From a virus: a DNA stretch of 64,000 nucleotides. A program made the translations under genes and the position numbers. Below are positions 1-64,000 of this stretch, in pieces. The notes beneath the pieces were generated by a model that did no database searches, was not told the DNA's origin, and saw nothing but the letters and a program-made list of their open reading frames with translations. Numbering within the stretch: the stretch's first letter is position 1; the number at the start of each line of letters is the position of its first letter. The DNA lies in the IMG/VR virus record IMGVR_UViG_3300045988_132576, positions 62,908 through 126,907 of that record. One strand, 5' to 3'.

Positions 1-495
1 GATAATGGAGAACCCTCTAATAAGTCTGACAAAGGCGACAAAGGCGAGAATGATGACGATGATAAAAAGAAAAAGAAAAATTATTCTCTTGAAGATGTCG
101 TTGAATATACTGAACTTAAAGCTCAGTATGATGAATTACAGACTAAATTCGCGGCTCTTGAAACTGAAAATAATAGCTTGAAAGAGCAAATTGCTCCACT
201 TGCTGAATTTAAAAATGCTGCTGAGAAGAAAGATAAAGAAGATATGATTGCTAAATTCTATATGCTTTCTGATGAAGATAAGGCTGATGTTGTTAAAAAT
301 ATTGATAAATATTCTCTTGATGATATTGAAGCTAAATTATCTGTTATTTGTGTTCGCAACAAGGTGAGTTTCGACCTTGACGAAAATAATAAGCCCAATG
401 GTGCTACTACTTTTAATTTGAACAATAATGGTTCAGAAGATGATGATATGCCCGCTTGGGTGAAGGCGGCTTTTGCTACCGCCAACAAAAATTAA
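1..495 (+). CDS. scaffolding protein, 5'-truncated at window edge (open from nt 1 in frame 1)
   Basis: Frame 1 is open from nt 1 (the track's TTG start at 178 is internal). The product is acidic and Lys-rich with coiled-coil character (…TELKAQYDELQTKFAALETENNSLKEQIA…). It sits immediately upstream of capsid-like genes. No in-frame TAG; TAA stop. Confidence 0.45.
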   Translation, partial: DNGEPSNKSDKGDKGENDDDDKKKKKNYSLEDVVEYTELKAQYDELQTKFAALETENNSLKEQIAPLAEFKNAAEKKDKEDMIAKFYMLSDEDKADVVKNIDKYSLDDIEAKLSVICVRNKVSFDLDENNKPNGATTFNLNNNGSEDDDMPAWVKAAFATANKN

Positions 496-512
496 TAAGG
501 AGGACATACTAA

Positions 513-1430
513 ATGTTTAAAGACTTTTTGAATAAGAATCTTCCTATTAAGTCTCAGGCAAAGTATGTTGAGTTTGGTTACGGTCAGGTCGAGCCTAATC
601 ACCTTTCCGCACAAAGAAATGCTCAAATCTATGCTCAACTTCCCGCCAATAAAGACATTGAGATTCTTGAAAACGGTCAGTTTGTAAAGTATGACTATGC
701 TGCTAATGGTAATGGTATCGGCGAAGTCAACTTTACTGGCGAAGGTGAATGGATGCTCGTTTATAACGAGATTAAGCTTTATCGTGATCATTCTGATGGC
801 AGTAAGCAGTGGGATTGCGAATTTGCTATGCTTAAGGATGACTATCAGGCTCGTGTTTATAGCCCTTATGATTGGGAGCATACCGAGGTTGAATATGGTG
901 GTCGTTTCTGGAACGGCGTTGATGATAAGGGTCAAACTTATAAATTGATCAATCAGACCGTTTCCGCTGATCAGGGTTTAAAGACTGTTACTATTGCTGG
1001 CCGTGTTTATGATGTTGATGAAACTGGCAAGTTTACTTATGATGGTAATGAATATACTCTTGATAGTAATCATCAGGTTGCTAATGTTCCTGTAAAGTAT
1101 TACTATGATAAACTTCTTACTGATGTTCCTGATATATATGAAGCAAATTGGACCAATGATCCATATCATAAGTTAGGTATCTATCATGAGAAGTTCATGG
1201 AATCTGGCACTTCTATGGTTCCTCGTGTATTTAAGACCATGATTGGTGATCTTTACACTACTAATATGATTAATGAAGAGACTCTTGCTGTTGGAGATAA
1301 ACTTTCTCCTTCTGCTGCTACAAAGGGTATTCTTAGCAAAACTGGTGACGATTCAATGATCTGGCAGGTTGTTAAAGTTTATACTATGCCTGATGGTCAA
1401 AAGGGCGTCAAGGTAATGCGTATTAAGTAA
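513..1430 (+). CDS. major capsid protein candidate (305 aa)
   Basis: Strong RBS (AAGGAGG) and position directly after the scaffold gene. The size fits a delta-domain-less HK97-fold coat protein. TAG-free, as expected for a very abundant protein. Confidence 0.4.
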   Translation: MFKDFLNKNLPIKSQAKYVEFGYGQVEPNHLSAQRNAQIYAQLPANKDIEILENGQFVKYDYAANGNGIGEVNFTGEGEWMLVYNEIKLYRDHSDGSKQWDCEFAMLKDDYQARVYSPYDWEHTEVEYGGRFWNGVDDKGQTYKLINQTVSADQGLKTVTIAGRVYDVDETGKFTYDGNEYTLDSNHQVANVPVKYYYDKLLTDVPDIYEANWTNDPYHKLGIYHEKFMESGTSMVPRVFKTMIGDLYTTNMINEETLAVGDKLSPSAATKGILSKTGDDSMIWQVVKVYTMPDGQKGVKVMRIK

Positions 1431-1447
1431 GAAAGGAGAAAAGGATA

Positions 1448-2554
1448 ATGTTAGATAAAAATAATTTAGTTGCTCTTATGAAGCAAGTTGCTAAGGCTGA
1501 TCCTTCTGCTCCTGTTGCTTATAGTTATGAGGGAAAAAATCTTAGTTATGAAGCCTTAAATGAAACTCTTCGTAATGAAATGAATGAGTTGGCTGGTACT
1601 TACGCTCTTTATCGTGAAAATAAGAATCTTATTTTCTCTATGATTGAGGAGACTCTTGATGAGGTTCTTCCTAAGAAAGTTATTCAGCAATATGATCAGT
1701 TTGCTGAGGTTAAGACTTTCGCTCAGGGTGATAAGCCTGTCTTCCGTCGTCCTCTTAATAATCGTGCTCGTGCTAAACAGTTTGTAACTCGCGTTGGTCT
1801 TGCTGGTATTTATGAAGTCTTCAAGCTCGGACCTAAAGAGAATGAAGCCTTCGAGGTACGTACTAGCGCTATCGGCGGAGCTGCTCAGATTGGCTTCGAA
1901 GAGTTCCTTGATGGTCGTGTTGATTTTGGTGAAGTAACCAAGATCATCATGGATGGTATGGATGAACTTATTTATAAAGAAGTTGCTGCTGCTCTTAGAT
2001 CTTCTATCAATCAACTTCCTCCTGCTAACCGCGTTGCGGCTGCCGGATTTGATGAAGCGGCTATGGATCGTTTGATTACTATTGCTTCTGCTTATGGTAC
2101 TCCTACTATTTATTGCACTTATGAGTTCGCTGTTAAGATGATTCCTCATGAGGCTTGGAGATATACTGAAGCTATGAAGAACGAGCTTTGGAATAATGGT
2201 CGTCTTGCTACTTACAAGGGCACTAAGGTTATTATTCTTGAGCAGGGCTTTGAAGATGAAACCAATACTCGTAAGGTTATTGATCCTGGTTATGCTTGGG
2301 TTATTCCTACGGGCGCTGATGGTAAGCCTGTAAAGATTGCTTTCGAAGGCGGCACTATTGTTGACGAGTTTAACAATTATGATCGTTCTCGTGAGATTCA
2401 GGTTTACAAGAAGGTTGGCGTAGTTTGTATGCTTGCTAATAACATCTGTGCCTATGTTGATACTTCACTTCTCGGTCAGATGTATACTTGGAATTATGAT
2501 GGAGTCACCGGTAAGGTTGTCACTTATGATGGCCGTCTTGATGGCAATGTCTAA
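1448..2554 (+). CDS. major head / capsid-associated structural protein candidate (368 aa)
   Basis: Strong RBS (AAGGAGAAAAGG). TAG-free. Followed by an intrinsic terminator. Which of the 513 and 1448 genes is the coat protein cannot be decided from sequence alone. Confidence 0.4.
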   Translation: MLDKNNLVALMKQVAKADPSAPVAYSYEGKNLSYEALNETLRNEMNELAGTYALYRENKNLIFSMIEETLDEVLPKKVIQQYDQFAEVKTFAQGDKPVFRRPLNNRARAKQFVTRVGLAGIYEVFKLGPKENEAFEVRTSAIGGAAQIGFEEFLDGRVDFGEVTKIIMDGMDELIYKEVAAALRSSINQLPPANRVAAAGFDEAAMDRLITIASAYGTPTIYCTYEFAVKMIPHEAWRYTEAMKNELWNNGRLATYKGTKVIILEQGFEDETNTRKVIDPGYAWVIPTGADGKPVKIAFEGGTIVDEFNNYDRSREIQVYKKVGVVCMLANNICAYVDTSLLGQMYTWNYDGVTGKVVTYDGRLDGNV

Positions 2555-2564
2555 TTTAATATAA

Positions 2565-2600
2565 ATTATTCCATGGGGAGAAGGGATTAAACTCCCTCTC
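2565..2600 (+). terminator. rho-independent terminator
   Basis: GC stem GGGGAGAAGGGA…CTCCCTCTCCCC followed by ATATTTTTGTTTT. Confidence 0.6.
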
Positions 2601-2640
2601 CCCATATTTTTGTTTTATGAGTAAAAGGAGAAATTGAATA

Positions 2641-3234
2641 ATGATTAATAATGAAGATATTTATAATGTAAAAAATAGAAGCACTAGCGTAGTTGTTTAT
2701 ACTATTCCTGATACTAATTTGCGTCGTGAATTTGCGCCCGGTGAAACTAAACGTATTCCATTTGGTGAGTTAGAGAAGTTAACTTATCAGGCAGGCGGCC
2801 GCGAATTGATTGCTAATTTTTTACAAATTTTAGAGCCAGAAGTAACTCATACTCTTAATGTTCATACTGAACCTGAATATAATATGTCAGAGCAACAAGT
2901 TGCTGATTTAATTCTTAATGGCTCATTAGATGCTTTCTTAGATGCTCTTGATTTTGCTCCTATTGGAATTATTGACTTAATCAAGAATTTATCTGTTAGC
3001 CTTCCTATTACTGATATTAATAAGCGTAGAGCTTTGAAGGAAAAAACTGGGTTTGATGTTGATAAAGCTATTGCTAATGATATCGCTAGTAAAGAAGAAG
3101 ATACTATTGTAGAGAAAGAACCAGCAGCTAAGCGCCGTGTAGTAAGAGAAGAACCTACTACTCAAGGTCGTCGCACAAGCGGTTCTGGATATAAAGTAAT
3201 TAATAAAACCGAGGAAACTTCCTCCAAGAAATAA
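2641..3234 (+). CDS. hypothetical head protein (197 aa), TAG-free
   Basis: Track ORF. Leader GAGTAAAAGGAG. Lys/Arg-rich C-terminus. Confidence 0.5.
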   Translation: MINNEDIYNVKNRSTSVVVYTIPDTNLRREFAPGETKRIPFGELEKLTYQAGGRELIANFLQILEPEVTHTLNVHTEPEYNMSEQQVADLILNGSLDAFLDALDFAPIGIIDLIKNLSVSLPITDINKRRALKEKTGFDVDKAIANDIASKEEDTIVEKEPAAKRRVVREEPTTQGRRTSGSGYKVINKTEETSSKK

Positions 3235-3253
3235 TTTATAGGAGGGCGATTAA

Positions 3254-3676
3254 GTGGGAACATTATTCTCAGCTGTTTATAATCGCTTTCTAAACAAGGT
3301 TACTGATGACATGTATCTGGAGTTGACTCCTGAAGATACTTTAAGAGATTTATAGAATCTTATAATAGATGCTATTCCTGGATTTGAATTTCCGCGAAAA
3401 AATCTTTTAGATTATAATTTAGATGTTGCTACTATTAATGAATCTGATGCTATGCCGGATGATTTTATTGTAGGAACGGTATGGGGAGAACTTCCAGAAC
3501 CGGGTGAAGAACCTCAAGTTTTAGTTGATAGATCTAGTTTTAATTGTGATCTAACTGAAGAAGAAATTAATATTTTAGCTATTTTAATGATGTGCGGTTG
3601 GACGCAAAGGCAAGTCACTTCAATTGAGAATACTCGAATGAAATATAGTGGCTCTGATTTTAAATTTACTTCTTAG
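3254..3676 (+). CDS. head-tail connector / head completion protein candidate (GTG start, one in-frame TAG)
   Basis: RBS AGGAGGG 7 nt before GTG. It is in the same frame as track ORF 3452..3676 and joined to it across one TAG. Position between head and tail genes. Confidence 0.4.
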
Positions 3677-3782
3677 GCAAATCATCTATCAAAGCTGTTA
3701 AGTTTGTTAAGTGAATGCCAAAGACAATCTCACCATATGTAGCGTTTATATAAACGCAGACGTCTAAATGACAAAGGTGAGT

Positions 3783-4124
3783 ATGAATCTAATTGGGATG
3801 TGTTTAAAAGTCGATATGATTACTAAATATAATTTTGATATTCCAATAGAGAGTATAAAGGTAAATTGTTTGCGCTTAACCAATCAATTATGGAAATTAA
3901 TTCCAATGCGCGAAAATAATGAAGATTGGCATAAATAGCTAGAAACTGTTATAAATGAAATTGTGGGGTTTAGTGTGATTTTTAACGCTGAACCCCTTTA
4001 TTTATAGTTATTAAATAAACTTGAGGGATTGTAGAATCGAGATACTGATTTTAATTTTTATCGTAAGACTGTATTTGAAACGATCAGTCTTTTATAGGAG
4101 ATAAATTATGGCGTCAGGGTTTGA
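3783..4124 (+). CDS. hypothetical small protein (recoded, 4 in-frame TAG); uncertain
   Basis: 113-codon frame open under TAG=sense, weak SD AAGGTGAG. A strong GC hairpin lies inside it, so it may instead be non-coding. Confidence 0.25.
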
Positions 4125-5172
4125 TTATAGTAGTAAGCAACCTTTTAGATTATAGCAAGGTCGCTTAGGAATTTATGATAAACCACCCTTTGAAGGTAGC
4201 CCTGTTGAAGGCGTTAATTATATGGCGGTTCGGCTCGGTCAAATGGGCGGAAACCGCCAACAAGAGCGTATGATTTTATCTAAGCGCAGAAGCTTGGATA
4301 GAGCAGTATGGAATTCATATCAAGCCGCAGAAATTATTAAATAGGATGCGGAATATAAAAAACCTATTAGGTGTTTAATTAATCCCAATAAATTAAAATA
4401 GGATTATGATGACAAGATTTTGTCTGTTGGAAATGAGTATTAGTTTAAACCGGGAGATATCTTTGAATGGTGCGGAACTAATACCTATTGGATTTGTTAT
4501 CTTTAGGATTTAACTGAATTGGCTTATTTTAGAGGAGATATTAGAAAATGCTCTTATAAAATAAATTGGGTAGATAATGGAGAGAAAAAATCTACTTATG
4601 CAGCAATCCGCGGTCCGGTAGAAACGAAAATTAATTATATTTAGAAACATGAAATTAGTGTAGATAATCCTAATTATTCATTAAATATTTTAATGCCAAA
4701 AAATAAAGATACTTTAAGTTATTTTAGGCGTTATACTAAATTTTATTTAGATGGTTAGGATGAGGGAGACAATTTAATTTGTTGGCGTGTTGAAGCTGTA
4801 GATTCAATAAGTATGCCAGGTATTTTAGAAGTTAATGCGACTGAATATTATATTAATGAGTAGGAAGATAATTTAGATAATAAGACTGTTGGTTCTTTAA
4901 TTGCGGAACCAATTGATCCAAATCCTACGACAACTGATATTATAGGGGAAACATTTATTTTCCCAAAGAAAACTTATACTTATTATTTTGATGGTGAAGT
5001 TGTTCTAGAATGGAAAATAAAGAATAATAAAAAGTTGCCAGTTTCTTTAAAAGTTATTAAAGAAGCAAAAAAGCCAACAGTTGAAATAAGTTGGACTTCT
5101 GGATATAGTGGATAGTTCGATTTATGTTATGGAGATTATAAGAAAACGATTGTAGTTCAATCATTGTTTTAA
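4108..5172 (+). CDS. hypothetical structural protein (354 aa, about 12 in-frame TAG)
   Basis: RBS AGGAG 8 nt before ATG. 355 codons with no TAA/TGA but many TAG. Invisible in the standard-code track. Confidence 0.55.
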
Positions 5173-5187
5173 GGAGTAAAAGGTGTT

Positions 5188-5769
5188 ATGAAAATTAATG
5201 GTGTAAATTTACCTAAATCAAGTTTTCTTTCTGTTGAAAAAGATTTAGAAATTATTGTAAGACATCTCTGTAAAAATGAGAGATTAAAGCGATTATTGTA
5301 TTATACAACAAAAGATGCTATTGATAAGCCAGATCTAAATGATGAACAAATGATTCAATTATTTAATAAAAATATTAAATTAATTCCTAAGCTTTATGTT
5401 GATGGAAGTGTATTAAATTATTTAATTATTAATTTTGATAATTTTACACAAAGTGGAAATCCTGAGTTTAGAGACAATATTATTGAATTCGATATTATTT
5501 GTCATTTTGATCAATGGCATTTAAAAGATTACCAATTGCGCCCTTATCGTATTGCCGCAGAAATTGATAGCATGATAGATAAAACGCATTTAACCGGTAT
5601 TGGTAAGTTAGAATTTCTTGGAGCAAATCAAATTATTTTAACTGATGAATATGCGGGTTTGTGTCTTATGTATCAGGCAGTTCATGGTGAAGAAGATAAA
5701 AAATCTATGCCAAATCCTAATGACGAGGAAAGATTTATAGAAGATTTTAAAAAAAGAACTGAAGAGTAA
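5188..5769 (+). CDS. hypothetical neck/tail-completion protein (193 aa), TAG-free
   Basis: Track ORF. Leader GGAGTAAAAGGTG. Confidence 0.55.
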   Translation: MKINGVNLPKSSFLSVEKDLEIIVRHLCKNERLKRLLYYTTKDAIDKPDLNDEQMIQLFNKNIKLIPKLYVDGSVLNYLIINFDNFTQSGNPEFRDNIIEFDIICHFDQWHLKDYQLRPYRIAAEIDSMIDKTHLTGIGKLEFLGANQIILTDEYAGLCLMYQAVHGEEDKKSMPNPNDEERFIEDFKKRTEE

Positions 5770-6494
5770 TGGATATCAGACTTGGATTAATGACAGGTAT
5801 TGATTTACCAATACCTGAATTAGAAGTCACTATTCATTAGCCATCTATAAAAGAAATTTCTTTTATAGGTGAAAAAGATCTTTTCTTGGGGATTTAGTGT
5901 TTATGTATTGATAAAAACATAATAGAGAATTCGGGCGAAAGTCTTTTAAGAGAAACAAATAATTTTTAGATATTTATGACAATGATGAAAGAAAAAGAGA
6001 TGGCCGATAAAAAACAAGCATCTATGTAGGTTCTTACATTATTGTTTCCAAAGCAAAATGTTTTATTTACCCCTAGGTCAATTGTTTTACAAGGTGACCC
6101 ACAAATAATGATTGACGAAAGCAATTTTAATATATTATAGGAATATATTAAAGAAATATTTTGTTTTAAATCTAATGCTTCGCAAGAAATGGGATTTAAT
6201 CCTGGAAGTGCGGCCGCGAAAAAGATAGCCGATAAATTAATGCGAGGTAGACAACGTGTCGCTGAATTAAACGGCACGGCTAATGCTAGTATATTTAGTT
6301 AGTATCTTTCAATGCTTACTATAGGTCTTGATTCAATGTCTTTACAGGATTTAATGGATTTAACAATGTTCCAACTCTATGACCTTGTTGAAAGATATCA
6401 ACTTTATATTAATTGGGATATTGATATCCGGTCTAGATTAGCAGGCGCAAAGCCTGATAATAAGCCGGATAACTGGATGAAAAATATCCATTAA
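5769..6494 (+). CDS. hypothetical tail-region protein (241 aa, 7 in-frame TAG)
   Basis: ATG overlaps the TAA of the previous gene (TAATG). It is in frame with track ORF 6312..6494 and ends at TAA. Confidence 0.55.
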
Positions 6495-6518
6495 ATTTTT
6501 TAAGGAGGAAAAAAACCT

Positions 6519-7502
6519 ATGAAATTTGGTGTACGCGAAATTTGCGATGTCGTTTTAAAGGCAAAGGCTAATCAAAAGATTGGTAATAAGCAATTTTATA
6601 AGAATGAGCCAGTTATTTATTTCGACACTTTAAAGACTTCCAGTATGGAAGGCGCTGCTACCACCGTATACGCACAAGGTGGTCGTGGTAATACTAACTT
6701 AGTCGCATGGGAAGGCGAGCGTACTGTTACCTTCACAATGGAAGATGCTCTTATTTCTCCTGAAGGTTTCATGATTCTTTCCGGTGCTGGTCTTGTTGAG
6801 GCTTCTGCTGATAATAAGATTAAGCAACATATTACTCAAACTGTTGATAAGACTAAAGACATTGTCCCTGCTAACGCTGGAAAAAACATTAAGACTGATG
6901 GACTAATCGTTCCTGTTTCTTATGCCCCTTATCTTGATAATGAGCATAAAGATGACGATTATGTTTATGTTTTCTTTATGAAAGATGGCGAAATTATTTC
7001 TGAGCCTTATCTGGCGCATGAAGGAGTTACTACGGGAGAGACTGGTTTTAGTATTACCGTAAAAGGATTTGATCGTGCTAGTGGAGTGGCTTATACCACT
7101 AACGATTTAGAGAATGATTATGCTAAATGCGACTCCGTAATGGTTGATTATTATACTGAGCGTGAATCTGGCGCTAAGCAGATTGAAATTACTGCTGATA
7201 AGTTCGGTGGTAACTACTATCTTGAAGCTTCTACCTTATTCCGCAATCAAGACGGCGTAGATATGCCTGCTGAATTTATTATTCCTAACTGCAAGATTCA
7301 ATCCAACTTTAACTTTACAATGGCTTCTTCTGGTGATCCTTCCACTTTCACTTTTACTATGGACGCATTCCCTGATTATACTCGTTTCGATCATAGTAAG
7401 AAAGTTTTGGCTGCTATTCAGATTATTGAAGAAGACGAAACTGTTGACAACGATATTCGTAGAAAGACCGCTGCTAATAGCACCATTGCTATTGGAGGCT
7501 AA
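6519..7502 (+). CDS. major tail (tube) protein candidate (327 aa), TAG-free
   Basis: Strong RBS AAGGAGGAAAAAA. TAG-free. Lies upstream of the chaperone-like genes and the tape measure. Confidence 0.45.
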   Translation: MKFGVREICDVVLKAKANQKIGNKQFYKNEPVIYFDTLKTSSMEGAATTVYAQGGRGNTNLVAWEGERTVTFTMEDALISPEGFMILSGAGLVEASADNKIKQHITQTVDKTKDIVPANAGKNIKTDGLIVPVSYAPYLDNEHKDDDYVYVFFMKDGEIISEPYLAHEGVTTGETGFSITVKGFDRASGVAYTTNDLENDYAKCDSVMVDYYTERESGAKQIEITADKFGGNYYLEASTLFRNQDGVDMPAEFIIPNCKIQSNFNFTMASSGDPSTFTFTMDAFPDYTRFDHSKKVLAAIQIIEEDETVDNDIRRKTAANSTIAIGG

Positions 7503-7507
7503 TTAAT

Positions 7508-7690
7508 ATGGTTGTAAAAGGTCCAGTAAAATATACTCCACCAAAACAGCCTAAAAAAGAATCTACTAAAAAGCAGCCAAAAGTAGAAAAGGCTGTAAAG
7601 AAAGAGCTTATCGAACCTATTGAGGAAGTAATTCTTCAAGAGGAAGATGAGGTAAGTAAGATTTTATCTGAATTAGATAAAAAAGATTAA
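7508..7690 (+). CDS. small Lys-rich protein (60 aa)
   Basis: Track ORF 6 nt after the tail-protein stop. Followed by a terminator. Confidence 0.35.
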   Translation: MVVKGPVKYTPPKQPKKESTKKQPKVEKAVKKELIEPIEEVILQEEDEVSKILSELDKKD

Positions 7691-7695
7691 TTAAT

Positions 7696-7730
7696 GGGAG
7701 AGAATAAAAATATTCTCTCCCATTTTTTTG
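7696..7730 (+). terminator. rho-independent terminator
   Basis: GGGAGAGAATA aaaa TATTCTCTCCC followed by a run of seven T. Confidence 0.7.
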
Positions 7731-7754
7731 TTATGCGGAAAAGGAGGATTAAAT

Positions 7755-8780
7755 TTGGTAATTAAAAATAATTATAGCGATAATAGTCAAGAAAGTTAGA
7801 AAATTGCCGAAGATTTTATTTATTGGACTGAAGATATGGTAAAAGAGTAGTTATAGTAGGAACATTTTAAAGAATTATATGAAAAAATAAGAAAATCATC
7901 AGAAATATTAATTAATCATTTTACTATTTTTGATAATATTTAGAAAAAGTATAATAGTAAAATAAATAAATCAATGACTATGACTTTAAATCTATTAGAG
8001 TAGAAAAAAATATTAATCTATTAGGAATTTTTTAATTTATAGAATTTAATTAATGAGTTTTTAAATCAAGAAATAAAAATTACTGCTGTCTATGTCGATC
8101 CAATTACAGGCCAAAGAGAAATTAGATTAATGGATAATGATATAAAAAATATTCAAGCAGTTAAAAAAACGTCTGTATAGGGTTATAATTATGCTAAATT
8201 AGAATATGATATGAATTAGCATTATGAAAATTTAAAAAATGCTTTGCCGGATGATGATAATAAAGGATTATAGAATACAGCAATGCAAGTAGAATTAAGA
8301 TATAATAAATATAAAAAGAGAATATTATGGTATAAAGATTCGTGGAAAGGATATACAATGTCTACTCGTGGTCCTATTAATGAAGCATTTGTATCTTTTT
8401 ATATAAATAATATTAAATTTAATTCAGATCTTGAAACAAATATTGATTATTTTATGTTAGATCCTACTATGGGTGCGATTAATGCTGATAATATGAATGG
8501 ATTTTTAATTGGAGATGTATCTGGAGGGAAAATCCAATATGCAGTTAAGGGTGAAGGCGGATCTCCATAGAAATATACTACTATAATAAAATGGTTAAAA
8601 ATTTTAAGAGATAAATAGTTTTCACCTCAAAGTTTTGCTGATTTCATAAATCGTTTCACTATTGAAGAAAAAGAAAAAAGAATTAGTTAGATAAGAGAAT
8701 TAAGTCAAAAAAGTATTGATGGATTAGTCCGCTATCATGGCGAAAAATTAACTGAAGAATTATTATTTAATAAAAAATAA
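7755..8780 (+). CDS. hypothetical tail-assembly-region protein (about 341 aa, TTG start, about 20 in-frame TAG)
   Basis: RBS AAAGGAGGA. Track ORF 8283..8570 is an internal fragment in the same frame. TAA stop. Confidence 0.45.
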
Positions 8781-8788
8781 TTGAATTT

Positions 8789-8818
8789 TGACTAAATAAA
8801 AAATTTTTTGTATAATAT
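8789..8818 (+). promoter_or_regulatory. sigma-A-like promoter (TTGACT – 17 nt – TATAAT with upstream TG)
   Basis: The motif is read directly from the sequence upstream of gene 8844. Confidence 0.35.
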
Positions 8819-8843
8819 AATAAAGAGTAAAAGGAGGCTAATT

Positions 8844-9377
8844 ATGGCTAAAATTTCATATAATAAATTAGGAATTACTAAGGATGAACTTAATAAAGTT
8901 CAAACTGTTGAATACAATGATTAGACTATTGAAGTAAAGCAATATCTTCCCATTGCGGAAAAGAGTGAATTGATTACTCGTGTATTGAATAACTCAGTGG
9001 ATGAAAATACTGGATATTATAATCTTTTAAAGTTAGATATGAATCTTGGTTTAGAGATTGTTTATGCTTATAGTAATATTTCATTTACTGAAAAACAAAA
9101 GGAAGATCCAATGAAGCTTTATGATATGCTTAATGCTTCTAAAGTGCTTAATCTTATTATTGGTCTTGTGCCAGATGGAGAATTTTATTATTTAAATAAA
9201 ACGACTCATGAAATGGCTAATAATATTGTGACATATCGCAATTCTGCTATGGGTATTATGGAAGCAATTTCCGCAGATTACAGTAATTTAGATTTGGATG
9301 CGACAGACATTCAAAAGAAGTTAAATGATCCAGATAATATGGCTTTATTGAAAGATGTGCTTACTAAATTGGGCTAA
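8844..9377 (+). CDS. tail assembly chaperone candidate (177 aa, one in-frame TAG)
   Basis: Leader AGAGTAAAAGGAGG. The track ORF 8970..9377 extends 5' across one TAG to the ATG at 8844. Sits immediately upstream of the tape measure. Confidence 0.45.
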
Positions 9378-9422
9378 TTAAATTAGTTAATAATATTATT
9401 TTTTGAAAAATAATAGAGTGAT

Positions 9423-9465
9423 GGGGATAAGAGTATAATTGCTCTTATCCCCGTTTTATTTTTAT
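9423..9465 (+). terminator. rho-independent terminator
   Basis: GGGGATAAGAG…CTCTTATCCCC followed by GTTTTATTTTT. Confidence 0.7.
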
Positions 9466-9499
9466 ATAAAGATAAAACTTGGAGAGAAAGGAGATTTCT

Positions 9500-12400
9500 A
9501 TGGCTAAACAATTAAATAGTTATTAGGTTAATTTACAATTTACTACTGATGCTAAATCAGCTTAGAATCAAATTAGAGATTTGCAATTTTAGTTAGATAA
9601 TTTATTGAAGTCTTCAATAAATGAAGTTCAAACTCAAAAATTACCTATAACAAAAGAATTGACGGAAGCACAAATAGCCGCTTCTAAGTTATAGACTATT
9701 TTATCTCAAACGGTAAATATAAAAACTGGGAAAATGGATTTGACTAAGTTCTCTTAGTCTTTAAGATAGAGTAATTTAAACTTAGAAAAATTATAGAGTA
9801 ATTTAATGGAATTAGGACCAGAAGGCCAAAAGGCCTTTATGACTTTATCTCAATCTATTATTGAGGCTGACGTTCCATTAAAAAGAACAAGTGCTTTAGT
9901 ATCTGAAATGTGGACTGTTATGAAGAATACAGTTCGTTGGCAGATTTCTTCAAGTGCAATTCATAGTTTTATGGGAGCAGTTTAGACTGCTTATGGATAC
10001 GCTCAAGATTTAAATAAATCTTTAAATAATATCCGTATTGTTACAGGTTAGAGCTCTGATTAGATGGCTAAATTTGCTAAATAGGCAAATATCGCGGCCA
10101 GAACTTTAAGCACAACTACTACTGAATATACTGACGCTGCTTTAATTTATTATCAATAGGGTTTAAATGATGAATAGGTAAAAGAACGCACTGATATTAC
10201 TATTAAAATGGCAAATGTAGCTCGTGAAAGTGCTGAAATAGTTTCAGATCAGATGACTGCTGTTTGGAATAACTTTTATGATGGAAGTCAATCATTAGAG
10301 CATTACGCTGATGCGATGGTGCGCTTAGGTGTAGATACCGCATCTAGCTCTGACGAAATTGCTGGCGGTCTTGAAAAATTCGCCGCTGTCGCTGATACTA
10401 TTGGTTTAAGCTTTGATAACGCAGCTGCCGCGTTAGCTACTATTACTGCTACTACTCGTCAAAGTGAAGATGTCGTAGGTACAGCTTTAAAAACTATCTT
10501 TGCTCGTATTCAAGGCTTGAAGCTTGGCGAAACTTTAGAAGATGGTACTACATTAAATCAATACTCATAGGCTCTTGAAAAAGTTGGAATTAATATCAAA
10601 GATTCTAATGGTGAATTAAAAGATATGGATAACATCATCGAAGAAATGGGTAATAAATGGCAGAGTATTAATAAAGATTAGCAAGTGGCTTTAGCACAAT
10701 AGGTTGCGGGTGTCCGTCAATATACTCAATTAATTGCTTTGATGGACCATTTTGATTATTATAAAGAAAATCTTGCTAGAGCATAGAGTGCTGATGGATC
10801 TCTTCAAAAACAAGCTGATATTTATGCGGAATCTTGGGAAGCTGCTAGTAACAGAGTAAAAGCAGCTGCATAGAGCGTCTATGCTGAGCTGATTAATGAT
10901 AAATTTTTTATTACATTAAACGATTTATTAGCCGACGTTTTAGATAAAATAAATGATTTAATAGAAAGTATGGGTGGCTTACCAGGAGTAATTGCTGCTG
11001 TTGGAATTATATTTACCAAAGTTTTTAATAAGCAAATCGCTTAGGGATTAAGTAATGTTGGATTTGGTATATAGTCTTTGGTAGGATACACTAAACGCTC
11101 TGCTGAGTAGATGAAAGAAGAAGCTTATACTAGAGCATCTAATATGGCTTTTGATAATGTTACTGAAGCAGATGCTGTTTCTGGTGAACAATTAAAATAT
11201 ACTTTAGAATTAAAAAAAGAAATTTAGAAAATTTCTGGTGATATAACTTCACAAGAAAGAGAATAGTTAGAAAATTTAATTAAAATTAATTAGGCTTATG
11301 GAGATTAGGTTATTAAGGCGGCTTAGGCTAAAGACTAGGTAACTGAAGAGTTATAGAGCATTAATACTGATTTAAGATCAATTATAAGAAATGATTCTAA
11401 AAATGGTAGTATAGAAAATAATTTAAAAAGTTATTCACAAATAAGACAAAGTTTAAATGGTGTCGTAGATACAGGATACCAAGGAGCGGCTGCTTTAAAT
11501 ACCATTAATGAAAAAATTGGGATTTTAAAAAATAGATCTACCGAGCTTCATGCTGAGTTTGAAATATTAGCTAAAGCATTAGATTAGGTACATTTAACAG
11601 AATCCGCTAAAGCAGTGAGAAATTTATCAGCTCGTTTTGAAAATGGAGAATTAGATGTCAAAGCTTTTAGAGAAGAATTCGAAAAGTTAGAAAATGTAAA
11701 TGCGGGGGATTTATTATCTGATACTGCGATTGAAATAAGTGCTCGAGTACAATTTTTAAAAGAATAGTTTGGAATAACTGGTAAAGCTGCTAAAGAATTT
11801 GACGATTTGGCTGAAGCTTTAGGAAATACTCTATTAAAATTAAAAGAAAAAATTGAAATTGTAAAAAAAGGTCACGAAGGATTACGTAATTAGTTTGTCG
11901 AGATAAAAAGTGCTATTAGCGGATATCAAAGTGCTTTAAATGATTTTGGTAAATCAATTACTTAGAGTTTTACAGCCCTTTCTTCTTTATCAATGGGGTT
12001 AATGTCTTTAAAAGGAGCTATTGATACCTTACAAGATGAAGATATGAGTATTGGAGATAAACTATTATCTATTACTATGTCTTTAAGTATGGCTTTAGTT
12101 TCTTTAACTTCTGCTGTAAATCAATTTAAACAAGCAGAATTAAAGAAAACTGCTGCTCAATTAAAATCAACAGCATAGACATTACTTGAAACTATTGCTA
12201 TAAATGCTAATACTGCAGCGGGAAAAGGCAAAATAGTTATTACTAAAGAGATGACTTTAGCAGAGATTTAGGCTGCTCTTGCGTCAACAAAATTTGCTAA
12301 TAGTTTATTAATTTAGACGGCAGCTTTATTAGCAGCAAAAATGGGTATAAGTTTAGTTGCCGCAACTGCGCTTATTGCGGCTGGAGCTTTTATTGCTTTA

Positions 12401-15400
12401 GCGGGAGCTGTAACTTTAATTGCTATTGGATTTAAAAAAATGCAGGAAAGCACTCCAGAAGCAAAATTAAAAAAGTTAGAAGAGAATGCAAAAGCGAGTT
12501 CTGAAGCTTTTGATAAATTAAATAATAATATTGATGAAACTAACTCAGCATTAGAAAAATTATAGTCTTATAAAGATACAATTGGTGATTTAGTTCCTGG
12601 CACAATTGAATGGTATAAAGCCATTTCTGATGTTAATGCTGAAATTACTAAATTATTAGAGAAATATCCTGAGTTATCTAAATACGTCAGCATTGATGAA
12701 AATGGAGCTATGGATATTAGTGATGAAGGGCGAAAATATTTAGGAGAATCTCAAAAAGAAAATCTTAAAATTTTTACTGCGACAAAAATAAGAGACTAGA
12801 TTGCGGTAAATGATTAGCAAATTACTAATAGTTATAATCAATTTAAAGATAGTGATTAGGGTATTTAGAATATTATTGATTTAGTGTCAAGTAAAAGTAT
12901 TCTTACTAAAGCAGGTATAAGTGAAATGATTTAGAATGCTGCTGATAATCCTAACTTTGGTAATATGTTATATACTAAAGAAGGAGCAAGAGAGTTATTA
13001 ACTGCTATAGTAGATGCCACTGGAACTAGTATTGGAGCTATTAGTGATGAGACTGCTGAAGCTTTTTATCAATTTATTTTAGAAAATAAAGATTAGATAA
13101 TTAAAAATTCTTCTTTAAAAGAATAGGGAAAATTATTATATAATAATTTATTGGAAGCGGAATTTTCAGCTCTTGGAAGTGATAGGACTGCTGATGAAAT
13201 AAATGACTTATTTAATGGAGAAGATATTTATAGTCAAACTGTTGCAGATTAGAAATCTAAATTATAGAAAGATTTTAAATGGAATAAACATATAAATTAT
13301 AGTGGTAATGAGCAAGAAATTCAAGATTATATTTAGTTACTTAAATAGCAAGGATATGAAGATGTATCTTATGTTGCTTAGCGTAATGGTAATATGATTT
13401 TGAAAGTCGATGATGAAGAATTAAAAGTTAGTGCAGATCAATTTTATAGTTAGTTAGCAGAAGCTTATTCTTCTCCTGAAGTAGCTGAAAAATTTACTAC
13501 AGCTTTATAGAATACTTTGCAGAAATCTTTAAACGGTATAGATTTAAGTAATTTAGATTTAAATCAATTAAATTATTTAGATAGTTTTTAGAGAAGCTTA
13601 CAAGAATCTTTTGGTGATACAGAATTAGGTACTAAGTATTTTAATAAAATCGTTAAAGCCTATGGTACTTCTGAAGAAGATTTATAGAATTTTAGTGAAA
13701 GTATTAAATATATAGACAAACAAAGCGAAGCTTATCAAAGATTAGTATAGCAATTAGCTAATGGATAGGTAACCATTGATGAATTTAAAGATGGTCTTAA
13801 AGAGTTAAATGCTATCGGAGAATTAAATAGTATGTCTGATTTCTTTACTAATGCCGGTAAAGAAATGGGACTAAGTGATGATGAAGTTTAGTCTATGAAA
13901 GATTATGCTTCTTATATTCTTGAAGTATCTAAAAATTCATCAGAATTTGATGATAGTGTTTCTTAGAATGCTAACGCAGCTGCCCGTTTAGCAGTTTAGA
14001 TTACTCGAATGAATAAAGGAGTAGAAACTTTATCAGGTAATTTTGAAACTTGGAATGATATTTTAAAGAATAGTACTAAGGGCAGTCAAGAATATTTTAA
14101 TGCTTTAACTAAAACCCGTTCTGCTTTATCTGATGTCCTTGATGTTGAAGAAGAGTTTATTTCAGATGATTTTGTTACTAGCCATTTAGATGAAATTGCT
14201 AAAGCAGCTAAAGGCGATGAAAAAGCTATTGATTCTTTAAGAAATTCAATGGATGAAGAGATTATTGCTAGAATCACTTTAGGACAAGATGAAGAATTTA
14301 CTGCTTAGATAAATTCTTTAGACTAGAAAGTTAAAGATGCTTGCTCTAAACTTGATCCGACCATTGAGATTGGAGCAAAAGTTGATGATGCTGATTTCTT
14401 AGAAGCAGCTAATAACTTAGTTAAGGAATCTTAGATGACTGCAGATGAAGCTAATGCTTATTTTGCAGGAATTGGCTATGAACCAGTCTATAACGCAGAA
14501 GATATTGATACCTCTGCGGAAATGCCAAATGCTGAAACTATTACTCGCGTAGTAGATATTAAGGCTGACAATCCTAAAACTTTTGATCTTGGATTCTTAG
14601 GTAAACATACTATTAATTTACCTTCAATTTCAACAATAACAGAAACAAAAGCTGAGGAACCTACAAAATCTCCTGGCGGTATGCGTTTAGTATCTTTTAG
14701 CGGCGGAAAAACTCCTCCTAAAATTTAGGGATTTCATCGAAAAGCTACCGGCAGTTCGAACAATCATTCTTCTACTAATTCTGGAGGGTCAGGAGGAGGA
14801 AGCAAATCAAGTGGTGGTTCTTCTTCTTCTAAGCCTTCTAAAATTGATAAATCTAAAAAATCTGATGTCGTTGATAGATATAAAGAAATAACTGATAGCA
14901 TCAATGATACTACTCGTGCTTTAGATAAAGCTAATAAATCTGCCGATAGGCTTTGGGGCAAAGCTCATCTTGATGCAATGGCTAAAAGTAATAAATTAAC
15001 TCTTAAGGAAGTTGATTTATTAAAACAAAAGCAAAAAGAAGCTTAGGCTTATTTAAAGACAGATAAAGCTACTTTATAGCAAGCTGCGAAAAAAGCTGGA
15101 ATTACTTTCACATTTGATGAAGATGGTGATATTTCTAATTATACTGATTAGATGACTAAACTTTATAATTAGCTTGTAGCCGCTTAGGATAAAGCAAATT
15201 CTTTTTCTACAAAAGACGCTCAAGATGCTTATAAAGAAGCAACTTTAGATCCGATTCAAAAGAAAATTGATGAGTTAAAAGACGCCATTAGTCAATATGA
15301 AGATACAAGAGATTTAGTCGAAGAATTAACTGATAATATTCAAGATAAAATAAATGAGTGGCAAGATAAAAATTATCAAATGCTTACTTATGAAGTTGAA

Positions 15401-17758
15401 GTAAAAGTCCAATTAGATGAAAATGATACTAAGAAATTAGAATATTATTTTGATAAATTAAGTGATAATATTTATAAAGCTGCTGAAGCTCTTGGATATT
15501 TACAAGGTCAATTTGATCCAGTAATTAGTCAGTTAGGAACTTACGAAAATTTCTATGGTCAGTTAAATAATGCTTATTCTAATGGAGAAATTTCTCAAGA
15601 AAATTATATTGAAGGCTTACAAGATGTATATGATAATACATTAGATAATTTAAATGCTTTATAGGATTTAGATAAAGAAATGCTTGAATATTATGGTAAT
15701 ACTATAGATTTAGCAAATGATGAATTATCTAAATATACAGATCATATGGAGCATTTGACTAGTGTATTGGATCATTATCGTTCTATTATTACTTTGTTAG
15801 GTAAAGATAAAGATTATGATAAAGTTTTATCAGTTTTAAATGGAACTGCTTAGACTAAGAAAAATAATTTTGATGCTTCTAAACAATGGTATGAAAGTTT
15901 GAAACGTGAACGTGATGCAGCGGCCGCGGCTTTAGCCAGTTCAACTGATGAGGCTGAGCGTGAAGTGCTTCAAAAGAATTATGATGCTATATTAGCCGCG
16001 TTCGATGAAGCGGAAGAGGATATGCTTTCTAAAGCGGAAGAATATGGTGAAGCATTAAAAGAAATTCTTACTACAAAGATGGAACAAGCTGCGGATGAAA
16101 TGAATAAGCAATTGAGCACTACTAAAGTGAGTATTAATGGTAATAACTTTAATATTTCTGGTTGGGATGCTTTAAATGATGCTTTGGATAGAATGTCTTC
16201 TTATCAAGATGAATATTTAACAAAGACTAATTAGATTTATGAAATGAATAAACTACTTAATAATGTTAATTAGGCTATTGATAAGACAAATAATCAAGCA
16301 GCTAAAAATAGATACCAGCAATTTACTAAAGAAATTGAGTAGTTAAGAGATAAAGATAAATTAAGTCAATTAGAATTAGAAATTGCTTAGGCTAAATATA
16401 AAGTGCTTGAAGCACAAATTGCATTAGAGGAAGCTCAAAACGCAAAGTCTACAGTTAGACTGCAACGTGATAATGAGGGTAATTTTGGTTATGTGTATAC
16501 CGCAGACCAAGAGAAAGTAAATGACGCGCAATAGGCTTTGGCAGACGCGGAAAATGACTTATATAATATTCGCCTTGATGCGACAAATAAATATGGTCAA
16601 CAAAAACTTCAATATGAGAAAGAGTTGGCTGAAAAGCTTGCGGAACTTGATTAGAAAGCCGCGGAAGATGCCGTTTACCGCGAGACTACATATCAGCAAG
16701 AACGCGCATTAGTAATTCAACAATATACTGATTTAATTACTACTGCTGGAAATCTTTATGCGAAAGCGCAAGAAGAAGACAGTAGAGTAGTTCAAGATGC
16801 TTGGGTAAATTCTTTTGATATTATCAAAGATAACAGTAATAGTTGGAAAGACACTATTACTGAAAATACTAATATTATCAATGATACATTTAAAGAATGG
16901 CAAGATAGTATGGATGAAATTAGTAAAATTGTTGGGGATGATTTAAAAGACACTCAATAGAAAGTTAAAGATGTTACTGATGAAAGTAATAAACTTTATC
17001 AAGAAGTATCTAATAGAGTTATTCCTGCTCTTGAAAACGAGTTAAGTTCCGTTCGTAGTGCTACTGAAGCTTGGGCACAACATCGTCAGCAATTACTTGA
17101 TACTATTAGAGCTTATGAAGAGCTTTTGAACGCTATTCAAGCAACATTGCGCGCTTAGAGCGGATTTGGTAGTGGAAGTAGTAATTCTTTAACAAGAGTT
17201 GATTGGTCTGAAAAAATGGGTCAAGTTGAATATGGTTCTGACAAATATAATGAATATTATTAGAATCGTGAAGACGTTATTAGGGGAGGATATGACGTTG
17301 AAGCTGCTACTACCGCCCGTGTTGATGCTTTTTATCGTAAAGGATTAGCATTGCCGATTAGTTATAATGGAAAAACTTATAGTCATTTTACTGATATTCC
17401 TGATAATGTTTGGAAACAATTAGTTGGATTTAGAAGTGGTGGTTATACTGGCACTTGGAATGATGATGGAAAATTAGCGTTCTTACATTAGAAAGAATTA
17501 GTTCTTAATGCTGATGACACGGAAAATATGTTAGCTTCTATTCAATTAGTTAGATAGATCGCAAAACAATTAGACTTCAATAGTCAACAAATCTCTACTC
17601 TTTCTTCTTCTGGATTTACTGTTAATTCTCAAGATGGAACATTAGAGCAGAATGTTAGAATTGAAGCTAGTTTCCCGAACGCTACTGATAGATACGAAAT
17701 TCAAGAAGCATTTAATACATTAGTTAATGTAGCTTCTTAGTATGCCAATAGAAAATAA
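9500..17758 (+). CDS. tail tape measure protein, 2752 aa, many tens of in-frame TAG
   Basis: Seven track ORFs (10208, 11993, 12341, 14009, 14435, 15380, 15899) all lie in frame 2. The gaps between them contain only TAG, never TAA or TGA. The product is coiled-coil rich with a Gly/Ser linker and a typical C-terminus (…GGYTGTWNDDGKLAFLH…). Confidence 0.8.
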
Positions 17759-17762
17759 AATT

Positions 17763-17800
17763 AAGGGTGAAGTCTTATAGGCTTCACCCTTTTTCTTTTT
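17763..17800 (+). terminator. rho-independent terminator
   Basis: AAGGGTGAAG…CTTCACCCTT followed by TTTTCTTTTT. Confidence 0.7.
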
Positions 17801-17873
17801 GGGTAATTATATTGAATAAAACTAATTAATTTTTTAGAAAATTATAGAGTAATGAGTAAAAGGAGGGATTATT

Positions 17874-20800
17874 TTGGCTGATAAGGCACTAAATATTCAA
17901 GAAAGTTTATGTCAAGCAATGAGTATTATTGCTAATTCAAGTGTTGATAAAGTTAAATTTGATAGTACCATTGAATGTACCATTATTGATGCAACTGATA
18001 AACTTATTGGTAAGTATAAGGTTAAAAATGAATCTTATGCGGAATTTTATGCTTATTCCCAAATAACCACTTATAATAAAGGCGATAAAGTCTATGTATA
18101 GATCCCAAAAGGAGATTATAATAGCACTAAATTTATTGTCGGTAAAAAGACAGATAAAAATGAAGATAAGCCATATAATTTTGTCAATCCTTTTAATACT
18201 TTTATTGATTTAACTGGTAATTTCTTTATTGCCAAAGATAATAATAAAGAAGTTTGGAGTATCTTAGCTAATGGCAATGAAGAGGAAATTGAGATTACCC
18301 CAAATGGCGGAATTACTTTTACTGATGAGCAATAGGGATTTACGCGGTTAGGGCTGCGTGCCGATTTCCGCGCCTGGCTTGAAACGCTCGGCGTAGTAAG
18401 TGGTAATTATGGATTAAAATTAAATATATATGGTATTAAAGATGATACTGCGGATAATATTAAAAAAATAGAAAATAGTATTAAAAATAATGGAGAAATC
18501 CCTTTAATTGCATCTATTGATTTAGATACTAATGATATGTATGGCAATCCTTATAATTTTGAAGGATACTATTCTCAAGAAATTGTTATTGATACTAGCG
18601 CAGTAGCTAAAATATATAATATAAAAATATTTTTATATCAAAAAGGTAATTTTAAAGATAGTAATAATAATTTAATTAGTTATGCCAATGATTTTAATAT
18701 GTCAATTCCGCCTAATAATATCTTTGTAAAAGATATATATATGGGATTAGGTATTTCCGCGGACGAAATTGAAAATGAATATGTAAGATTATATTCATTA
18801 GATGGAAGTACTTACGTAATTGATGATAAAGGTTAGATTGATTCTAAAATTATTAGATTAAAATGGGTTCATTTTGATGAAGATGGCAATAGAACTCAAA
18901 TAACCGAGCATAAAAAAGATGATACTTTTGAAGTCCGTTGGTATAGGTATGAATTTGGAGCGCCGTCCGCAGACGAATATTCTGGTGTCTATTGGACTGC
19001 GATTGAAGATAATAAAAATAATTTTTATTATTAGCTAAAACCGCGCTCTAATAAAAATCAAGAATAGGTTAAAGTAATTATTTTATATAATGGAAAAGTT
19101 TATAGAAGTAATATAATTACTTTTAATAATGAAAAACAAGTTCCTAATGATGCGACTATTGATAGTTTAAATGCTTTGTCTATTCACTGTGGAGATTAGA
19201 CTAACGGTAATTATTTAATTTATAATTAGGCTAATTATTTGATGAATAGATCAGATGGAAAGATTAGTCGTAAATTAACTTTACATTTTGATTCTAAGAC
19301 TTATGCTATTAATAATGGTATAATTGGTAAAAATTAGGATGGAGAAAGTAAATTAGTTGAAGCTTAGAGAGTAATTTGGCAAATTCCTATTAAAAATACT
19401 ATGCTTAATTTTGGTGTTAAAGATGATGAAACTGATGCTACTTATAAAGAAATTATTATTGATTTAACTAATGAAAACGTCAATGTTTCTCCTGGAGAAT
19501 TTTCTTTAAATTATACTATTAATACTTTTTATAGTAGTAATAAATCTAATAATACCGTAATTGCCAAGGTGGAAAAAGATGGTATTGTTTATACCGCCAT
19601 TAAAGATTTCACTTTTGGATAGGCAGGAACTAATGGTACTGACTGTACTTTAGTAATTGATATGATAGCTCACGAGAATTTAAATAATAAAGTATTTACT
19701 GCTATAAAAAGTGGTGTAAGAGATAATTATACTTTTAGAGCTTAGCTATATGATAATGAAGGTAAGGAAATTACTGATTTTAAAAAATGTAATTGGACTT
19801 GGAGCTTTATGTCTGGATCAACGGTTAATAATGTTGATTTATAGAATACTAATAATTAGAATTGCGTGTTAAGAGTTAATACCACAAATTCTATAATGAA
19901 TAATTTAATTATTTTATAGGTAAAGTTATCTGGGTGGGGAGATTATGATTTAACTGCTTATTATCCAGTTCCTATTACGATTTTAGATAATGCTTATATA
20001 AATGGTCCAACAGAGGTAATTTATTTAAGTAATGGTGAACCTACATTTTCTAAAGAGCCTTATAAATTATTTATAGATGGCGAAGTAGATGAAACTGCGG
20101 CTTGGAGTATTTATCCCACTGGATCTACCGATAAATTTATTGGATAGATTAAATATAATGATAAGAAAAAAGAATATAGATTAAGTCCTATGAACTTTTA
20201 TGTTGATGGAGTAAGCACTTATGGAGTTCAAGGAAAATAGGGAAGCAAGATAGTTTGGAGTCAACCTATTTTAGTCATTTAGAATAAATATCCATCAGCA
20301 ATGGTAAATAAGTGGGACGGATAGTTAAATATAGATAGTGATAATAATTTTATTGGTGTTGCTCAGATCGCGGCTGGTAAAAAAGAAAATAATAATACAT
20401 TTACTGGTGTCTTAATGGGATCTTTTGGTGATAATAAATCAGATAGTAGTCTTAGTAAAAATACTGGTGTTTATGGATATTACCAAGGTAAATAGGTTTA
20501 TGCTTTAAAAGATGATGGTACTGCGACATTTGGTAAATCTGGAAATGGTTAGATTGAAATTAAAGGCGATTCTGGGAAAATAAAATCCGCTGGTTATGAT
20601 AGCGGTAATGGTCTTTTAATTGATTTAAAAGAAAGTAAAATAGATGGTAAAAGTAATAATTATAGTGCTTTTTTATTAAATAAATCTAGTCCATATTTAA
20701 CAATTAAAGACCCTGTTAGTAATACTACTTTAATGAATGTAGGAGATAATAGTTATTATTTAAAGTCTAAAAATTATACTACAGATGGAACTACAGGAAT

Positions 20801-21272
20801 GTATATAAATTTAAATGATGGTTCTATTACTGCCAATACTGGTACATTTAAAGGCGACATTATAATTAATTATACCGGTAGCACGGGTGATGAATGGACT
20901 TATGGCGATCGAAGTTTAAGTTATATTTTAAATTAGATTGGAAAAGCCGCCAAAGAAGCTAGTGATTTGGCAACGGCTTCTATCACATGGACTCAAGATA
21001 TAGCTAATGCTTAGGCAAGGGCGGACGACGCTATTAGCCAATTAGCATATGTAAGCCAAATCCTTAATTATAAATAGGGGTCAGGAAATGTTTATTTACA
21101 TTATTGGAATAATGAAGAAGGCGCTAAATTTATTGTTTAGGGAAATGGAACAGTTGGTATGATGGGCGGTTCAGGATATTATTTAAATGTAACTAATAAC
21201 TCTATTTATTTAGACGGCCCTGTTGTAATAAATGGTTCATTAACTCTTAATGGACGAGACATAACAGGTTAA
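17874..21272 (+). CDS. large tail protein (distal-tail / tail-associated, 1132 aa, TTG start, about 30 TAG)
   Basis: Track ORFs 17874, 18537, 19401 and 20733 are all in frame 0 and joined only by TAG. Leader GAGTAAAAGGAGGG. Confidence 0.6.
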
Positions 21273-21298
21273 ATATAATAAGAAGGAGAAAAAGGAAA

Positions 21299-21475
21299 AT
21301 GAATGAGCGAGATATTAATTTTTTAAAAGTTTTATATAATACTCTTTCTTTAGTGACAACTAAAGGAGAAGATACTATTCTTATGGGAGAATGTTTAAAA
21401 CAATTAAGAGATTTTACAAATAGATTAGTAAGTCTTCAAGAGGAGAAGAATAACGAAAATAATTAGGAGGGATAA
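21299..21475 (+). CDS. small hypothetical protein (58 aa)
   Basis: RBS AAGGAGAAAAAGG. One internal TAG; TAA stop. Confidence 0.35.
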
Positions 21476-21476
21476 A

Positions 21477-24356
21477 ATGGTTAATAAATTATATCCACCT
21501 ATTATACCTGGAACTTTACCAGCATTTGTTGGATAGGAAATTACTATTCCATTTCAAATGAATCGTGCAGTTAGTATGGTAGAAGTTTCAGGATTATGTT
21601 ATATAATTAAAACAGTGTCAAGCAATGTCGTAATTGCTTAGGGGACAACCGCGGATTTTACTCCAAGCAAAGTCCGCGGTTGTTTGGAACAAGGGTCTAT
21701 TACTTTCAATATAAATCTTAAATCAATTACTAATAGCGGAAAACCTATCCAATATAAATTAAATCCAGGATAGTCTTACAAAGTTCAGTTAGCATATATT
21801 AATACTAATGGAGTAGTTGGATATTATTCTACGGTTGGTATTGCTAAATGCACGACTAAGCCCGCAGTTTATATAAAAGGTTTTGAAGATAATTTAGTAG
21901 GAATAAATAAAACAAATTTTATTGGAGTATATAGTCAAAAAGAAAAAAATGATGATATTACTGAAAAAGTTTATTCATATAGATTTAAAGTATATGATGA
22001 AAATGGTAATATTTTTGCTGATAGCGGAGAGCAATTACATAATTCAATTAATGATACAGAATTAAATGAAAGTTATGATAGTTTTGAATTAAATAAAGAA
22101 TTACAAAAGAATAAAAATTATTTTATTCAATATTCTATAACCACTATTAATAACTATGAAGCAGAAAGTATTCGTTATCAAATTATTAATAGAGAAACTA
22201 TTAACCCAGAATTACAAGCAACTCTTTCTGCGATTATGGATGAAAATAATGGATATGTAAAAATTAATTTAAACGGAATTCGTGATAAAAAGACAGGATT
22301 AGAAATTCCCGCGACAGGAGCTTTTGCTTTATTAAGAGCCAGTAGCGAAGATGATTTTAATACTTGGAATACAATATTAAAGTTTAAATTAATTGGTGAA
22401 ACTCCTTCAAGAGAATTGTATAAAGATTTTACTGTTGAGCATGGATTTAGTTATCAATATGCGGTGTAGCAATATAGCGATGAAACCGCTATCCGCAGTA
22501 ATAAAATTTTTTCTAATACGATATATAGTATTTTTGAAGATAGTTTTTTATACAGTAATGGGCAGTTATTAAAAATAAGATTTAATCCAAAAGTAAGTAG
22601 TTTTAAAATCAATACTCTTGAAAGTAAAACTGATACTATTGGAAGTCAATATCCTTATATTTTTAGAAATGGAAATACTTATTATCACGAATTTCCTATA
22701 AGTGGTTTAATTTCTTACCTTATGGATGAAGATCATTTATTTATGGACAAATTGGGCGATGATGAAATTAAAGATTTTACATCAACTGATTTGACTGATT
22801 ATAATATTAATATAGAACGTCAATTTAAAACTAAGGCTTTAGAGTTTTTAACTGATGGAGAACCTAAATTATTTAAATCTCCAACAGAAGGAAATTTCAT
22901 TGTACGTTTATTGAATGTGAGTTTAAGTCCAGAAGATAAATTAGGTCGTATGCTTCACACATTTAGTGGAACCGCATATGAAATTGATAAAGTTAGTTTT
23001 GATAATCTTACTACTTATGGATTTATTGATGCGGACCCGCCTGAAAGTGAAATTCTTAAATGGGATAGTGTATCTTTTGATGGATGGTATAAAATTAATG
23101 GCTATATTGATGATGTAAATACTTATATTGATAATTTAAAAAATGAAAATTTAACTTAGGCAGAAATTAAGAAATTACAAGCGAATAAACAAACTTGTTT
23201 AGACAATTTATTACAAACATTAAGTTTTTATCCTATGTTTGAGTTACTTTATAATGGAGATCATTATAGTTTATAGACTAAAGATATCTTGGCTAATTCT
23301 CCTGCGATAACTATTCGATTTGAAGGTTTTGCTCCTGGAGATAAATTTAATGTTGATGGAGAAGAAATTGTTATTGGTATTACAGGAGCTTATTTAATAG
23401 ATCATGTAGCTCCTATTCATAGTGTAAAAATAATTGAATTATCCGACATAGGATTACAGCAAGGAACTATTGTATATTCTTATTATGGTAAACAAGCAAG
23501 TAAATTTGATACCGTTAGTGATATTCAAGTTGCTGATTTACCTTTAGAACAATATTATGGTACTGAAGGTAATATTTTAAATCTTTATAATGATAATTTC
23601 AAATATAAAATCACAAAAATTTATTTCTTACGTTTTACGAAACGCGAAGTATAGAAACTATATACTAATAATAGAATTAATTTTTATATAGCTCCTGATA
23701 GGGCATTGGAAGATAATAATTATACCATGGAGATTAAGCGCGAAGATTTTGATCCAACCTTAATTTATCATGTGTATGTAGTTAAAGAAAATGAAGAAAG
23801 AGATTATTATATTGATGGTTATACTAAAAAGGAAATTTATGATTCAGGTATTTTAGTAGATGAGAAAAACTGGGCATGTAATATTAGAATAAATGAAGAT
23901 AATAAATAGATTATTGGTATAGACCATAAAAATGAATATCAAATAAAAGATTTGACTGATATTACTTCTATTGAAATTGATCCTGGCGTTTTATGTGAAT
24001 TATCAGTACAACGTCAAGAAATAGTTTATTCTTTTGAAAATGATAATCAAACTACTTATAGAATTTTTAATGGTTAGACTTATACTACAACAACTATTTA
24101 TCAATTAAAGCAAAATTGGTTAAGAGCTAAAAAGGCTTTAAAAGATTTTAAAGAATTAGAACAAGATAAAAGCAATCCTGATTTTTCTAATGATGATCCA
24201 TTTTATAATGTAAATCAAAGTAATATTCAGGATTGTATAAAAAAATACAATAGAAGAGTAGTAGAATTACAAAAGACTATAGATGAAACTTATACTTTAT
24301 TTATTGATACTTTAAGAAAGGCGGTAGAGGAGTATGAAAACTCAAAGACAATATGA
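21477..24356 (+). CDS. baseplate/tail structural protein (959 aa, recoded)
   Basis: Track ORFs 22236, 22722, 23289 and 23706 are all in frame 0. The TGA stop overlaps the next gene's ATG. Confidence 0.6.
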
Positions 24357-26640
24357 TACCGATTTTCTTAAAAAGTTAGATGAATTTAAACATAAAGTAG
24401 TTTATGCTCGTATTGAACTACTAACATTTGATGAATTACCAATAGAAAGTATAGAGGGTAAGATAACCGGCGGATCAATTAATATTGATGGGACATCTGC
24501 GGTCCGCCGGTCTTGTTCTCTTACTATGGTCACGAATGAGAAATTATATAAACAATATTCTTGGGGTTTAAATTCTAAATTTAGTTTGGCTATTGGATTA
24601 GAAAATAAAATTGATAATAAATATCCAGATATTATTTGGTTTAATCAAGGCATTTATTTAATTACGTCTTTTAATACTTCTCAAAGTGCTAGCTCATATA
24701 ATATTTCTATCCAAGGTAAAGATAAGATGTGTCTATTAAACGGAGACTTAGGAGGAGATTTACCTGCTTCTGTAGATTTTGGAAAAGAAGAAGTAATTAC
24801 TTATAGCTATAATAAACAAAATAATATAACTAAAGATAATTATATAAAAGGTAAATATTGTTATATTGTTAATAGTGAAGAAGAAGCTAAAAAACATAAT
24901 ATTTATTATATTTCTACTTAGAATAAACGAACTACTTATTATGTTTTAGATGAAGAAGAGTTTAGTAATAAAGAGTATTATTTAAGGGAGAGTCATTTGA
25001 ATTTAATTTCAATCCCTATTTAGACTATTATTAAAAAACTTCTTACAGTTTATGGCAAAGAAAAAGAAAGTAATATAATTATTAATGATTTAGATCAATA
25101 TGGTTATGAGTTATTAGCTAATAAATGTGATGAAACTATGTATTTCTTTAAAGATGCGCAAACGAATAGAATAGTTAATGCTTCGATAGGGACAATGCCT
25201 ACTTTATTAGATATAAACAATAATGAAATAACTGATATAAGTAGTATTAAATTTGATAATTTAGATAGTAATAAATTATTAGATGACGTTTCTGAACCGA
25301 CTAAAGTAAGGCTGGTAAATAATGGAACTATTTACACTATTATAAGTCGAGTAACTAATGAAACAGTTGGTTATCGTATTTGTGATTTAGTCTATGCAGG
25401 AGAACTTATTACAAGTGTTGGTGAAAATATAACTAGCGTATTAGACAAAATTAAAAATATGTTAAGTTGTTTTGAGTATTACTATGATATAGATGGTAGA
25501 TTCATTTTTTAGCGAAAGAAATTTTATGAATACCAATCTTGGAATAATATAGTAAAGAATTCTAATGGAGATAATTATATTGAGCCTGCGGTTTATTCTT
25601 CTTCTTCAATTTATTCTTTTAGAGATGGATAGACGGTTATTTCTTTTAATAATACTCCATAGATTGCTAATCTAAGAAATGATTTTTCTATTTGGGGATA
25701 GAGAGAAAGCGCCAGTGGGGCGGAAATTCCTATTCATTTAAGATATGCAATAGATCAAAAACCTATTCAATATACTACAATTATTGTGAATGATAATGAT
25801 ATAAATAGGTATAAATCTACAATGTATAATAATGATATTTTTGATACTATGAATCCACAATTAGAGCAAAAAACTTATAAAAACAAATGGTATCAAAGTG
25901 AAAATGAGCCGGGAGTTATTTATTGCGATTGGCGTGAAGTTTTATATCGTATGGCTGTAGATTATTACCAATATAATTATGCAGATGATTTTACTAGTAA
26001 AGTGGCAGCCGCGAATCCTGATTTTTATCCTTCTGGAATAACTGGCTATGAAACTTATTATGTAGATTTATTTTCTTTTTGGAGAGATATCTATGATTAT
26101 GATAAATTAGATTTTAAAGAAGAAGTAAAGAATAATCCTGAGAATTTAAATTTTTGGTTTGATTTTATTGGGGAAGAAAACGCGGATATCGCTAAATACT
26201 CAGTTCAATTAATTGGAGATAGAACAAAAGCAATTAATGATACTAATATAAAAGTTATATGTTATAGAGATACACCTGATGTATTATTTATGACATAGAC
26301 AGATTATGATTCTATTATTTAGAATAATTATCCAACAGAAAGTGGGTATATTTGGATTAATATTCCTTCTGGATATGATAATTATTTTAAAATTAGTCCT
26401 AAAGGTAAGAGCGCAGTTGATGAAATTGAAGATTTGCTTTATACAACAGCCTATTGTACGGAAAGTGTTTCAATTTCTACTATTCCAGTTTATTATTTAG
26501 AACCTAATAATAGAATTTATATTGAAGATAAAAGAAGTGGCGTTGAAGGAGAATATTTAGTTAATAAAATAACTATTCCATTAACTTATAATGGTTTAAT
26601 GTCTATTAGTGCCACCAAAGCAATATCAAGAGTATATTAA
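24334..26640 (+). CDS. baseplate/tail structural protein (768 aa, recoded)
   Basis: Track ORFs 24334, 25138, 25786 and 26434 share frame 1 and are joined by TAG only. Confidence 0.6.
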
Positions 26641-26653
26641 GGAGGATCACTAA

Positions 26654-26998
26654 ATGGCAAGAAAGATAAGACAAATTCGATATTATGGTGAAGGTCTTAA
26701 TTCTAAGAACTATCCAAGTGATGTCAATATGAGTAAACTAATTACAGGAACTGCATTTAAAAATAATAATCAAAATGTGTTGATTACTCAGTTGGGTATT
26801 TAGACTTTACCAGGAACAAAATTTTATTTGAATGATAGTGCTAATGCTATTATTGTTGGGAATACTGGTATTTATGAGTTAGATTTAGAAGGTATTTCTA
26901 CTATTAATTTAATTAAATTTGATAGAAGTTCTATGAATTTGATTAATCAAAATAAAGAAGCATATCTTATTATAGATTATTTATTTGAGGAGGGTTGA
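26654..26998 (+). CDS. small tail protein (114 aa, one TAG)
   Basis: RBS GGAGGA. The TGA stop is tightly coupled to the ATG of the next gene. Confidence 0.45.
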
Positions 26999-27000
26999 TA

Positions 27001-29274
27001 ATGGGTTTTTATGGTAATATAAGTAATACTTCAAAAACGACCTTCACTTTTGATAGGATTTATAATAATAGACTTCAAATGGATAACAATTGCGCAAGCG
27101 ATGGAGTATTTTTAGGTCGCTATGTTTTAGTTGAGTATGGCCTTCCGGCTTCTTAGTATATAATAGGCTACCTTGACAATAATGAGATTATGTATGATGA
27201 TCCTGTTGATAGAAGTGATTCTCACATTATTTTATGTGAAAAAGGTAAAATGGTAAAGGTTAATAGAAATAGATATTGGTATTTATATACCGGAGATACC
27301 AAATCTGATGGGTCTCCATATTGGAGATATCTTACTAGAATCACTAATGACAGAGTTGATGATGAATAGTATAATAAAAATTATCAAATAGATTATCCAG
27401 TTTATGGACGAGGATATGATTCTACAGTTTGGATAAAACAATATGTTAATAACCAAGAAACTTATATTTAGATTGCTGAATTAAATACTGTTGTTCCGAA
27501 TTTTTCAATTTATCCATTACTTCCTCAAGACCCATATGTTGCGGTTGATAGTACTAATATTGTATATCAGCCAGGTAGGTATTATTATTACGATGAAGCT
27601 GACAGTCATTATAAATTAGATAATAATGATACTAAAACTGAAGGGCGCGTTTATTATTTAGAAAGCGAACTTGGACCAGCAATAACTGCTGATCAAAGTA
27701 GTACAAATTTACTTTATAAATTAAGAGTTCCTACTAATTTTCAACTTGATTTAGATAATAATAATATTTATTATAATAAAGAAGGATTTAGTAAAACAAA
27801 ACGCTCTTATGATAATATTACAGAAAATAGTATTAATTATAAATTAAGTTAGTCAGGATATAAATTTTATTATAATGTAGAATAGGATAATGTTGTTGGT
27901 GAACCGATTGAAGATGGCTATGATCGCAAATCACTTGTAGTAAAGCTTCCTGCTCTTGGTAATGCGGTATGTGAAACTTATGATTTACTTTATGGTCAAA
28001 ATCGTAATGATTCTGTTACTAATTTTGATAAAACTAATGTTAAGGGAGCTTTAAATACTCTTAATAAAAAAATGAATTTAGAAAAATTAGAGACCAATAA
28101 ACTTATTTACTTTTCTACTGAAACTGACAATGATATTAATGATAATTATATGAAATCTGCAACTATTTAGGGAGATAATCTAATTTCAATAGATGCAGAT
28201 ATTGAAAAAAATGGTGGAGCTATTATAATTACCCATAATAATTTAGATGTAAATAAAGCATCAAAAAGTTATGGTAAAGATGTTGATTTTAATACTTTTG
28301 GTTCTTCCATTAATTTACCTAAATTGTTTACTGATAGAGCTGGGCATGTTGTAAAAGAAGAAACATTCTCAATTAGTATCCCAAAAGGCTCTTATGAAAA
28401 TACTAAAGAAGGTAATGTTCTTACTTCTTTAAGTTTTATTGATACTACTGGAGCTTTAAGTAGTGAGAAATCTTATTTAGGTACTTTAACATTAGGAACT
28501 GGATATATTACTAACGATAAATTAAATACTATCACTAAAGATACAACTCTTAATGATAGTATTACTAAATTGATTGATAATAGCGATAGTAAATATAATA
28601 CTTTATTAGGTCAAACTAATAATAGTTTTGGTAAAGATACTGTCCCAACTCTTTATGGTTTAAGACAAGGAATTAATAGTGATAGAACTAGTATTAGTAA
28701 TTTAAGTAGTAAAATTGATATTTTAAATGGAGATGTATCTACTACTAATTCTGTTGCTTATAGTATTAAATAGGCTATTGATAAATTAGATAAAGCTGAT
28801 AACAAGGTAGATAAACAATTTGTTACGGCGGTAGAAGAAAAAGATGGTTTAATAACTGTTTCAAGAAGTGCTTTACAAGAAAGTGATTTGCCTATTACTT
28901 TTGATGGAACTTATAGTAATAGTAATAAAGTTGCTACTATGAGTAGTTTAAATACTTTAAAAGCAAATCTTTTAGGTGGTTATACTGGCACATTAGCTGA
29001 TGTAAATACTTTAGCAAATAGTAAATTAAATGAAAGCGCGGTGCGCAGTCTTACATATAATGCGACTTCTGGAAATAATGGAGCTAAAACAATAGCAGAA
29101 ATGTTTGATTTAATTGTAGAATTATAGAATAAAAATACGTAGTTAAATACAACCATCAAAGCATTATAGAATAAAGACATTGAATTAAATAATTTAATTG
29201 TTGGATTAAGAACTGATGTTGATGCTTTAAAAAATAGCTCAAATAATACTGATACTCCATCTGAGACGACTTAA
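27001..29274 (+). CDS. tail fiber protein (757 aa, recoded)
   Basis: Track ORFs 28324 and 28888 are in frame 1. Ser/Thr/Asn-rich repeats. A terminator follows. Confidence 0.55.
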
Positions 29275-29281
29275 TTTAAAT

Positions 29282-29316
29282 AAAGGGTTTGGTCTTAACA
29301 GGCCAAACCCTTTTAG
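29282..29316 (+). terminator. rho-independent terminator
   Basis: AAAGGGTTTGG…CCAAACCCTTTT. Confidence 0.6.
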
Positions 29317-29362
29317 TATTGATTAAAAAGATTTTATAAATAATAGGAAGGAGTCGATTATC

Positions 29363-29944
29363 TTGCCTAATACATTAAATAAATATGTAAAATTTGTCAG
29401 AGGTTCTAAAACTGCTTTTGAAAGTTTAGGAACAAAAAGAGACAATGATACTTTATATTTTATTTATGGGGAAAATGATTCTTCTGGAGAACTTTATTTA
29501 GGTAGTCGTCTAATTTGTGGTGGAATTAGTTCCGCAGGTAAGTTAAGTGATTTAAGCGATATTGTCCTCAATGAAGTTAAGACAAATCAAGTTTTAACTT
29601 ATAATGAAGAACAAAAAAAATGGGTTAATTAGAGTTTAGAAAATAATGAGACTTTAATTAATTCTATTGTTGAAAAATTATCTACAGAAGAAAATTTAGC
29701 TAAATTAGCTCCTGTTTTTAAGGGTAGAGTTCCAGGTTTAGTTCCAGTTTCTTTGCATGAAACTAAAGGAAAACATATCCTCACTGATGCTGGTACATGG
29801 ATTGATATGCCAGTAGGAACATTAACTTAGGGAGATATTGAAACAATTAGTATAGCTAATAAATATTTAGTAGATAAGGGTCCTGATAATTTGGTAACTC
29901 GTGTTGAAGCGGTTGAACAAACTGTTTCTTGGGCTGATATTTAA
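29363..29944 (+). CDS. tail-fiber N-terminal-domain protein (193 aa, TTG start)
   Basis: Shares an N-terminal motif with the genes at 29959, 31739 and 42175 (…F..GS…F…G……YF…D….Y…). Confidence 0.5.
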
Positions 29945-29958
29945 AGGAGTGAAAAAAA

Positions 29959-31620
29959 TTGAACGTTAAGTTTTTAAAAGGCTCTCAAGCCGAATTTGAA
30001 AAGGTGGCAGGTAGATATAAACCTGGTGCGTTTTATTTAGTAATTAATGACAATAAGTCCGCCGAAGACTATAAAAAACCAAGCCGTCTTTATTATGGTG
30101 TAGATGAAAATAATTGCGTCCCTGTAAATCAAGGCATTAATGTAGTTGATACTACCGCAGATTTACCTCAAAGTTTTAACCAAAATACTGCTGGCGAATT
30201 TTATTATATAAAAGATAAAAATATTTTATGTATCAATAATGGTAAAAATTGGATTCAAACTAATACTGATACTGTTTTAGATACTAGAAAAGAGAATAGT
30301 AATGTATCAGTAAATAACAATCCTGAAAGACCTAATGGAGCTTCTATAACTAATACTATTGCTGATAGTAGTGGTAATATTATTACTGAAACTTATGATA
30401 TTATAGGTAGCGATTATATCCAAATTGAAGCAGTTCCTGCTATTGGTGATAACGGTGTAGACACTGTTAAATTGAGTTTAAAAGGAATTAATTATCAATT
30501 AAATTCTTCTTTAAACGAAAAAACTTTAAATGTTAATTTAAATAATGGCGATACTGGTGCAGGTAATTTTAATATTACCGCCGGTAGTAATGTTAATATT
30601 GCTGAAACTTCTACTGGAAATTATACTTTAAGTGTAAATAAAGCTGTTGATAGTATTGATGTAGCTAATCATGCTACTGGTACTGGTTTTACTGCTTCTA
30701 TTAGTGGTCCTGGTGTTCAAGGGGCTGGTAATAATACAACTTTATCTGCTGATATTGATCCGGAAATTGCTTTAGAAGGTAAAACTGGTAGCTACAAATT
30801 TAAAGATGGTGTTTTAACTCTTCCTGTTTATAGTAAGCAAGATATTGATAATCAACTTAGAACTATTAATGCTATGGTATTCCGTGGCGGATTCCAAGTT
30901 AAAGATGGAGCTATTGCCTATGATAATTCTGATATTGCTGAAATTACTGAAGGTAATACCTTTATTTATACTGGAGCTGAAGATACTCTTTGGAATGGTC
31001 ATTATTTACGCCCTGGTGATTTAATTATTGCTTCTGGGGAAGAGGTTAATGGCGTTATTACTGGTACTATTAATTGGACTTATGTTCCTTCTGCTAATGA
31101 TCCTGTTACTGAAATTGAAGGAGCCAATGATAATAGTACTGCTGGTTTTATTATTAAACTTGGGTCTACCAGAAAACTTTTAGATTATGCTCTTCATGGT
31201 GAAAGTGGTATTGTTTTAGAAACAGAAGTTTTAACAGATTCAAAAGGTCAACCTACTAATTCTAAAGTTGTTACTATTAAACATAGTAATACTTTAACTG
31301 TAAATGATCCAGTTTCTCAATCTTATGCTGATGAACAAACTATTACTATTAATGAGCCAACTGAAATTGATGCTCAAGGGCATGTAATTAAATCTACTCA
31401 AAAAACTTTTACTGTAAAAAATACTCATCAAGAAATTGCTAATGCAGATTATACGGTAAATGGTACTAATACTTTAATTCCTAATCTTAAAGTTGCGGGT
31501 GCTGTTCTTGAAGGTAAACCGCTTGTTTTCGCAAGTAATAGTCTAAAGGTTAATGTTTCCGCGGCAACTAAGACTGATGATGCTAAAGTTAATTTTGAGC
31601 TAGAGTGGGGAACATTCTAA
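29959..31620 (+). CDS. tail fiber / receptor-binding protein (553 aa), TAG-free, TTG start
   Basis: Track ORF. N-terminal fiber anchor motif; Asn/Thr-rich beta-rich body. Confidence 0.55.
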   Translation: MNVKFLKGSQAEFEKVAGRYKPGAFYLVINDNKSAEDYKKPSRLYYGVDENNCVPVNQGINVVDTTADLPQSFNQNTAGEFYYIKDKNILCINNGKNWIQTNTDTVLDTRKENSNVSVNNNPERPNGASITNTIADSSGNIITETYDIIGSDYIQIEAVPAIGDNGVDTVKLSLKGINYQLNSSLNEKTLNVNLNNGDTGAGNFNITAGSNVNIAETSTGNYTLSVNKAVDSIDVANHATGTGFTASISGPGVQGAGNNTTLSADIDPEIALEGKTGSYKFKDGVLTLPVYSKQDIDNQLRTINAMVFRGGFQVKDGAIAYDNSDIAEITEGNTFIYTGAEDTLWNGHYLRPGDLIIASGEEVNGVITGTINWTYVPSANDPVTEIEGANDNSTAGFIIKLGSTRKLLDYALHGESGIVLETEVLTDSKGQPTNSKVVTIKHSNTLTVNDPVSQSYADEQTITINEPTEIDAQGHVIKSTQKTFTVKNTHQEIANADYTVNGTNTLIPNLKVAGAVLEGKPLVFASNSLKVNVSAATKTDDAKVNFELEWGTF

Positions 31621-31681
31621 GGGCAATACTATTTAATAATAAATATAATTTTTTCTATTTTATATAGAAGAATGTTTTTAT

Positions 31682-31719
31682 GGGGAAAGATGAAATATTC
31701 TTTCCCCATATTTTTTTTA
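31682..31719 (+). terminator. rho-independent terminator
   Basis: GGGGAAAGA…TCTTTCCCC followed by ATATTTTTTTT. Confidence 0.7.
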
Positions 31720-31738
31720 GGATAGAAAGGAGTAAATT

Positions 31739-34700
31739 ATGTCTAAAATACGTTTTCGTCCTGTATAGGGCCCAGAAGAAAAAATAAAAGAATATCCTCA
31801 AAGCGATGGATATTTTTATGTTGCAACAGATACAGGCCGAGTTTATTTAGATACAGCAACTGAAAATAAAATGCCAATAGGGTCTAGTGGTGTTCAGGTA
31901 ATTTACGGTACAGATAATACTGTGGAAATTGAATATGATGCGGATGAAAACCCAGTGGCTTATTTAATTCTTTTATCAAAATTATCTATAACAAATTGTC
32001 ATATAGATGATTTAATTTTAAATTTAGATGGATGTTTTTATCGAATTTTAGGTTTTGCTTTAAATGAAAACCGCGAAGAATGTGCGAGATGTGAAAAATT
32101 AACTGTCGCCGGGGCGGGCGGTGGCGGAGAAGGAGACTCTGAACAAAAAGTTTTAGGAACTGTTTCTTTAACAAGAATTCCATCTGACAGCCCTGTTGAT
32201 ATCTTAAATGAAGAAAATGTTAAAGTAAAAGTTTTGGTTAAATGTAGAACTGTTGGTGGTATTCCGCAATCTTCTTCTGTGCAAGGAATTATAACTATAA
32301 GTGAAATTAAAAGTGCTACAGAAAAAGAAGTATATTATACTTCTCCTCCTACTACTTATGAACATAATGTTCCACAAGAAATTGATTTAACTAATATTTT
32401 AAGAAATTCATGTTCTAGTGAGATTAATTTTAGCATTTATTATAATCCTGATGAAGAAAATAATAGATTTTAGAAAAACTCTGACACTATTAATATTAAT
32501 AAGCACCATCTTTCTTTCAGTTGGAAAGAAAGTAGTTTTAGTAATGATAGTCCAATTGATAACGGACAAATATCTGTTAGCTGGTTAATGTCTGAAGATA
32601 TCGCTAGATCTGTTGAAGTTTATTTTGATGACTATTTAGTTTTAGATAGAACTTATAGTGATACTGATTCTTCTTCTGAAGATTCTTTTGTTATTACTCC
32701 TGATACAAATATATTAGGGATTGACAAAGTTTCTACTTTAAAAAATTATTTTACTCATGGTGAGCATATAATAAAAGCAAAGTTATATTTAATGAATAAT
32801 TCTAAAAAAGGCGCGGGAACAGATTTTATTCAAAAGGAAATTGTTATTCAAGAACCAGGCAATAAAATGCCTTTAATTTGGGTGCAAGATTTTAAGACAG
32901 AATATTATACTTATGAGACAATAAGAATTCCTTTTAAAGTATTAGACCCAAATAATAATGGAGCTTTTATAACTCTTTATAAGAATGGCGTCCAAGTAGG
33001 AACTAGAGAATTAGATAGTTCACAAGTTAGAGAATGGCAATATTGGGAAATTACTAATTTAACTGTAGATGATAGTTCTTATTATACTATTAAAGTTGGT
33101 ACTGATCCTTATTCTTATTCTCGTAATTTTAATTTTACAATTTTAATTGATCCTTTAAGAGATATGAAATTAGCAAAAAAAGATAATTTAAAAGTTAATT
33201 TTATAGCTACTGGTCGTTCTAACTCAGAGGGAAAATTAGGTCGTGAAACTTATTTAATTAATAATAATAAATACGTAGAATTTAAAAATTTTAATTGGTA
33301 TAATAATGGCTGGATTTTCGATGAAAACAATACGACTTGTTTGCGAGTAAGTAATGGTGCCGAGGTGTCTATCCCAATTGGGAAAATGGCTTTTAAAGAT
33401 GGATCATCATCTGCTACTATTGAGGTTCAATTTAAAATAAAAAATCCTCAAAATTATGCTAAAGTTATAACTAAATATACTAGATATAAAGTAAGTAAAG
33501 ATAATTGGGAAGATGATGATGCTTGGGATAAATTTAAAGCTCAAAATAAATATCTTAATTATGATGAGTTTTTAATTAAAGAATATTTACCGACAACTAA
33601 TTATAGTTATGATGATTTAGAGTATAATAAAATAGAACAAGATTTTAATTTAAAGAATTTAGTTTGTGTGTATGGTAAATTAGGAAGTTCCGTTTCTCCT
33701 GGTATTTATTTTAGTCCATAGGATGCTGTATTTACGGCTAATGGCGCTCAAGAAACAGTTTCAGTTGATTTTATTGAAAATGAAATGCTAAATCTTTCAT
33801 TTGTTTATACTAAAAAGAAAAGCGATATAGAAGGCGGAAATTCTAAATTATTAGAAATTTTTATGAATGGCGTTTTAACTAGTGTTGTACGTTGTAATAG
33901 TGATGTTTGGAATATTGATTCTGATTCCATTAAATTTATGTCTAATACTTGTGATATTGATATTTATAGTATTAGAGTTTATGATACAGATTTAACTATT
34001 CCTGAAATAGTCCAAAATTATGCTTTTGATAAAAGAAGTATAAAACAATGGGATCAAAAAGACCTTTACGAGAATAACACGGTATTAAAAGATGATGTAT
34101 TCTCTTATACTAAAATGAAAAAGTATAATGATAATCATCCTACTGATCCTTTAATGCCTTATATTATTTTAAGAACTACTAAAAATAATAAAAACAACAC
34201 AGATAATAGATTACCTTATTCTAAAGCAAAAGGAAGTTAGGAAGGAACTTTAGAATTTGTTAATACGGCTTTAGATGCTGCTTATAATAGTGGCGAATTA
34301 GAAAAAGTTGCTATAAAAGAAGGATGGAAACCTGTAATTGAAAAAAATAAAGAGACTGGGATAGAAACAATAAAATATACTGCTGTATAGAATTATTATA
34401 TACATCATTGCCCTAGTTTTATAACTGTTCTTAATGGATGTACTTTTCAAGTCCAAGGCACTTCTTCACAATTTTATCCTCGTCGTAATTATAAGGCTAA
34501 ATGTAAAAAATCAATGCTTTTAAATAGAGGCCCATTTGCTGAGGCTTATAAAAAAGCAGGAGATTAGTATAATGAAGATATAACTAAACATCCTTGTTAT
34601 TTAGAATGGTTTTATATGGATAATAAAACAGTTGGTACTACTAAGTTTACTTTAAAAATAGATTTTATGGAATCTTCAGGAGATTATAATAGAGGGTTTG

Positions 34701-37700
34701 CTAATTTAGTTAATGAAATTTATTCTAAACATCCCGTAGAAGATTATAAAGATTCTTTTGATAATTATAATTTATATGGAAATTTAGAAGATTATCGTAC
34801 TTCAGTGAAAGGATTCCCAGTTTTAGCTTTCCATTATATGTCTAATGATGATAATACATATTCTAAAGAAAATAGCAGTAATTGTATTTTTATTGGTAAA
34901 TATAATATGCTATTAGACAAAGGGTCAGATGAATGCTATGGATTTAAGCCTGATAAAAAGGTTTTATAGAATCAAATTAATGGAACTCCAAAAGTAAGAG
35001 ATATTGCTGAATGTTGGGAATTTTAGAATAATTCAAGAACATATTGTTCTTTCCGCGACCCTTGGAATCGTTATAAATTATCATTTAGGAATCCTAATAT
35101 GGTAATTCCTCCAGATGGAGATAATCCTGAATTAGTTAAAGGCGCTCCAAAAGTTGTTGATTCTTTTGAACCAAGATATAATCCAAATGATGATTTAATT
35201 GCTGAATAGTTATTTAATTTAAAAGACTGGGATGACCCAGATGGAACATAGACTAAGATTGTTGGAGAAGAATTAAAAAATGTAGCTCCTGATAGGCTTA
35301 TTAAAAAAGAAATAATTGATGAAATTACTGGTGTAAAATCTATTAAATGGATTATAAAAAATCCAGATGGAGAAGAAATAGAATTTAATGTTGGTAATAA
35401 TACAAGTAAACAAGAATTGCTCTTAGCTTTAATGTCTAACTGGGAAGATGCAGTTAGTTGGGTATGGAGTACCTGTTTAGATTGTGGTAAGATTGAGTTT
35501 GAGGATGGATAGAAATTAGAGCTTCAATCTATGGGTACTTATACTAAAGTTGAAGGACTTGCAGCAGCTATATACACCCCTAATGAATATTACATCGAAG
35601 ATGGGGTTAATAAAGATGGAAAAATTATTTATAAATTAGCTTCTGAAGATTATAATCCTGAATTAAGGTATTATAAATAGATTAATGAAAATAATAAAGT
35701 AAATTATATAAGTATAAAACTTACAAATGATTTGAGTAAAGTATATAAAACAAATACTTACTACCTTTTAGTTGATAGTAAAAATGAAATTTATGTATTA
35801 AGTTCTGATAAATTTAATTCTTCTTTAGATTATTATTCTTTTGTTAAAAATGAAGATCTTATTGATGAAAGATGGAGATTGCCTAAACCAGTAACTTATG
35901 ATTCTATTACTTATACTAAAGATAGTAAAGAATACCGTCAAGCTAAATTTAAAAATGAATTAAGTAATTTCTTTGATATCGAATATTTGGCTTCTTATCT
36001 TTTGATGACGGAAATTTTTGAATGTTATGATTCTCGTGGAAAAAATGCAATGTTTGCTTCTTGGGGTCCGCAAAAAGGCAATGTTCAAAAATCTACCGGT
36101 AAATAGCATTATATTTGGTATCCTATCTTTTATGATATTGATACTCAACTAGGTATTAATAATACCGGTATCCCATCTTTTGAATATTATATTGATGCTA
36201 CTGAAGAAGGAAGTTTTTCGACTAATGATAGTGTTCTTTGGAATAATTTTTATACTTTCTTTAAGAATAAAATGGTAGATAAATATAAGCAATTAATGGG
36301 AACTCAAAATAATTCTTATAGCCCAAATGATTCAAGAGTAAATAAAATTTTTACTAAAGGCGCAGGAGCAGGGGCTAAAAAGAGCGATATTGTAGATAAA
36401 TGGTATCGTACTGATCCATCAGTATTTCTTGATAGTTATGCCGCTTTAGGAGATCGACCAATTATTGCTTTAAGCTTAGATGAAGAATTTAAATATATTA
36501 TTCCAACAAATTCTAAAGCTGAAAATATGCCAGTATTTGGCCGTTTAACTGATGGAGGTTCATATGAGGTTGAAGATGATAAATATTTTTATGCTTTGCA
36601 AGGAGATAGAAATCTTTATCGCGCGCAATTTTTAGCTAATCGTCTTAATTACATTGACTCTTGGTTGACTGTTGGCACTTATGCCAGAAACGGTGGAGGA
36701 AGCTATATTAGAAGTCGTATTTCCGCGAACAATCCTAAGAATACATCAGATAAATGGATTGAAGGTACTAACACTCAAAATATGGAAGGATTAATTACAA
36801 ATTCTCAGTATTGGAAAAATGGTGCTGAATTCGAAGAAAAAAATCATATGTTTGATGGTGAATATTGGATCAACATGGAACCCGCGCGTAATGCCTATGT
36901 TACTATTGGTACAGATGGAGAAAATTTTCCTTCAAAAAAATATAATGGTTTAGAACCGGTTAAATATGTAGCTCCTGATATTAAAAAAGGAATTATGAGT
37001 AGCGGTAATTATAAAGAACAATTATATTATATTTATGGAATGGATCAAATGAAATCCCTTGGTGATTTAAGTAAATTATATTTCCAAGAGTTTGCAGCTG
37101 AAGGAAAAATGGAGCGTTTAACTGATTTATTATTAGGATATGATGGAAAAGATGAAAGCGGTAATGAATATTTTAATAATGATGTAAATGACTGGTCCTT
37201 CCCAAAAGGTGGAATGCCTTTACTTAAAGAAATGAATCTTTGTAATATTAACTTTAAAAAAGACTAGGGTGCATTAGATTTAACTAAAAGTGAAAAACTT
37301 GAAAACTTTAGAAATACTAAATCTAATATTCCGAGAGTTAATTTCGCTCCTGGAGTAGCTTTAAATACTTTATATTTAACTAATCGAACAAATTATTTAA
37401 GTTTAATAGAAGCTAATTTATTAACGAAATTAATAACTAATTATGTATATCCTAAAAAAAATCCGATTACTGGAAAACTTGAGATTTTAGATGAAAATCG
37501 TGGTTTATATATTCAAGGTCTTACCGATGCTGAAGAAGGAAAAGAAAAAACTGAGATAAGAACTTTTGATATTCGAGGTGGCAATTTAGGCTATAATAGT
37601 TATAAATTATTACGCAAATATATTTCAGCTAGTAAAAATAGTAAATTAGATTTATCTAATTGTATTATTAATTTAAATAATGTTTAGTGGAGTCCATATA

Positions 37701-48644: not shown

Positions 48645-49163
48645 TTACTTTGAAGTTGAACCAAATCCTCCGAGGCGATCACCAGAAGCATTATCATCTT
48701 CGGTGATTAAATAAGGTTTAATAATACCTTGACCAATAACATCCCCTTTATAAAGCTGGATATCAAAAGGAGATAAATTAATCATTTGAAAATAAATATG
48801 TCCTTCATTGTCAGGATTATTATAATAGTCTGCGTCAATAATCCCTACACCATTAGCAAGAATAAGCCAATACTTTAAAGGACAAGAACTGCGAACTGAC
48901 AATTCAAGATATGTATTATCATTTAATTCACATTTAATTCCAGTAGGCACAAGAGTTGGTTTTGCTTTAAGATTTTTTGTCATATTACTCATATCTTCAA
49001 GAGAAATTGAATCAGAATAATGGGTTGGAAATCTATTTAACAAATTTTTATATGCTGGAATTACAATATCTTCCGCCACTGTAAAATCATAGCCCGCGGA
49101 TTTCGCTGTTTTTCTTACGGGCAAAACCGCGTCTGGATATTTACTTACTCGTTCAAACTTCAT
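48645..49163 (-). CDS. dut: dUTPase / dCTP-deaminase family
   Basis: Motifs SAGYDF and GVGIIDADY. TAG-free. Confidence 0.65.
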   Translation of the reverse strand: MKFERVSKYPDAVLPVRKTAKSAGYDFTVAEDIVIPAYKNLLNRFPTHYSDSISLEDMSNMTKNLKAKPTLVPTGIKCELNDNTYLELSVRSSCPLKYWLILANGVGIIDADYYNNPDNEGHIYFQMINLSPFDIQLYKGDVIGQGIIKPYLITEDDNASGDRLGGFGSTSK

Positions 49164-49411
49164 TAAAAGCTTACCTCATAATTTACATCAATATTACTAA
49201 TAGGATCTTTTTCATCATTGAATTTTTTAACAAGAGTGACTTGATACCATTCATCAACAATTTCACCCTTGGCCTTTTTTTCTTTCTTTACTGAACTATA
49301 CTTAGCTAAAATATATTTAGTTTCAGCCTTAGCCTCGTCAATAAGCGCGGCCGCGCTTTCCTCATTATCTACACGATAAACTTCTGTAGCACTTACAAGA
49401 TACTTATTCAT
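49163..49411 (-). CDS. hypothetical (82 aa)
   Basis: Track ORF. TAA stop. Overlap-coupled to dut. Confidence 0.4.
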   Translation of the reverse strand: MNKYLVSATEVYRVDNEESAAALIDEAKAETKYILAKYSSVKKEKKAKGEIVDEWYQVTLVKKFNDEKDPISNIDVNYEVSF

Positions 49412-49671
49412 TAACCTACCTCAACTTTAATTTCTTTTCTATTGGAATAATTTAAACTATTACTTTCATAAATTTTTGGAATTAATTCATTAATAAAATC
49501 TTCAATACCATATAAACGTATAGTATCAGTATCATTCTTATAACAAGATGCTACTAAAACATTTGGAAGATCAGAAATACTACAAGTTCCAATACTTACT
49601 GCCATTCCATCATCATAAGTTTTAAAAACATTTTGTTCCATTGAAAATAAATTAATATTACAAACAATCAT
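49411..49671 (-). CDS. hypothetical (86 aa)
   Basis: Track ORF. TAA stop. Confidence 0.4.
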   Translation of the reverse strand: MIVCNINLFSMEQNVFKTYDDGMAVSIGTCSISDLPNVLVASCYKNDTDTIRLYGIEDFINELIPKIYESNSLNYSNRKEIKVEVG

Positions 49672-50205
49672 TTAATTACACTCCACAATACCAGCATCAT
49701 ATTGGAATAAATAAAAACAATAAGATTCATTGCCAATATTTATCCAAATTTCAATAGCACCATTATTATTTTTTTCCCAGCCAACAATACTTCCTAATTC
49801 TTGACAAAGTATAATTACCATACTCGCTAAAGAACCAGTTGAAATAATTGGAGGAGTATTTTTGTGAAAAATGGTATAATAATTATAATCTTTACATAAT
49901 AACATATAATACATTCCATATTCACTCATTTCATTAATACTACTCATTAATTTATTTAATTCTTCTTCATTAATTGGATCCATTTGTATCATAATATTTT
50001 TATTAAAATCATATAAATTCATCCCAGTTTGAAATGTAGTAGAATTATCTGATAAATTATTAGTAGTAGTTCCTACCATTACCCATTCATTTCCAGTATA
50101 GCAATATTGTTTTTGATCTTCACCAGAAATGGCAATAGTTCCTTCTTCGAATTTACGAGGAGAATTATATAATTCTCCTATCGTATTAGTATAAAAAACA
50201 TTCAT
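49672..50205 (-). CDS. hypothetical (177 aa)
   Basis: Track ORF. AGGAG RBS. Confidence 0.45.
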   Translation of the reverse strand: MNVFYTNTIGELYNSPRKFEEGTIAISGEDQKQYCYTGNEWVMVGTTTNNLSDNSTTFQTGMNLYDFNKNIMIQMDPINEEELNKLMSSINEMSEYGMYYMLLCKDYNYYTIFHKNTPPIISTGSLASMVIILCQELGSIVGWEKNNNGAIEIWINIGNESYCFYLFQYDAGIVECN

Positions 50206-50286
50206 TGTTATATAATCTCCTATCTATTTCATAGAAAAATTATATCACAAATTTTCTTTTTTGTCAAGTTTTAAATTAATAATATT

Positions 50287-50739
50287 CTAATTGCGGGAAC
50301 CGCGCAAAGGCAAAGTGATATCTCTTTCCTTTTGGATATATGGTCCATCAATTAGATAATCAGCAGTTTTTAATATATTCTTAATTCTAATATTATTACT
50401 ATTCTTCAAATCATCATAAACATATCCAGTCCATACATATATTTTAATATTTGGATATATTTTTTTAATTTCAGTAATAACTAAATTAGTTAAAAATTCA
50501 TTTTCAGGGCAGAGAGGCTCTCCACCCATAATACAAAGATTACGCTCAACATTATTCGCATTAATGGCAGTAATTAATTCATCTAATACTTTATTAGTAA
50601 ATTCTTTCCCACCATTAAAATCCCACGTTTCGGGGTTTTGGCATCCTTCACAATGGTGCGGACACCCTTGTGTAAAAAATGATACACATACTCCGGGTGC
50701 CGCCGCCAAATCATTCTTTATAATTCCTGCATATTTCAT
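50287..50739 (-). CDS. nrdG: anaerobic ribonucleotide reductase activating protein (radical SAM)
   Basis: CPHHCEGC motif. The ORF ends at TAG; read-through adds 14 codons before a TGA at about 50245. Confidence 0.7.
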   Translation of the reverse strand: MKYAGIIKNDLAAAPGVCVSFFTQGCPHHCEGCQNPETWDFNGGKEFTNKVLDELITAINANNVERNLCIMGGEPLCPENEFLTNLVITEIKKIYPNIKIYVWTGYVYDDLKNSNNIRIKNILKTADYLIDGPYIQKERDITLPLRGSRN

Positions 50740-51146
50740 ATATCCTTTATTTCCTCCACTTCTAAATCTAAATCATTAACGTCATCTTCATCATCAGTTT
50801 CAATATAATAAGCAGAACACTAACAATTAGTATGGTAAGGAGGAAGAGGAATATCTTCTCCTGCCGGATACTCTCCATCCCATTCACTGCATAGATCACC
50901 ACAAGTCCCTGATTCAATTACGAGTATTGAAGCTACGGGTTTTATTTTCATTTCCATTAAATGAGTGAATAAATATTTACTTTCATTATTTAATAGACGA
51001 GAATACATATTAACACTAAAACTTTTTAAATTATCTGGAAAATCACCAGATAGTCTTTTTTCTTCTAAGTCATCTAAATATTTAATAATCCGCTCATCTA
51101 ATGTTTTTCCATCTTCTTGAAAAGTTAAATTTGCGATATTCTGCAA
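50736..51146 (-). CDS. Cys-rich hypothetical protein (…GTCGDLCSEW…HTNCQC…); 5' end uncertain
   Basis: Track ORF 50820..51146 (TTG) read through TAG to a TGA that overlaps the nrdG ATG (ATGA). Confidence 0.4.
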
Positions 51147-51682
51147 ATTAAATGGAGCTACTTTTGTGTAAATTTTTCCTAATTCTATATTAATCTCTGA
51201 ATAAAGATTTTCTAAAGCCTTATAAAATAAATTTATTAGAATAGTTTGATGTTCTTCTGTATTAATTTTTTCATCATTAGCTATCCAAGAAAATATTATT
51301 TTTATAATTGCTTCTAATTCCGAATCAATTTTTTTATTTAATACTTCTGTAGCTTTTTCTAATTTATTTTTTATTTTCTAATGCTTCCTTAAAGGTTTTT
51401 TAGAATAATTCATTCCATAACCTCCCAAGAGCAACAATATAAACTACAATAAGGAATAATTATTGTTTTTAATATTTCTTCGTTATTATAATTTTTAGAT
51501 ATTTTTATTTTATAAAATCTATAACCCCTGGTATTCTAAGTTATAGGTAACCATATCCATCGCTCATTATTTTCTTGCCATTCTATACGAGTTTTTGATA
51601 TCCTGATTGGTATAATATTATTTTTATCTAAATAATTATAAACTTCTTGAGAATTATCAGTTATATAAGCACATATTACTAT

Positions 51683-51721
51683 CTAATTAGAACAAGGATA
51701 CTTTCGTCCTTGTTTCTAATT
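51683..51721 (-). other. strong stem-loop 3' of nrdD
   Basis: CTAATTAGAACAAGGA…TCCTTGTTTCTAATT. No clean U-run follows. Confidence 0.4.
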
Positions 51722-51753
51722 AAAATAGTTTGCTAAATCATAAATTGAATGTA

Positions 51754-53991
51754 TCATTCCATCTACCCTGTATGTTTTACTCTTGCTTCAACTTCTTTTT
51801 GTTTGCCCCAATTGAAAGCAGTTTTATAATTACCTGTAAGATAACCAGTTACACGACGCAATTGTTGGATATTATGACTTCCGCACTCAGGGCAAGAATC
51901 ATTAAATTCATCACAATAACCACATTCAAGGCAAGTGTCATTAGGAACATTTACAGCGAAATAAGGAATATCGTGATCCATCGCATAATTGACGATAGTT
52001 TCAAGAGCATCAATATTATGTTTTACAGTAGAATCTAATTCTACATATGTAATACATCCAGCAGAAGAATAACCTGTCAACTGACTTTCAATATCAATTT
52101 TGTCAAAGGGAGAAATTTTCTTCCATACGGGAACATGAATACTATTAGTGAAAAATTCTTTATCAGAAACATTAGGTATAATGCCATATTTTTCTTTGAA
52201 TTTTGTCATAGCAGTATAGCAAAGATTTTCTGCAGGAGTATAGTATACACCAAAATTTAATTTATATTTTTCTTTATATTCAGCGCATCTATCTTTGAAA
52301 CGTTTTTCAATCTTTTTAGCAATTTTCATACCGTATTCTGTGGTATGATCTTCTCCAATGAGAATTTGAAGAGTTTCTGCAAGACCAATCTAACCAATAG
52401 CAAGAGTTCCGTGTTTAAGAGCGGAACGAATTCCTTCTTCTGGAACATAACCTGCCATAACATTATTTTCATACATAAATCTCGCAGATCCAGGATCTTG
52501 AGAACAAATCCATTCAAAACGTTCCATTAATTGAATACGTGCTTCATTGATTTTTCTATCAAGTAAAGCTAAGAAAACAGAGACAATATCTTCTTCTTGT
52601 CCTTCTTTCTAACATTCTTCTTTTGCCATCATCGCTAGAGTAGGAAGAATAATAGTAACAGGGCAAATATTTCCTCTGCCATCTTTCAATTGACCGAAAC
52701 CATTAATATCATATCCATTGGCTGTTCTACATCCCATCGTAGAAAAGTAGGTACGGGGGTCATTGATGTCATATCCTGCGTTTCCAGACCAATCGACATT
52801 AGCATAATTTGGGTACAATCTTGTGGCGGTTGAACGTAATGCGAGTTTAAATAAATCGTAATTTGGGTCTCTTTCTTCACGGTTAACTCCTTTCATGCAT
52901 TGGAAAATTCCACAAGGAAAAATTGAAGTTTTATGCAATTTACCAAGACCTTCAATAGAAACATCTAATAATGCTTTAGTTACCATTCTACCTTCTGGTA
53001 AGGTGCAAGTGCCATAATTAATACTCGTAAATGGTAATTGGTTACCGCTACGAGACTGTAAAGTATTAAGATTATGGTAAAGGCCTTCCGCAGCTTGATG
53101 AGTTTCACGAATAGTCATTTTCATAGCATATTTATATGCCTTCGGAAATGATTTATAAAAATCATCTTCAATAGGAGTTTTTTTACTATAACAACCATCA
53201 TATTTACTCATATCTAATCCTTCATATAAAAATTCAATACCATCATTGAAATGTTTAAAGAAAGATTTTCTTACATAGGGAACCATAGTCCAGTCTAAAT
53301 GAGTGGCACTAACTCCACCAAATTGACAAAGGCTTTGAATTTGGAAAATAACAGCGATTAATTGAAATGCTGTATTAATTGAGCCCGCAGGACGGACATC
53401 AGCTTGACGAGTATTAAATCCATTGGCGAGTAAATCATCAAAGGGAACACTTAAACAATTGTGAGAACCAACATAATAAGAATCAAGATCATGAGTATAA
53501 ATAATATTATCAATATGATTCTTACGAGCCATAGGTGAAAGTAAATAATCAAGCGCAAGTTGTTTGGTAACAACACTACTTGCTTCACCAGTGCGACCGC
53601 CGAATGAATGTTCGTCAACATTAGCATTTTGATTCTTTACATTATTGCCATCGAGCTTTTCACGAATTGCTTTAATAAAATCATCTTTTTTATTACGAGC
53701 GACTTCTTTCTTATATCTATATCTGATATAAGCACGAGCAACATCGCGTCGCTCAGAACGCATTAAATAATCTTCAATCCAATCTTGAAGATCTTCTACT
53801 CCAACGCTTCCATCAGGGAAATGATTTATTTGTCTTTCAATGTCTTCTGCTATATCTTTTGCAGTATCATCTTCATATAGTTTACCATCAACTTCAATAA
53901 ATGCTTTATTTATTGCGTTAATAATTTTCTTTTTATTAAATTGAGTTATACTTCCATCACGTTTAATAATATACAATTTTTTTGCCTCCAA
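51754..53991 (-). CDS. nrdD: anaerobic ribonucleoside-triphosphate reductase (745 aa, 3 in-frame TAG)
   Basis: Track ORFs 52609..53991 and 51763..52329 are in the same frame. N-terminal ATP-cone and a C-terminal glycyl-radical region (…RVTGYL…, CxxC…CxxC). The interruptions are TAG at 52609 and 52390; TGA stop. Confidence 0.8.
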
Positions 53992-53994
53992 ACT

Positions 53995-54031
53995 AAATAT
54001 AGTAGTTCTTTTAGAATATTCTACTATATTT
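53995..54031 (-). other. 11-bp perfect hairpin between kinase gene and nrdD
   Basis: AAATATAGTAG … CTACTATATTT. Confidence 0.35.
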
Positions 54032-54050
54032 AGGTTTTGTTAGTAAATAA

Positions 54051-54656
54051 TTATTTATCTTGGTCCATTTCCGCCCATTGTCTAACTTTTTGAGTTAAAA
54101 GATTAACGATATTATTATAATCTTCTAATGTTTCATTTGTTATAATATTGCATTTAATATTATCCATTAGTTGAAATTGAATTTCATCAGTGGTATATCT
54201 TCTAATTATTTCATCTACATCAGGATTTTCTTCTCTATTTAATTGCCTAATTAAGCGTGTTTTCCCTTTAGCGGTGATATAATATATCTCCAATTCAATT
54301 CTATCATCTTTAAGAAGACTTATAATTCCTTCGGGATTAAAAACACCAATATTAATTTTACTATCAGATAAACTGTCAATACTTGTGCCATAATACCAAT
54401 TATTAAAACAAGTAGTTTCTAACATTTTATTTTCATCAATTAAAGTTAAAAATTGATCATTCGAAACAAAATGATAATTTTTATCTGCTACTTCTTTTTC
54501 ACGCTTTGGGCGCGTAGTATGGCTTATAATAGGATTTAAATATTCTTTCAAATGGGAAAAGGTAGCCATCATTAGGCTATCTTTTCCTGCACCAGATTTT
54601 CCACATAATGCAATAATTTTATACATCTTCTTCAATTCCTCCTTGATAACGGGCAT
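54051..54656 (-). CDS. guanylate kinase-like nucleotide kinase
   Basis: P-loop CGKSGAGKDS and …SHTTRPKREKEV..NYHFVS… (Gmk signature). TAG-free. Confidence 0.55.
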   Translation of the reverse strand: MPVIKEELKKMYKIIALCGKSGAGKDSLMMATFSHLKEYLNPIISHTTRPKREKEVADKNYHFVSNDQFLTLIDENKMLETTCFNNWYYGTSIDSLSDSKINIGVFNPEGIISLLKDDRIELEIYYITAKGKTRLIRQLNREENPDVDEIIRRYTTDEIQFQLMDNIKCNIITNETLEDYNNIVNLLTQKVRQWAEMDQDK

Positions 54657-57600
54657 CTTTTAAAACTAAATCGCCATTGGATAAAATTTCATCAATTTTA
54701 TATAATTGATGTCCTCCAGAAGAAGCATATTTTTTTGACATAAAATTATCTCCATTACGAATTCCAGAGACTACAATCATATTTCCGCGGTTAAACCAAG
54801 ATTTTTCAACAATATGTTTGGTTCCATCTGCACCACGCTCTGAAATTTGTTTATCAAATAAACTAAAATATTCTTTTCTAAACTTTACTTCTACAGGACC
54901 AGTAGTAGTAAGGATAGTTACAGTGCTTTTAGTTTTATTTTTTGCTATACAAGTTCCGCAAATTTTAAACAATTTATAAATATGAATAGTATGATTTCCT
55001 TTAGTAAAACTTCTATCAATTATTGGATCTTCTGGAAGCTTAAAGAAATCTACAAATCCGTATTTATCATTGTTAATATTATTCAATTCATGGGTATGGT
55101 AATAATAACAAAGGACTTCCATTTCCCAAGCAGATAAATTATTTTTATTAGCATATTTATCCCAATCATCTTTAAATATTTTCATATTTAGATTATCCAA
55201 AATTTCATCTTTGTTATTAGCAATCCAAGCGCGAAATACATCCATCCACTTTTGGTATATACTATTCCAAATATTTTCACTTAAATAATAATTGGTGCCA
55301 TCAAATTGAATATTATTATCTTCTCCAATTTCTACTAAAAAATTAATTGCTCGTTCATCAAGTTGATATAAACTGTTATTTTTCGCAGTTTTACAAATTG
55401 CTTTTAAATATCTGTTAAATTCATAAATACGGCGAGCCATAATTTGATTTTCATTTTCTTCTGGAAGAAGATCATACTTCATAAGTCCGCCCATATTTTG
55501 AAGAGTAATTCTTTTCTTTTTATCGCAAGTTTCCCAAATATACCAAACCATTAATTCTTTTCTATCCATCATATTATCAAAAGCTCCGCCTTTAATAAGA
55601 GAAATCATAGCTTGTTTACCTGGCTTAATACGGTATAAAAATTCTTTAGGATTTGAATAAGGACGATTAGCAATGATTGTATTAACTAATTCATCACCAA
55701 CATTCAACATACCTTTTAATCCAAAAAGGATTTTATTATTTTCAATATCAGGAGCAAATCCAAATTTAGATTTGTTAATATCAGGAAGGCCTACTTCAAT
55801 TCCTGCTTTTTGAATATCACTAATGGCTTTGGCAATTTTTCCATAGTCAGTAGCCGCAGTTTTGCGGATTTTACCACTTTTATCAGGAAGATCTTCAAAT
55901 GTTACTCCATTAGCTAAATCATCACCTTCAGGAGCATAAATATCTACAATCTCTTCTTTACTATTATCTTCAAGGGAACCACTATTAACAATTAAACAAG
56001 CAGTATCCCAATAAATAGGATTAAAATGAATTACTAAGTAAATCATTTGAATTGCTACAAATGAATAAGGAAGAGAATGATTAAGACTAAATGCATATCC
56101 TAATTGAGGAGCAACTGCGATTTCCCAAAAGTATTCAGCAGATTTCTCATTATCAAATTTACTAAATACTTGTTCTCTCAATTGTGGAATTTTAGCCATT
56201 TGTTTTTTAGCAACAATCTTACGCGCAGTATTAGCTTCACCAAGAGTAAAATGAGCTACATCCATAAGAATTTCCATCATTTGCTCTTGAATAGGACAAC
56301 ATCCATAATATTTATCACAATGTTTATGCATCTTATCAATTAATTCTTGAGGAAGATGCTGAGCCTTCATTTCATCATCAAATACTTTAATACCTGAATG
56401 TTGAATACGATAATATCTATCTTGCTGTGATTCTTTGCCTTTTTCAGACATAAGACGCATCATAGCATTAGCCGCTGTCATTTCCATAGGGTTTTGTGGT
56501 TTAAGACGTTTCGCGATCGCCAAACCAACTCCCGTAGAAAATTGGAATACATCTAATACATCACCAGCGGCAAGATGGTCCCAAATTGCTTGATCAGTTG
56601 TATCTATCACTTCTGGATGAATATATTTATTATAAAATTCTCGTAAAGATAATTCTGGAATCTGCTTATCTTTTAGAAGTAATTGATAACAAGTAATAAT
56701 TTTGTCAGAAGCTTCAGTTACAAGGAAATCATATTTTGTGTCTCCAGCGGCTTCCGCTTTATGAAGATCCCAACAAGTAATCATATCTCCACTAGGAGTT
56801 CTCATAAATGATGCGGTATCAAATGGGTCGTCGCCATATAAGATAACACCAGAAGCATGAGAAGAACGTTTATTAACCATTCCTTCAATATATACAATGA
56901 TATCCAAAAGACCAGGATATTGATTTACTTCTCGAATAAACGCTTGAACGGGTTTACGATCTTTTTCCTCATTACCATAAATAACATCATGGATAGGCCA
57001 TAAAAATCCACGCTCTTGAGGAATTAACGAAGACATGTATTGAGCATTATCAACATCAATTCCTTCTGGAAATTCTTCACTTCTATACCCACGGCAAGCG
57101 GTTAAAATACTTTGTTTAGTGCCTTCAGTTCCGAATGTAGCAACTTGAACTAGACCTAATTCTCCACGTTCTTTTCTAATTGCTTCAAAAATCGCGGGAC
57201 GTTTACTTGGGGCAAGGTCAATATCAATATCAGGTAATTCCGCGCGCTCCTTATTTAAAAATCTCCAATAAGGAAGTCCCCAACGAATTGGATCTAATTG
57301 AGTAATACCTAAAAGATAATTAGATAAAAAGCCAGTTGCAGAACCTCGCCCGGGGCCTACGATACTTCCACATTCCCAAAATAAATTAATATAATGTTGG
57401 AAAGTATTAAAATAAGCAAAAAGACAGTCATCTAATTTTTCGCCAATATCTTTTATGATATCAGCTTCAATTTCAAGTCGCTCTAAATAATTTTTATTAT
57501 CATAAAGTTGCTTTTCTTGTAAAGCTTTAATACATTCATTTACCCAATATCGTTCTTGAATATTGTCGCTATCAATTAAAGAACAGATAATTGGATATTT

Positions 57601-58632
57601 ATCAAACCAATTTGAAGGAATGAATCCTTTCTTATAATCCTTTACTTCAACTTTTGGAATAATTTGTTTTCTTTCTAATGAATAAAAAGAAATTTTATTT
57701 TGAATCTCTTGAGTGTTATCAAGAATCCAATTTATCAATTCTTTCCCTGTTTTATTATCTTTATCCCAATCATTAGCATAAGGTTCCATTAATTCAAAAA
57801 TTTCATCACTTGTCATTAAGTAAGTAAATTTATAAAAATCATCAACCTCTCTTTCTCCTGGTTTAGAAGTAAGATATGCTTTATGAATGGGTCTATCTTC
57901 TTTAGTTAAATAATGTGCATCTGTTCCAACTACCATTTTTAAATCAAATGCTTTGGCGATTTGATAAATTTTATGATTTACAATTATTTGCTCAGCATCA
58001 GTAGATGGCGCACATTCAAGATAAAAATCATCTTTTCCAAATACTTTAATACAAAAATTGATATAATCAATTATTTGATTATAATATTTATTTTGAGTTT
58101 CAATATCTTTATTTAATTCTGCTTGGAACATTGGTAAAATACAGCTACCAAGTTCTCCACCAATACAAGCAGTTGTTGCTATAACATGTCCTTTATATTG
58201 TTCCATTACCATTTCAAGTTCACTTTTTAAAGTAGGAACTCGTTCCATACGTCTATCAACATAACTATGAATCCAAGCAATAGAACTTAATTCTCTTAAT
58301 GCTTTATGTCCGATGGCATCTTTAGCAATAAGAATAAAGTGATAATATTTTTGTCCATTATCTCTTGTATCAGTAAGATAGATTTCATTGCCAAGAGCAA
58401 TGGTAAAATCAGGATTTTCTTCTCTTAATTTTTTTGCATATTGGTTTACTTCCATGTGCGCAGAAAGACATTCATGGTCTGTAATAGTTATTCCTGATAG
58501 CCCTAACTCTATTGCTTTATCAATAAGAGCTTGTGGTCTATTAATACAATCTAATAGACGTAAATTTGAATACATTGTATGATTGTGAATCCCGAAATAT
58601 GATCTCATTCGCACATTCCTTTCATCTTTCAT
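54619..58632 (-). CDS. dnaE: DNA polymerase III alpha subunit (PHP domain), 1337 aa, TAG-free
   Basis: N-terminus …FGIHNHTMYSNLRLLD…GITITDHE… (PHP domain). Continuous standard-code ORF. Confidence 0.8.
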   Translation of the reverse strand: MKDERNVRMRSYFGIHNHTMYSNLRLLDCINRPQALIDKAIELGLSGITITDHECLSAHMEVNQYAKKLREENPDFTIALGNEIYLTDTRDNGQKYYHFILIAKDAIGHKALRELSSIAWIHSYVDRRMERVPTLKSELEMVMEQYKGHVIATTACIGGELGSCILPMFQAELNKDIETQNKYYNQIIDYINFCIKVFGKDDFYLECAPSTDAEQIIVNHKIYQIAKAFDLKMVVGTDAHYLTKEDRPIHKAYLTSKPGEREVDDFYKFTYLMTSDEIFELMEPYANDWDKDNKTGKELINWILDNTQEIQNKISFYSLERKQIIPKVEVKDYKKGFIPSNWFDKYPIICSLIDSDNIQERYWVNECIKALQEKQLYDNKNYLERLEIEADIIKDIGEKLDDCLFAYFNTFQHYINLFWECGSIVGPGRGSATGFLSNYLLGITQLDPIRWGLPYWRFLNKERAELPDIDIDLAPSKRPAIFEAIRKERGELGLVQVATFGTEGTKQSILTACRGYRSEEFPEGIDVDNAQYMSSLIPQERGFLWPIHDVIYGNEEKDRKPVQAFIREVNQYPGLLDIIVYIEGMVNKRSSHASGVILYGDDPFDTASFMRTPSGDMITCWDLHKAEAAGDTKYDFLVTEASDKIITCYQLLLKDKQIPELSLREFYNKYIHPEVIDTTDQAIWDHLAAGDVLDVFQFSTGVGLAIAKRLKPQNPMEMTAANAMMRLMSEKGKESQQDRYYRIQHSGIKVFDDEMKAQHLPQELIDKMHKHCDKYYGCCPIQEQMMEILMDVAHFTLGEANTARKIVAKKQMAKIPQLREQVFSKFDNEKSAEYFWEIAVAPQLGYAFSLNHSLPYSFVAIQMIYLVIHFNPIYWDTACLIVNSGSLEDNSKEEIVDIYAPEGDDLANGVTFEDLPDKSGKIRKTAATDYGKIAKAISDIQKAGIEVGLPDINKSKFGFAPDIENNKILFGLKGMLNVGDELVNTIIANRPYSNPKEFLYRIKPGKQAMISLIKGGAFDNMMDRKELMVWYIWETCDKKKRITLQNMGGLMKYDLLPEENENQIMARRIYEFNRYLKAICKTAKNNSLYQLDERAINFLVEIGEDNNIQFDGTNYYLSENIWNSIYQKWMDVFRAWIANNKDEILDNLNMKIFKDDWDKYANKNNLSAWEMEVLCYYYHTHELNNINNDKYGFVDFFKLPEDPIIDRSFTKGNHTIHIYKLFKICGTCIAKNKTKSTVTILTTTGPVEVKFRKEYFSLFDKQISERGADGTKHIVEKSWFNRGNMIVVSGIRNGDNFMSKKYASSGGHQLYKIDEILSNGDLVLKDARYQGGIEEDV

Positions 58633-58657
58633 TTATATTTATATATTATCATATTAT

Positions 58658-58867
58658 TTAATAAATATCAAATCGAGAGATATAATTATCGCATATACTA
58701 CGAATATCTCTTAAAAAATTAGAAAAATCTTTTGATCGAGTTGATATTTTATTTATATTATCACAAACCATAGAATTTAGCATATCTAATTCTACATTTA
58801 AGTCATGAGCAAAAAGTTCTAAATTAGAGTTTAAATCCTAAGTTAAATCCGCGTCCTTAAGAAACAT
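58658..58867 (-). CDS. small hypothetical (69 aa, one TAG)
   Basis: ATG start. Open frame under TAG=sense. TAA stop. Confidence 0.3.
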
Positions 58868-58904
58868 ATTATTTTCAAGTATAGCATTAATACTTGAATT
58901 TAAA

Positions 58905-59549
58905 TTAGATGTATTTACCATTATTTTCTTCGTCTCCTTGAATTTTAAATTCAGTATCATAAATGCTATTAAATATATCTACAATAATATAAAAAAGACA
59001 TCTTAAATGAGGTGGAATCCACTGAGGTGATAAACAAATAAATAATTCATCAGGAGTATCAATCGTTCCTAAATTGCACTCTATAATAGGAGTAGACGAA
59101 AAATTAAATTTTATATCTTCTGTATAATCAGTTGAATCTTCATTTTTAATCCAAACATAATTTTCTAATTTACCTTTTTCAGATAGATATTTTACCCAAT
59201 TTCCACAATTTAAATATTCAATTTTATTTTCAATGTCTTTATCGACGTAAGCAATATCATGATGATGGTCTATATTAATTAAAGATATAGTATCATCTAT
59301 ATTTTCATCAACATAAGTAGCAATCATTTCATGTGAAACAATAAAATGAATATTTTCTTTTTTCATACTTTTACTTAATTTTAATAAAAGTCGTAAAAGC
59401 CTTTTAAAATGGATATAATCGGGTTTAGCAAATTTTAAAATTTCAAAATGAGAACATAATGTTTCCCAATCATCAGTCGAATAATTATTGTAAAGTTGAA
59501 TACAAGGAGACATTATAATATCAAAATCTATTGATAATATTTTTTTCAT
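58905..59549 (-). CDS. hypothetical protein with DHHHD motif (possible metal-dependent phosphoesterase)
   Basis: Track ORF. TAA stop. Confidence 0.4.
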   Translation of the reverse strand: MKKILSIDFDIIMSPCIQLYNNYSTDDWETLCSHFEILKFAKPDYIHFKRLLRLLLKLSKSMKKENIHFIVSHEMIATYVDENIDDTISLINIDHHHDIAYVDKDIENKIEYLNCGNWVKYLSEKGKLENYVWIKNEDSTDYTEDIKFNFSSTPIIECNLGTIDTPDELFICLSPQWIPPHLRCLFYIIVDIFNSIYDTEFKIQGDEENNGKYI

Positions 59550-59552
59550 TTA

Positions 59553-60752
59553 TTACTTCCTTATAATTACTAATTTATCACTGGCTCTAGTAGCCATAGT
59601 ATATAAATATTTTTTATGTTCTTCTCGATCAAAAGGATGATTTTCTTCAAATCCCAATACTTTTCCATACTCGCTACCTTGCGCTTTCCAACAGGTAATA
59701 GCATAAGCGTAGGAGAAATCAAATGGAGGATCGAGACATTGTTTATTATTTCTTAATTGATAACATTGACTGCCCGTAAGAGTTCCTTCACCAGTGATAA
59801 GTTGTTTATAATCAATTGGAGTTCCACAAAATTTATCTCCATCGCTTAAAACAATTTGGGTAAACATATAAGTAATAGGAACTTCTGAAATATAATAAGG
59901 GACTCGAATGTCTTCAGTATAAAAATCTTCAATAGTTCCAACAGTGCCATTAGTTAAAGCCCATACTCGGTTCTCAGACATAAAATCCCAGTTATTATGT
60001 AATCCAATAATTTTATCTCCAATTTGAGGGACATTAGGATCAAATCCTTTTCTTAATCGGACTACATTATTAATTTTAGTTCTTGTGGCATTTTTAGCAC
60101 AAATAATCTAATCCGCCCAATCATACATCTCAGGTATAACTTGACTTTTATCATATACTCTTACTTGTTTCCCTTCTGGACGATAAGAAATTAAAGATTT
60201 ACCCTCTCTAATCCACATTGAAAAACGAATAATCTCACTATCTTGCGCTTGGCGCATAATTTCATCAAGGAAGATATGCGGTTTATCTAATACATGATTA
60301 TTTTCATTAGGATCTACAGGAGGCAGCTGGCCAGGGTCGCCCGCCGCGATAATATAAATGCCATGAGTTAGCATTAAATCCCATAATTTTTTAGGAAGCA
60401 TTGATATTTCATCGACAACAATTACTTTATATTGCGCTAATTCACTATTATCTTTTGGAAAGAATTTAAAAGTTCCATTAGCCATCATTTTAGCTTTATA
60501 TAGGAGTTTATGCGCAGTTGTCGCATTTGGACAGCCTTTTTGTTGAAGCACAGTCGCAGCTTTACCTGTAAATGCCACATAACAAACTTCTTCTTCTGGA
60601 TCGACATCAAGAGCAGAAATAATAAATTTAATCAAAGTGCTTTTTCCACTTCCCGCGTATCCCGCTATACAAGTCCAACGTTTATGAGCATAATAGCGCT
60701 CAACCGCAATTTTCAATCCTTCTTCTTGTTTACGAGTTAATTCCATTTTCAC
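59553..60752 (-). CDS. Dda/RecD-like SF1 DNA helicase (399 aa, GTG start, one in-frame TAG)
   Basis: Track ORFs 60108..60752 (Walker A GYAGSGKST, DEISM) and 59553..59981 (…WKAQGSEYG…TRASDKL…) are in the same frame, joined by one TAG. Confidence 0.7.
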
Positions 60753-60951
60753 ATTCTCCAGGGTTTAATCTATAATATTTATTTTCATCAACTTTAAAAT
60801 AATCACAAGCCCATTTTAATGTTCCATAAACACCTGTTGTATGTCTATCTATACTATCTAATTTAGAAATTAATTCTTGAGCTTTATTGTAATAAGAGCA
60901 ACTTTCATAATTAGAGCAATAATTACATTGCTCTTTCCAGTAAATCCACAT
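60730..60951 (-). CDS. Cys-rich small protein (73 aa)
   Basis: Track ORF. CxxC…C pattern. Confidence 0.4.
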   Translation of the reverse strand: MWIYWKEQCNYCSNYESCSYYNKAQELISKLDSIDRHTTGVYGTLKWACDYFKVDENKYYRLNPGECENGINS

Positions 60952-61277
60952 TAATCATGCTCTCCAATCACTTCATCTAAAATTTCATCATTTTTCTTTC
61001 TCGCATTATTTAAATAATTGCTATCTTGATATGAAAAACTTTTATATCCTTTTAGACGCATTAGTGCAATATACCTACCAAAAATATTATTTAAATTGCG
61101 CCCTCTTCCAAGTTGAAGACAACGATTCCATTCATATTCAAGATATGGATAATCTAGTATTTCAAGATACGGTAAAAAAGTTTCTGGATTATCATAATCA
61201 ATTTCTGATAAAATTTCTTCTTTAGTTTTATCTAAATAAAAATTATTATCTCGCTTAGGATAATATTTCTTTTTCAT
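60951..61277 (-). CDS. small protein ending …IGEHD (paralog A)
   Basis: Track ORF. Overlap-coupled to its neighbours. Confidence 0.4.
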   Translation of the reverse strand: MKKKYYPKRDNNFYLDKTKEEILSEIDYDNPETFLPYLEILDYPYLEYEWNRCLQLGRGRNLNNIFGRYIALMRLKGYKSFSYQDSNYLNNARKKNDEILDEVIGEHD

Positions 61278-61549
61278 TAATCATGTTCTCCAATTGCTTC
61301 ATCAAGAATTTGGTAAAAACGCAGGCAATCTCTTTCATATAACTTTTTTGCTTTCTTTTGAGCTTCTTTTAGTCCTAAATCAATCGCAAATGTATTTATA
61401 TCCATTTCCATTGCTTTATAGCGAGCTAATTGATATCTATAACAAAGACTATCATATATATAACCTTTAGTATGTTTTTCTTTTTCTTCAAAAAATTCTA
61501 AACTATTATCGTATTTATAAGCTTTATCAATCATTTCTTTTAAATCCAT
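61277..61549 (-). CDS. small protein ending …IGEHD (paralog B)
   Basis: Track ORF. Shares the C-terminal ILDE.IGEHD with 60951..61277. Confidence 0.4.
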   Translation of the reverse strand: MDLKEMIDKAYKYDNSLEFFEEKEKHTKGYIYDSLCYRYQLARYKAMEMDINTFAIDLGLKEAQKKAKKLYERDCLRFYQILDEAIGEHD

Positions 61550-61612
61550 AATATTTTTCTTCTTTCTTCATTTATATTTATATAATACCATATTTTAATT
61601 ATTTAGTCAAAT

Positions 61613-62074
61613 TTAAAATATAATAAACTCATTATCTGCGTTATCTGCTTGAATTATAATTGGATCTCCAATAGATGCAGTTTCTGTAATAGTACCATTT
61701 TTATTTTTGATTATATCATGTGTGATAGCAGAATTAGGAAAAATTGTGGAATCCTCATTTTCATCAAAAATTTCTAAATCACATTTTTCATTTGGTTTGT
61801 CGGTTTCCTCGCTTGTTCCCGGTCCGCTTAGATCATCTTTCCCTGTACACCCGGCTAAAGATACATCAACCCACTTATCTGCAATTTGACTTAGAACTTC
61901 ATAAAGAGTTTTTCCAGTAATCCCTAACTGTTTTAACTAATTATCTATGTCCTCGCTGGCTATTGTAAATGAAGCTAAGGATTCGGATAAATTTTTTAAT
62001 GCTTCACCACTTTTTTGTGGGGTTGCCTAATATATCATATTAATGTCATCATCATAATAATTAAATTTTTCCAT
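61613..62074 (-). CDS. hypothetical acidic protein (153 aa, 2 TAG)
   Basis: RBS GGAG. Open frame under TAG=sense. TAA stop. Confidence 0.4.
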
Positions 62075-62084
62075 AATTTACTCC

Positions 62085-62131
62085 ATAAATAAAAATAATG
62101 GCTATATGAAGAAATAAATCTTCATATAGCC
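62085..62131 (-). terminator. rho-independent terminator after the lysozyme gene
   Basis: GGCTATATGAAG aaataaat CTTCATATAGCC. A U-run follows on the minus strand. Confidence 0.65.
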
Positions 62132-62137
62132 GTAAAA

Positions 62138-62977
62138 TTAATTAGTAAAATAATTATAAGCAGTGGTCGCATTCTTTTGTCTTTGATTTAAAGAACTTGA
62201 TCCACAACGCTCGTAACATTTTGCAAAAGCTTTAGCAACTTCTTTTTCATCATTTAAATTTAAAAAAGAATTAAAATTAAATCCTCTTTTATATGAAGAA
62301 CCAAAAGTATTAAATTCGTATTCAATAGTATTTATTAAGAATTCGCATTGTGTGTCTAAATCAGAATACCAAACACTTGAATACCCTTTACTCCATTGAC
62401 AAATTCCATAATAATATTTGTTAGAGGCAGTTGGCTGTAAAGATAAAGTATGACCGCCGCATTCTGCCATCATATTACCCAAAATACCTGCGCAAACCGC
62501 GTCATTCCATCCTTGGTCTTTCATATAAAGCCAAATTTCTGTTGCTACTGGATAAGTAGATAATTTATCATTCCATTGAGAATTAATTTTATCTAAACGA
62601 TTCTGATAAATTTCCAAATATTCATTAGCAGTTTCATATTCTTTTTTAGCAAATTCAATAATAGGATGATTTTCATCATACCCTAATGCTCTTGTTGCTT
62701 CGGCTAAGTCATGAGCACTATTTACAATCTCTTGATACTCTTGAATTAGAGATTTAAGCTCTTTACGATTAACTGTATCATTAATTTCTCTATCCATAGG
62801 TTCCATATTAATAGTTTCTTCTGGTAAAAAATTATATACAGTTGACGGTTCAGAAGGGATGTAAGCTTCCGAAAAAGTAGTGATTTCGCTATAATTTAAA
62901 GCAAGAGCTGATGTTTGTAAAATAAAAATTAATACAAAACAAATAATACTTCCTGCTAAAATCTTATATCTTTTCAT
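62138..62977 (-). CDS. secreted lysozyme-like peptidoglycan hydrolase (signal peptide; endolysin candidate)
   Basis: N-terminal signal/anchor MKRYKILAGSIICFVLIFILQTSALA. Motif …AGILGNMMAECGG… resembles phage-lysozyme/glycosidase active-site regions. TAG-free. Confidence 0.5.
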   Translation of the reverse strand: MKRYKILAGSIICFVLIFILQTSALALNYSEITTFSEAYIPSEPSTVYNFLPEETINMEPMDREINDTVNRKELKSLIQEYQEIVNSAHDLAEATRALGYDENHPIIEFAKKEYETANEYLEIYQNRLDKINSQWNDKLSTYPVATEIWLYMKDQGWNDAVCAGILGNMMAECGGHTLSLQPTASNKYYYGICQWSKGYSSVWYSDLDTQCEFLINTIEYEFNTFGSSYKRGFNFNSFLNLNDEKEVAKAFAKCYERCGSSSLNQRQKNATTAYNYFTN

Positions 62978-63150
62978 AAATGATTTCCTCCTAATAGGTT
63001 TTTTAAGTCTATTAGTCGTAGTGTCAATTATTAAAAATAATAAGCAGCCCTATCTACAATTTCGTAATCTTCTATAATAATCTAAGGACTAATATTATTA
63101 TTCCATATATTTCGTTCGCATTTACCAACGATATTAATTGTCACATAACC

Positions 63151-64000
63151 CTATTCAGAATACAATTTCTCGTATTCCTCCTCGGACGACTTAAACTTGA
63201 TTAAACTGATGCCATCTGGCATAGTTATCTTCAAGGTAGGATTTTTATCTTTTGACATTAAAGTTAAGTTATTTGATGCAACTTTTATTCCTTCAACGGC
63301 AATAGATGCTTCTTCTACCCCTTGGCCCCAAAGTGGTTTAAGTTGAGCGATATCAATAATATCTTTTCCAACTAAATCATTAGTGTGATAAATAAAATCA
63401 ACACTATAAATTGGGGTGAAATCAAAATCTTGTAAAGCAGAATTCGCATATTCAATAAATTTATCAAAATTATCATCAATAATACCAAATCCAAAAGCGT
63501 TAGGATGTCCCTCCGCATACATAATTAGATTTGATTTTTGACAAAATTCTCTAAAGTCTTTAAGTGCGGATTTGTCGTATCCTCTGCCGGAGCCTTCCCA
63601 ACAAATTTGTTGAGTTTCTTCATCTACTGTTTTATTAAGAATTAAAACAGGACGTTGATATTTGCTCATTAATTGATTGGCCATTAGCCCAGTCAAATTT
63701 TTATCAGCAGCAAATCCATCTAACTTAATTCCTAAGATTTTATTACTTAAAAGATTTTGATTTACGATTATCTATTCAATTTTTTCCAAGCTAGTGTCTC
63801 TGATTTTAGTTTGCCTATTCTTGATATTAGTACAATTACGACAAGCTTGTTCTACTCTTGTTTCTGCTTGACCTTTACATCCACGTTTTGTTGAAGGGAC
63901 AAGTTCGTATCCCTTAAAATCAAGCATTGACTCGAATAGCATGAGCTTTTCTTCTTGCGTCCCAACACGAGTAGTTGCATTAACTAAAGGAGCAATATAG
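63151..64000 (-). CDS. RecJ-like DHH/DHHA1 exonuclease, N-terminus beyond the window edge
   Basis: DHHA1-like …YAEGHPNAFGFGI…. The frame continues upstream across one TAG to the window edge. Confidence 0.55.

What the first reader, a model, noticed from the sequence alone, without database searches (positions are those of the whole stretch)
1..64000. Bimodal TAG usage: essential early enzymes and the most abundant virion proteins are TAG-free, while tape measure, baseplate and fiber genes are saturated with TAG
DnaE (1337 codons), dut, the Gmk-like kinase, three small nucleotide-metabolism operon genes, the scaffold, both capsid candidates, the major tail candidate, genes 2641, 5188 and 7508, and one fiber gene (29959..31620) contain zero TAG. 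By contrast the tape measure carries many tens, gene 17874 about 30 and gene 7755 about 20. Helicase, NrdD, RuvC and the LytTR regulator carry only 1 to 3 each. This pattern fits a program in which suppression is weak or absent early and strong late. It also fits selection for translation efficiency in the highest-copy proteins. The result is a mosaic of standard-code-compatible and recoded genes within one genome.
Basis: seen in the sequence. Interest (0 to 1): 0.8.

Follow-up and report, generated by a model that had tools for sequence, protein, structure and literature searches.

The report
Uneven amber-codon use in recoded phage
This is part of a roughly 197-kb phage that reads the stop codon TAG as glutamine yet keeps TAG out of its capsid, tail-tube and DNA-polymerase genes; the pattern is real and conserved, but it is a variation on the mixed-code layout already published for recoded phages.

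Summary
The window is a 30% GC phage fragment that uses TAG as a glutamine codon (code 15). I called 56 genes. They hold 248 in-frame TAG, 525 CAA and 73 CAG. TAG use stays strongly uneven after normalising to glutamine codons (chi2 159, 55 df; Monte-Carlo p<5e-5). Robustly TAG-poor genes are DnaE (0/50), the capsid-like g02/g03 and tail-tube-like g10 (0/34 together), and a secreted lysozyme-like gene. In 25 of 25 diverged recoded lineages, g02/g03/g10 keep about 1% TAG while their neighbours have 35-53%.

These three genes show fast CAA/CAG turnover and a strong translational-selection codon signature, so TAG is selected against there rather than simply absent. DnaE has no such bias; its depletion fits the published model in which replication genes stay standard-code.

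Several sub-claims fail. Bimodality is not demonstrated. "Saturated" overstates the case, because CAA is still the commonest glutamine codon in the tape measure. The "scaffold" is a truncated gene whose missing part carries TAG in the closest relative. Several cited TAG-free genes have only 1-3 glutamine codons. TAG-free and TAG-containing genes are interleaved in the same predicted operons.

An amber-suppressor tRNA is present in the closest relatives, outside the window. The phenomenon is already known (Borges, Yutin, Devoto, Babkin).

The parts
1..495 (+). g01: C-terminal 164 aa of a 525-aa acidic coiled-coil head protein (phrog_3313, scaffold-like). This window part has 0 TAG.
   Evidence: the full gene in closest relative L008 (7471-9048) has 3 TAG among 12 Gln codons..
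513..1430 (+). g02: capsid-module protein of unknown fold. TAG-free (0/14) and strongly codon-biased.
   Evidence: Recoded relatives have TAG/Gln 0.011-0.013.
1448..2554 (+). g03: probable HK97-type major capsid protein. TAG-free (0/11) and strongly codon-biased.
   Evidence: NCBIfam capsid_Caudo_2 hit at E=4e-4, below the curated cutoff. 50% identical to a Phass-1 protein. Relatives TAG/Gln 0.011-0.014. The AF2 model was unusable.
2641..3234 (+). g04: small head-module protein. TAG-free (0/5); low TAG in relatives.
   Evidence: Relatives 0.047-0.086.
3254..6494 (+). g05-g09: head-tail connector-like genes with no strong terminator separating them from g01-g04 or g10. They carry 3, 4, 9, 0 and 6 TAG. 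The TAG-free state of g08 (5188-5769) is not conserved.
   Evidence: Relatives TAG/Gln 0.35-0.53, including g08 at 0.36-0.41. Terminator scan.
6519..7502 (+). g10: probable major tail (tube) protein. TAG-free (0/9) and codon-biased. It is followed by g11 (7508-7690, 0 TAG) and a strong terminator.
   Evidence: phrog_2729 virion structural protein, E=4e-55. Weak PDB tail-tube hits, E=0.1. Relatives TAG/Gln 0.009-0.012.
7693..7724 (.). Bidirectional intrinsic terminator after g10-g11.
   Evidence: 14-bp stem followed by a T run.
7755..8780 (+). g12: TTG start with a perfect SD. It has the highest TAG share among larger genes (14 of 22 Gln codons).
9500..17758 (+). g14: tape measure protein, 2752 aa, with 80 TAG, 99 CAA and 11 CAG. 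It is flanked by terminators at 9420-9455 and 17763-17791.
   Evidence: Pfam PhageMin_Tail, E=2e-27..
17874..21272 (+). g15: large tail protein, function not identified. 24 TAG of 41 Gln codons.
   Evidence: Relatives 0.576. No family hit.
21477..29944 (+). g17-g21: tail/baseplate-region genes with intermediate TAG use (9, 8, 1, 10 and 2 TAG; 20-43% of Gln codons).
   Evidence: g18 hits the phrog_1887 tail protein family.
29959..31620 (+). g22: fibre-like gene. TAG-free here (0/17) and TAG-poor but not TAG-free in relatives.
   Evidence: p=0.005, uncorrected. Relatives carry 0-3 TAG, 0.083 overall. No codon bias.
31739..39487 (+). g23: 2582-aa protein with 26 TAG of 82 Gln codons.
43693..44409 (-). 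g29: response-regulator/LytTR-like gene with 1 TAG.
   Evidence: Pfam Response_reg, E=1e-8, and LytTR, E=1e-3..
48099..48542 (-). g37: RuvC-like gene (weak assignment). 3 TAG of 8 Gln codons. It lies in the operon behind the consensus promoter.
   Evidence: E=7e-3.. Relatives 0.40.
48645..49671 (-). g38 dUTPase plus two small genes (g39, g40). All are TAG-free but hold only 3, 1 and 1 Gln codons.
   Evidence: Pfam dUTPase.. Relatives 0-0.06.
50239..50267 (-). Perfect sigma-70-type promoter (TTGACA-17-TATAAT with TG) upstream of g41-g36.
51754..53976 (-). g45: NrdD (anaerobic RNR) with a TTG start. 3 TAG of 26 Gln codons, at residues 456, 529 and 738.
   Evidence: Pfam NRDD, E=1e-143.. Relatives 0.067.
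54051..54656 (-). g46: guanylate-kinase-like gene. TAG-free (0/7).
   Evidence: Pfam Guanylate_kin. Relatives 0.056.
54619..58632 (-). g47: DnaE (DNA pol III alpha), 1337 aa, with 0 TAG, 47 CAA and 3 CAG. It shows no codon-adaptation signature.
   Evidence: Pfam PHP, DNA_pol3_alpha, finger and HHH_6. Binomial p=5e-8. Relatives 7/1089. Phass-1 0/59..
59553..60746 (-). g50: SF1 (RecD/Pif1-like) helicase with 1 TAG of 17 Gln codons.
   Evidence: Pfam AAA_30 and UvrD_C_2. Relatives 0.105.
62138..62977 (-). g55: Phage_lysozyme2-domain protein with a signal peptide. TAG-free (0/11).
   Evidence: Pfam, E=8e-19. 0/179 in 16 relatives. Terminator at 62131-62100.
63031..63999 (-). g56: RecJ-like exonuclease, cut by the window end. 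3 TAG of 16 Gln codons.
   Evidence: TIGR00644, E=3e-29. Relatives 0.25.

Best explanation
The window belongs to a large (about 197 kb) siphovirus-like phage of the Phass-1/Enterococcus-EF1-related clade that decodes TAG as glutamine. Its closest relatives carry an amber-suppressor tRNA(CUA) in a tRNA array about 60 kb from the window-equivalent region.

In this AT-rich genome TAG has spread as a third Gln codon wherever its cost is tolerable, reaching roughly 35-55% of Gln codons in most tail, connector, portal and terminase genes. The inferred cost is competition with host release factor 1, causing occasional premature termination. Two gene sets stay almost TAG-free for different reasons.

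1. The genes with the strongest translational selection. These are the capsid-like g02/g03 and the tail-tube-like g10, with weaker signatures in g01 and g04 (g11 is too small to judge). They are presumably needed in hundreds of copies per virion. They keep CAG/CAA and purge TAG.
2. DnaE and a few replication-module genes (dut, gmk, g49, g51-53, lysozyme-like g55). These show no codon adaptation but are still kept TAG-free. The most plausible reason is that they must be translatable while suppression is absent or weak.

What is shown: TAG means Gln; the heterogeneity; its conservation; the link to codon bias; and the presence of the suppressor tRNA in relatives. What is inferred: RF1 competition as the cost; copy numbers; expression timing.
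For: - TAG=Gln. At window TAG sites relatives carry TAG 915, CAA 813 and CAG 133, then GAA and AAA. Standard-code relatives carry CAA 398, GAA 82 and CAG 81. NrdD residue 529 is CAA/CAG across the clade.
- Heterogeneity. chi2=159, 55 df, Monte-Carlo p<5e-5.
- Conservation. In 25 of 25 clusters of recoded relatives (below 93% MCP nucleotide identity), g02+g03+g10 hold 0-3 TAG of about 25-44 Gln codons. g05-g09+TMP in the same loci hold 17-69% (35-58% in the well-sampled loci).
- Not inertia. CAA<->CAG switches make up 24-41% of Gln-Gln pairs in g02/g03/g10, against about 1% for TAG switches. The reverse holds in g05-g09: 1-8% against 25-35%.
- Codon-bias link. Spearman rho -0.82, p=0.001, across 12 genes in 20 lineages. 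Conservation gives rho -0.41, not significant.
- Recoding left the biased genes untouched. Their Gln codon mix is the same in standard-code and recoded relatives: about 45% CAA, 55% CAG and 0-2% TAG.
- DnaE. 0/50 here; 7/1089 in relatives; 1-2 of 52 in a lineage whose other replication genes are about 39% TAG; 0/59 in Phass-1. Its Gln codons are 94% CAA, so they have equilibrated with AT pressure without gaining TAG.
- Low-copy head proteins are TAG-rich in closest relative L008: portal 10/24, TerL 8/25.
- +4 context. T after sense TAG is depleted: 0.16 against 0.26 in the window (p=0.003), and 0.20 against 0.26 in 20 relatives (p=1e-4).
- Suppressor tRNA(CUA) in L225, L185 and L194 (the 96%-identical L225 being the closest relative) and in the more distant relative L168.
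Against: - No expression or proteome data exist, so 'high copy' and 'early' are inferred from gene order, weak homology and codon bias.
- Capsid and tail-tube identities rest on sub-threshold hits, and the structure models failed.
- With 80 TAG in the tape measure, per-codon termination must be very low, so the cost that purges TAG from capsid genes must be small.
- TAG avoidance in the biased genes could be a by-product of general selection for the CAG/AAG/GAG class rather than selection specifically against TAG.
- The timing part is weakened by TAG-containing replication genes interleaved with TAG-free ones in the same predicted operons.
- The suppressor tRNA was not seen in this genome itself.
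- The +4 signal is modest, and the A enrichment seen in the window did not replicate in relatives.
Confidence: 0.6

Rival explanations
1. Pure temporal code switch (the Ivanova/Borges model). Genes needed before the suppressor tRNA accumulates are standard-code compatible. Everything containing TAG is translationally locked until late. No efficiency selection is needed.
For: DnaE, dut, gmk and several small replication-module genes are TAG-free. Overall TAG share is 0.12 on the replication strand against 0.34 on the structural strand. The published model is in bioRxiv 10.1101/2021.08.26.457843 and PMC7886860. In relatives the suppressor tRNA lies on the strand of the replication module.
Against: The most clearly TAG-free block outside DnaE is made of canonical late genes: capsid-like g02/g03 and tail-tube-like g10. 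No strong terminator separates these from TAG-rich g05-g09. RecJ-like, RuvC-like, NrdD/G and helicase genes contain TAG and are interleaved with TAG-free genes, including behind a perfect sigma-70 promoter. The L090/L107 lineage has about 39% TAG in replication genes.
Confidence: 0.15
2. TAG density is an adaptive attenuator. Each sense TAG loses a small fraction of ribosomes to RF1, so the number of TAGs sets relative protein yields within co-transcribed virion operons. Proteins needed in hundreds of copies have none; the tape measure, needed in a few copies, has tens.
For: TAG share falls as the codon-bias proxy for expression rises. TMP, g12 and g15 are significantly above the genome mean. 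Portal and TerL are TAG-rich. T is depleted at +4 after TAG, which suggests RF competition matters.
Against: TAGs show no positional preference within genes (KS p=0.79), whereas an efficient attenuator would sit 5'-proximal. TAG sites turn over quickly with CAA between relatives (25-35% of Gln-Gln pairs), as expected for near-neutral drift rather than tuned counts. Most non-biased genes sit in one broad range of 20-55% regardless of likely copy number.
Confidence: 0.12
3. Evolutionary inertia. TAG-free genes are simply the most conserved ones and have not had time to acquire TAG since the code change.
For: The capsid-like g03 is the most conserved gene in the module, at 85% mean aa identity.
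Against: g02 and g10 are as diverged as TAG-rich g05 and g08 (66-69% aa identity) yet hold 1% TAG against 35-41%. Synonymous CAA<->CAG turnover in the TAG-poor genes is the highest in the module. Codon identity of MCP between lineages drops to 44-50% while TAG stays at 0. Conservation against TAG share gives rho -0.41, not significant.
Confidence: 0.03
4. Mosaic origin. TAG-free genes were recently imported by recombination from standard-code relatives or from the host.
For: Standard-code and recoded members are interleaved in the clade. Fibre genes commonly recombine, and g22 is TAG-free here but not in relatives.
Against: The nearest standard-code MCPs are only about 77% identical in nucleotides. 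TAG-poor status of g02/g03/g10 and DnaE holds in every recoded lineage and in Phass-1. DnaE has the genome's own codon usage. This could still apply to g22 alone.
Confidence: 0.07
5. Mutational strand asymmetry. C-to-T pressure on the coding strand of the rightward genes creates more CAG-to-TAG changes there than in leftward genes.
For: At four-fold sites, rightward genes are slightly more T-rich and C-poor (T 0.57, C 0.085) than leftward genes (T 0.50, C 0.10).
Against: The difference is small. It cannot explain 0/50 in DnaE against 3/8 in the RuvC-like gene on the same strand, or 0/34 in g02/g03/g10 against 22/51 in g05-g09 on the same strand.
Confidence: 0.03

Closest known systems
Alternatively coded (TAG->Gln, code 15) gut phages with a mixed-code genome layout: crAss-like, Lak, Garnet, Amethyst and Topaz (Ivanova 2014; Devoto 2018/19, bioRxiv 10.1101/356790; Yutin 2021, PMC7886860; Borges 2021/22, bioRxiv 10.1101/2021.08.26.457843; Peters 2022, PMC9523058)
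   Same: TAG is read as Gln. The genome has low GC. A suppressor tRNA(CUA) is encoded by the phage lineage. In-frame TAG is concentrated in structural genes while the replicative polymerase is standard-code compatible. Close relatives differ in code. The proposed logic is a code change during infection.
   Different: Here the capsid-like and tail-tube-like genes inside the late module are the most TAG-depleted. Borges et al. report the tail-tube family and lysis genes as preferentially TAG-enriched in crAss-like phages. The lysozyme-like g55 is TAG-free in all relatives. Replication-module genes are a gene-by-gene mixture rather than a standard-code block.
Phass-1 / proposed 'Phassvirus' group and its divergent relatives (Babkin et al. 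2023, PMC10607447; GenBank OQ749652)
   Same: The capsid-like protein is 50% identical. Both have a giant tape measure (3149 aa against 2752 aa), a DnaE plus NrdD/NrdG module, TAG->Gln and Sup-tRNA(CUA) with an identical anticodon arm. The gene-level pattern matches: MCP 0/15, DnaE 0/59, TMP 29/98.
   Different: The genome is about 197 kb against 136 kb, and the module order differs. In Phass-1 the Sup tRNAs lie next to NrdD; in this window no tRNA lies there. The window's lineage is far more abundant in metagenomes, with more than 8000 homologues. The paper lists which ORFs are interrupted but does not analyse TAG share against expression class.
Enterococcus phages EF1, EF5, VRE9 and H1 (about 134-142 kb siphoviruses, standard code)
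   Same: The capsid-like protein is 40% identical over 92% of its length. They belong to the same broad clade according to PMC10607447.
   Different: They show no stop-codon recoding (PMC10607447).
Translational selection on codon usage in highly expressed phage structural genes (general principle, from the reporter's own knowledge)
   Same: A small set of virion genes shows a distinct, conserved codon preference that marks high expression.
   Different: Here the selected-against codon is a reassigned stop codon, so the penalty is probably premature termination rather than slow decoding.
A 2026 preprint on an amber-reassigned Crassvirales genus (bioRxiv 10.64898/2026.08.21.746148)
   Same: It notes in passing that the MCP gene of one recoded crAss-like phage 'shows no alternative codon usage'.
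   Different: It is a single-genome remark without statistics or a link to codon bias, and it concerns a different phage order.

Membership tests
Code-15 (TAG->Gln) recoded Caudoviricetes | Coding density and ORF length rise sharply when TAG is treated as sense, and not for TGA or TAA in a gene-like way | tested here: met
   Stop-to-stop ORFs of at least 100 aa cover 41.8 kb (standard code), 70.3 kb (TAG sense) and 51.4 kb (TGA sense). The longest ORF rises from 1338 to 2761 codons. 95% of the window is coding with 56 genes.
Code-15 (TAG->Gln) recoded Caudoviricetes | In-frame TAG aligns with glutamine in homologues | tested here: met
   Relatives at window TAG sites carry TAG 915, CAA 813 and CAG 133, followed by GAA and AAA. 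Standard-code relatives carry CAA 398, GAA 82 and CAG 81. NrdD site 529 is Gln across the clade.
Code-15 (TAG->Gln) recoded Caudoviricetes | TAG is not used as a terminator; genes end in TAA or TGA | tested here: met
   Most of the 56 genes end in TAA and 11 end in TGA, with properly placed downstream SD and start sites. The TAG three codons before the NrdD stop is read through, as in relatives of the same length. The gene caller assumed TAG is sense, so this test is partly circular.
Code-15 (TAG->Gln) recoded Caudoviricetes | Phage-encoded suppressor tRNA with anticodon CUA | tested here: inconclusive
   There is no tRNA in the window. A 90-nt tRNA(CUA) is present in tRNA arrays of the closest relatives: contig 118370 (96% nucleotide identity), plus 126669 and 110853. 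The rest of this genome was not available.
Code-15 (TAG->Gln) recoded Caudoviricetes | Peptides with Gln at TAG positions (proteomic proof) | not testable with these tools
   This has only been shown for crAss-like phages (PMC9523058).
Borges-type early/late code partition | DNA replication machinery encoded in standard code | tested here: inconclusive
   DnaE, dut and gmk are TAG-free. RecJ-like (3), RuvC-like (3), NrdD (3), NrdG (1) and helicase (1) contain TAG. One related lineage has about 39% TAG in replication genes.
Borges-type early/late code partition | Structural and lysis genes use the alternative code, with lysis genes and tail tube preferentially | tested here: not met
   Tail, connector, TMP, portal and TerL genes use TAG. 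The capsid-like g02/g03 and tail-tube-like g10 are the most TAG-depleted genes. The lysozyme-like g55 is 0/179 in relatives. Whether g55 is the endolysin is unknown.
Phass-1-related clade (PMC10607447) | Homologous capsid-module and tail-module proteins in the same order, a giant tape measure, and DnaE plus anaerobic RNR | tested here: met
   tblastn of window proteins against OQ749652 aligns g02-g10 collinearly at 37.9-44.2 kb, with TMP, DnaE, NrdD, NrdG and RecJ also present. It does not belong to the genus itself, since there is no megablast match.
HK97-fold major capsid protein (for g03) | Significant sequence or structure match to HK97-fold MCPs | tested here: inconclusive
   NCBIfam NF042927 gives E=4e-4, 19 bits against a cutoff of 80. 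No match in the local Pfam-A copy or in PDB; homologues carry a precomputed PF27364 domain that the local copy lacks. The AF2 model has pLDDT 41.
Siphovirus tail tube protein (for g10) | Match to tail-tube families, and a position immediately upstream of the chaperones and tape measure | tested here: inconclusive
   The position fits. phrog_2729 'virion structural protein' gives E=4e-55. PDB tail-tube chains 8k98 and 9jgh match only at E=0.1. A profile search found nothing. The conserved core of the AF2 model has low confidence.

The most novel reading that the evidence does not exclude
Sense-TAG load works as a built-in translational rheostat. In a cell where host RF1 still competes with the phage suppressor tRNA, the number of TAGs per gene sets protein yield within co-transcribed operons. 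This would give virion stoichiometry (none in capsid and tube proteins, tens in the tape measure) and delayed appearance of selected replication and recombination enzymes without any transcriptional control.
Probability: 0.12. Interest if true: 0.65.

Novelty: new member of a known kind. Interest (0 to 1): 0.35.

Why it matters
Mixed use of two genetic codes within one phage genome is the main clue to why phages recode stop codons at all. This clade is very abundant in metagenomes and contains standard-code and TAG-recoded members side by side. That makes it a clean natural experiment.

The data show that the reassigned codon behaves as a slightly costly synonymous codon. It is purged exactly where translational selection is strongest, and separately from the replicative polymerase. 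This refines the prevailing 'late genes are recoded to time lysis' model and partly argues against it, because capsid, tail-tube and a lysozyme-like gene are the least recoded.

There is also a practical point. Annotation pipelines that infer code usage from capsid or polymerase marker genes would misclassify such genomes as standard-code.

Tried and rejected
- Megablast of 24 kb against GenBank phages found no match.
- Pfam, PHROGs and NCBIfam gave almost no functional names for virion genes.
- PDB sequence and profile searches for g03 and g10 found nothing significant.
- AlphaFold2 models of g03 (pLDDT 41) and g10 (pLDDT 53, with only the inserted domain confident) were too poor to search, so no fold search was run.
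- Cluster-member names for homologues were all empty or 'hypothetical'.
- The GenBank annotation of Phass-1 uses standard-code fragments and is uninformative.
- Bimodality: the two- and three-class binomial mixtures were not better than a beta-binomial.
- Positional bias of TAG within genes: none.
- TGA recoding in relatives that carry tRNA(UCA): only 2-3 in-frame TGA per about 2900 codons, so not supported.
- Promoter mapping: sigma-70-like sites are no more frequent than in shuffled sequence, so only a few strong sites are usable.
- A enrichment at +4 after TAG, seen in the window, did not replicate in relatives; only T depletion did.
- The idea that the suppressor is a mutated tRNA-Tyr reading TAG as Tyr was considered, because of its 90-nt length and shared anticodon arm. 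It was rejected because TAG sites align with CAA/CAG, not TAT/TAC.

Full report
WHAT THE WINDOW IS

The 64-kb window is 30% GC and carries no tRNA gene. With the standard code, stop-to-stop ORFs of at least 100 codons cover 41.8 kb. With TAG read as sense they cover 70.3 kb, and the longest ORF doubles to 2761 codons. Using TAA and TGA as the only stops, and choosing starts by Shine-Dalgarno motifs, I called 56 genes covering about 95% of the sequence.

- Rightward genes (1-43645 and 44653-47557) form a virion module.
  - g01 is a scaffold-like fragment.
  - g02 and g03 are capsid-module proteins.
  - g05-g09 are connector-like genes.
  - g10 is a 'virion structural protein' in the tail-tube position.
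  - The tape measure is 2752 aa (Pfam PhageMin_Tail).
  - A series of large tail proteins follows.
- Leftward genes (47592-64000) form a replication and nucleotide-metabolism module:
  - RecJ-like exonuclease.
  - A signal-peptide lysozyme-like protein.
  - An SF1 helicase.
  - DnaE (PHP, pol3-alpha, finger and HHH domains).
  - Guanylate kinase.
  - NrdD and NrdG.
  - dUTPase.
  - A weak RuvC-like protein.

There is no close match in GenBank phages. The capsid-like protein is 50% identical to one in Phage Phass-1 and 40% identical to Enterococcus phages EF1 and VRE9. This places the window in the broad clade described by Babkin et al. 2023 (PMC10607447). IMG/VR holds many relatives on contigs up to about 200 kb. 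One of them (118370, 197,006 bp, 96% nucleotide identity) has DnaE split across its ends, which fits a circular or circularly permuted genome.

TAG MEANS GLUTAMINE

At the positions where the window has in-frame TAG, 80 relatives carry TAG (915), CAA (813) and CAG (133), then GAA and AAA. This is the same substitution spectrum as at window CAA sites. The 27 relatives with no in-frame TAG at all carry CAA (398), GAA (82) and CAG (81) at those sites.

NrdD residue 529 is TAG here and CAA or CAG throughout the clade. Tyr codons are rare at TAG sites. So the unusual 90-nt suppressor tRNA, which shares its anticodon arm with the neighbouring tRNA-Tyr, is not a tyrosine suppressor.

CHECKING THE OBSERVATION

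The 56 genes hold 248 TAG, 525 CAA and 73 CAG, so TAG is 29% of Gln-family codons overall.

- The tape measure has 80 TAG. Gene 17874 has 24, not about 30. Gene 7755 has 14, not about 20.
- Helicase, NrdD, RuvC-like and LytTR genes have 1, 3, 3 and 1.
- After normalising to Gln codons the heterogeneity remains: chi2=159 on 55 df, exceeded by none of 20,000 simulations. There are 19 TAG-free genes against 9.5 expected.

Several parts of the description do not hold.

- A beta-binomial fits the window as well as or better than a two-class mixture (AIC 214.5 against 220.9). 'Bimodal' is therefore not established, although pooled estimates from relatives do pile up near zero.
- TAG is 42% of Gln codons in the tape measure and 21-59% in other tail genes, so 'saturated' overstates it.
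- dut and the small genes have 1-3 Gln codons each.
- Gene 5188 is TAG-free only in this genome; relatives have 36-41%.
- The 'scaffold' is the last 164 aa of a 525-aa gene. Its upstream part has 3 TAG in the 96%-identical relative.

THE PATTERN IS CONSERVED AND IS NOT INERTIA

I aligned every window gene codon-by-codon to 130 related loci.

- Recoded relatives pooled:
  - g01-g04, g10 and g11: 1-5% TAG.
  - DnaE: 0.6% (7/1089).
  - g55: 0/179. g49: 0/48.
  - dut and gmk: about 5%.
  - NrdD: 6.7%. Helicase: 10.5%.
  - g05-g09: 35-53%.
  - TMP: 34%. g15: 58%.
  - RuvC-like: 40%. RecJ-like: 25%.
- I clustered recoded relatives at 93% MCP nucleotide identity, which gave 25 lineages. In all 25, g02+g03+g10 have a lower TAG share than g05-g09+TMP, and usually 0 TAG. 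Codon identity to the window MCP drops as low as 44%.
- In g02, g03 and g10, 24-41% of conserved Gln positions have switched between CAA and CAG, but only about 1% involve TAG. In g05-g09 the figures are 1-8% and 25-35%.
- Gln-codon usage of the TAG-poor genes is the same in standard-code and recoded relatives, at about 45% CAA and 55% CAG. In TAG-rich genes, TAG has displaced both CAA and CAG.
- Across 12 genes in 20 lineages, TAG share does not follow protein conservation (rho -0.41, p=0.18). It follows G-ending Lys/Glu codon bias (rho -0.82, p=0.001).
- Phass-1, a distant recoded relative, shows the same gene-level pattern: MCP 0/15, DnaE 0/59, NrdD 0/29, g07 homologue 5/20, g09 homologue 6/13, TMP 29/98.

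TWO KINDS OF TAG-FREE GENE

g02, g03 and g10 have a codon signature unlike the rest of the genome.

- AAG/AAR is 0.65-0.75, against about 0.15 elsewhere.
- GAG/GAR is 0.36-0.50.
- The C-ending share is 0.21-0.29, against about 0.08.
- Four-fold sites are 73% T and 2% G.

This is what strong translational selection looks like, and it fits proteins needed in hundreds of copies. A 2752-aa tape measure implies a tail of roughly 400 nm. That estimate uses the usual rule of about 1.5 Å per residue, which is my own knowledge. In the closest relative, portal and terminase have 10/24 and 8/25 TAG.

DnaE, gmk, dut, g49, g51-53 and g55 have no such signature, so their TAG-free state needs another cause. 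DnaE's Gln codons are 94% CAA. They have therefore followed the genome's AT pressure without ever fixing TAG. In the L090/L107 lineage DnaE has 1-2 TAG of 52, while the other replication genes have 38-42 of about 105.

EXPRESSION UNITS

Only a few signals stand out.

- Strong terminators lie after g11 (7693-7724), before and after the tape measure (9420-9455 and 17763-17791), at 43647-43690 and 47541-47587 (both bidirectional), and after g55 (62131-62100, leftward strand).
- A perfect sigma-70 promoter with an extended -10 lies at 50267-50239, before g41.
- Promoter-like sites overall are no more frequent than in shuffled sequence.

Within these units TAG-free and TAG-containing genes alternate.

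- g01-g04 (0 TAG), g05-g07 (3, 4, 9), g08 (0), g09 (6) and g10-g11 (0) have no strong terminator between them.
- On the leftward strand the order is g53-g51 (0), helicase (1), g49 (0), g48 (1), DnaE (0), gmk (0), NrdD (3), g44 (3), g43 (2) and NrdG (1).
- The unit behind the consensus promoter reads g41 (1), g40, g39 and dut (0), RuvC-like (3), g36 (3).

The pattern is therefore gene-by-gene, not operon-by-operon. Any temporal effect would have to act at translation.

HOW TAG IS DECODED, AND ITS LIKELY COST

The window has no tRNA. A scan of IMG/VR with the anticodon arm of the Phass-1 suppressors (GGTCTCTAAAACC...GGTTCGA) hit three of the closest relatives plus a more distant one, L168. ARAGORN finds a 90-nt tRNA(CUA) there, inside arrays of 9-10 tRNAs in the three close relatives (five in L168). 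The array lies about 60 kb from the window-equivalent region. It is on the replication-module strand in the two contigs where orientation could be checked.

The tRNA has a U1·U72 mismatch and G73, which is Gln-like. It also has an extra arm of about 20 nt that is shared with one Phass-1 suppressor.

Sense TAG is followed by T less often than CAA/CAG is: 0.16 against 0.26 in the window (p=0.003), and 0.20 against 0.26 in 20 relatives (p=1e-4). This is the direction expected if strong four-base termination signals are avoided; that expectation comes from my recollection of E. coli work, and the effect is modest. TAG shows no positional preference within genes.

With 80 TAG in an essential protein, per-codon read-through must be very high. 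The cost per TAG must therefore be small, which is the regime in which only the most highly expressed genes would purge it.

INTERPRETATION

The best-supported account is as follows.

- TAG is a near-neutral third Gln codon in most genes of this AT-rich phage.
- It is selected against in the few genes under strong translational selection.
- It is independently excluded from DnaE and a handful of replication-module genes, plausibly because these must be made when suppression is weak.

The first half is supported by several independent sequence tests. The second half is consistent with the published model but untested here.

The rivals fared as follows.

- Inertia is contradicted.
- Recent import from standard-code relatives is contradicted, except possibly for fibre gene g22.
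- Strand-asymmetric mutation can be at most a minor contributor.
- TAG load as an adaptive stoichiometry rheostat is not excluded. It is disfavoured by the fast TAG/CAA turnover and the lack of 5' positioning.

WHAT IS KNOWN ALREADY

- Large TAG-free regions, with structural genes in TAG-using regions, were shown for Lak phages (bioRxiv 10.1101/356790).
- Yutin et al. [quoted passage not shown]
- Borges et al. generalised this to many clades. They proposed the early-standard/late-recoded model, with lysis genes and a tail-tube family preferentially recoded in crAss-like phages.
- Babkin et al. described the clade this window belongs to.
- A 2026 preprint remarks that one crAss-like MCP has no TAG.

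Two incremental points are new here. TAG share is tied quantitatively to codon adaptation within the late module. Capsid, tail-tube and a lysozyme-like gene are the least recoded, which runs against the lysis-timing emphasis of the current model.

VERDICT

- Observation: partly confirmed.
- Interpretation: partly supported.
- Novelty: low, a new member of a known kind.
- Interest: 0.35.

Noticed in passing
Relatives L001-L130 (for example L025-L039, L058-L061, L063-L064, L080, L096, L099, L100, L105, L128-L130): 27 related loci have no in-frame TAG at all, and 100 are recoded. The two states are interleaved when ranked by capsid-protein identity: relatives at 87-88% aa identity are TAG-free, while those at 90-93% and 83-89% are recoded. 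This suggests repeated code switches or recombination within one clade.
   Followed up: partly
L225 3369-3458(-), L185 7965-8054(+), L194 9078-9167(-), L168 7777-7866(+): The amber-suppressor tRNA(CUA) of the closest relatives is 90 nt long with an extra arm of about 20 nt, a U1·U72 mismatch and G73. Its anticodon arm is identical to those of the Phass-1 suppressors, and it differs by one base from the arm of the neighbouring 90-nt tRNA-Tyr(GUA). How such a tRNA is charged with Gln is unclear, especially in a host lacking GlnRS.
   Followed up: partly
L194 7726-7805(-); L099 12245-12316; L100 12269-12340; L105 22168-22239: tRNAs with anticodon UCA (potential opal suppressors) occur in one recoded relative and in three TAG-free distant relatives. 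Only 2-3 in-frame TGA per about 2900 aligned codons were seen, and TGA clearly terminates 11 genes in the window.
   Followed up: partly
window 1-495; L008 7471-9048: The first gene of the window is truncated. The full 525-aa protein (phrog_3313) in the closest relative has a globular N-terminal half with 3 TAG, followed by the acidic coiled-coil C-terminal part seen in the window.
   Followed up: yes
window 513-2554 and 6519-7502; L225 8274-9413(-): g02, g03 and g10 share an extreme codon signature: T-ending four-fold codons, and G-ending Lys, Glu and Gln codons. A 379-aa TAG-free ORF inside the tRNA array of the closest relative has the same signature (AAG/AAR 0.82). It may be another very highly expressed phage protein.
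   Followed up: partly
window 62138-62977 (-): A Phage_lysozyme2-domain protein with a typical Sec signal peptide sits in the replication module. It is followed by a strong terminator and is TAG-free in all 16 relatives (0/179). This is the opposite of the published enrichment of recoded stops in lysis genes. Whether it is the endolysin is unknown.
   Followed up: partly
window 7755, 17874, 29363, 29959 (+) and 53976 (-): Five genes, including NrdD, start with TTG preceded by perfect AGGAGG-type Shine-Dalgarno motifs. The NrdD start is confirmed by alignment to PDB 8p23 from residue 3.
   Followed up: partly
window 50239-50267 (-); 7693-7724; 43647-43690; 47541-47587: A 12/12 sigma-70 consensus promoter with an extended -10 lies upstream of g41. 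Three long bidirectional terminators mark module boundaries.
   Followed up: no
window 52390-52392 (NrdD residue 529): The TAG-encoded Gln in the motif TLAIGQIGLAE is Gln in the whole clade. It is Phe or Tyr at the equivalent position of solved NrdD structures (8p23, 9d3x), and Tyr in relative L108.
   Followed up: partly
L090, L107 (contigs 151351 and 3300026522_000023): In this lineage (DnaE 83% identical) the replication-module genes are as heavily recoded as structural genes, with 38-42 TAG of about 105 Gln codons. DnaE still has only 1-2 of 52.
   Followed up: yes
window 47237-47557 (g35) and 58658-58960 (g48): In these two small genes the only Gln codon is a TAG that is kept as TAG in nearly all relatives (25/28 and 18/19). 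Most of those relatives are close, so this may be simple inheritance. g35 has an HExxH motif.
   Followed up: no
window 43693-44409 (-): A response-regulator/LytTR-type DNA-binding protein is encoded on the opposite strand between two rightward virion blocks. It has its own pair of near-consensus promoters at 44462-44512.
   Followed up: no

What the first reader, a model, noticed from the sequence alone, without database searches (positions are those of the whole stretch)
9500..17758. Exceptionally long tape measure protein (2752 aa) implies a very long tail
One uninterrupted frame (only TAG inside) of 8.26 kb lies between the chaperone-like gene and the distal tail genes. Tape-measure length scales with tail length, so this predicts a tail several hundred nm long. 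The gene is flanked by intrinsic terminators on both sides.
Basis: partly seen in the sequence, partly recalled or inferred. Interest (0 to 1): 0.5.

Follow-up and report, generated by a model that had tools for sequence, protein, structure and literature searches.

The report
Long TAG-recoded phage tape measure gene
This is a genuine single 2,752-residue tail tape measure gene of a human-gut phage that reads TAG as glutamine, predicting a tail of roughly 400 nm, but this size is normal (even short) for its already described phage lineage.

Summary
Window 9500-17758 (+) is one ATG-to-TAA frame of 2,752 codons with 80 in-frame TAG and no TAA or TGA (chance about 1e-79).

It is a tape measure protein (TMP). 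TIGR01760 scores 118 bits against a cutoff of 29, and PF10145 gives E 2e-27. It lies between SPbeta-like tube/assembly genes and tail genes, is about 80% helical by proxy models, and shares a C-terminal motif with annotated TMPs.

TAG encodes Gln. Gln is 31% of residues aligned at TAG sites, against a 6.8% background.

It is one gene:
- 68 IMG/VR loci (56 distinct orthologs) keep a single frame of 2,572-3,759 aa, and six of the distinct ones contain no TAG.
- A standard-code Enterococcus phage has a collinear 2,673-aa TMP.
- No internal ATG has a strong Shine-Dalgarno motif.

Both flanking terminator hairpins are real and conserved (42/47 and 44/47 relatives, with different stem sequences).

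"Exceptionally long" is overstated. 86% of orthologs are longer. The published phAss-1 TMPs are 3,149-3,209 aa (110 TAG in phAss-1), Tsamsa's is 3,123 aa and P23-45's is 5,002 aa.

The predicted tail is about 385-440 nm, non-contractile; no EM data exist. No suppressor tRNA was found.

Verdict: a new member of a known kind, of modest interest.

The parts
9500..17758 (+). Tape measure protein gene: 2,752 codons plus a TAA stop, with 80 in-frame TAG read as Gln (code 15)
   Evidence: PF10145, TIGR01760, 11 PHROG TMP families; collinear single-ORF orthologs
9488..9493 (+). Shine-Dalgarno AAGGAG, 6 nt upstream of the ATG at 9500
   Evidence: sequence read directly
9971..11008 (+). TP901-type TMP core domain (aa 158-503)
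   Evidence: TIGR01760 at 118.5 bits against a cutoff of 28.8. PF10145 over aa 199-404, E 2e-27. About 85 invariant columns in 40 sequences.
10958..11026 (+). Hydrophobic TM-like helix 1 (aa 487-509)
   Evidence: Kyte-Doolittle 19-mer score at or above 1.75
12062..12427 (+). Hydrophobic TM-like helices 2-4 (aa 855-873 and 936-976)
   Evidence: Kyte-Doolittle 19-mer scores of 1.78-2.5
14357..14884 (+). Pro/Gly/Ser-rich non-helical hinge (aa 1620-1795, with a G/S linker at 1738-1795). It coincides with a recombination junction.
   Evidence: 10 of the protein's 25 Pro lie here. The 94% nucleotide identity block shared with L005 starts at window 14853. Homology to the Enterococcus TMP resumes at aa 1778.
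16448..16507 (+). Conserved motif STVRLQRDNEGNFGYVYTAD (aa 2317-2336), predicted to be a beta-hairpin within the helical C-module
   Evidence: Invariant columns. Strands at residues 258-274 of the P0121 model. Also conserved in Enterococcus phage VRE9_4.
17414..17755 (+). Conserved TMP C-terminal module (aa 2639-2752; motif GFRSGGYTGTW...GKLAFLHQKELVLN)
   Evidence: 38% identity to the C-terminus of the annotated Enterococcus TMP. Alignments to SPbeta-like YomI reach aa 2688. Consensus.
9420..9465 (+). Intrinsic-terminator-like hairpin plus T-tract, ending 34 nt before the TMP start codon
   Evidence: dG -25.4, z -7.1. A counterpart is present upstream of the TMP in 42 of 47 relatives, with 31 distinct sequences.
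17763..17801 (+). Intrinsic-terminator-like hairpin plus T-tract, starting 5 nt after the TMP stop
   Evidence: dG -19.5, z -4.9. A counterpart is present in 44 of 47 relatives, with 33 distinct sequences.
8788..8816 (+). Sigma-70-like promoter (TTGACT-17-TATAAT, 11/12) in front of the 177-aa gene; a candidate source of TMP transcripts by terminator read-through
   Evidence: L003 has TTGACA-17-TATAAT with an extended -10 TG (12/12) at the same position. These are consensus matches only; function is inferred.
8844..9377 (+). 177-aa gene immediately upstream of the TMP (phrog_30570; its L005 ortholog has a weak YomO hit). Putative tail assembly chaperone by position only.
   Evidence: (47% identity to the L003 ortholog)
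7836..8780 (+). 314-aa gene with 13 TAG, of unknown function, lying between the tube gene and the TMP
   Evidence: no family hit; 26% identity to L003
6519..7502 (+). Tail tube protein (YomU_Tube-like), TAG-free
   Evidence: phrog_2729, E 4e-55. The identical-genotype locus L007 carries PF27173 YomU_Tube. 63% identity to L003.
7693..7734 (+). Terminator-like hairpin after the tube gene and a small 60-aa gene
   Evidence: dG -20.5, z -6.4. A counterpart lies at L003 8088-8121.
17919..21272 (+). 1,117-aa gene downstream of the TMP (24 TAG); a distal tail or baseplate protein by position
   Evidence: 27% identity to the L003 ortholog over about 1,150 aligned positions. In the same position as the 'tail protein' genes of VRE9_4. 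No family hit.

Best explanation
Window 9500-17758 encodes one 2,752-residue (about 305 kDa) tail tape measure protein. The phage is an SPbeta-like, phAss-like, siphovirus-type human-gut phage that decodes TAG as glutamine in most of its late genes.

The protein has a modular layout:
- a TP901-type core domain (aa 158-503);
- hydrophobic, membrane-inserting-type helices (aa 487-509, 855-873, 936-976);
- a variable helical centre;
- a Pro/Gly/Ser hinge (aa 1620-1795);
- a conserved coiled-coil-like C-module ending in the TMP C-terminal motif.

Inferred from established TMP biology, not shown here:
- A few copies thread the lumen of the polymerising YomU-like tube as extended helices and stop polymerisation at the protein's length.
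- Calibration uses SPbeta (320 nm / about 2,298 aa = 0.139 nm per aa), Tsamsa (440 nm / 3,123 aa = 0.141) and P23-45 (800 nm / 5,002 aa = 0.16). This gives a non-contractile tail of about 385-440 nm, most likely about 385-410 nm.

The gene is bracketed by conserved intrinsic-terminator-like hairpins. There is no room for a sigma-70 promoter between the upstream hairpin and the RBS. TMP mRNA therefore most likely arises by read-through, either from the conserved promoter at 8788-8816 or from a phage late polymerase. That would keep TMP dosage far below that of the tube protein (inferred).

Full-length synthesis requires 80 consecutive TAG decodings. TAG must therefore be almost completely reassigned at the time of tail assembly: at 95% efficiency per codon only about 2% of chains would finish, and at 99% about 45% (inference).
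For: Frame and code:
- 80 TAG and no TAA or TGA in the frame; P about 1e-79.
- At 56 TAG positions covered by 120 homologs, Gln is 31% of aligned residues against a 6.8% background. Position 220 is Gln in 118 of 118. E and K come next.
- Every candidate gene tabulated in the window ends in TAA or TGA.

Identity:
- PF10145, E 2e-27. TIGR01760, 118.5 bits against a cutoff of 28.8, covering the full profile.
- 11 PHROG TMP families, two with profiles of about 2,650 positions.
- tblastn hits to annotated TMPs of Enterococcus phages and to SPbeta-like YomI.

Single gene:
- Collinear BLASTP to the 2,673-aa standard-code TMP of VRE9_4 at the N-terminus, centre and C-terminus.
- L003 has a 3,236-codon frame with a single TAG.
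- Code-aware gene calls of 2,752, 2,766, 2,741 and 2,740 aa in four samples.
- 68 IMG/VR loci (56 distinct orthologs) are single frames with the N-domain and the C-motif; six of the distinct orthologs have no TAG.
- No internal ATG with a strong SD motif and no tandem repeats.

Context:
- 13 of 13 genes syntenic with L003, and the same PHROG order as VRE9_4.
- YonB, YomW, YomV and YomU_Tube Pfam hits on the identical-genotype locus L007.

Structure:
- 0.9% Pro and no Cys.
- AF2 models of close proxies are 78-81% helix.

Terminators.

Calibration: PMC8270828; PMC3903500; PMC10770324.
Against: - No virion image or proteomic evidence exists for this phage or any close relative, so tail length and morphotype are inferred.
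- No suppressor tRNA-CUA was found in the 64-kb window or in more than 60 flanking loci of relatives. How TAG is decoded here is not shown.
- The structure models are of proxies (P0121 is 96% identical to the C-terminus; P0003 is 46% identical to the N-terminus) and have moderate or low confidence (pLDDT 56 and 70).
- No canonical chaperone -1 frameshift pair lies upstream.
- Terminator and promoter function rests on consensus scans, folding energies and positional conservation, not on transcript data.
- The nm-per-residue factor varies between 0.139 and 0.16 among calibrators.
Confidence: 0.9

Rival explanations
1. Two adjacent genes, or a recent fusion: an N-terminal TMP of about 1,600-1,750 aa and a separate C-terminal protein of about 1,000 aa. 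The boundary would be at the Pro/Gly/Ser hinge, and the second part would be translated independently.
For: - A distinct non-helical hinge lies at aa 1620-1795, and a recombination junction lies at aa 1785.
- Databases hold separate 'proteins' for the two halves: P0020 of 1,651 aa followed by a 1,542-aa gene in L003, and P0121-P0127 matching only the C-terminal half.
- Tsamsa's TMP runs as 280 and 100 kDa bands (PMC3903500).
Against: - The split in L003 is an artefact. Both parts are in one frame, separated only by a single TAG plus 42 open codons, with no SD-like start.
- The splits in L005 come from a 26-nt deletion relative to the window.
- Six distinct standard-code orthologs and the Enterococcus phage TMP are uninterrupted ORFs spanning both halves.
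- No in-frame internal ATG with a strong SD motif exists in the window.
- Post-translational cleavage at the hinge remains possible, but that is still one gene.
Confidence: 0.04
2. The frame is a single TMP, but part of its length does not measure the tail. Under this reading the variable centre or the C-module is an ejected effector or enzymatic cargo, as with the N-terminal RNA polymerase of the P23-45 TMP or the lytic domains of YomI. The real tail would then be considerably shorter than 385-440 nm.
For: - P23-45 shows that giant TMPs can carry fused enzymes (PMC10770324).
- SPbeta-like YomI is annotated as a transglycosylase.
- The centre (aa about 1050-1780) is unalignable between close relatives and has no family assignment.
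- A conserved beta-hairpin motif of unknown role lies at aa 2317-2336.
Against: - Pfam, NCBIfam, PHROGs and PDB sequence searches find no enzymatic domain anywhere in the 2,752 aa.
- Composition and the proxy models are about 80% helix with very little strand.
- The calibrators SPbeta, Tsamsa and P23-45 give 0.139-0.16 nm per residue counted over the whole protein, even though SPbeta-like YomI and the P23-45 TMP carry extra domains.
Confidence: 0.1
3. Not a functional gene under a reassigned code. Instead it would be a decayed TMP pseudogene in a standard-code genome, or TAG would be read by low-level read-through or as an amino acid other than Gln.
For: No suppressor tRNA was found in the window or in flanking loci.
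Against: - Only TAG interrupts the frame. TAA and TGA are absent over 2,752 codons (P about 1e-79).
- The same pattern holds across most late genes in the window, and no tabulated gene ends in TAG.
- Homology runs the full length of the protein.
- Dozens of relatives keep the frame open with 32-111 TAG.
- Gln is 4.5-fold enriched at TAG sites, and one site is invariant Gln.
- TAG has replaced CAG in the TAG-bearing genes.
- Published relatives carry tRNA-Sup-CTA predicted to insert Gln (PMC10607447).
Confidence: 0.02

Closest known systems
phAss-1 / proposed Phassvirus group (Babkin et al. 2023, PMC10607447; GenBank OQ749652, 'Caudoviricetes code 15 clade')
   Same: - Human-gut, siphovirus-type phages with TAG read as Gln in virion genes.
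- The TMP is the best tblastn hit (28% identity over aa 134-2351).
- Their TMP is also a giant recoded gene: 3,149-3,209 aa, with 110 TAG in phAss-1.
- That paper's wider group includes Enterococcus phage EF1, which is also a hit here.
   Different: - Only distantly related, with no DNA-level match.
- The window's TMP is about 400 aa shorter.
- Close relatives of the window phage have contigs clustering at about 193-201 kb, against 133-138 kb for the phAss-1 group.
- phAss-1 carries three tRNA-Sup-CTA genes, while none was found in the parts of this genome examined.
Enterococcus phages VRE9_1-4, EF1, EF5 and H1 (about 134-142 kb; TMP 2,673 aa in VRE9_4, phrog_34405)
   Same: - Same order of PHROG families around the TMP: 4088, 31155, 6123, 4051, 2729, 30570, TMP, tail proteins, then a second giant ORF.
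- The TMP is collinear at the N-domain, C-module and C-terminal motif, and almost the same length.
   Different: - Standard genetic code, with no TAG in the TMP.
- 26-38% identity, and only in the conserved blocks.
- The order of the small genes between tube and TMP differs.
- Different host genus; the host of the window phage is unknown.
Bacillus phage SPbeta and relatives (YomI TMP, 2,298 aa in Goe12; 320-nm flexible tail)
   Same: - The virion module is built from YonB, YomW, YomV and YomU homologs, and the replication module from YorF/YorH-type genes.
- YomI aligns at both ends of the window TMP (aa 123-2688).
- SPbeta's measured 320-nm non-contractile tail gives the best related calibration (PMC8270828).
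   Different: - YomI is annotated as a lytic transglycosylase. No such domain is detected in the window TMP.
- SPbeta uses the standard code.
- SPbeta is a temperate Bacillus phage of about 134 kb.
Other giant TMPs: Bacillus phage Tsamsa (3,123 aa, 440-nm tail) and Thermus phage P23-45 (5,002 aa, 800-nm tail)
   Same: Very long TMPs that scale with very long non-contractile tails. They serve as calibration points (PMC3903500, PMC10770324).
   Different: - Unrelated or only weakly related in sequence. PBC2, listed here as a Tsamsa relative from recall, is a weak hit.
- P23-45 carries an N-terminal RNA polymerase, which is absent here.
- Both use the standard code.

Membership tests
Phage tail tape measure protein, TP901 family (TIGR01760 / PF10145) | Core-domain match above the curated cutoff | tested here: met
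   TIGR01760 at 118.5 bits against a cutoff of 28.8, covering profile positions 5-342 of 349. PF10145 at 96.7 bits against a cutoff of 33.2.
Phage tail tape measure protein, TP901 family (TIGR01760 / PF10145) | Gene located between the tail tube/assembly genes and the distal tail/baseplate genes | tested here: met
   The YomU-like tube gene is at 6519-7502, followed by two small genes, the TMP, and then large tail genes.
Phage tail tape measure protein, TP901 family (TIGR01760 / PF10145) | Overwhelmingly alpha-helical, extended, Pro-poor protein with hydrophobic segments | tested here: met
   0.9% Pro, no Cys, and hydrophobic helices at 487-509, 855-873 and 936-976. AF2 models of proxies are 78-81% helix. 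The models are proxies with pLDDT 56-70.
Phage tail tape measure protein, TP901 family (TIGR01760 / PF10145) | Protein length sets tail length | not testable with these tools
   This needs EM and deletion or insertion mutants. Only calibration from other phages is available (PMC8270828, PMC3903500, PMC10770324).
Phage tail tape measure protein, TP901 family (TIGR01760 / PF10145) | Preceded by a chaperone pair made by a -1 programmed frameshift (G/GT type) | tested here: not met
   No overlapping alternative-frame ORF of 80 aa or more lies between 7836 and 9500 under code 15. The 177-aa gene is followed by a terminator. This feature is common but not universal among siphoviruses.
Code-15 (TAG to Gln) recoded phages | In-frame TAG in essential late genes, with genes ending only in TAA or TGA | tested here: met
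   TAG occurs in 33 of the 47 candidate genes tabulated in the window, and none ends in TAG. The total length of ORFs of 150 aa or more doubles when TAG is recoded.
Code-15 (TAG to Gln) recoded phages | TAG positions correspond to Gln in homologs | tested here: met
   Gln is 31% at TAG sites against a 6.8% background. Position aa 220 is Gln in 118 of 118 homologs.
Code-15 (TAG to Gln) recoded phages | Phage-encoded suppressor tRNA (anticodon CUA) | tested here: inconclusive
   No tRNA was found in the 64-kb window or in more than 60 loci of relatives covering the structural and part of the replication modules. More than half of the probable ~195-kb genome was not examined. Some published recoded phages lack such tRNAs (PMC10607447).
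SPbeta-like virion module | Homologs of YonB, YomW, YomV and YomU in conserved order | tested here: met
   Precomputed Pfam PF27364, PF27256, PF27211 and PF27173 on L007, which matches the window's gene lengths and is 100% identical over the 3 kb of TMP compared. The local Pfam copy lacks these models.
SPbeta-like virion module | YomI-type TMP with a lytic transglycosylase or peptidase domain | tested here: not met
   Only PF10145 and TIGR01760 were detected across the 2,752 aa.

The most novel reading that the evidence does not exclude
The TMP gene may be a deliberately insulated, recoding-gated checkpoint.
- It is bracketed in about 90% of relatives by strong terminator hairpins whose sequences differ.
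- It carries up to 111 TAG codons, while the abundant capsid and tube genes carry none.
- Full-length TMP, and hence tail assembly, would then be possible only after TAG reassignment is nearly complete. TMP dosage would be set by terminator read-through.

In addition, near-identical strains fall into discrete TMP length classes (about 2,740, 2,770, 2,830 and 2,970 aa). These appear to be generated by exchange of the central module at the G/S hinge. This would mean tail length (steps of about 4-30 nm) is a rapidly switched, selected trait in a widespread ~195-kb gut phage.
Probability: 0.25. Interest if true: 0.5.

Novelty: new member of a known kind. Interest (0 to 1): 0.3.

Why it matters
This is mainly a matter of correct annotation. 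Standard-code pipelines shatter this gene, or split orthologs into two or three "proteins", so public databases hold many fragment entries for what is a single TMP.

The lineage is well represented in public assemblies:
- The exact capsid protein is listed in 90 blocks of the public assembly collection.
- 121 IMG/VR relatives were found, with contigs up to about 200 kb.

The lineage also offers a natural series of orthologous TMPs with 0 to 111 TAG codons. That series could be used to study how stop-codon reassignment spreads through a genome and how efficient it must be.

The predicted ~400 nm tail would place this phage among the long-tailed siphoviruses, but it would not break records. Nothing here changes current understanding of tape measure proteins.

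Tried and rejected
- The search for homologous proteins with the full 2,752-aa query failed internally. I reran it with aa 1-1000 and with the C-terminal 986 aa.
I modelled the proxies P0121 and P0003 instead.
- Foldseek against the PDB with the N-terminal model gave only generic coiled-coil or helical hits, none with E at or below 1e-3. The PDB sequence search found nothing. I did not run a fold search on the C-terminal model (pLDDT 56).
- The local Pfam copy found nothing for 10 neighbouring proteins, because it lacks the PF27xxx SPbeta families. Orthology came from precomputed hits on identical or related loci instead.
- Megablast of window 1-25000 against annotated phages gave no match.
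- I looked for EM data on the syntenic Enterococcus phages and found none. One paper lists EF1 and EF5 as 'Myoviridae' in a table, with no EM shown for them, and I did not use that label.
- I looked for a suppressor tRNA in the window, in L003, L005, L007-L011, and in 60 IMG/VR loci. None was found. I did not walk through the rest of the ~195-kb genome.
- No tandem repeats in the gene and no internal SD plus ATG.
- The SMC hits from NCBIfam are far below their cutoffs, and I dismissed them as coiled-coil similarity.
- I first read the ~1,650-aa database homologs as evidence for two genes. I rejected this after finding they end at a single in-frame TAG.

Full report
**1. Observation**

Window 9500-17758 on the + strand begins with ATG and ends with TAA at 17756. 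It contains 2,752 sense codons. The only stop-type codons inside are 80 TAG. Under table 11 the region breaks into ORFs of at most 120 aa. With the window's base composition (A 0.36, T 0.34, G 0.17, C 0.13), the chance of 2,752 codons without TAA or TGA is about 1e-79.

Recoding TAG doubles the total length of ORFs of 150 aa or more in the window (10,412 to 20,504 aa). It yields a coherent gene map in which every candidate gene tabulated ends in TAA or TGA. AAGGAG lies at 9488-9493, 6 nt before the ATG. The N-terminus MAKQLN matches the consensus of 39 homologs.

**2. What TAG encodes**

I masked the TAG codons and aligned the protein to 120 database homologs. At the 56 TAG positions covered, Gln makes up 31% of aligned residues, against a background of 6.8%. 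Glu and Lys follow, which are the usual substitutes for Gln. Position 220, in the YYQQG motif, is Gln in 118 of 118 homologs.

The gene has 99 CAA, 11 CAG and 80 TAG. TAG therefore supplies 42% of its Gln codons and has largely taken the place of CAG. This matches the published TAG-to-Gln assignment in the related phAss-1 group (PMC10607447).

No suppressor tRNA was found in the window or in more than 60 loci from relatives. Those loci cover only the structural module and part of the replication module of a genome that is probably about 195 kb.

**3. Identity**

- Pfam PF10145 (PhageMin_Tail) matches aa 199-404 at E 2e-27.
- NCBIfam TIGR01760 (tape_meas_TP901, an equivalog domain) matches aa 158-503 over its whole length, at 118.5 bits against a cutoff of 28.8.
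- Eleven PHROG families, all annotated as tail length tape measure protein, match the N-terminal 500-650 residues. Two of those profiles are about 2,650 positions long.
- tblastn against annotated phages finds Phage Phass-1, a set of ~134-142 kb Enterococcus phages whose hit is annotated as the TMP, and SPbeta-like YomI.

Composition fits a tape measure protein. It has 0.9% Pro and no Cys. Hydrophobic helices lie at aa 487-509, 855-873 and 936-976. A Pro/Gly/Ser hinge at aa 1620-1795 holds 10 of the 25 prolines.

- P0003 (46% identical, covering the N-terminal 1,000 aa) is 81% helix, with pLDDT 70 overall and 85-95 in the core domain.
- P0121 (96% identical to the C-terminal region) is 78% helix, with pLDDT 56. 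It has a small beta-hairpin at the conserved motif VRLQRD.EGNFGYVYTAD.

No enzymatic domain was detected anywhere in the protein.

**4. One gene or two**

Several homologs on long contigs are only about 1,600 aa and are followed by a second gene of 1,200-1,500 aa. The window's residues 1-1054 match the first gene and residues 1467-2752 match the second.

In L003, however, the two "genes" are in the same frame. They are separated only by one TAG and 42 open codons, with no SD-like start. That gives one 3,236-codon frame with a single TAG. In L005 the breaks are frame shifts, and the one I examined is a 26-nt deletion relative to the window inside a ~94% identical stretch.

Positive evidence for one gene:
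- The standard-code Enterococcus phage VRE9_4 has one annotated 2,673-aa TMP CDS. It is collinear with the window protein at aa 112-519, 1778-2395 and 2639-2752.
- Four independent assemblies of the same or nearly the same phage carry code-aware gene calls of 2,752, 2,766, 2,741 and 2,740 aa. L007 is 100% identical to the window over the 3 kb compared.
- In 68 IMG/VR loci (56 distinct orthologs), the frame containing the conserved C-terminus runs back to a TP901 core domain at about residues 145-505. Lengths are 2,572-3,759 aa, and six of the distinct orthologs have no TAG at all.
- There is no in-frame ATG with a strong SD motif and no tandem repeat inside the gene.

The two-gene alternative is rejected. 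Proteolytic processing at the hinge remains possible; Tsamsa's TMP runs as 280 and 100 kDa bands (PMC3903500).

**5. Context**

The window is strictly syntenic with L003: 13 of 13 genes are in order at 26-88% identity, and the TMP is among the most divergent at 40% over its N-terminal 1,070 residues. It shares its order of PHROG families with VRE9_4.

The identical-genotype locus L007 carries the Pfam families YonG_N, YonD_N, YonB, YomW, YomV_2nd and YomU_Tube. The replication side carries YorF, YorH, DnaB, RecJ, PIF1, Pol III alpha and NrdD.

This is therefore an SPbeta-like virion module. There is a tube protein and no sheath homolog was detected, so a siphovirus morphotype is inferred. The wider clade (phAss-1, gut metagenome genomes, Enterococcus phage EF1) has already been described (PMC10607447).

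**6. How long is "exceptionally long"?**

Within the lineage the median ortholog is 2,955 aa, and 86% of distinct orthologs are longer than 2,752 aa. Published TMPs exceed it:
- the phAss-1 group at 3,149-3,209 aa (PMC10607447); I counted 3,150 codons with 110 TAG in phAss-1;
- Tsamsa at 3,123 aa (PMC3903500);
- P23-45 at 5,002 aa (PMC10770324).

The gene is long compared with typical TMPs but ordinary for its clade.

**7. Tail length**

Calibration points:
- SPbeta: 320 nm (PMC8270828) with a YomI of 2,298 aa in Goe12, giving 0.139 nm per aa.
- Tsamsa: 440 nm / 3,123 aa, giving 0.141.
- P23-45: 800 nm / 5,002 aa, giving 0.16.
- The textbook alpha-helical rise is 0.15 (my own knowledge).

Applied to 2,752 aa, these give 383-440 nm. 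The related calibrators favour about 385-410 nm. This is inference, because no EM exists for this phage or its close relatives.

**8. Terminators and expression**

None of 200 shuffles folded as well. A third hairpin follows the tube gene at 7693-7724.

They are conserved in position but not in sequence. L003 has all three. Among 47 IMG/VR relatives, 42 have a hairpin plus T-run 62-102 nt upstream of the TMP start, and 44 have one within about 20 nt after the stop. These represent 31 and 33 distinct sequences respectively.

Only 34 nt separate the upstream T-tract from the start codon, so a sigma-70 promoter does not fit there. A consensus-like promoter precedes the 177-aa gene in both the window (8788-8816, 11/12) and L003 (12/12 with an extended -10 TG).

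The most economical reading is that the TMP is transcribed by read-through of an attenuating terminator, which lowers its dosage relative to the tube protein. Read-through by a phage late polymerase such as SPbeta YonO is an alternative that I could not test. All of this is inferred.

**9. Modularity**

At the DNA level, the window compares with the close relative L005 as follows:
- 77% identical over the N-terminal ~600 codons;
- not alignable over the centre;
- 94% identical from window 14853 (aa 1785) through the downstream tail gene.

The junction falls in the G/S-rich hinge, and homology to the Enterococcus TMP also resumes there, at aa 1778. Close relatives (C-terminus at least 88% identical) fall into length classes of 2,737-2,750, 2,767-2,770, 2,828 and 2,968-2,974 aa. 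This suggests that exchange of the central module changes tail length in steps.

**10. Verdict**

The feature is real and the core interpretation is right: one TMP gene, table 15, and a long tail. Its length is typical of an already published clade, and a longer, more heavily recoded TMP is in the literature.

The points that go beyond the finding are these:
- the conserved bracketing of the TMP by terminators;
- the 0-111 TAG series among orthologs;
- the contrast between TAG-free abundant virion genes and TAG-rich low-copy ones;
- the abundance and near-jumbo size of this gut phage lineage.

I rate it a new member of a known kind, with interest 0.3.

Noticed in passing
window 513-7502 versus 3311-47557 (per-gene table): The genes fall into two classes of Gln codon usage. 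The presumably most abundant virion genes have no TAG and keep CAG: 513-1430, the YonB-like capsid gene 1448-2554 (8 CAG, 3 CAA), 2641-3234, the YomW-like gene 5188-5769 and the tube gene 6519-7502. The same is true of the Pol III alpha gene at 54619-58632. TAG-bearing genes have almost no CAG (for example the TMP has 80 TAG and 11 CAG, and 17919-21272 has 24 TAG and 1 CAG). It looks as if TAG has replaced CAG except in highly expressed or early genes.
   Followed up: partly
window 31739-39487 (+): A second giant ORF of 2,582 aa with 26 TAG, ending in TGA. It is not helical-looking and contains Cys. It matches only PHROG families of unknown function (phrog_14959, phrog_24896). A giant ORF of at least 2,572 aa lies at the corresponding position in Enterococcus phage VRE9_4 (phrog_33923). 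It is probably a large tail fibre or baseplate protein.
   Followed up: partly
L014-L093 (IMG/VR), L010, L011: The lineage is common and large. The exact capsid protein is listed in 90 blocks of the public assembly collection, and IMG/VR holds 121 relatives. Many contigs cluster at about 193-201 kb, which suggests a near-jumbo siphovirus-type genome, larger than SPbeta or phAss-1 (about 134-138 kb). I did not check completeness or circularity.
   Followed up: no
L003 14954 (ENA ERZ28658842 scaffold_16, 134 kb): A relative whose structural genes contain no TAG, apart from a single in-frame TAG in the middle of its 3,236-codon TMP. L118 has 2 TAG, and six distinct orthologs have none. Orthologous TMPs thus span 0 to 111 TAG, a natural series for studying how recoding spreads.
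   Followed up: partly
L005 about 9870 versus window 15520-15545: A close relative carries a 26-nt deletion inside the TMP, and a second frame break near L005 6349-6368. Either this is a defective variant or the assembly is wrong. I did not establish which.
   Followed up: partly
window 14853 (aa 1785) and L094-L117: The TMP is mosaic. The recombination junction with L005 falls in the G/S hinge. Near-identical strains fall into discrete TMP length classes (about 2,740, 2,770, 2,830 and 2,970 aa), which implies tail-length polymorphism of up to about 30 nm within a species-level group.
   Followed up: partly
window 7508-7690 (+): A small ORF of about 60 aa lies between the tube gene and the terminator at 7693-7724. 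It is called as a gene in four related assemblies (L007-L010, 60 aa). My 80-aa ORF filter missed it. Its function is unknown.
   Followed up: no
window 29275-30873: A gap of about 1.6 kb with no ORF of 80 aa or more under code 15, between the tail gene 27001-29274 and the gene at 30874-31620. I did not examine it.
   Followed up: no
window 1-4000: GC content is higher (0.36-0.38) over the capsid genes than in the rest of the window (0.27-0.33). This coincides with the TAG-free, CAG-using genes.
   Followed up: no
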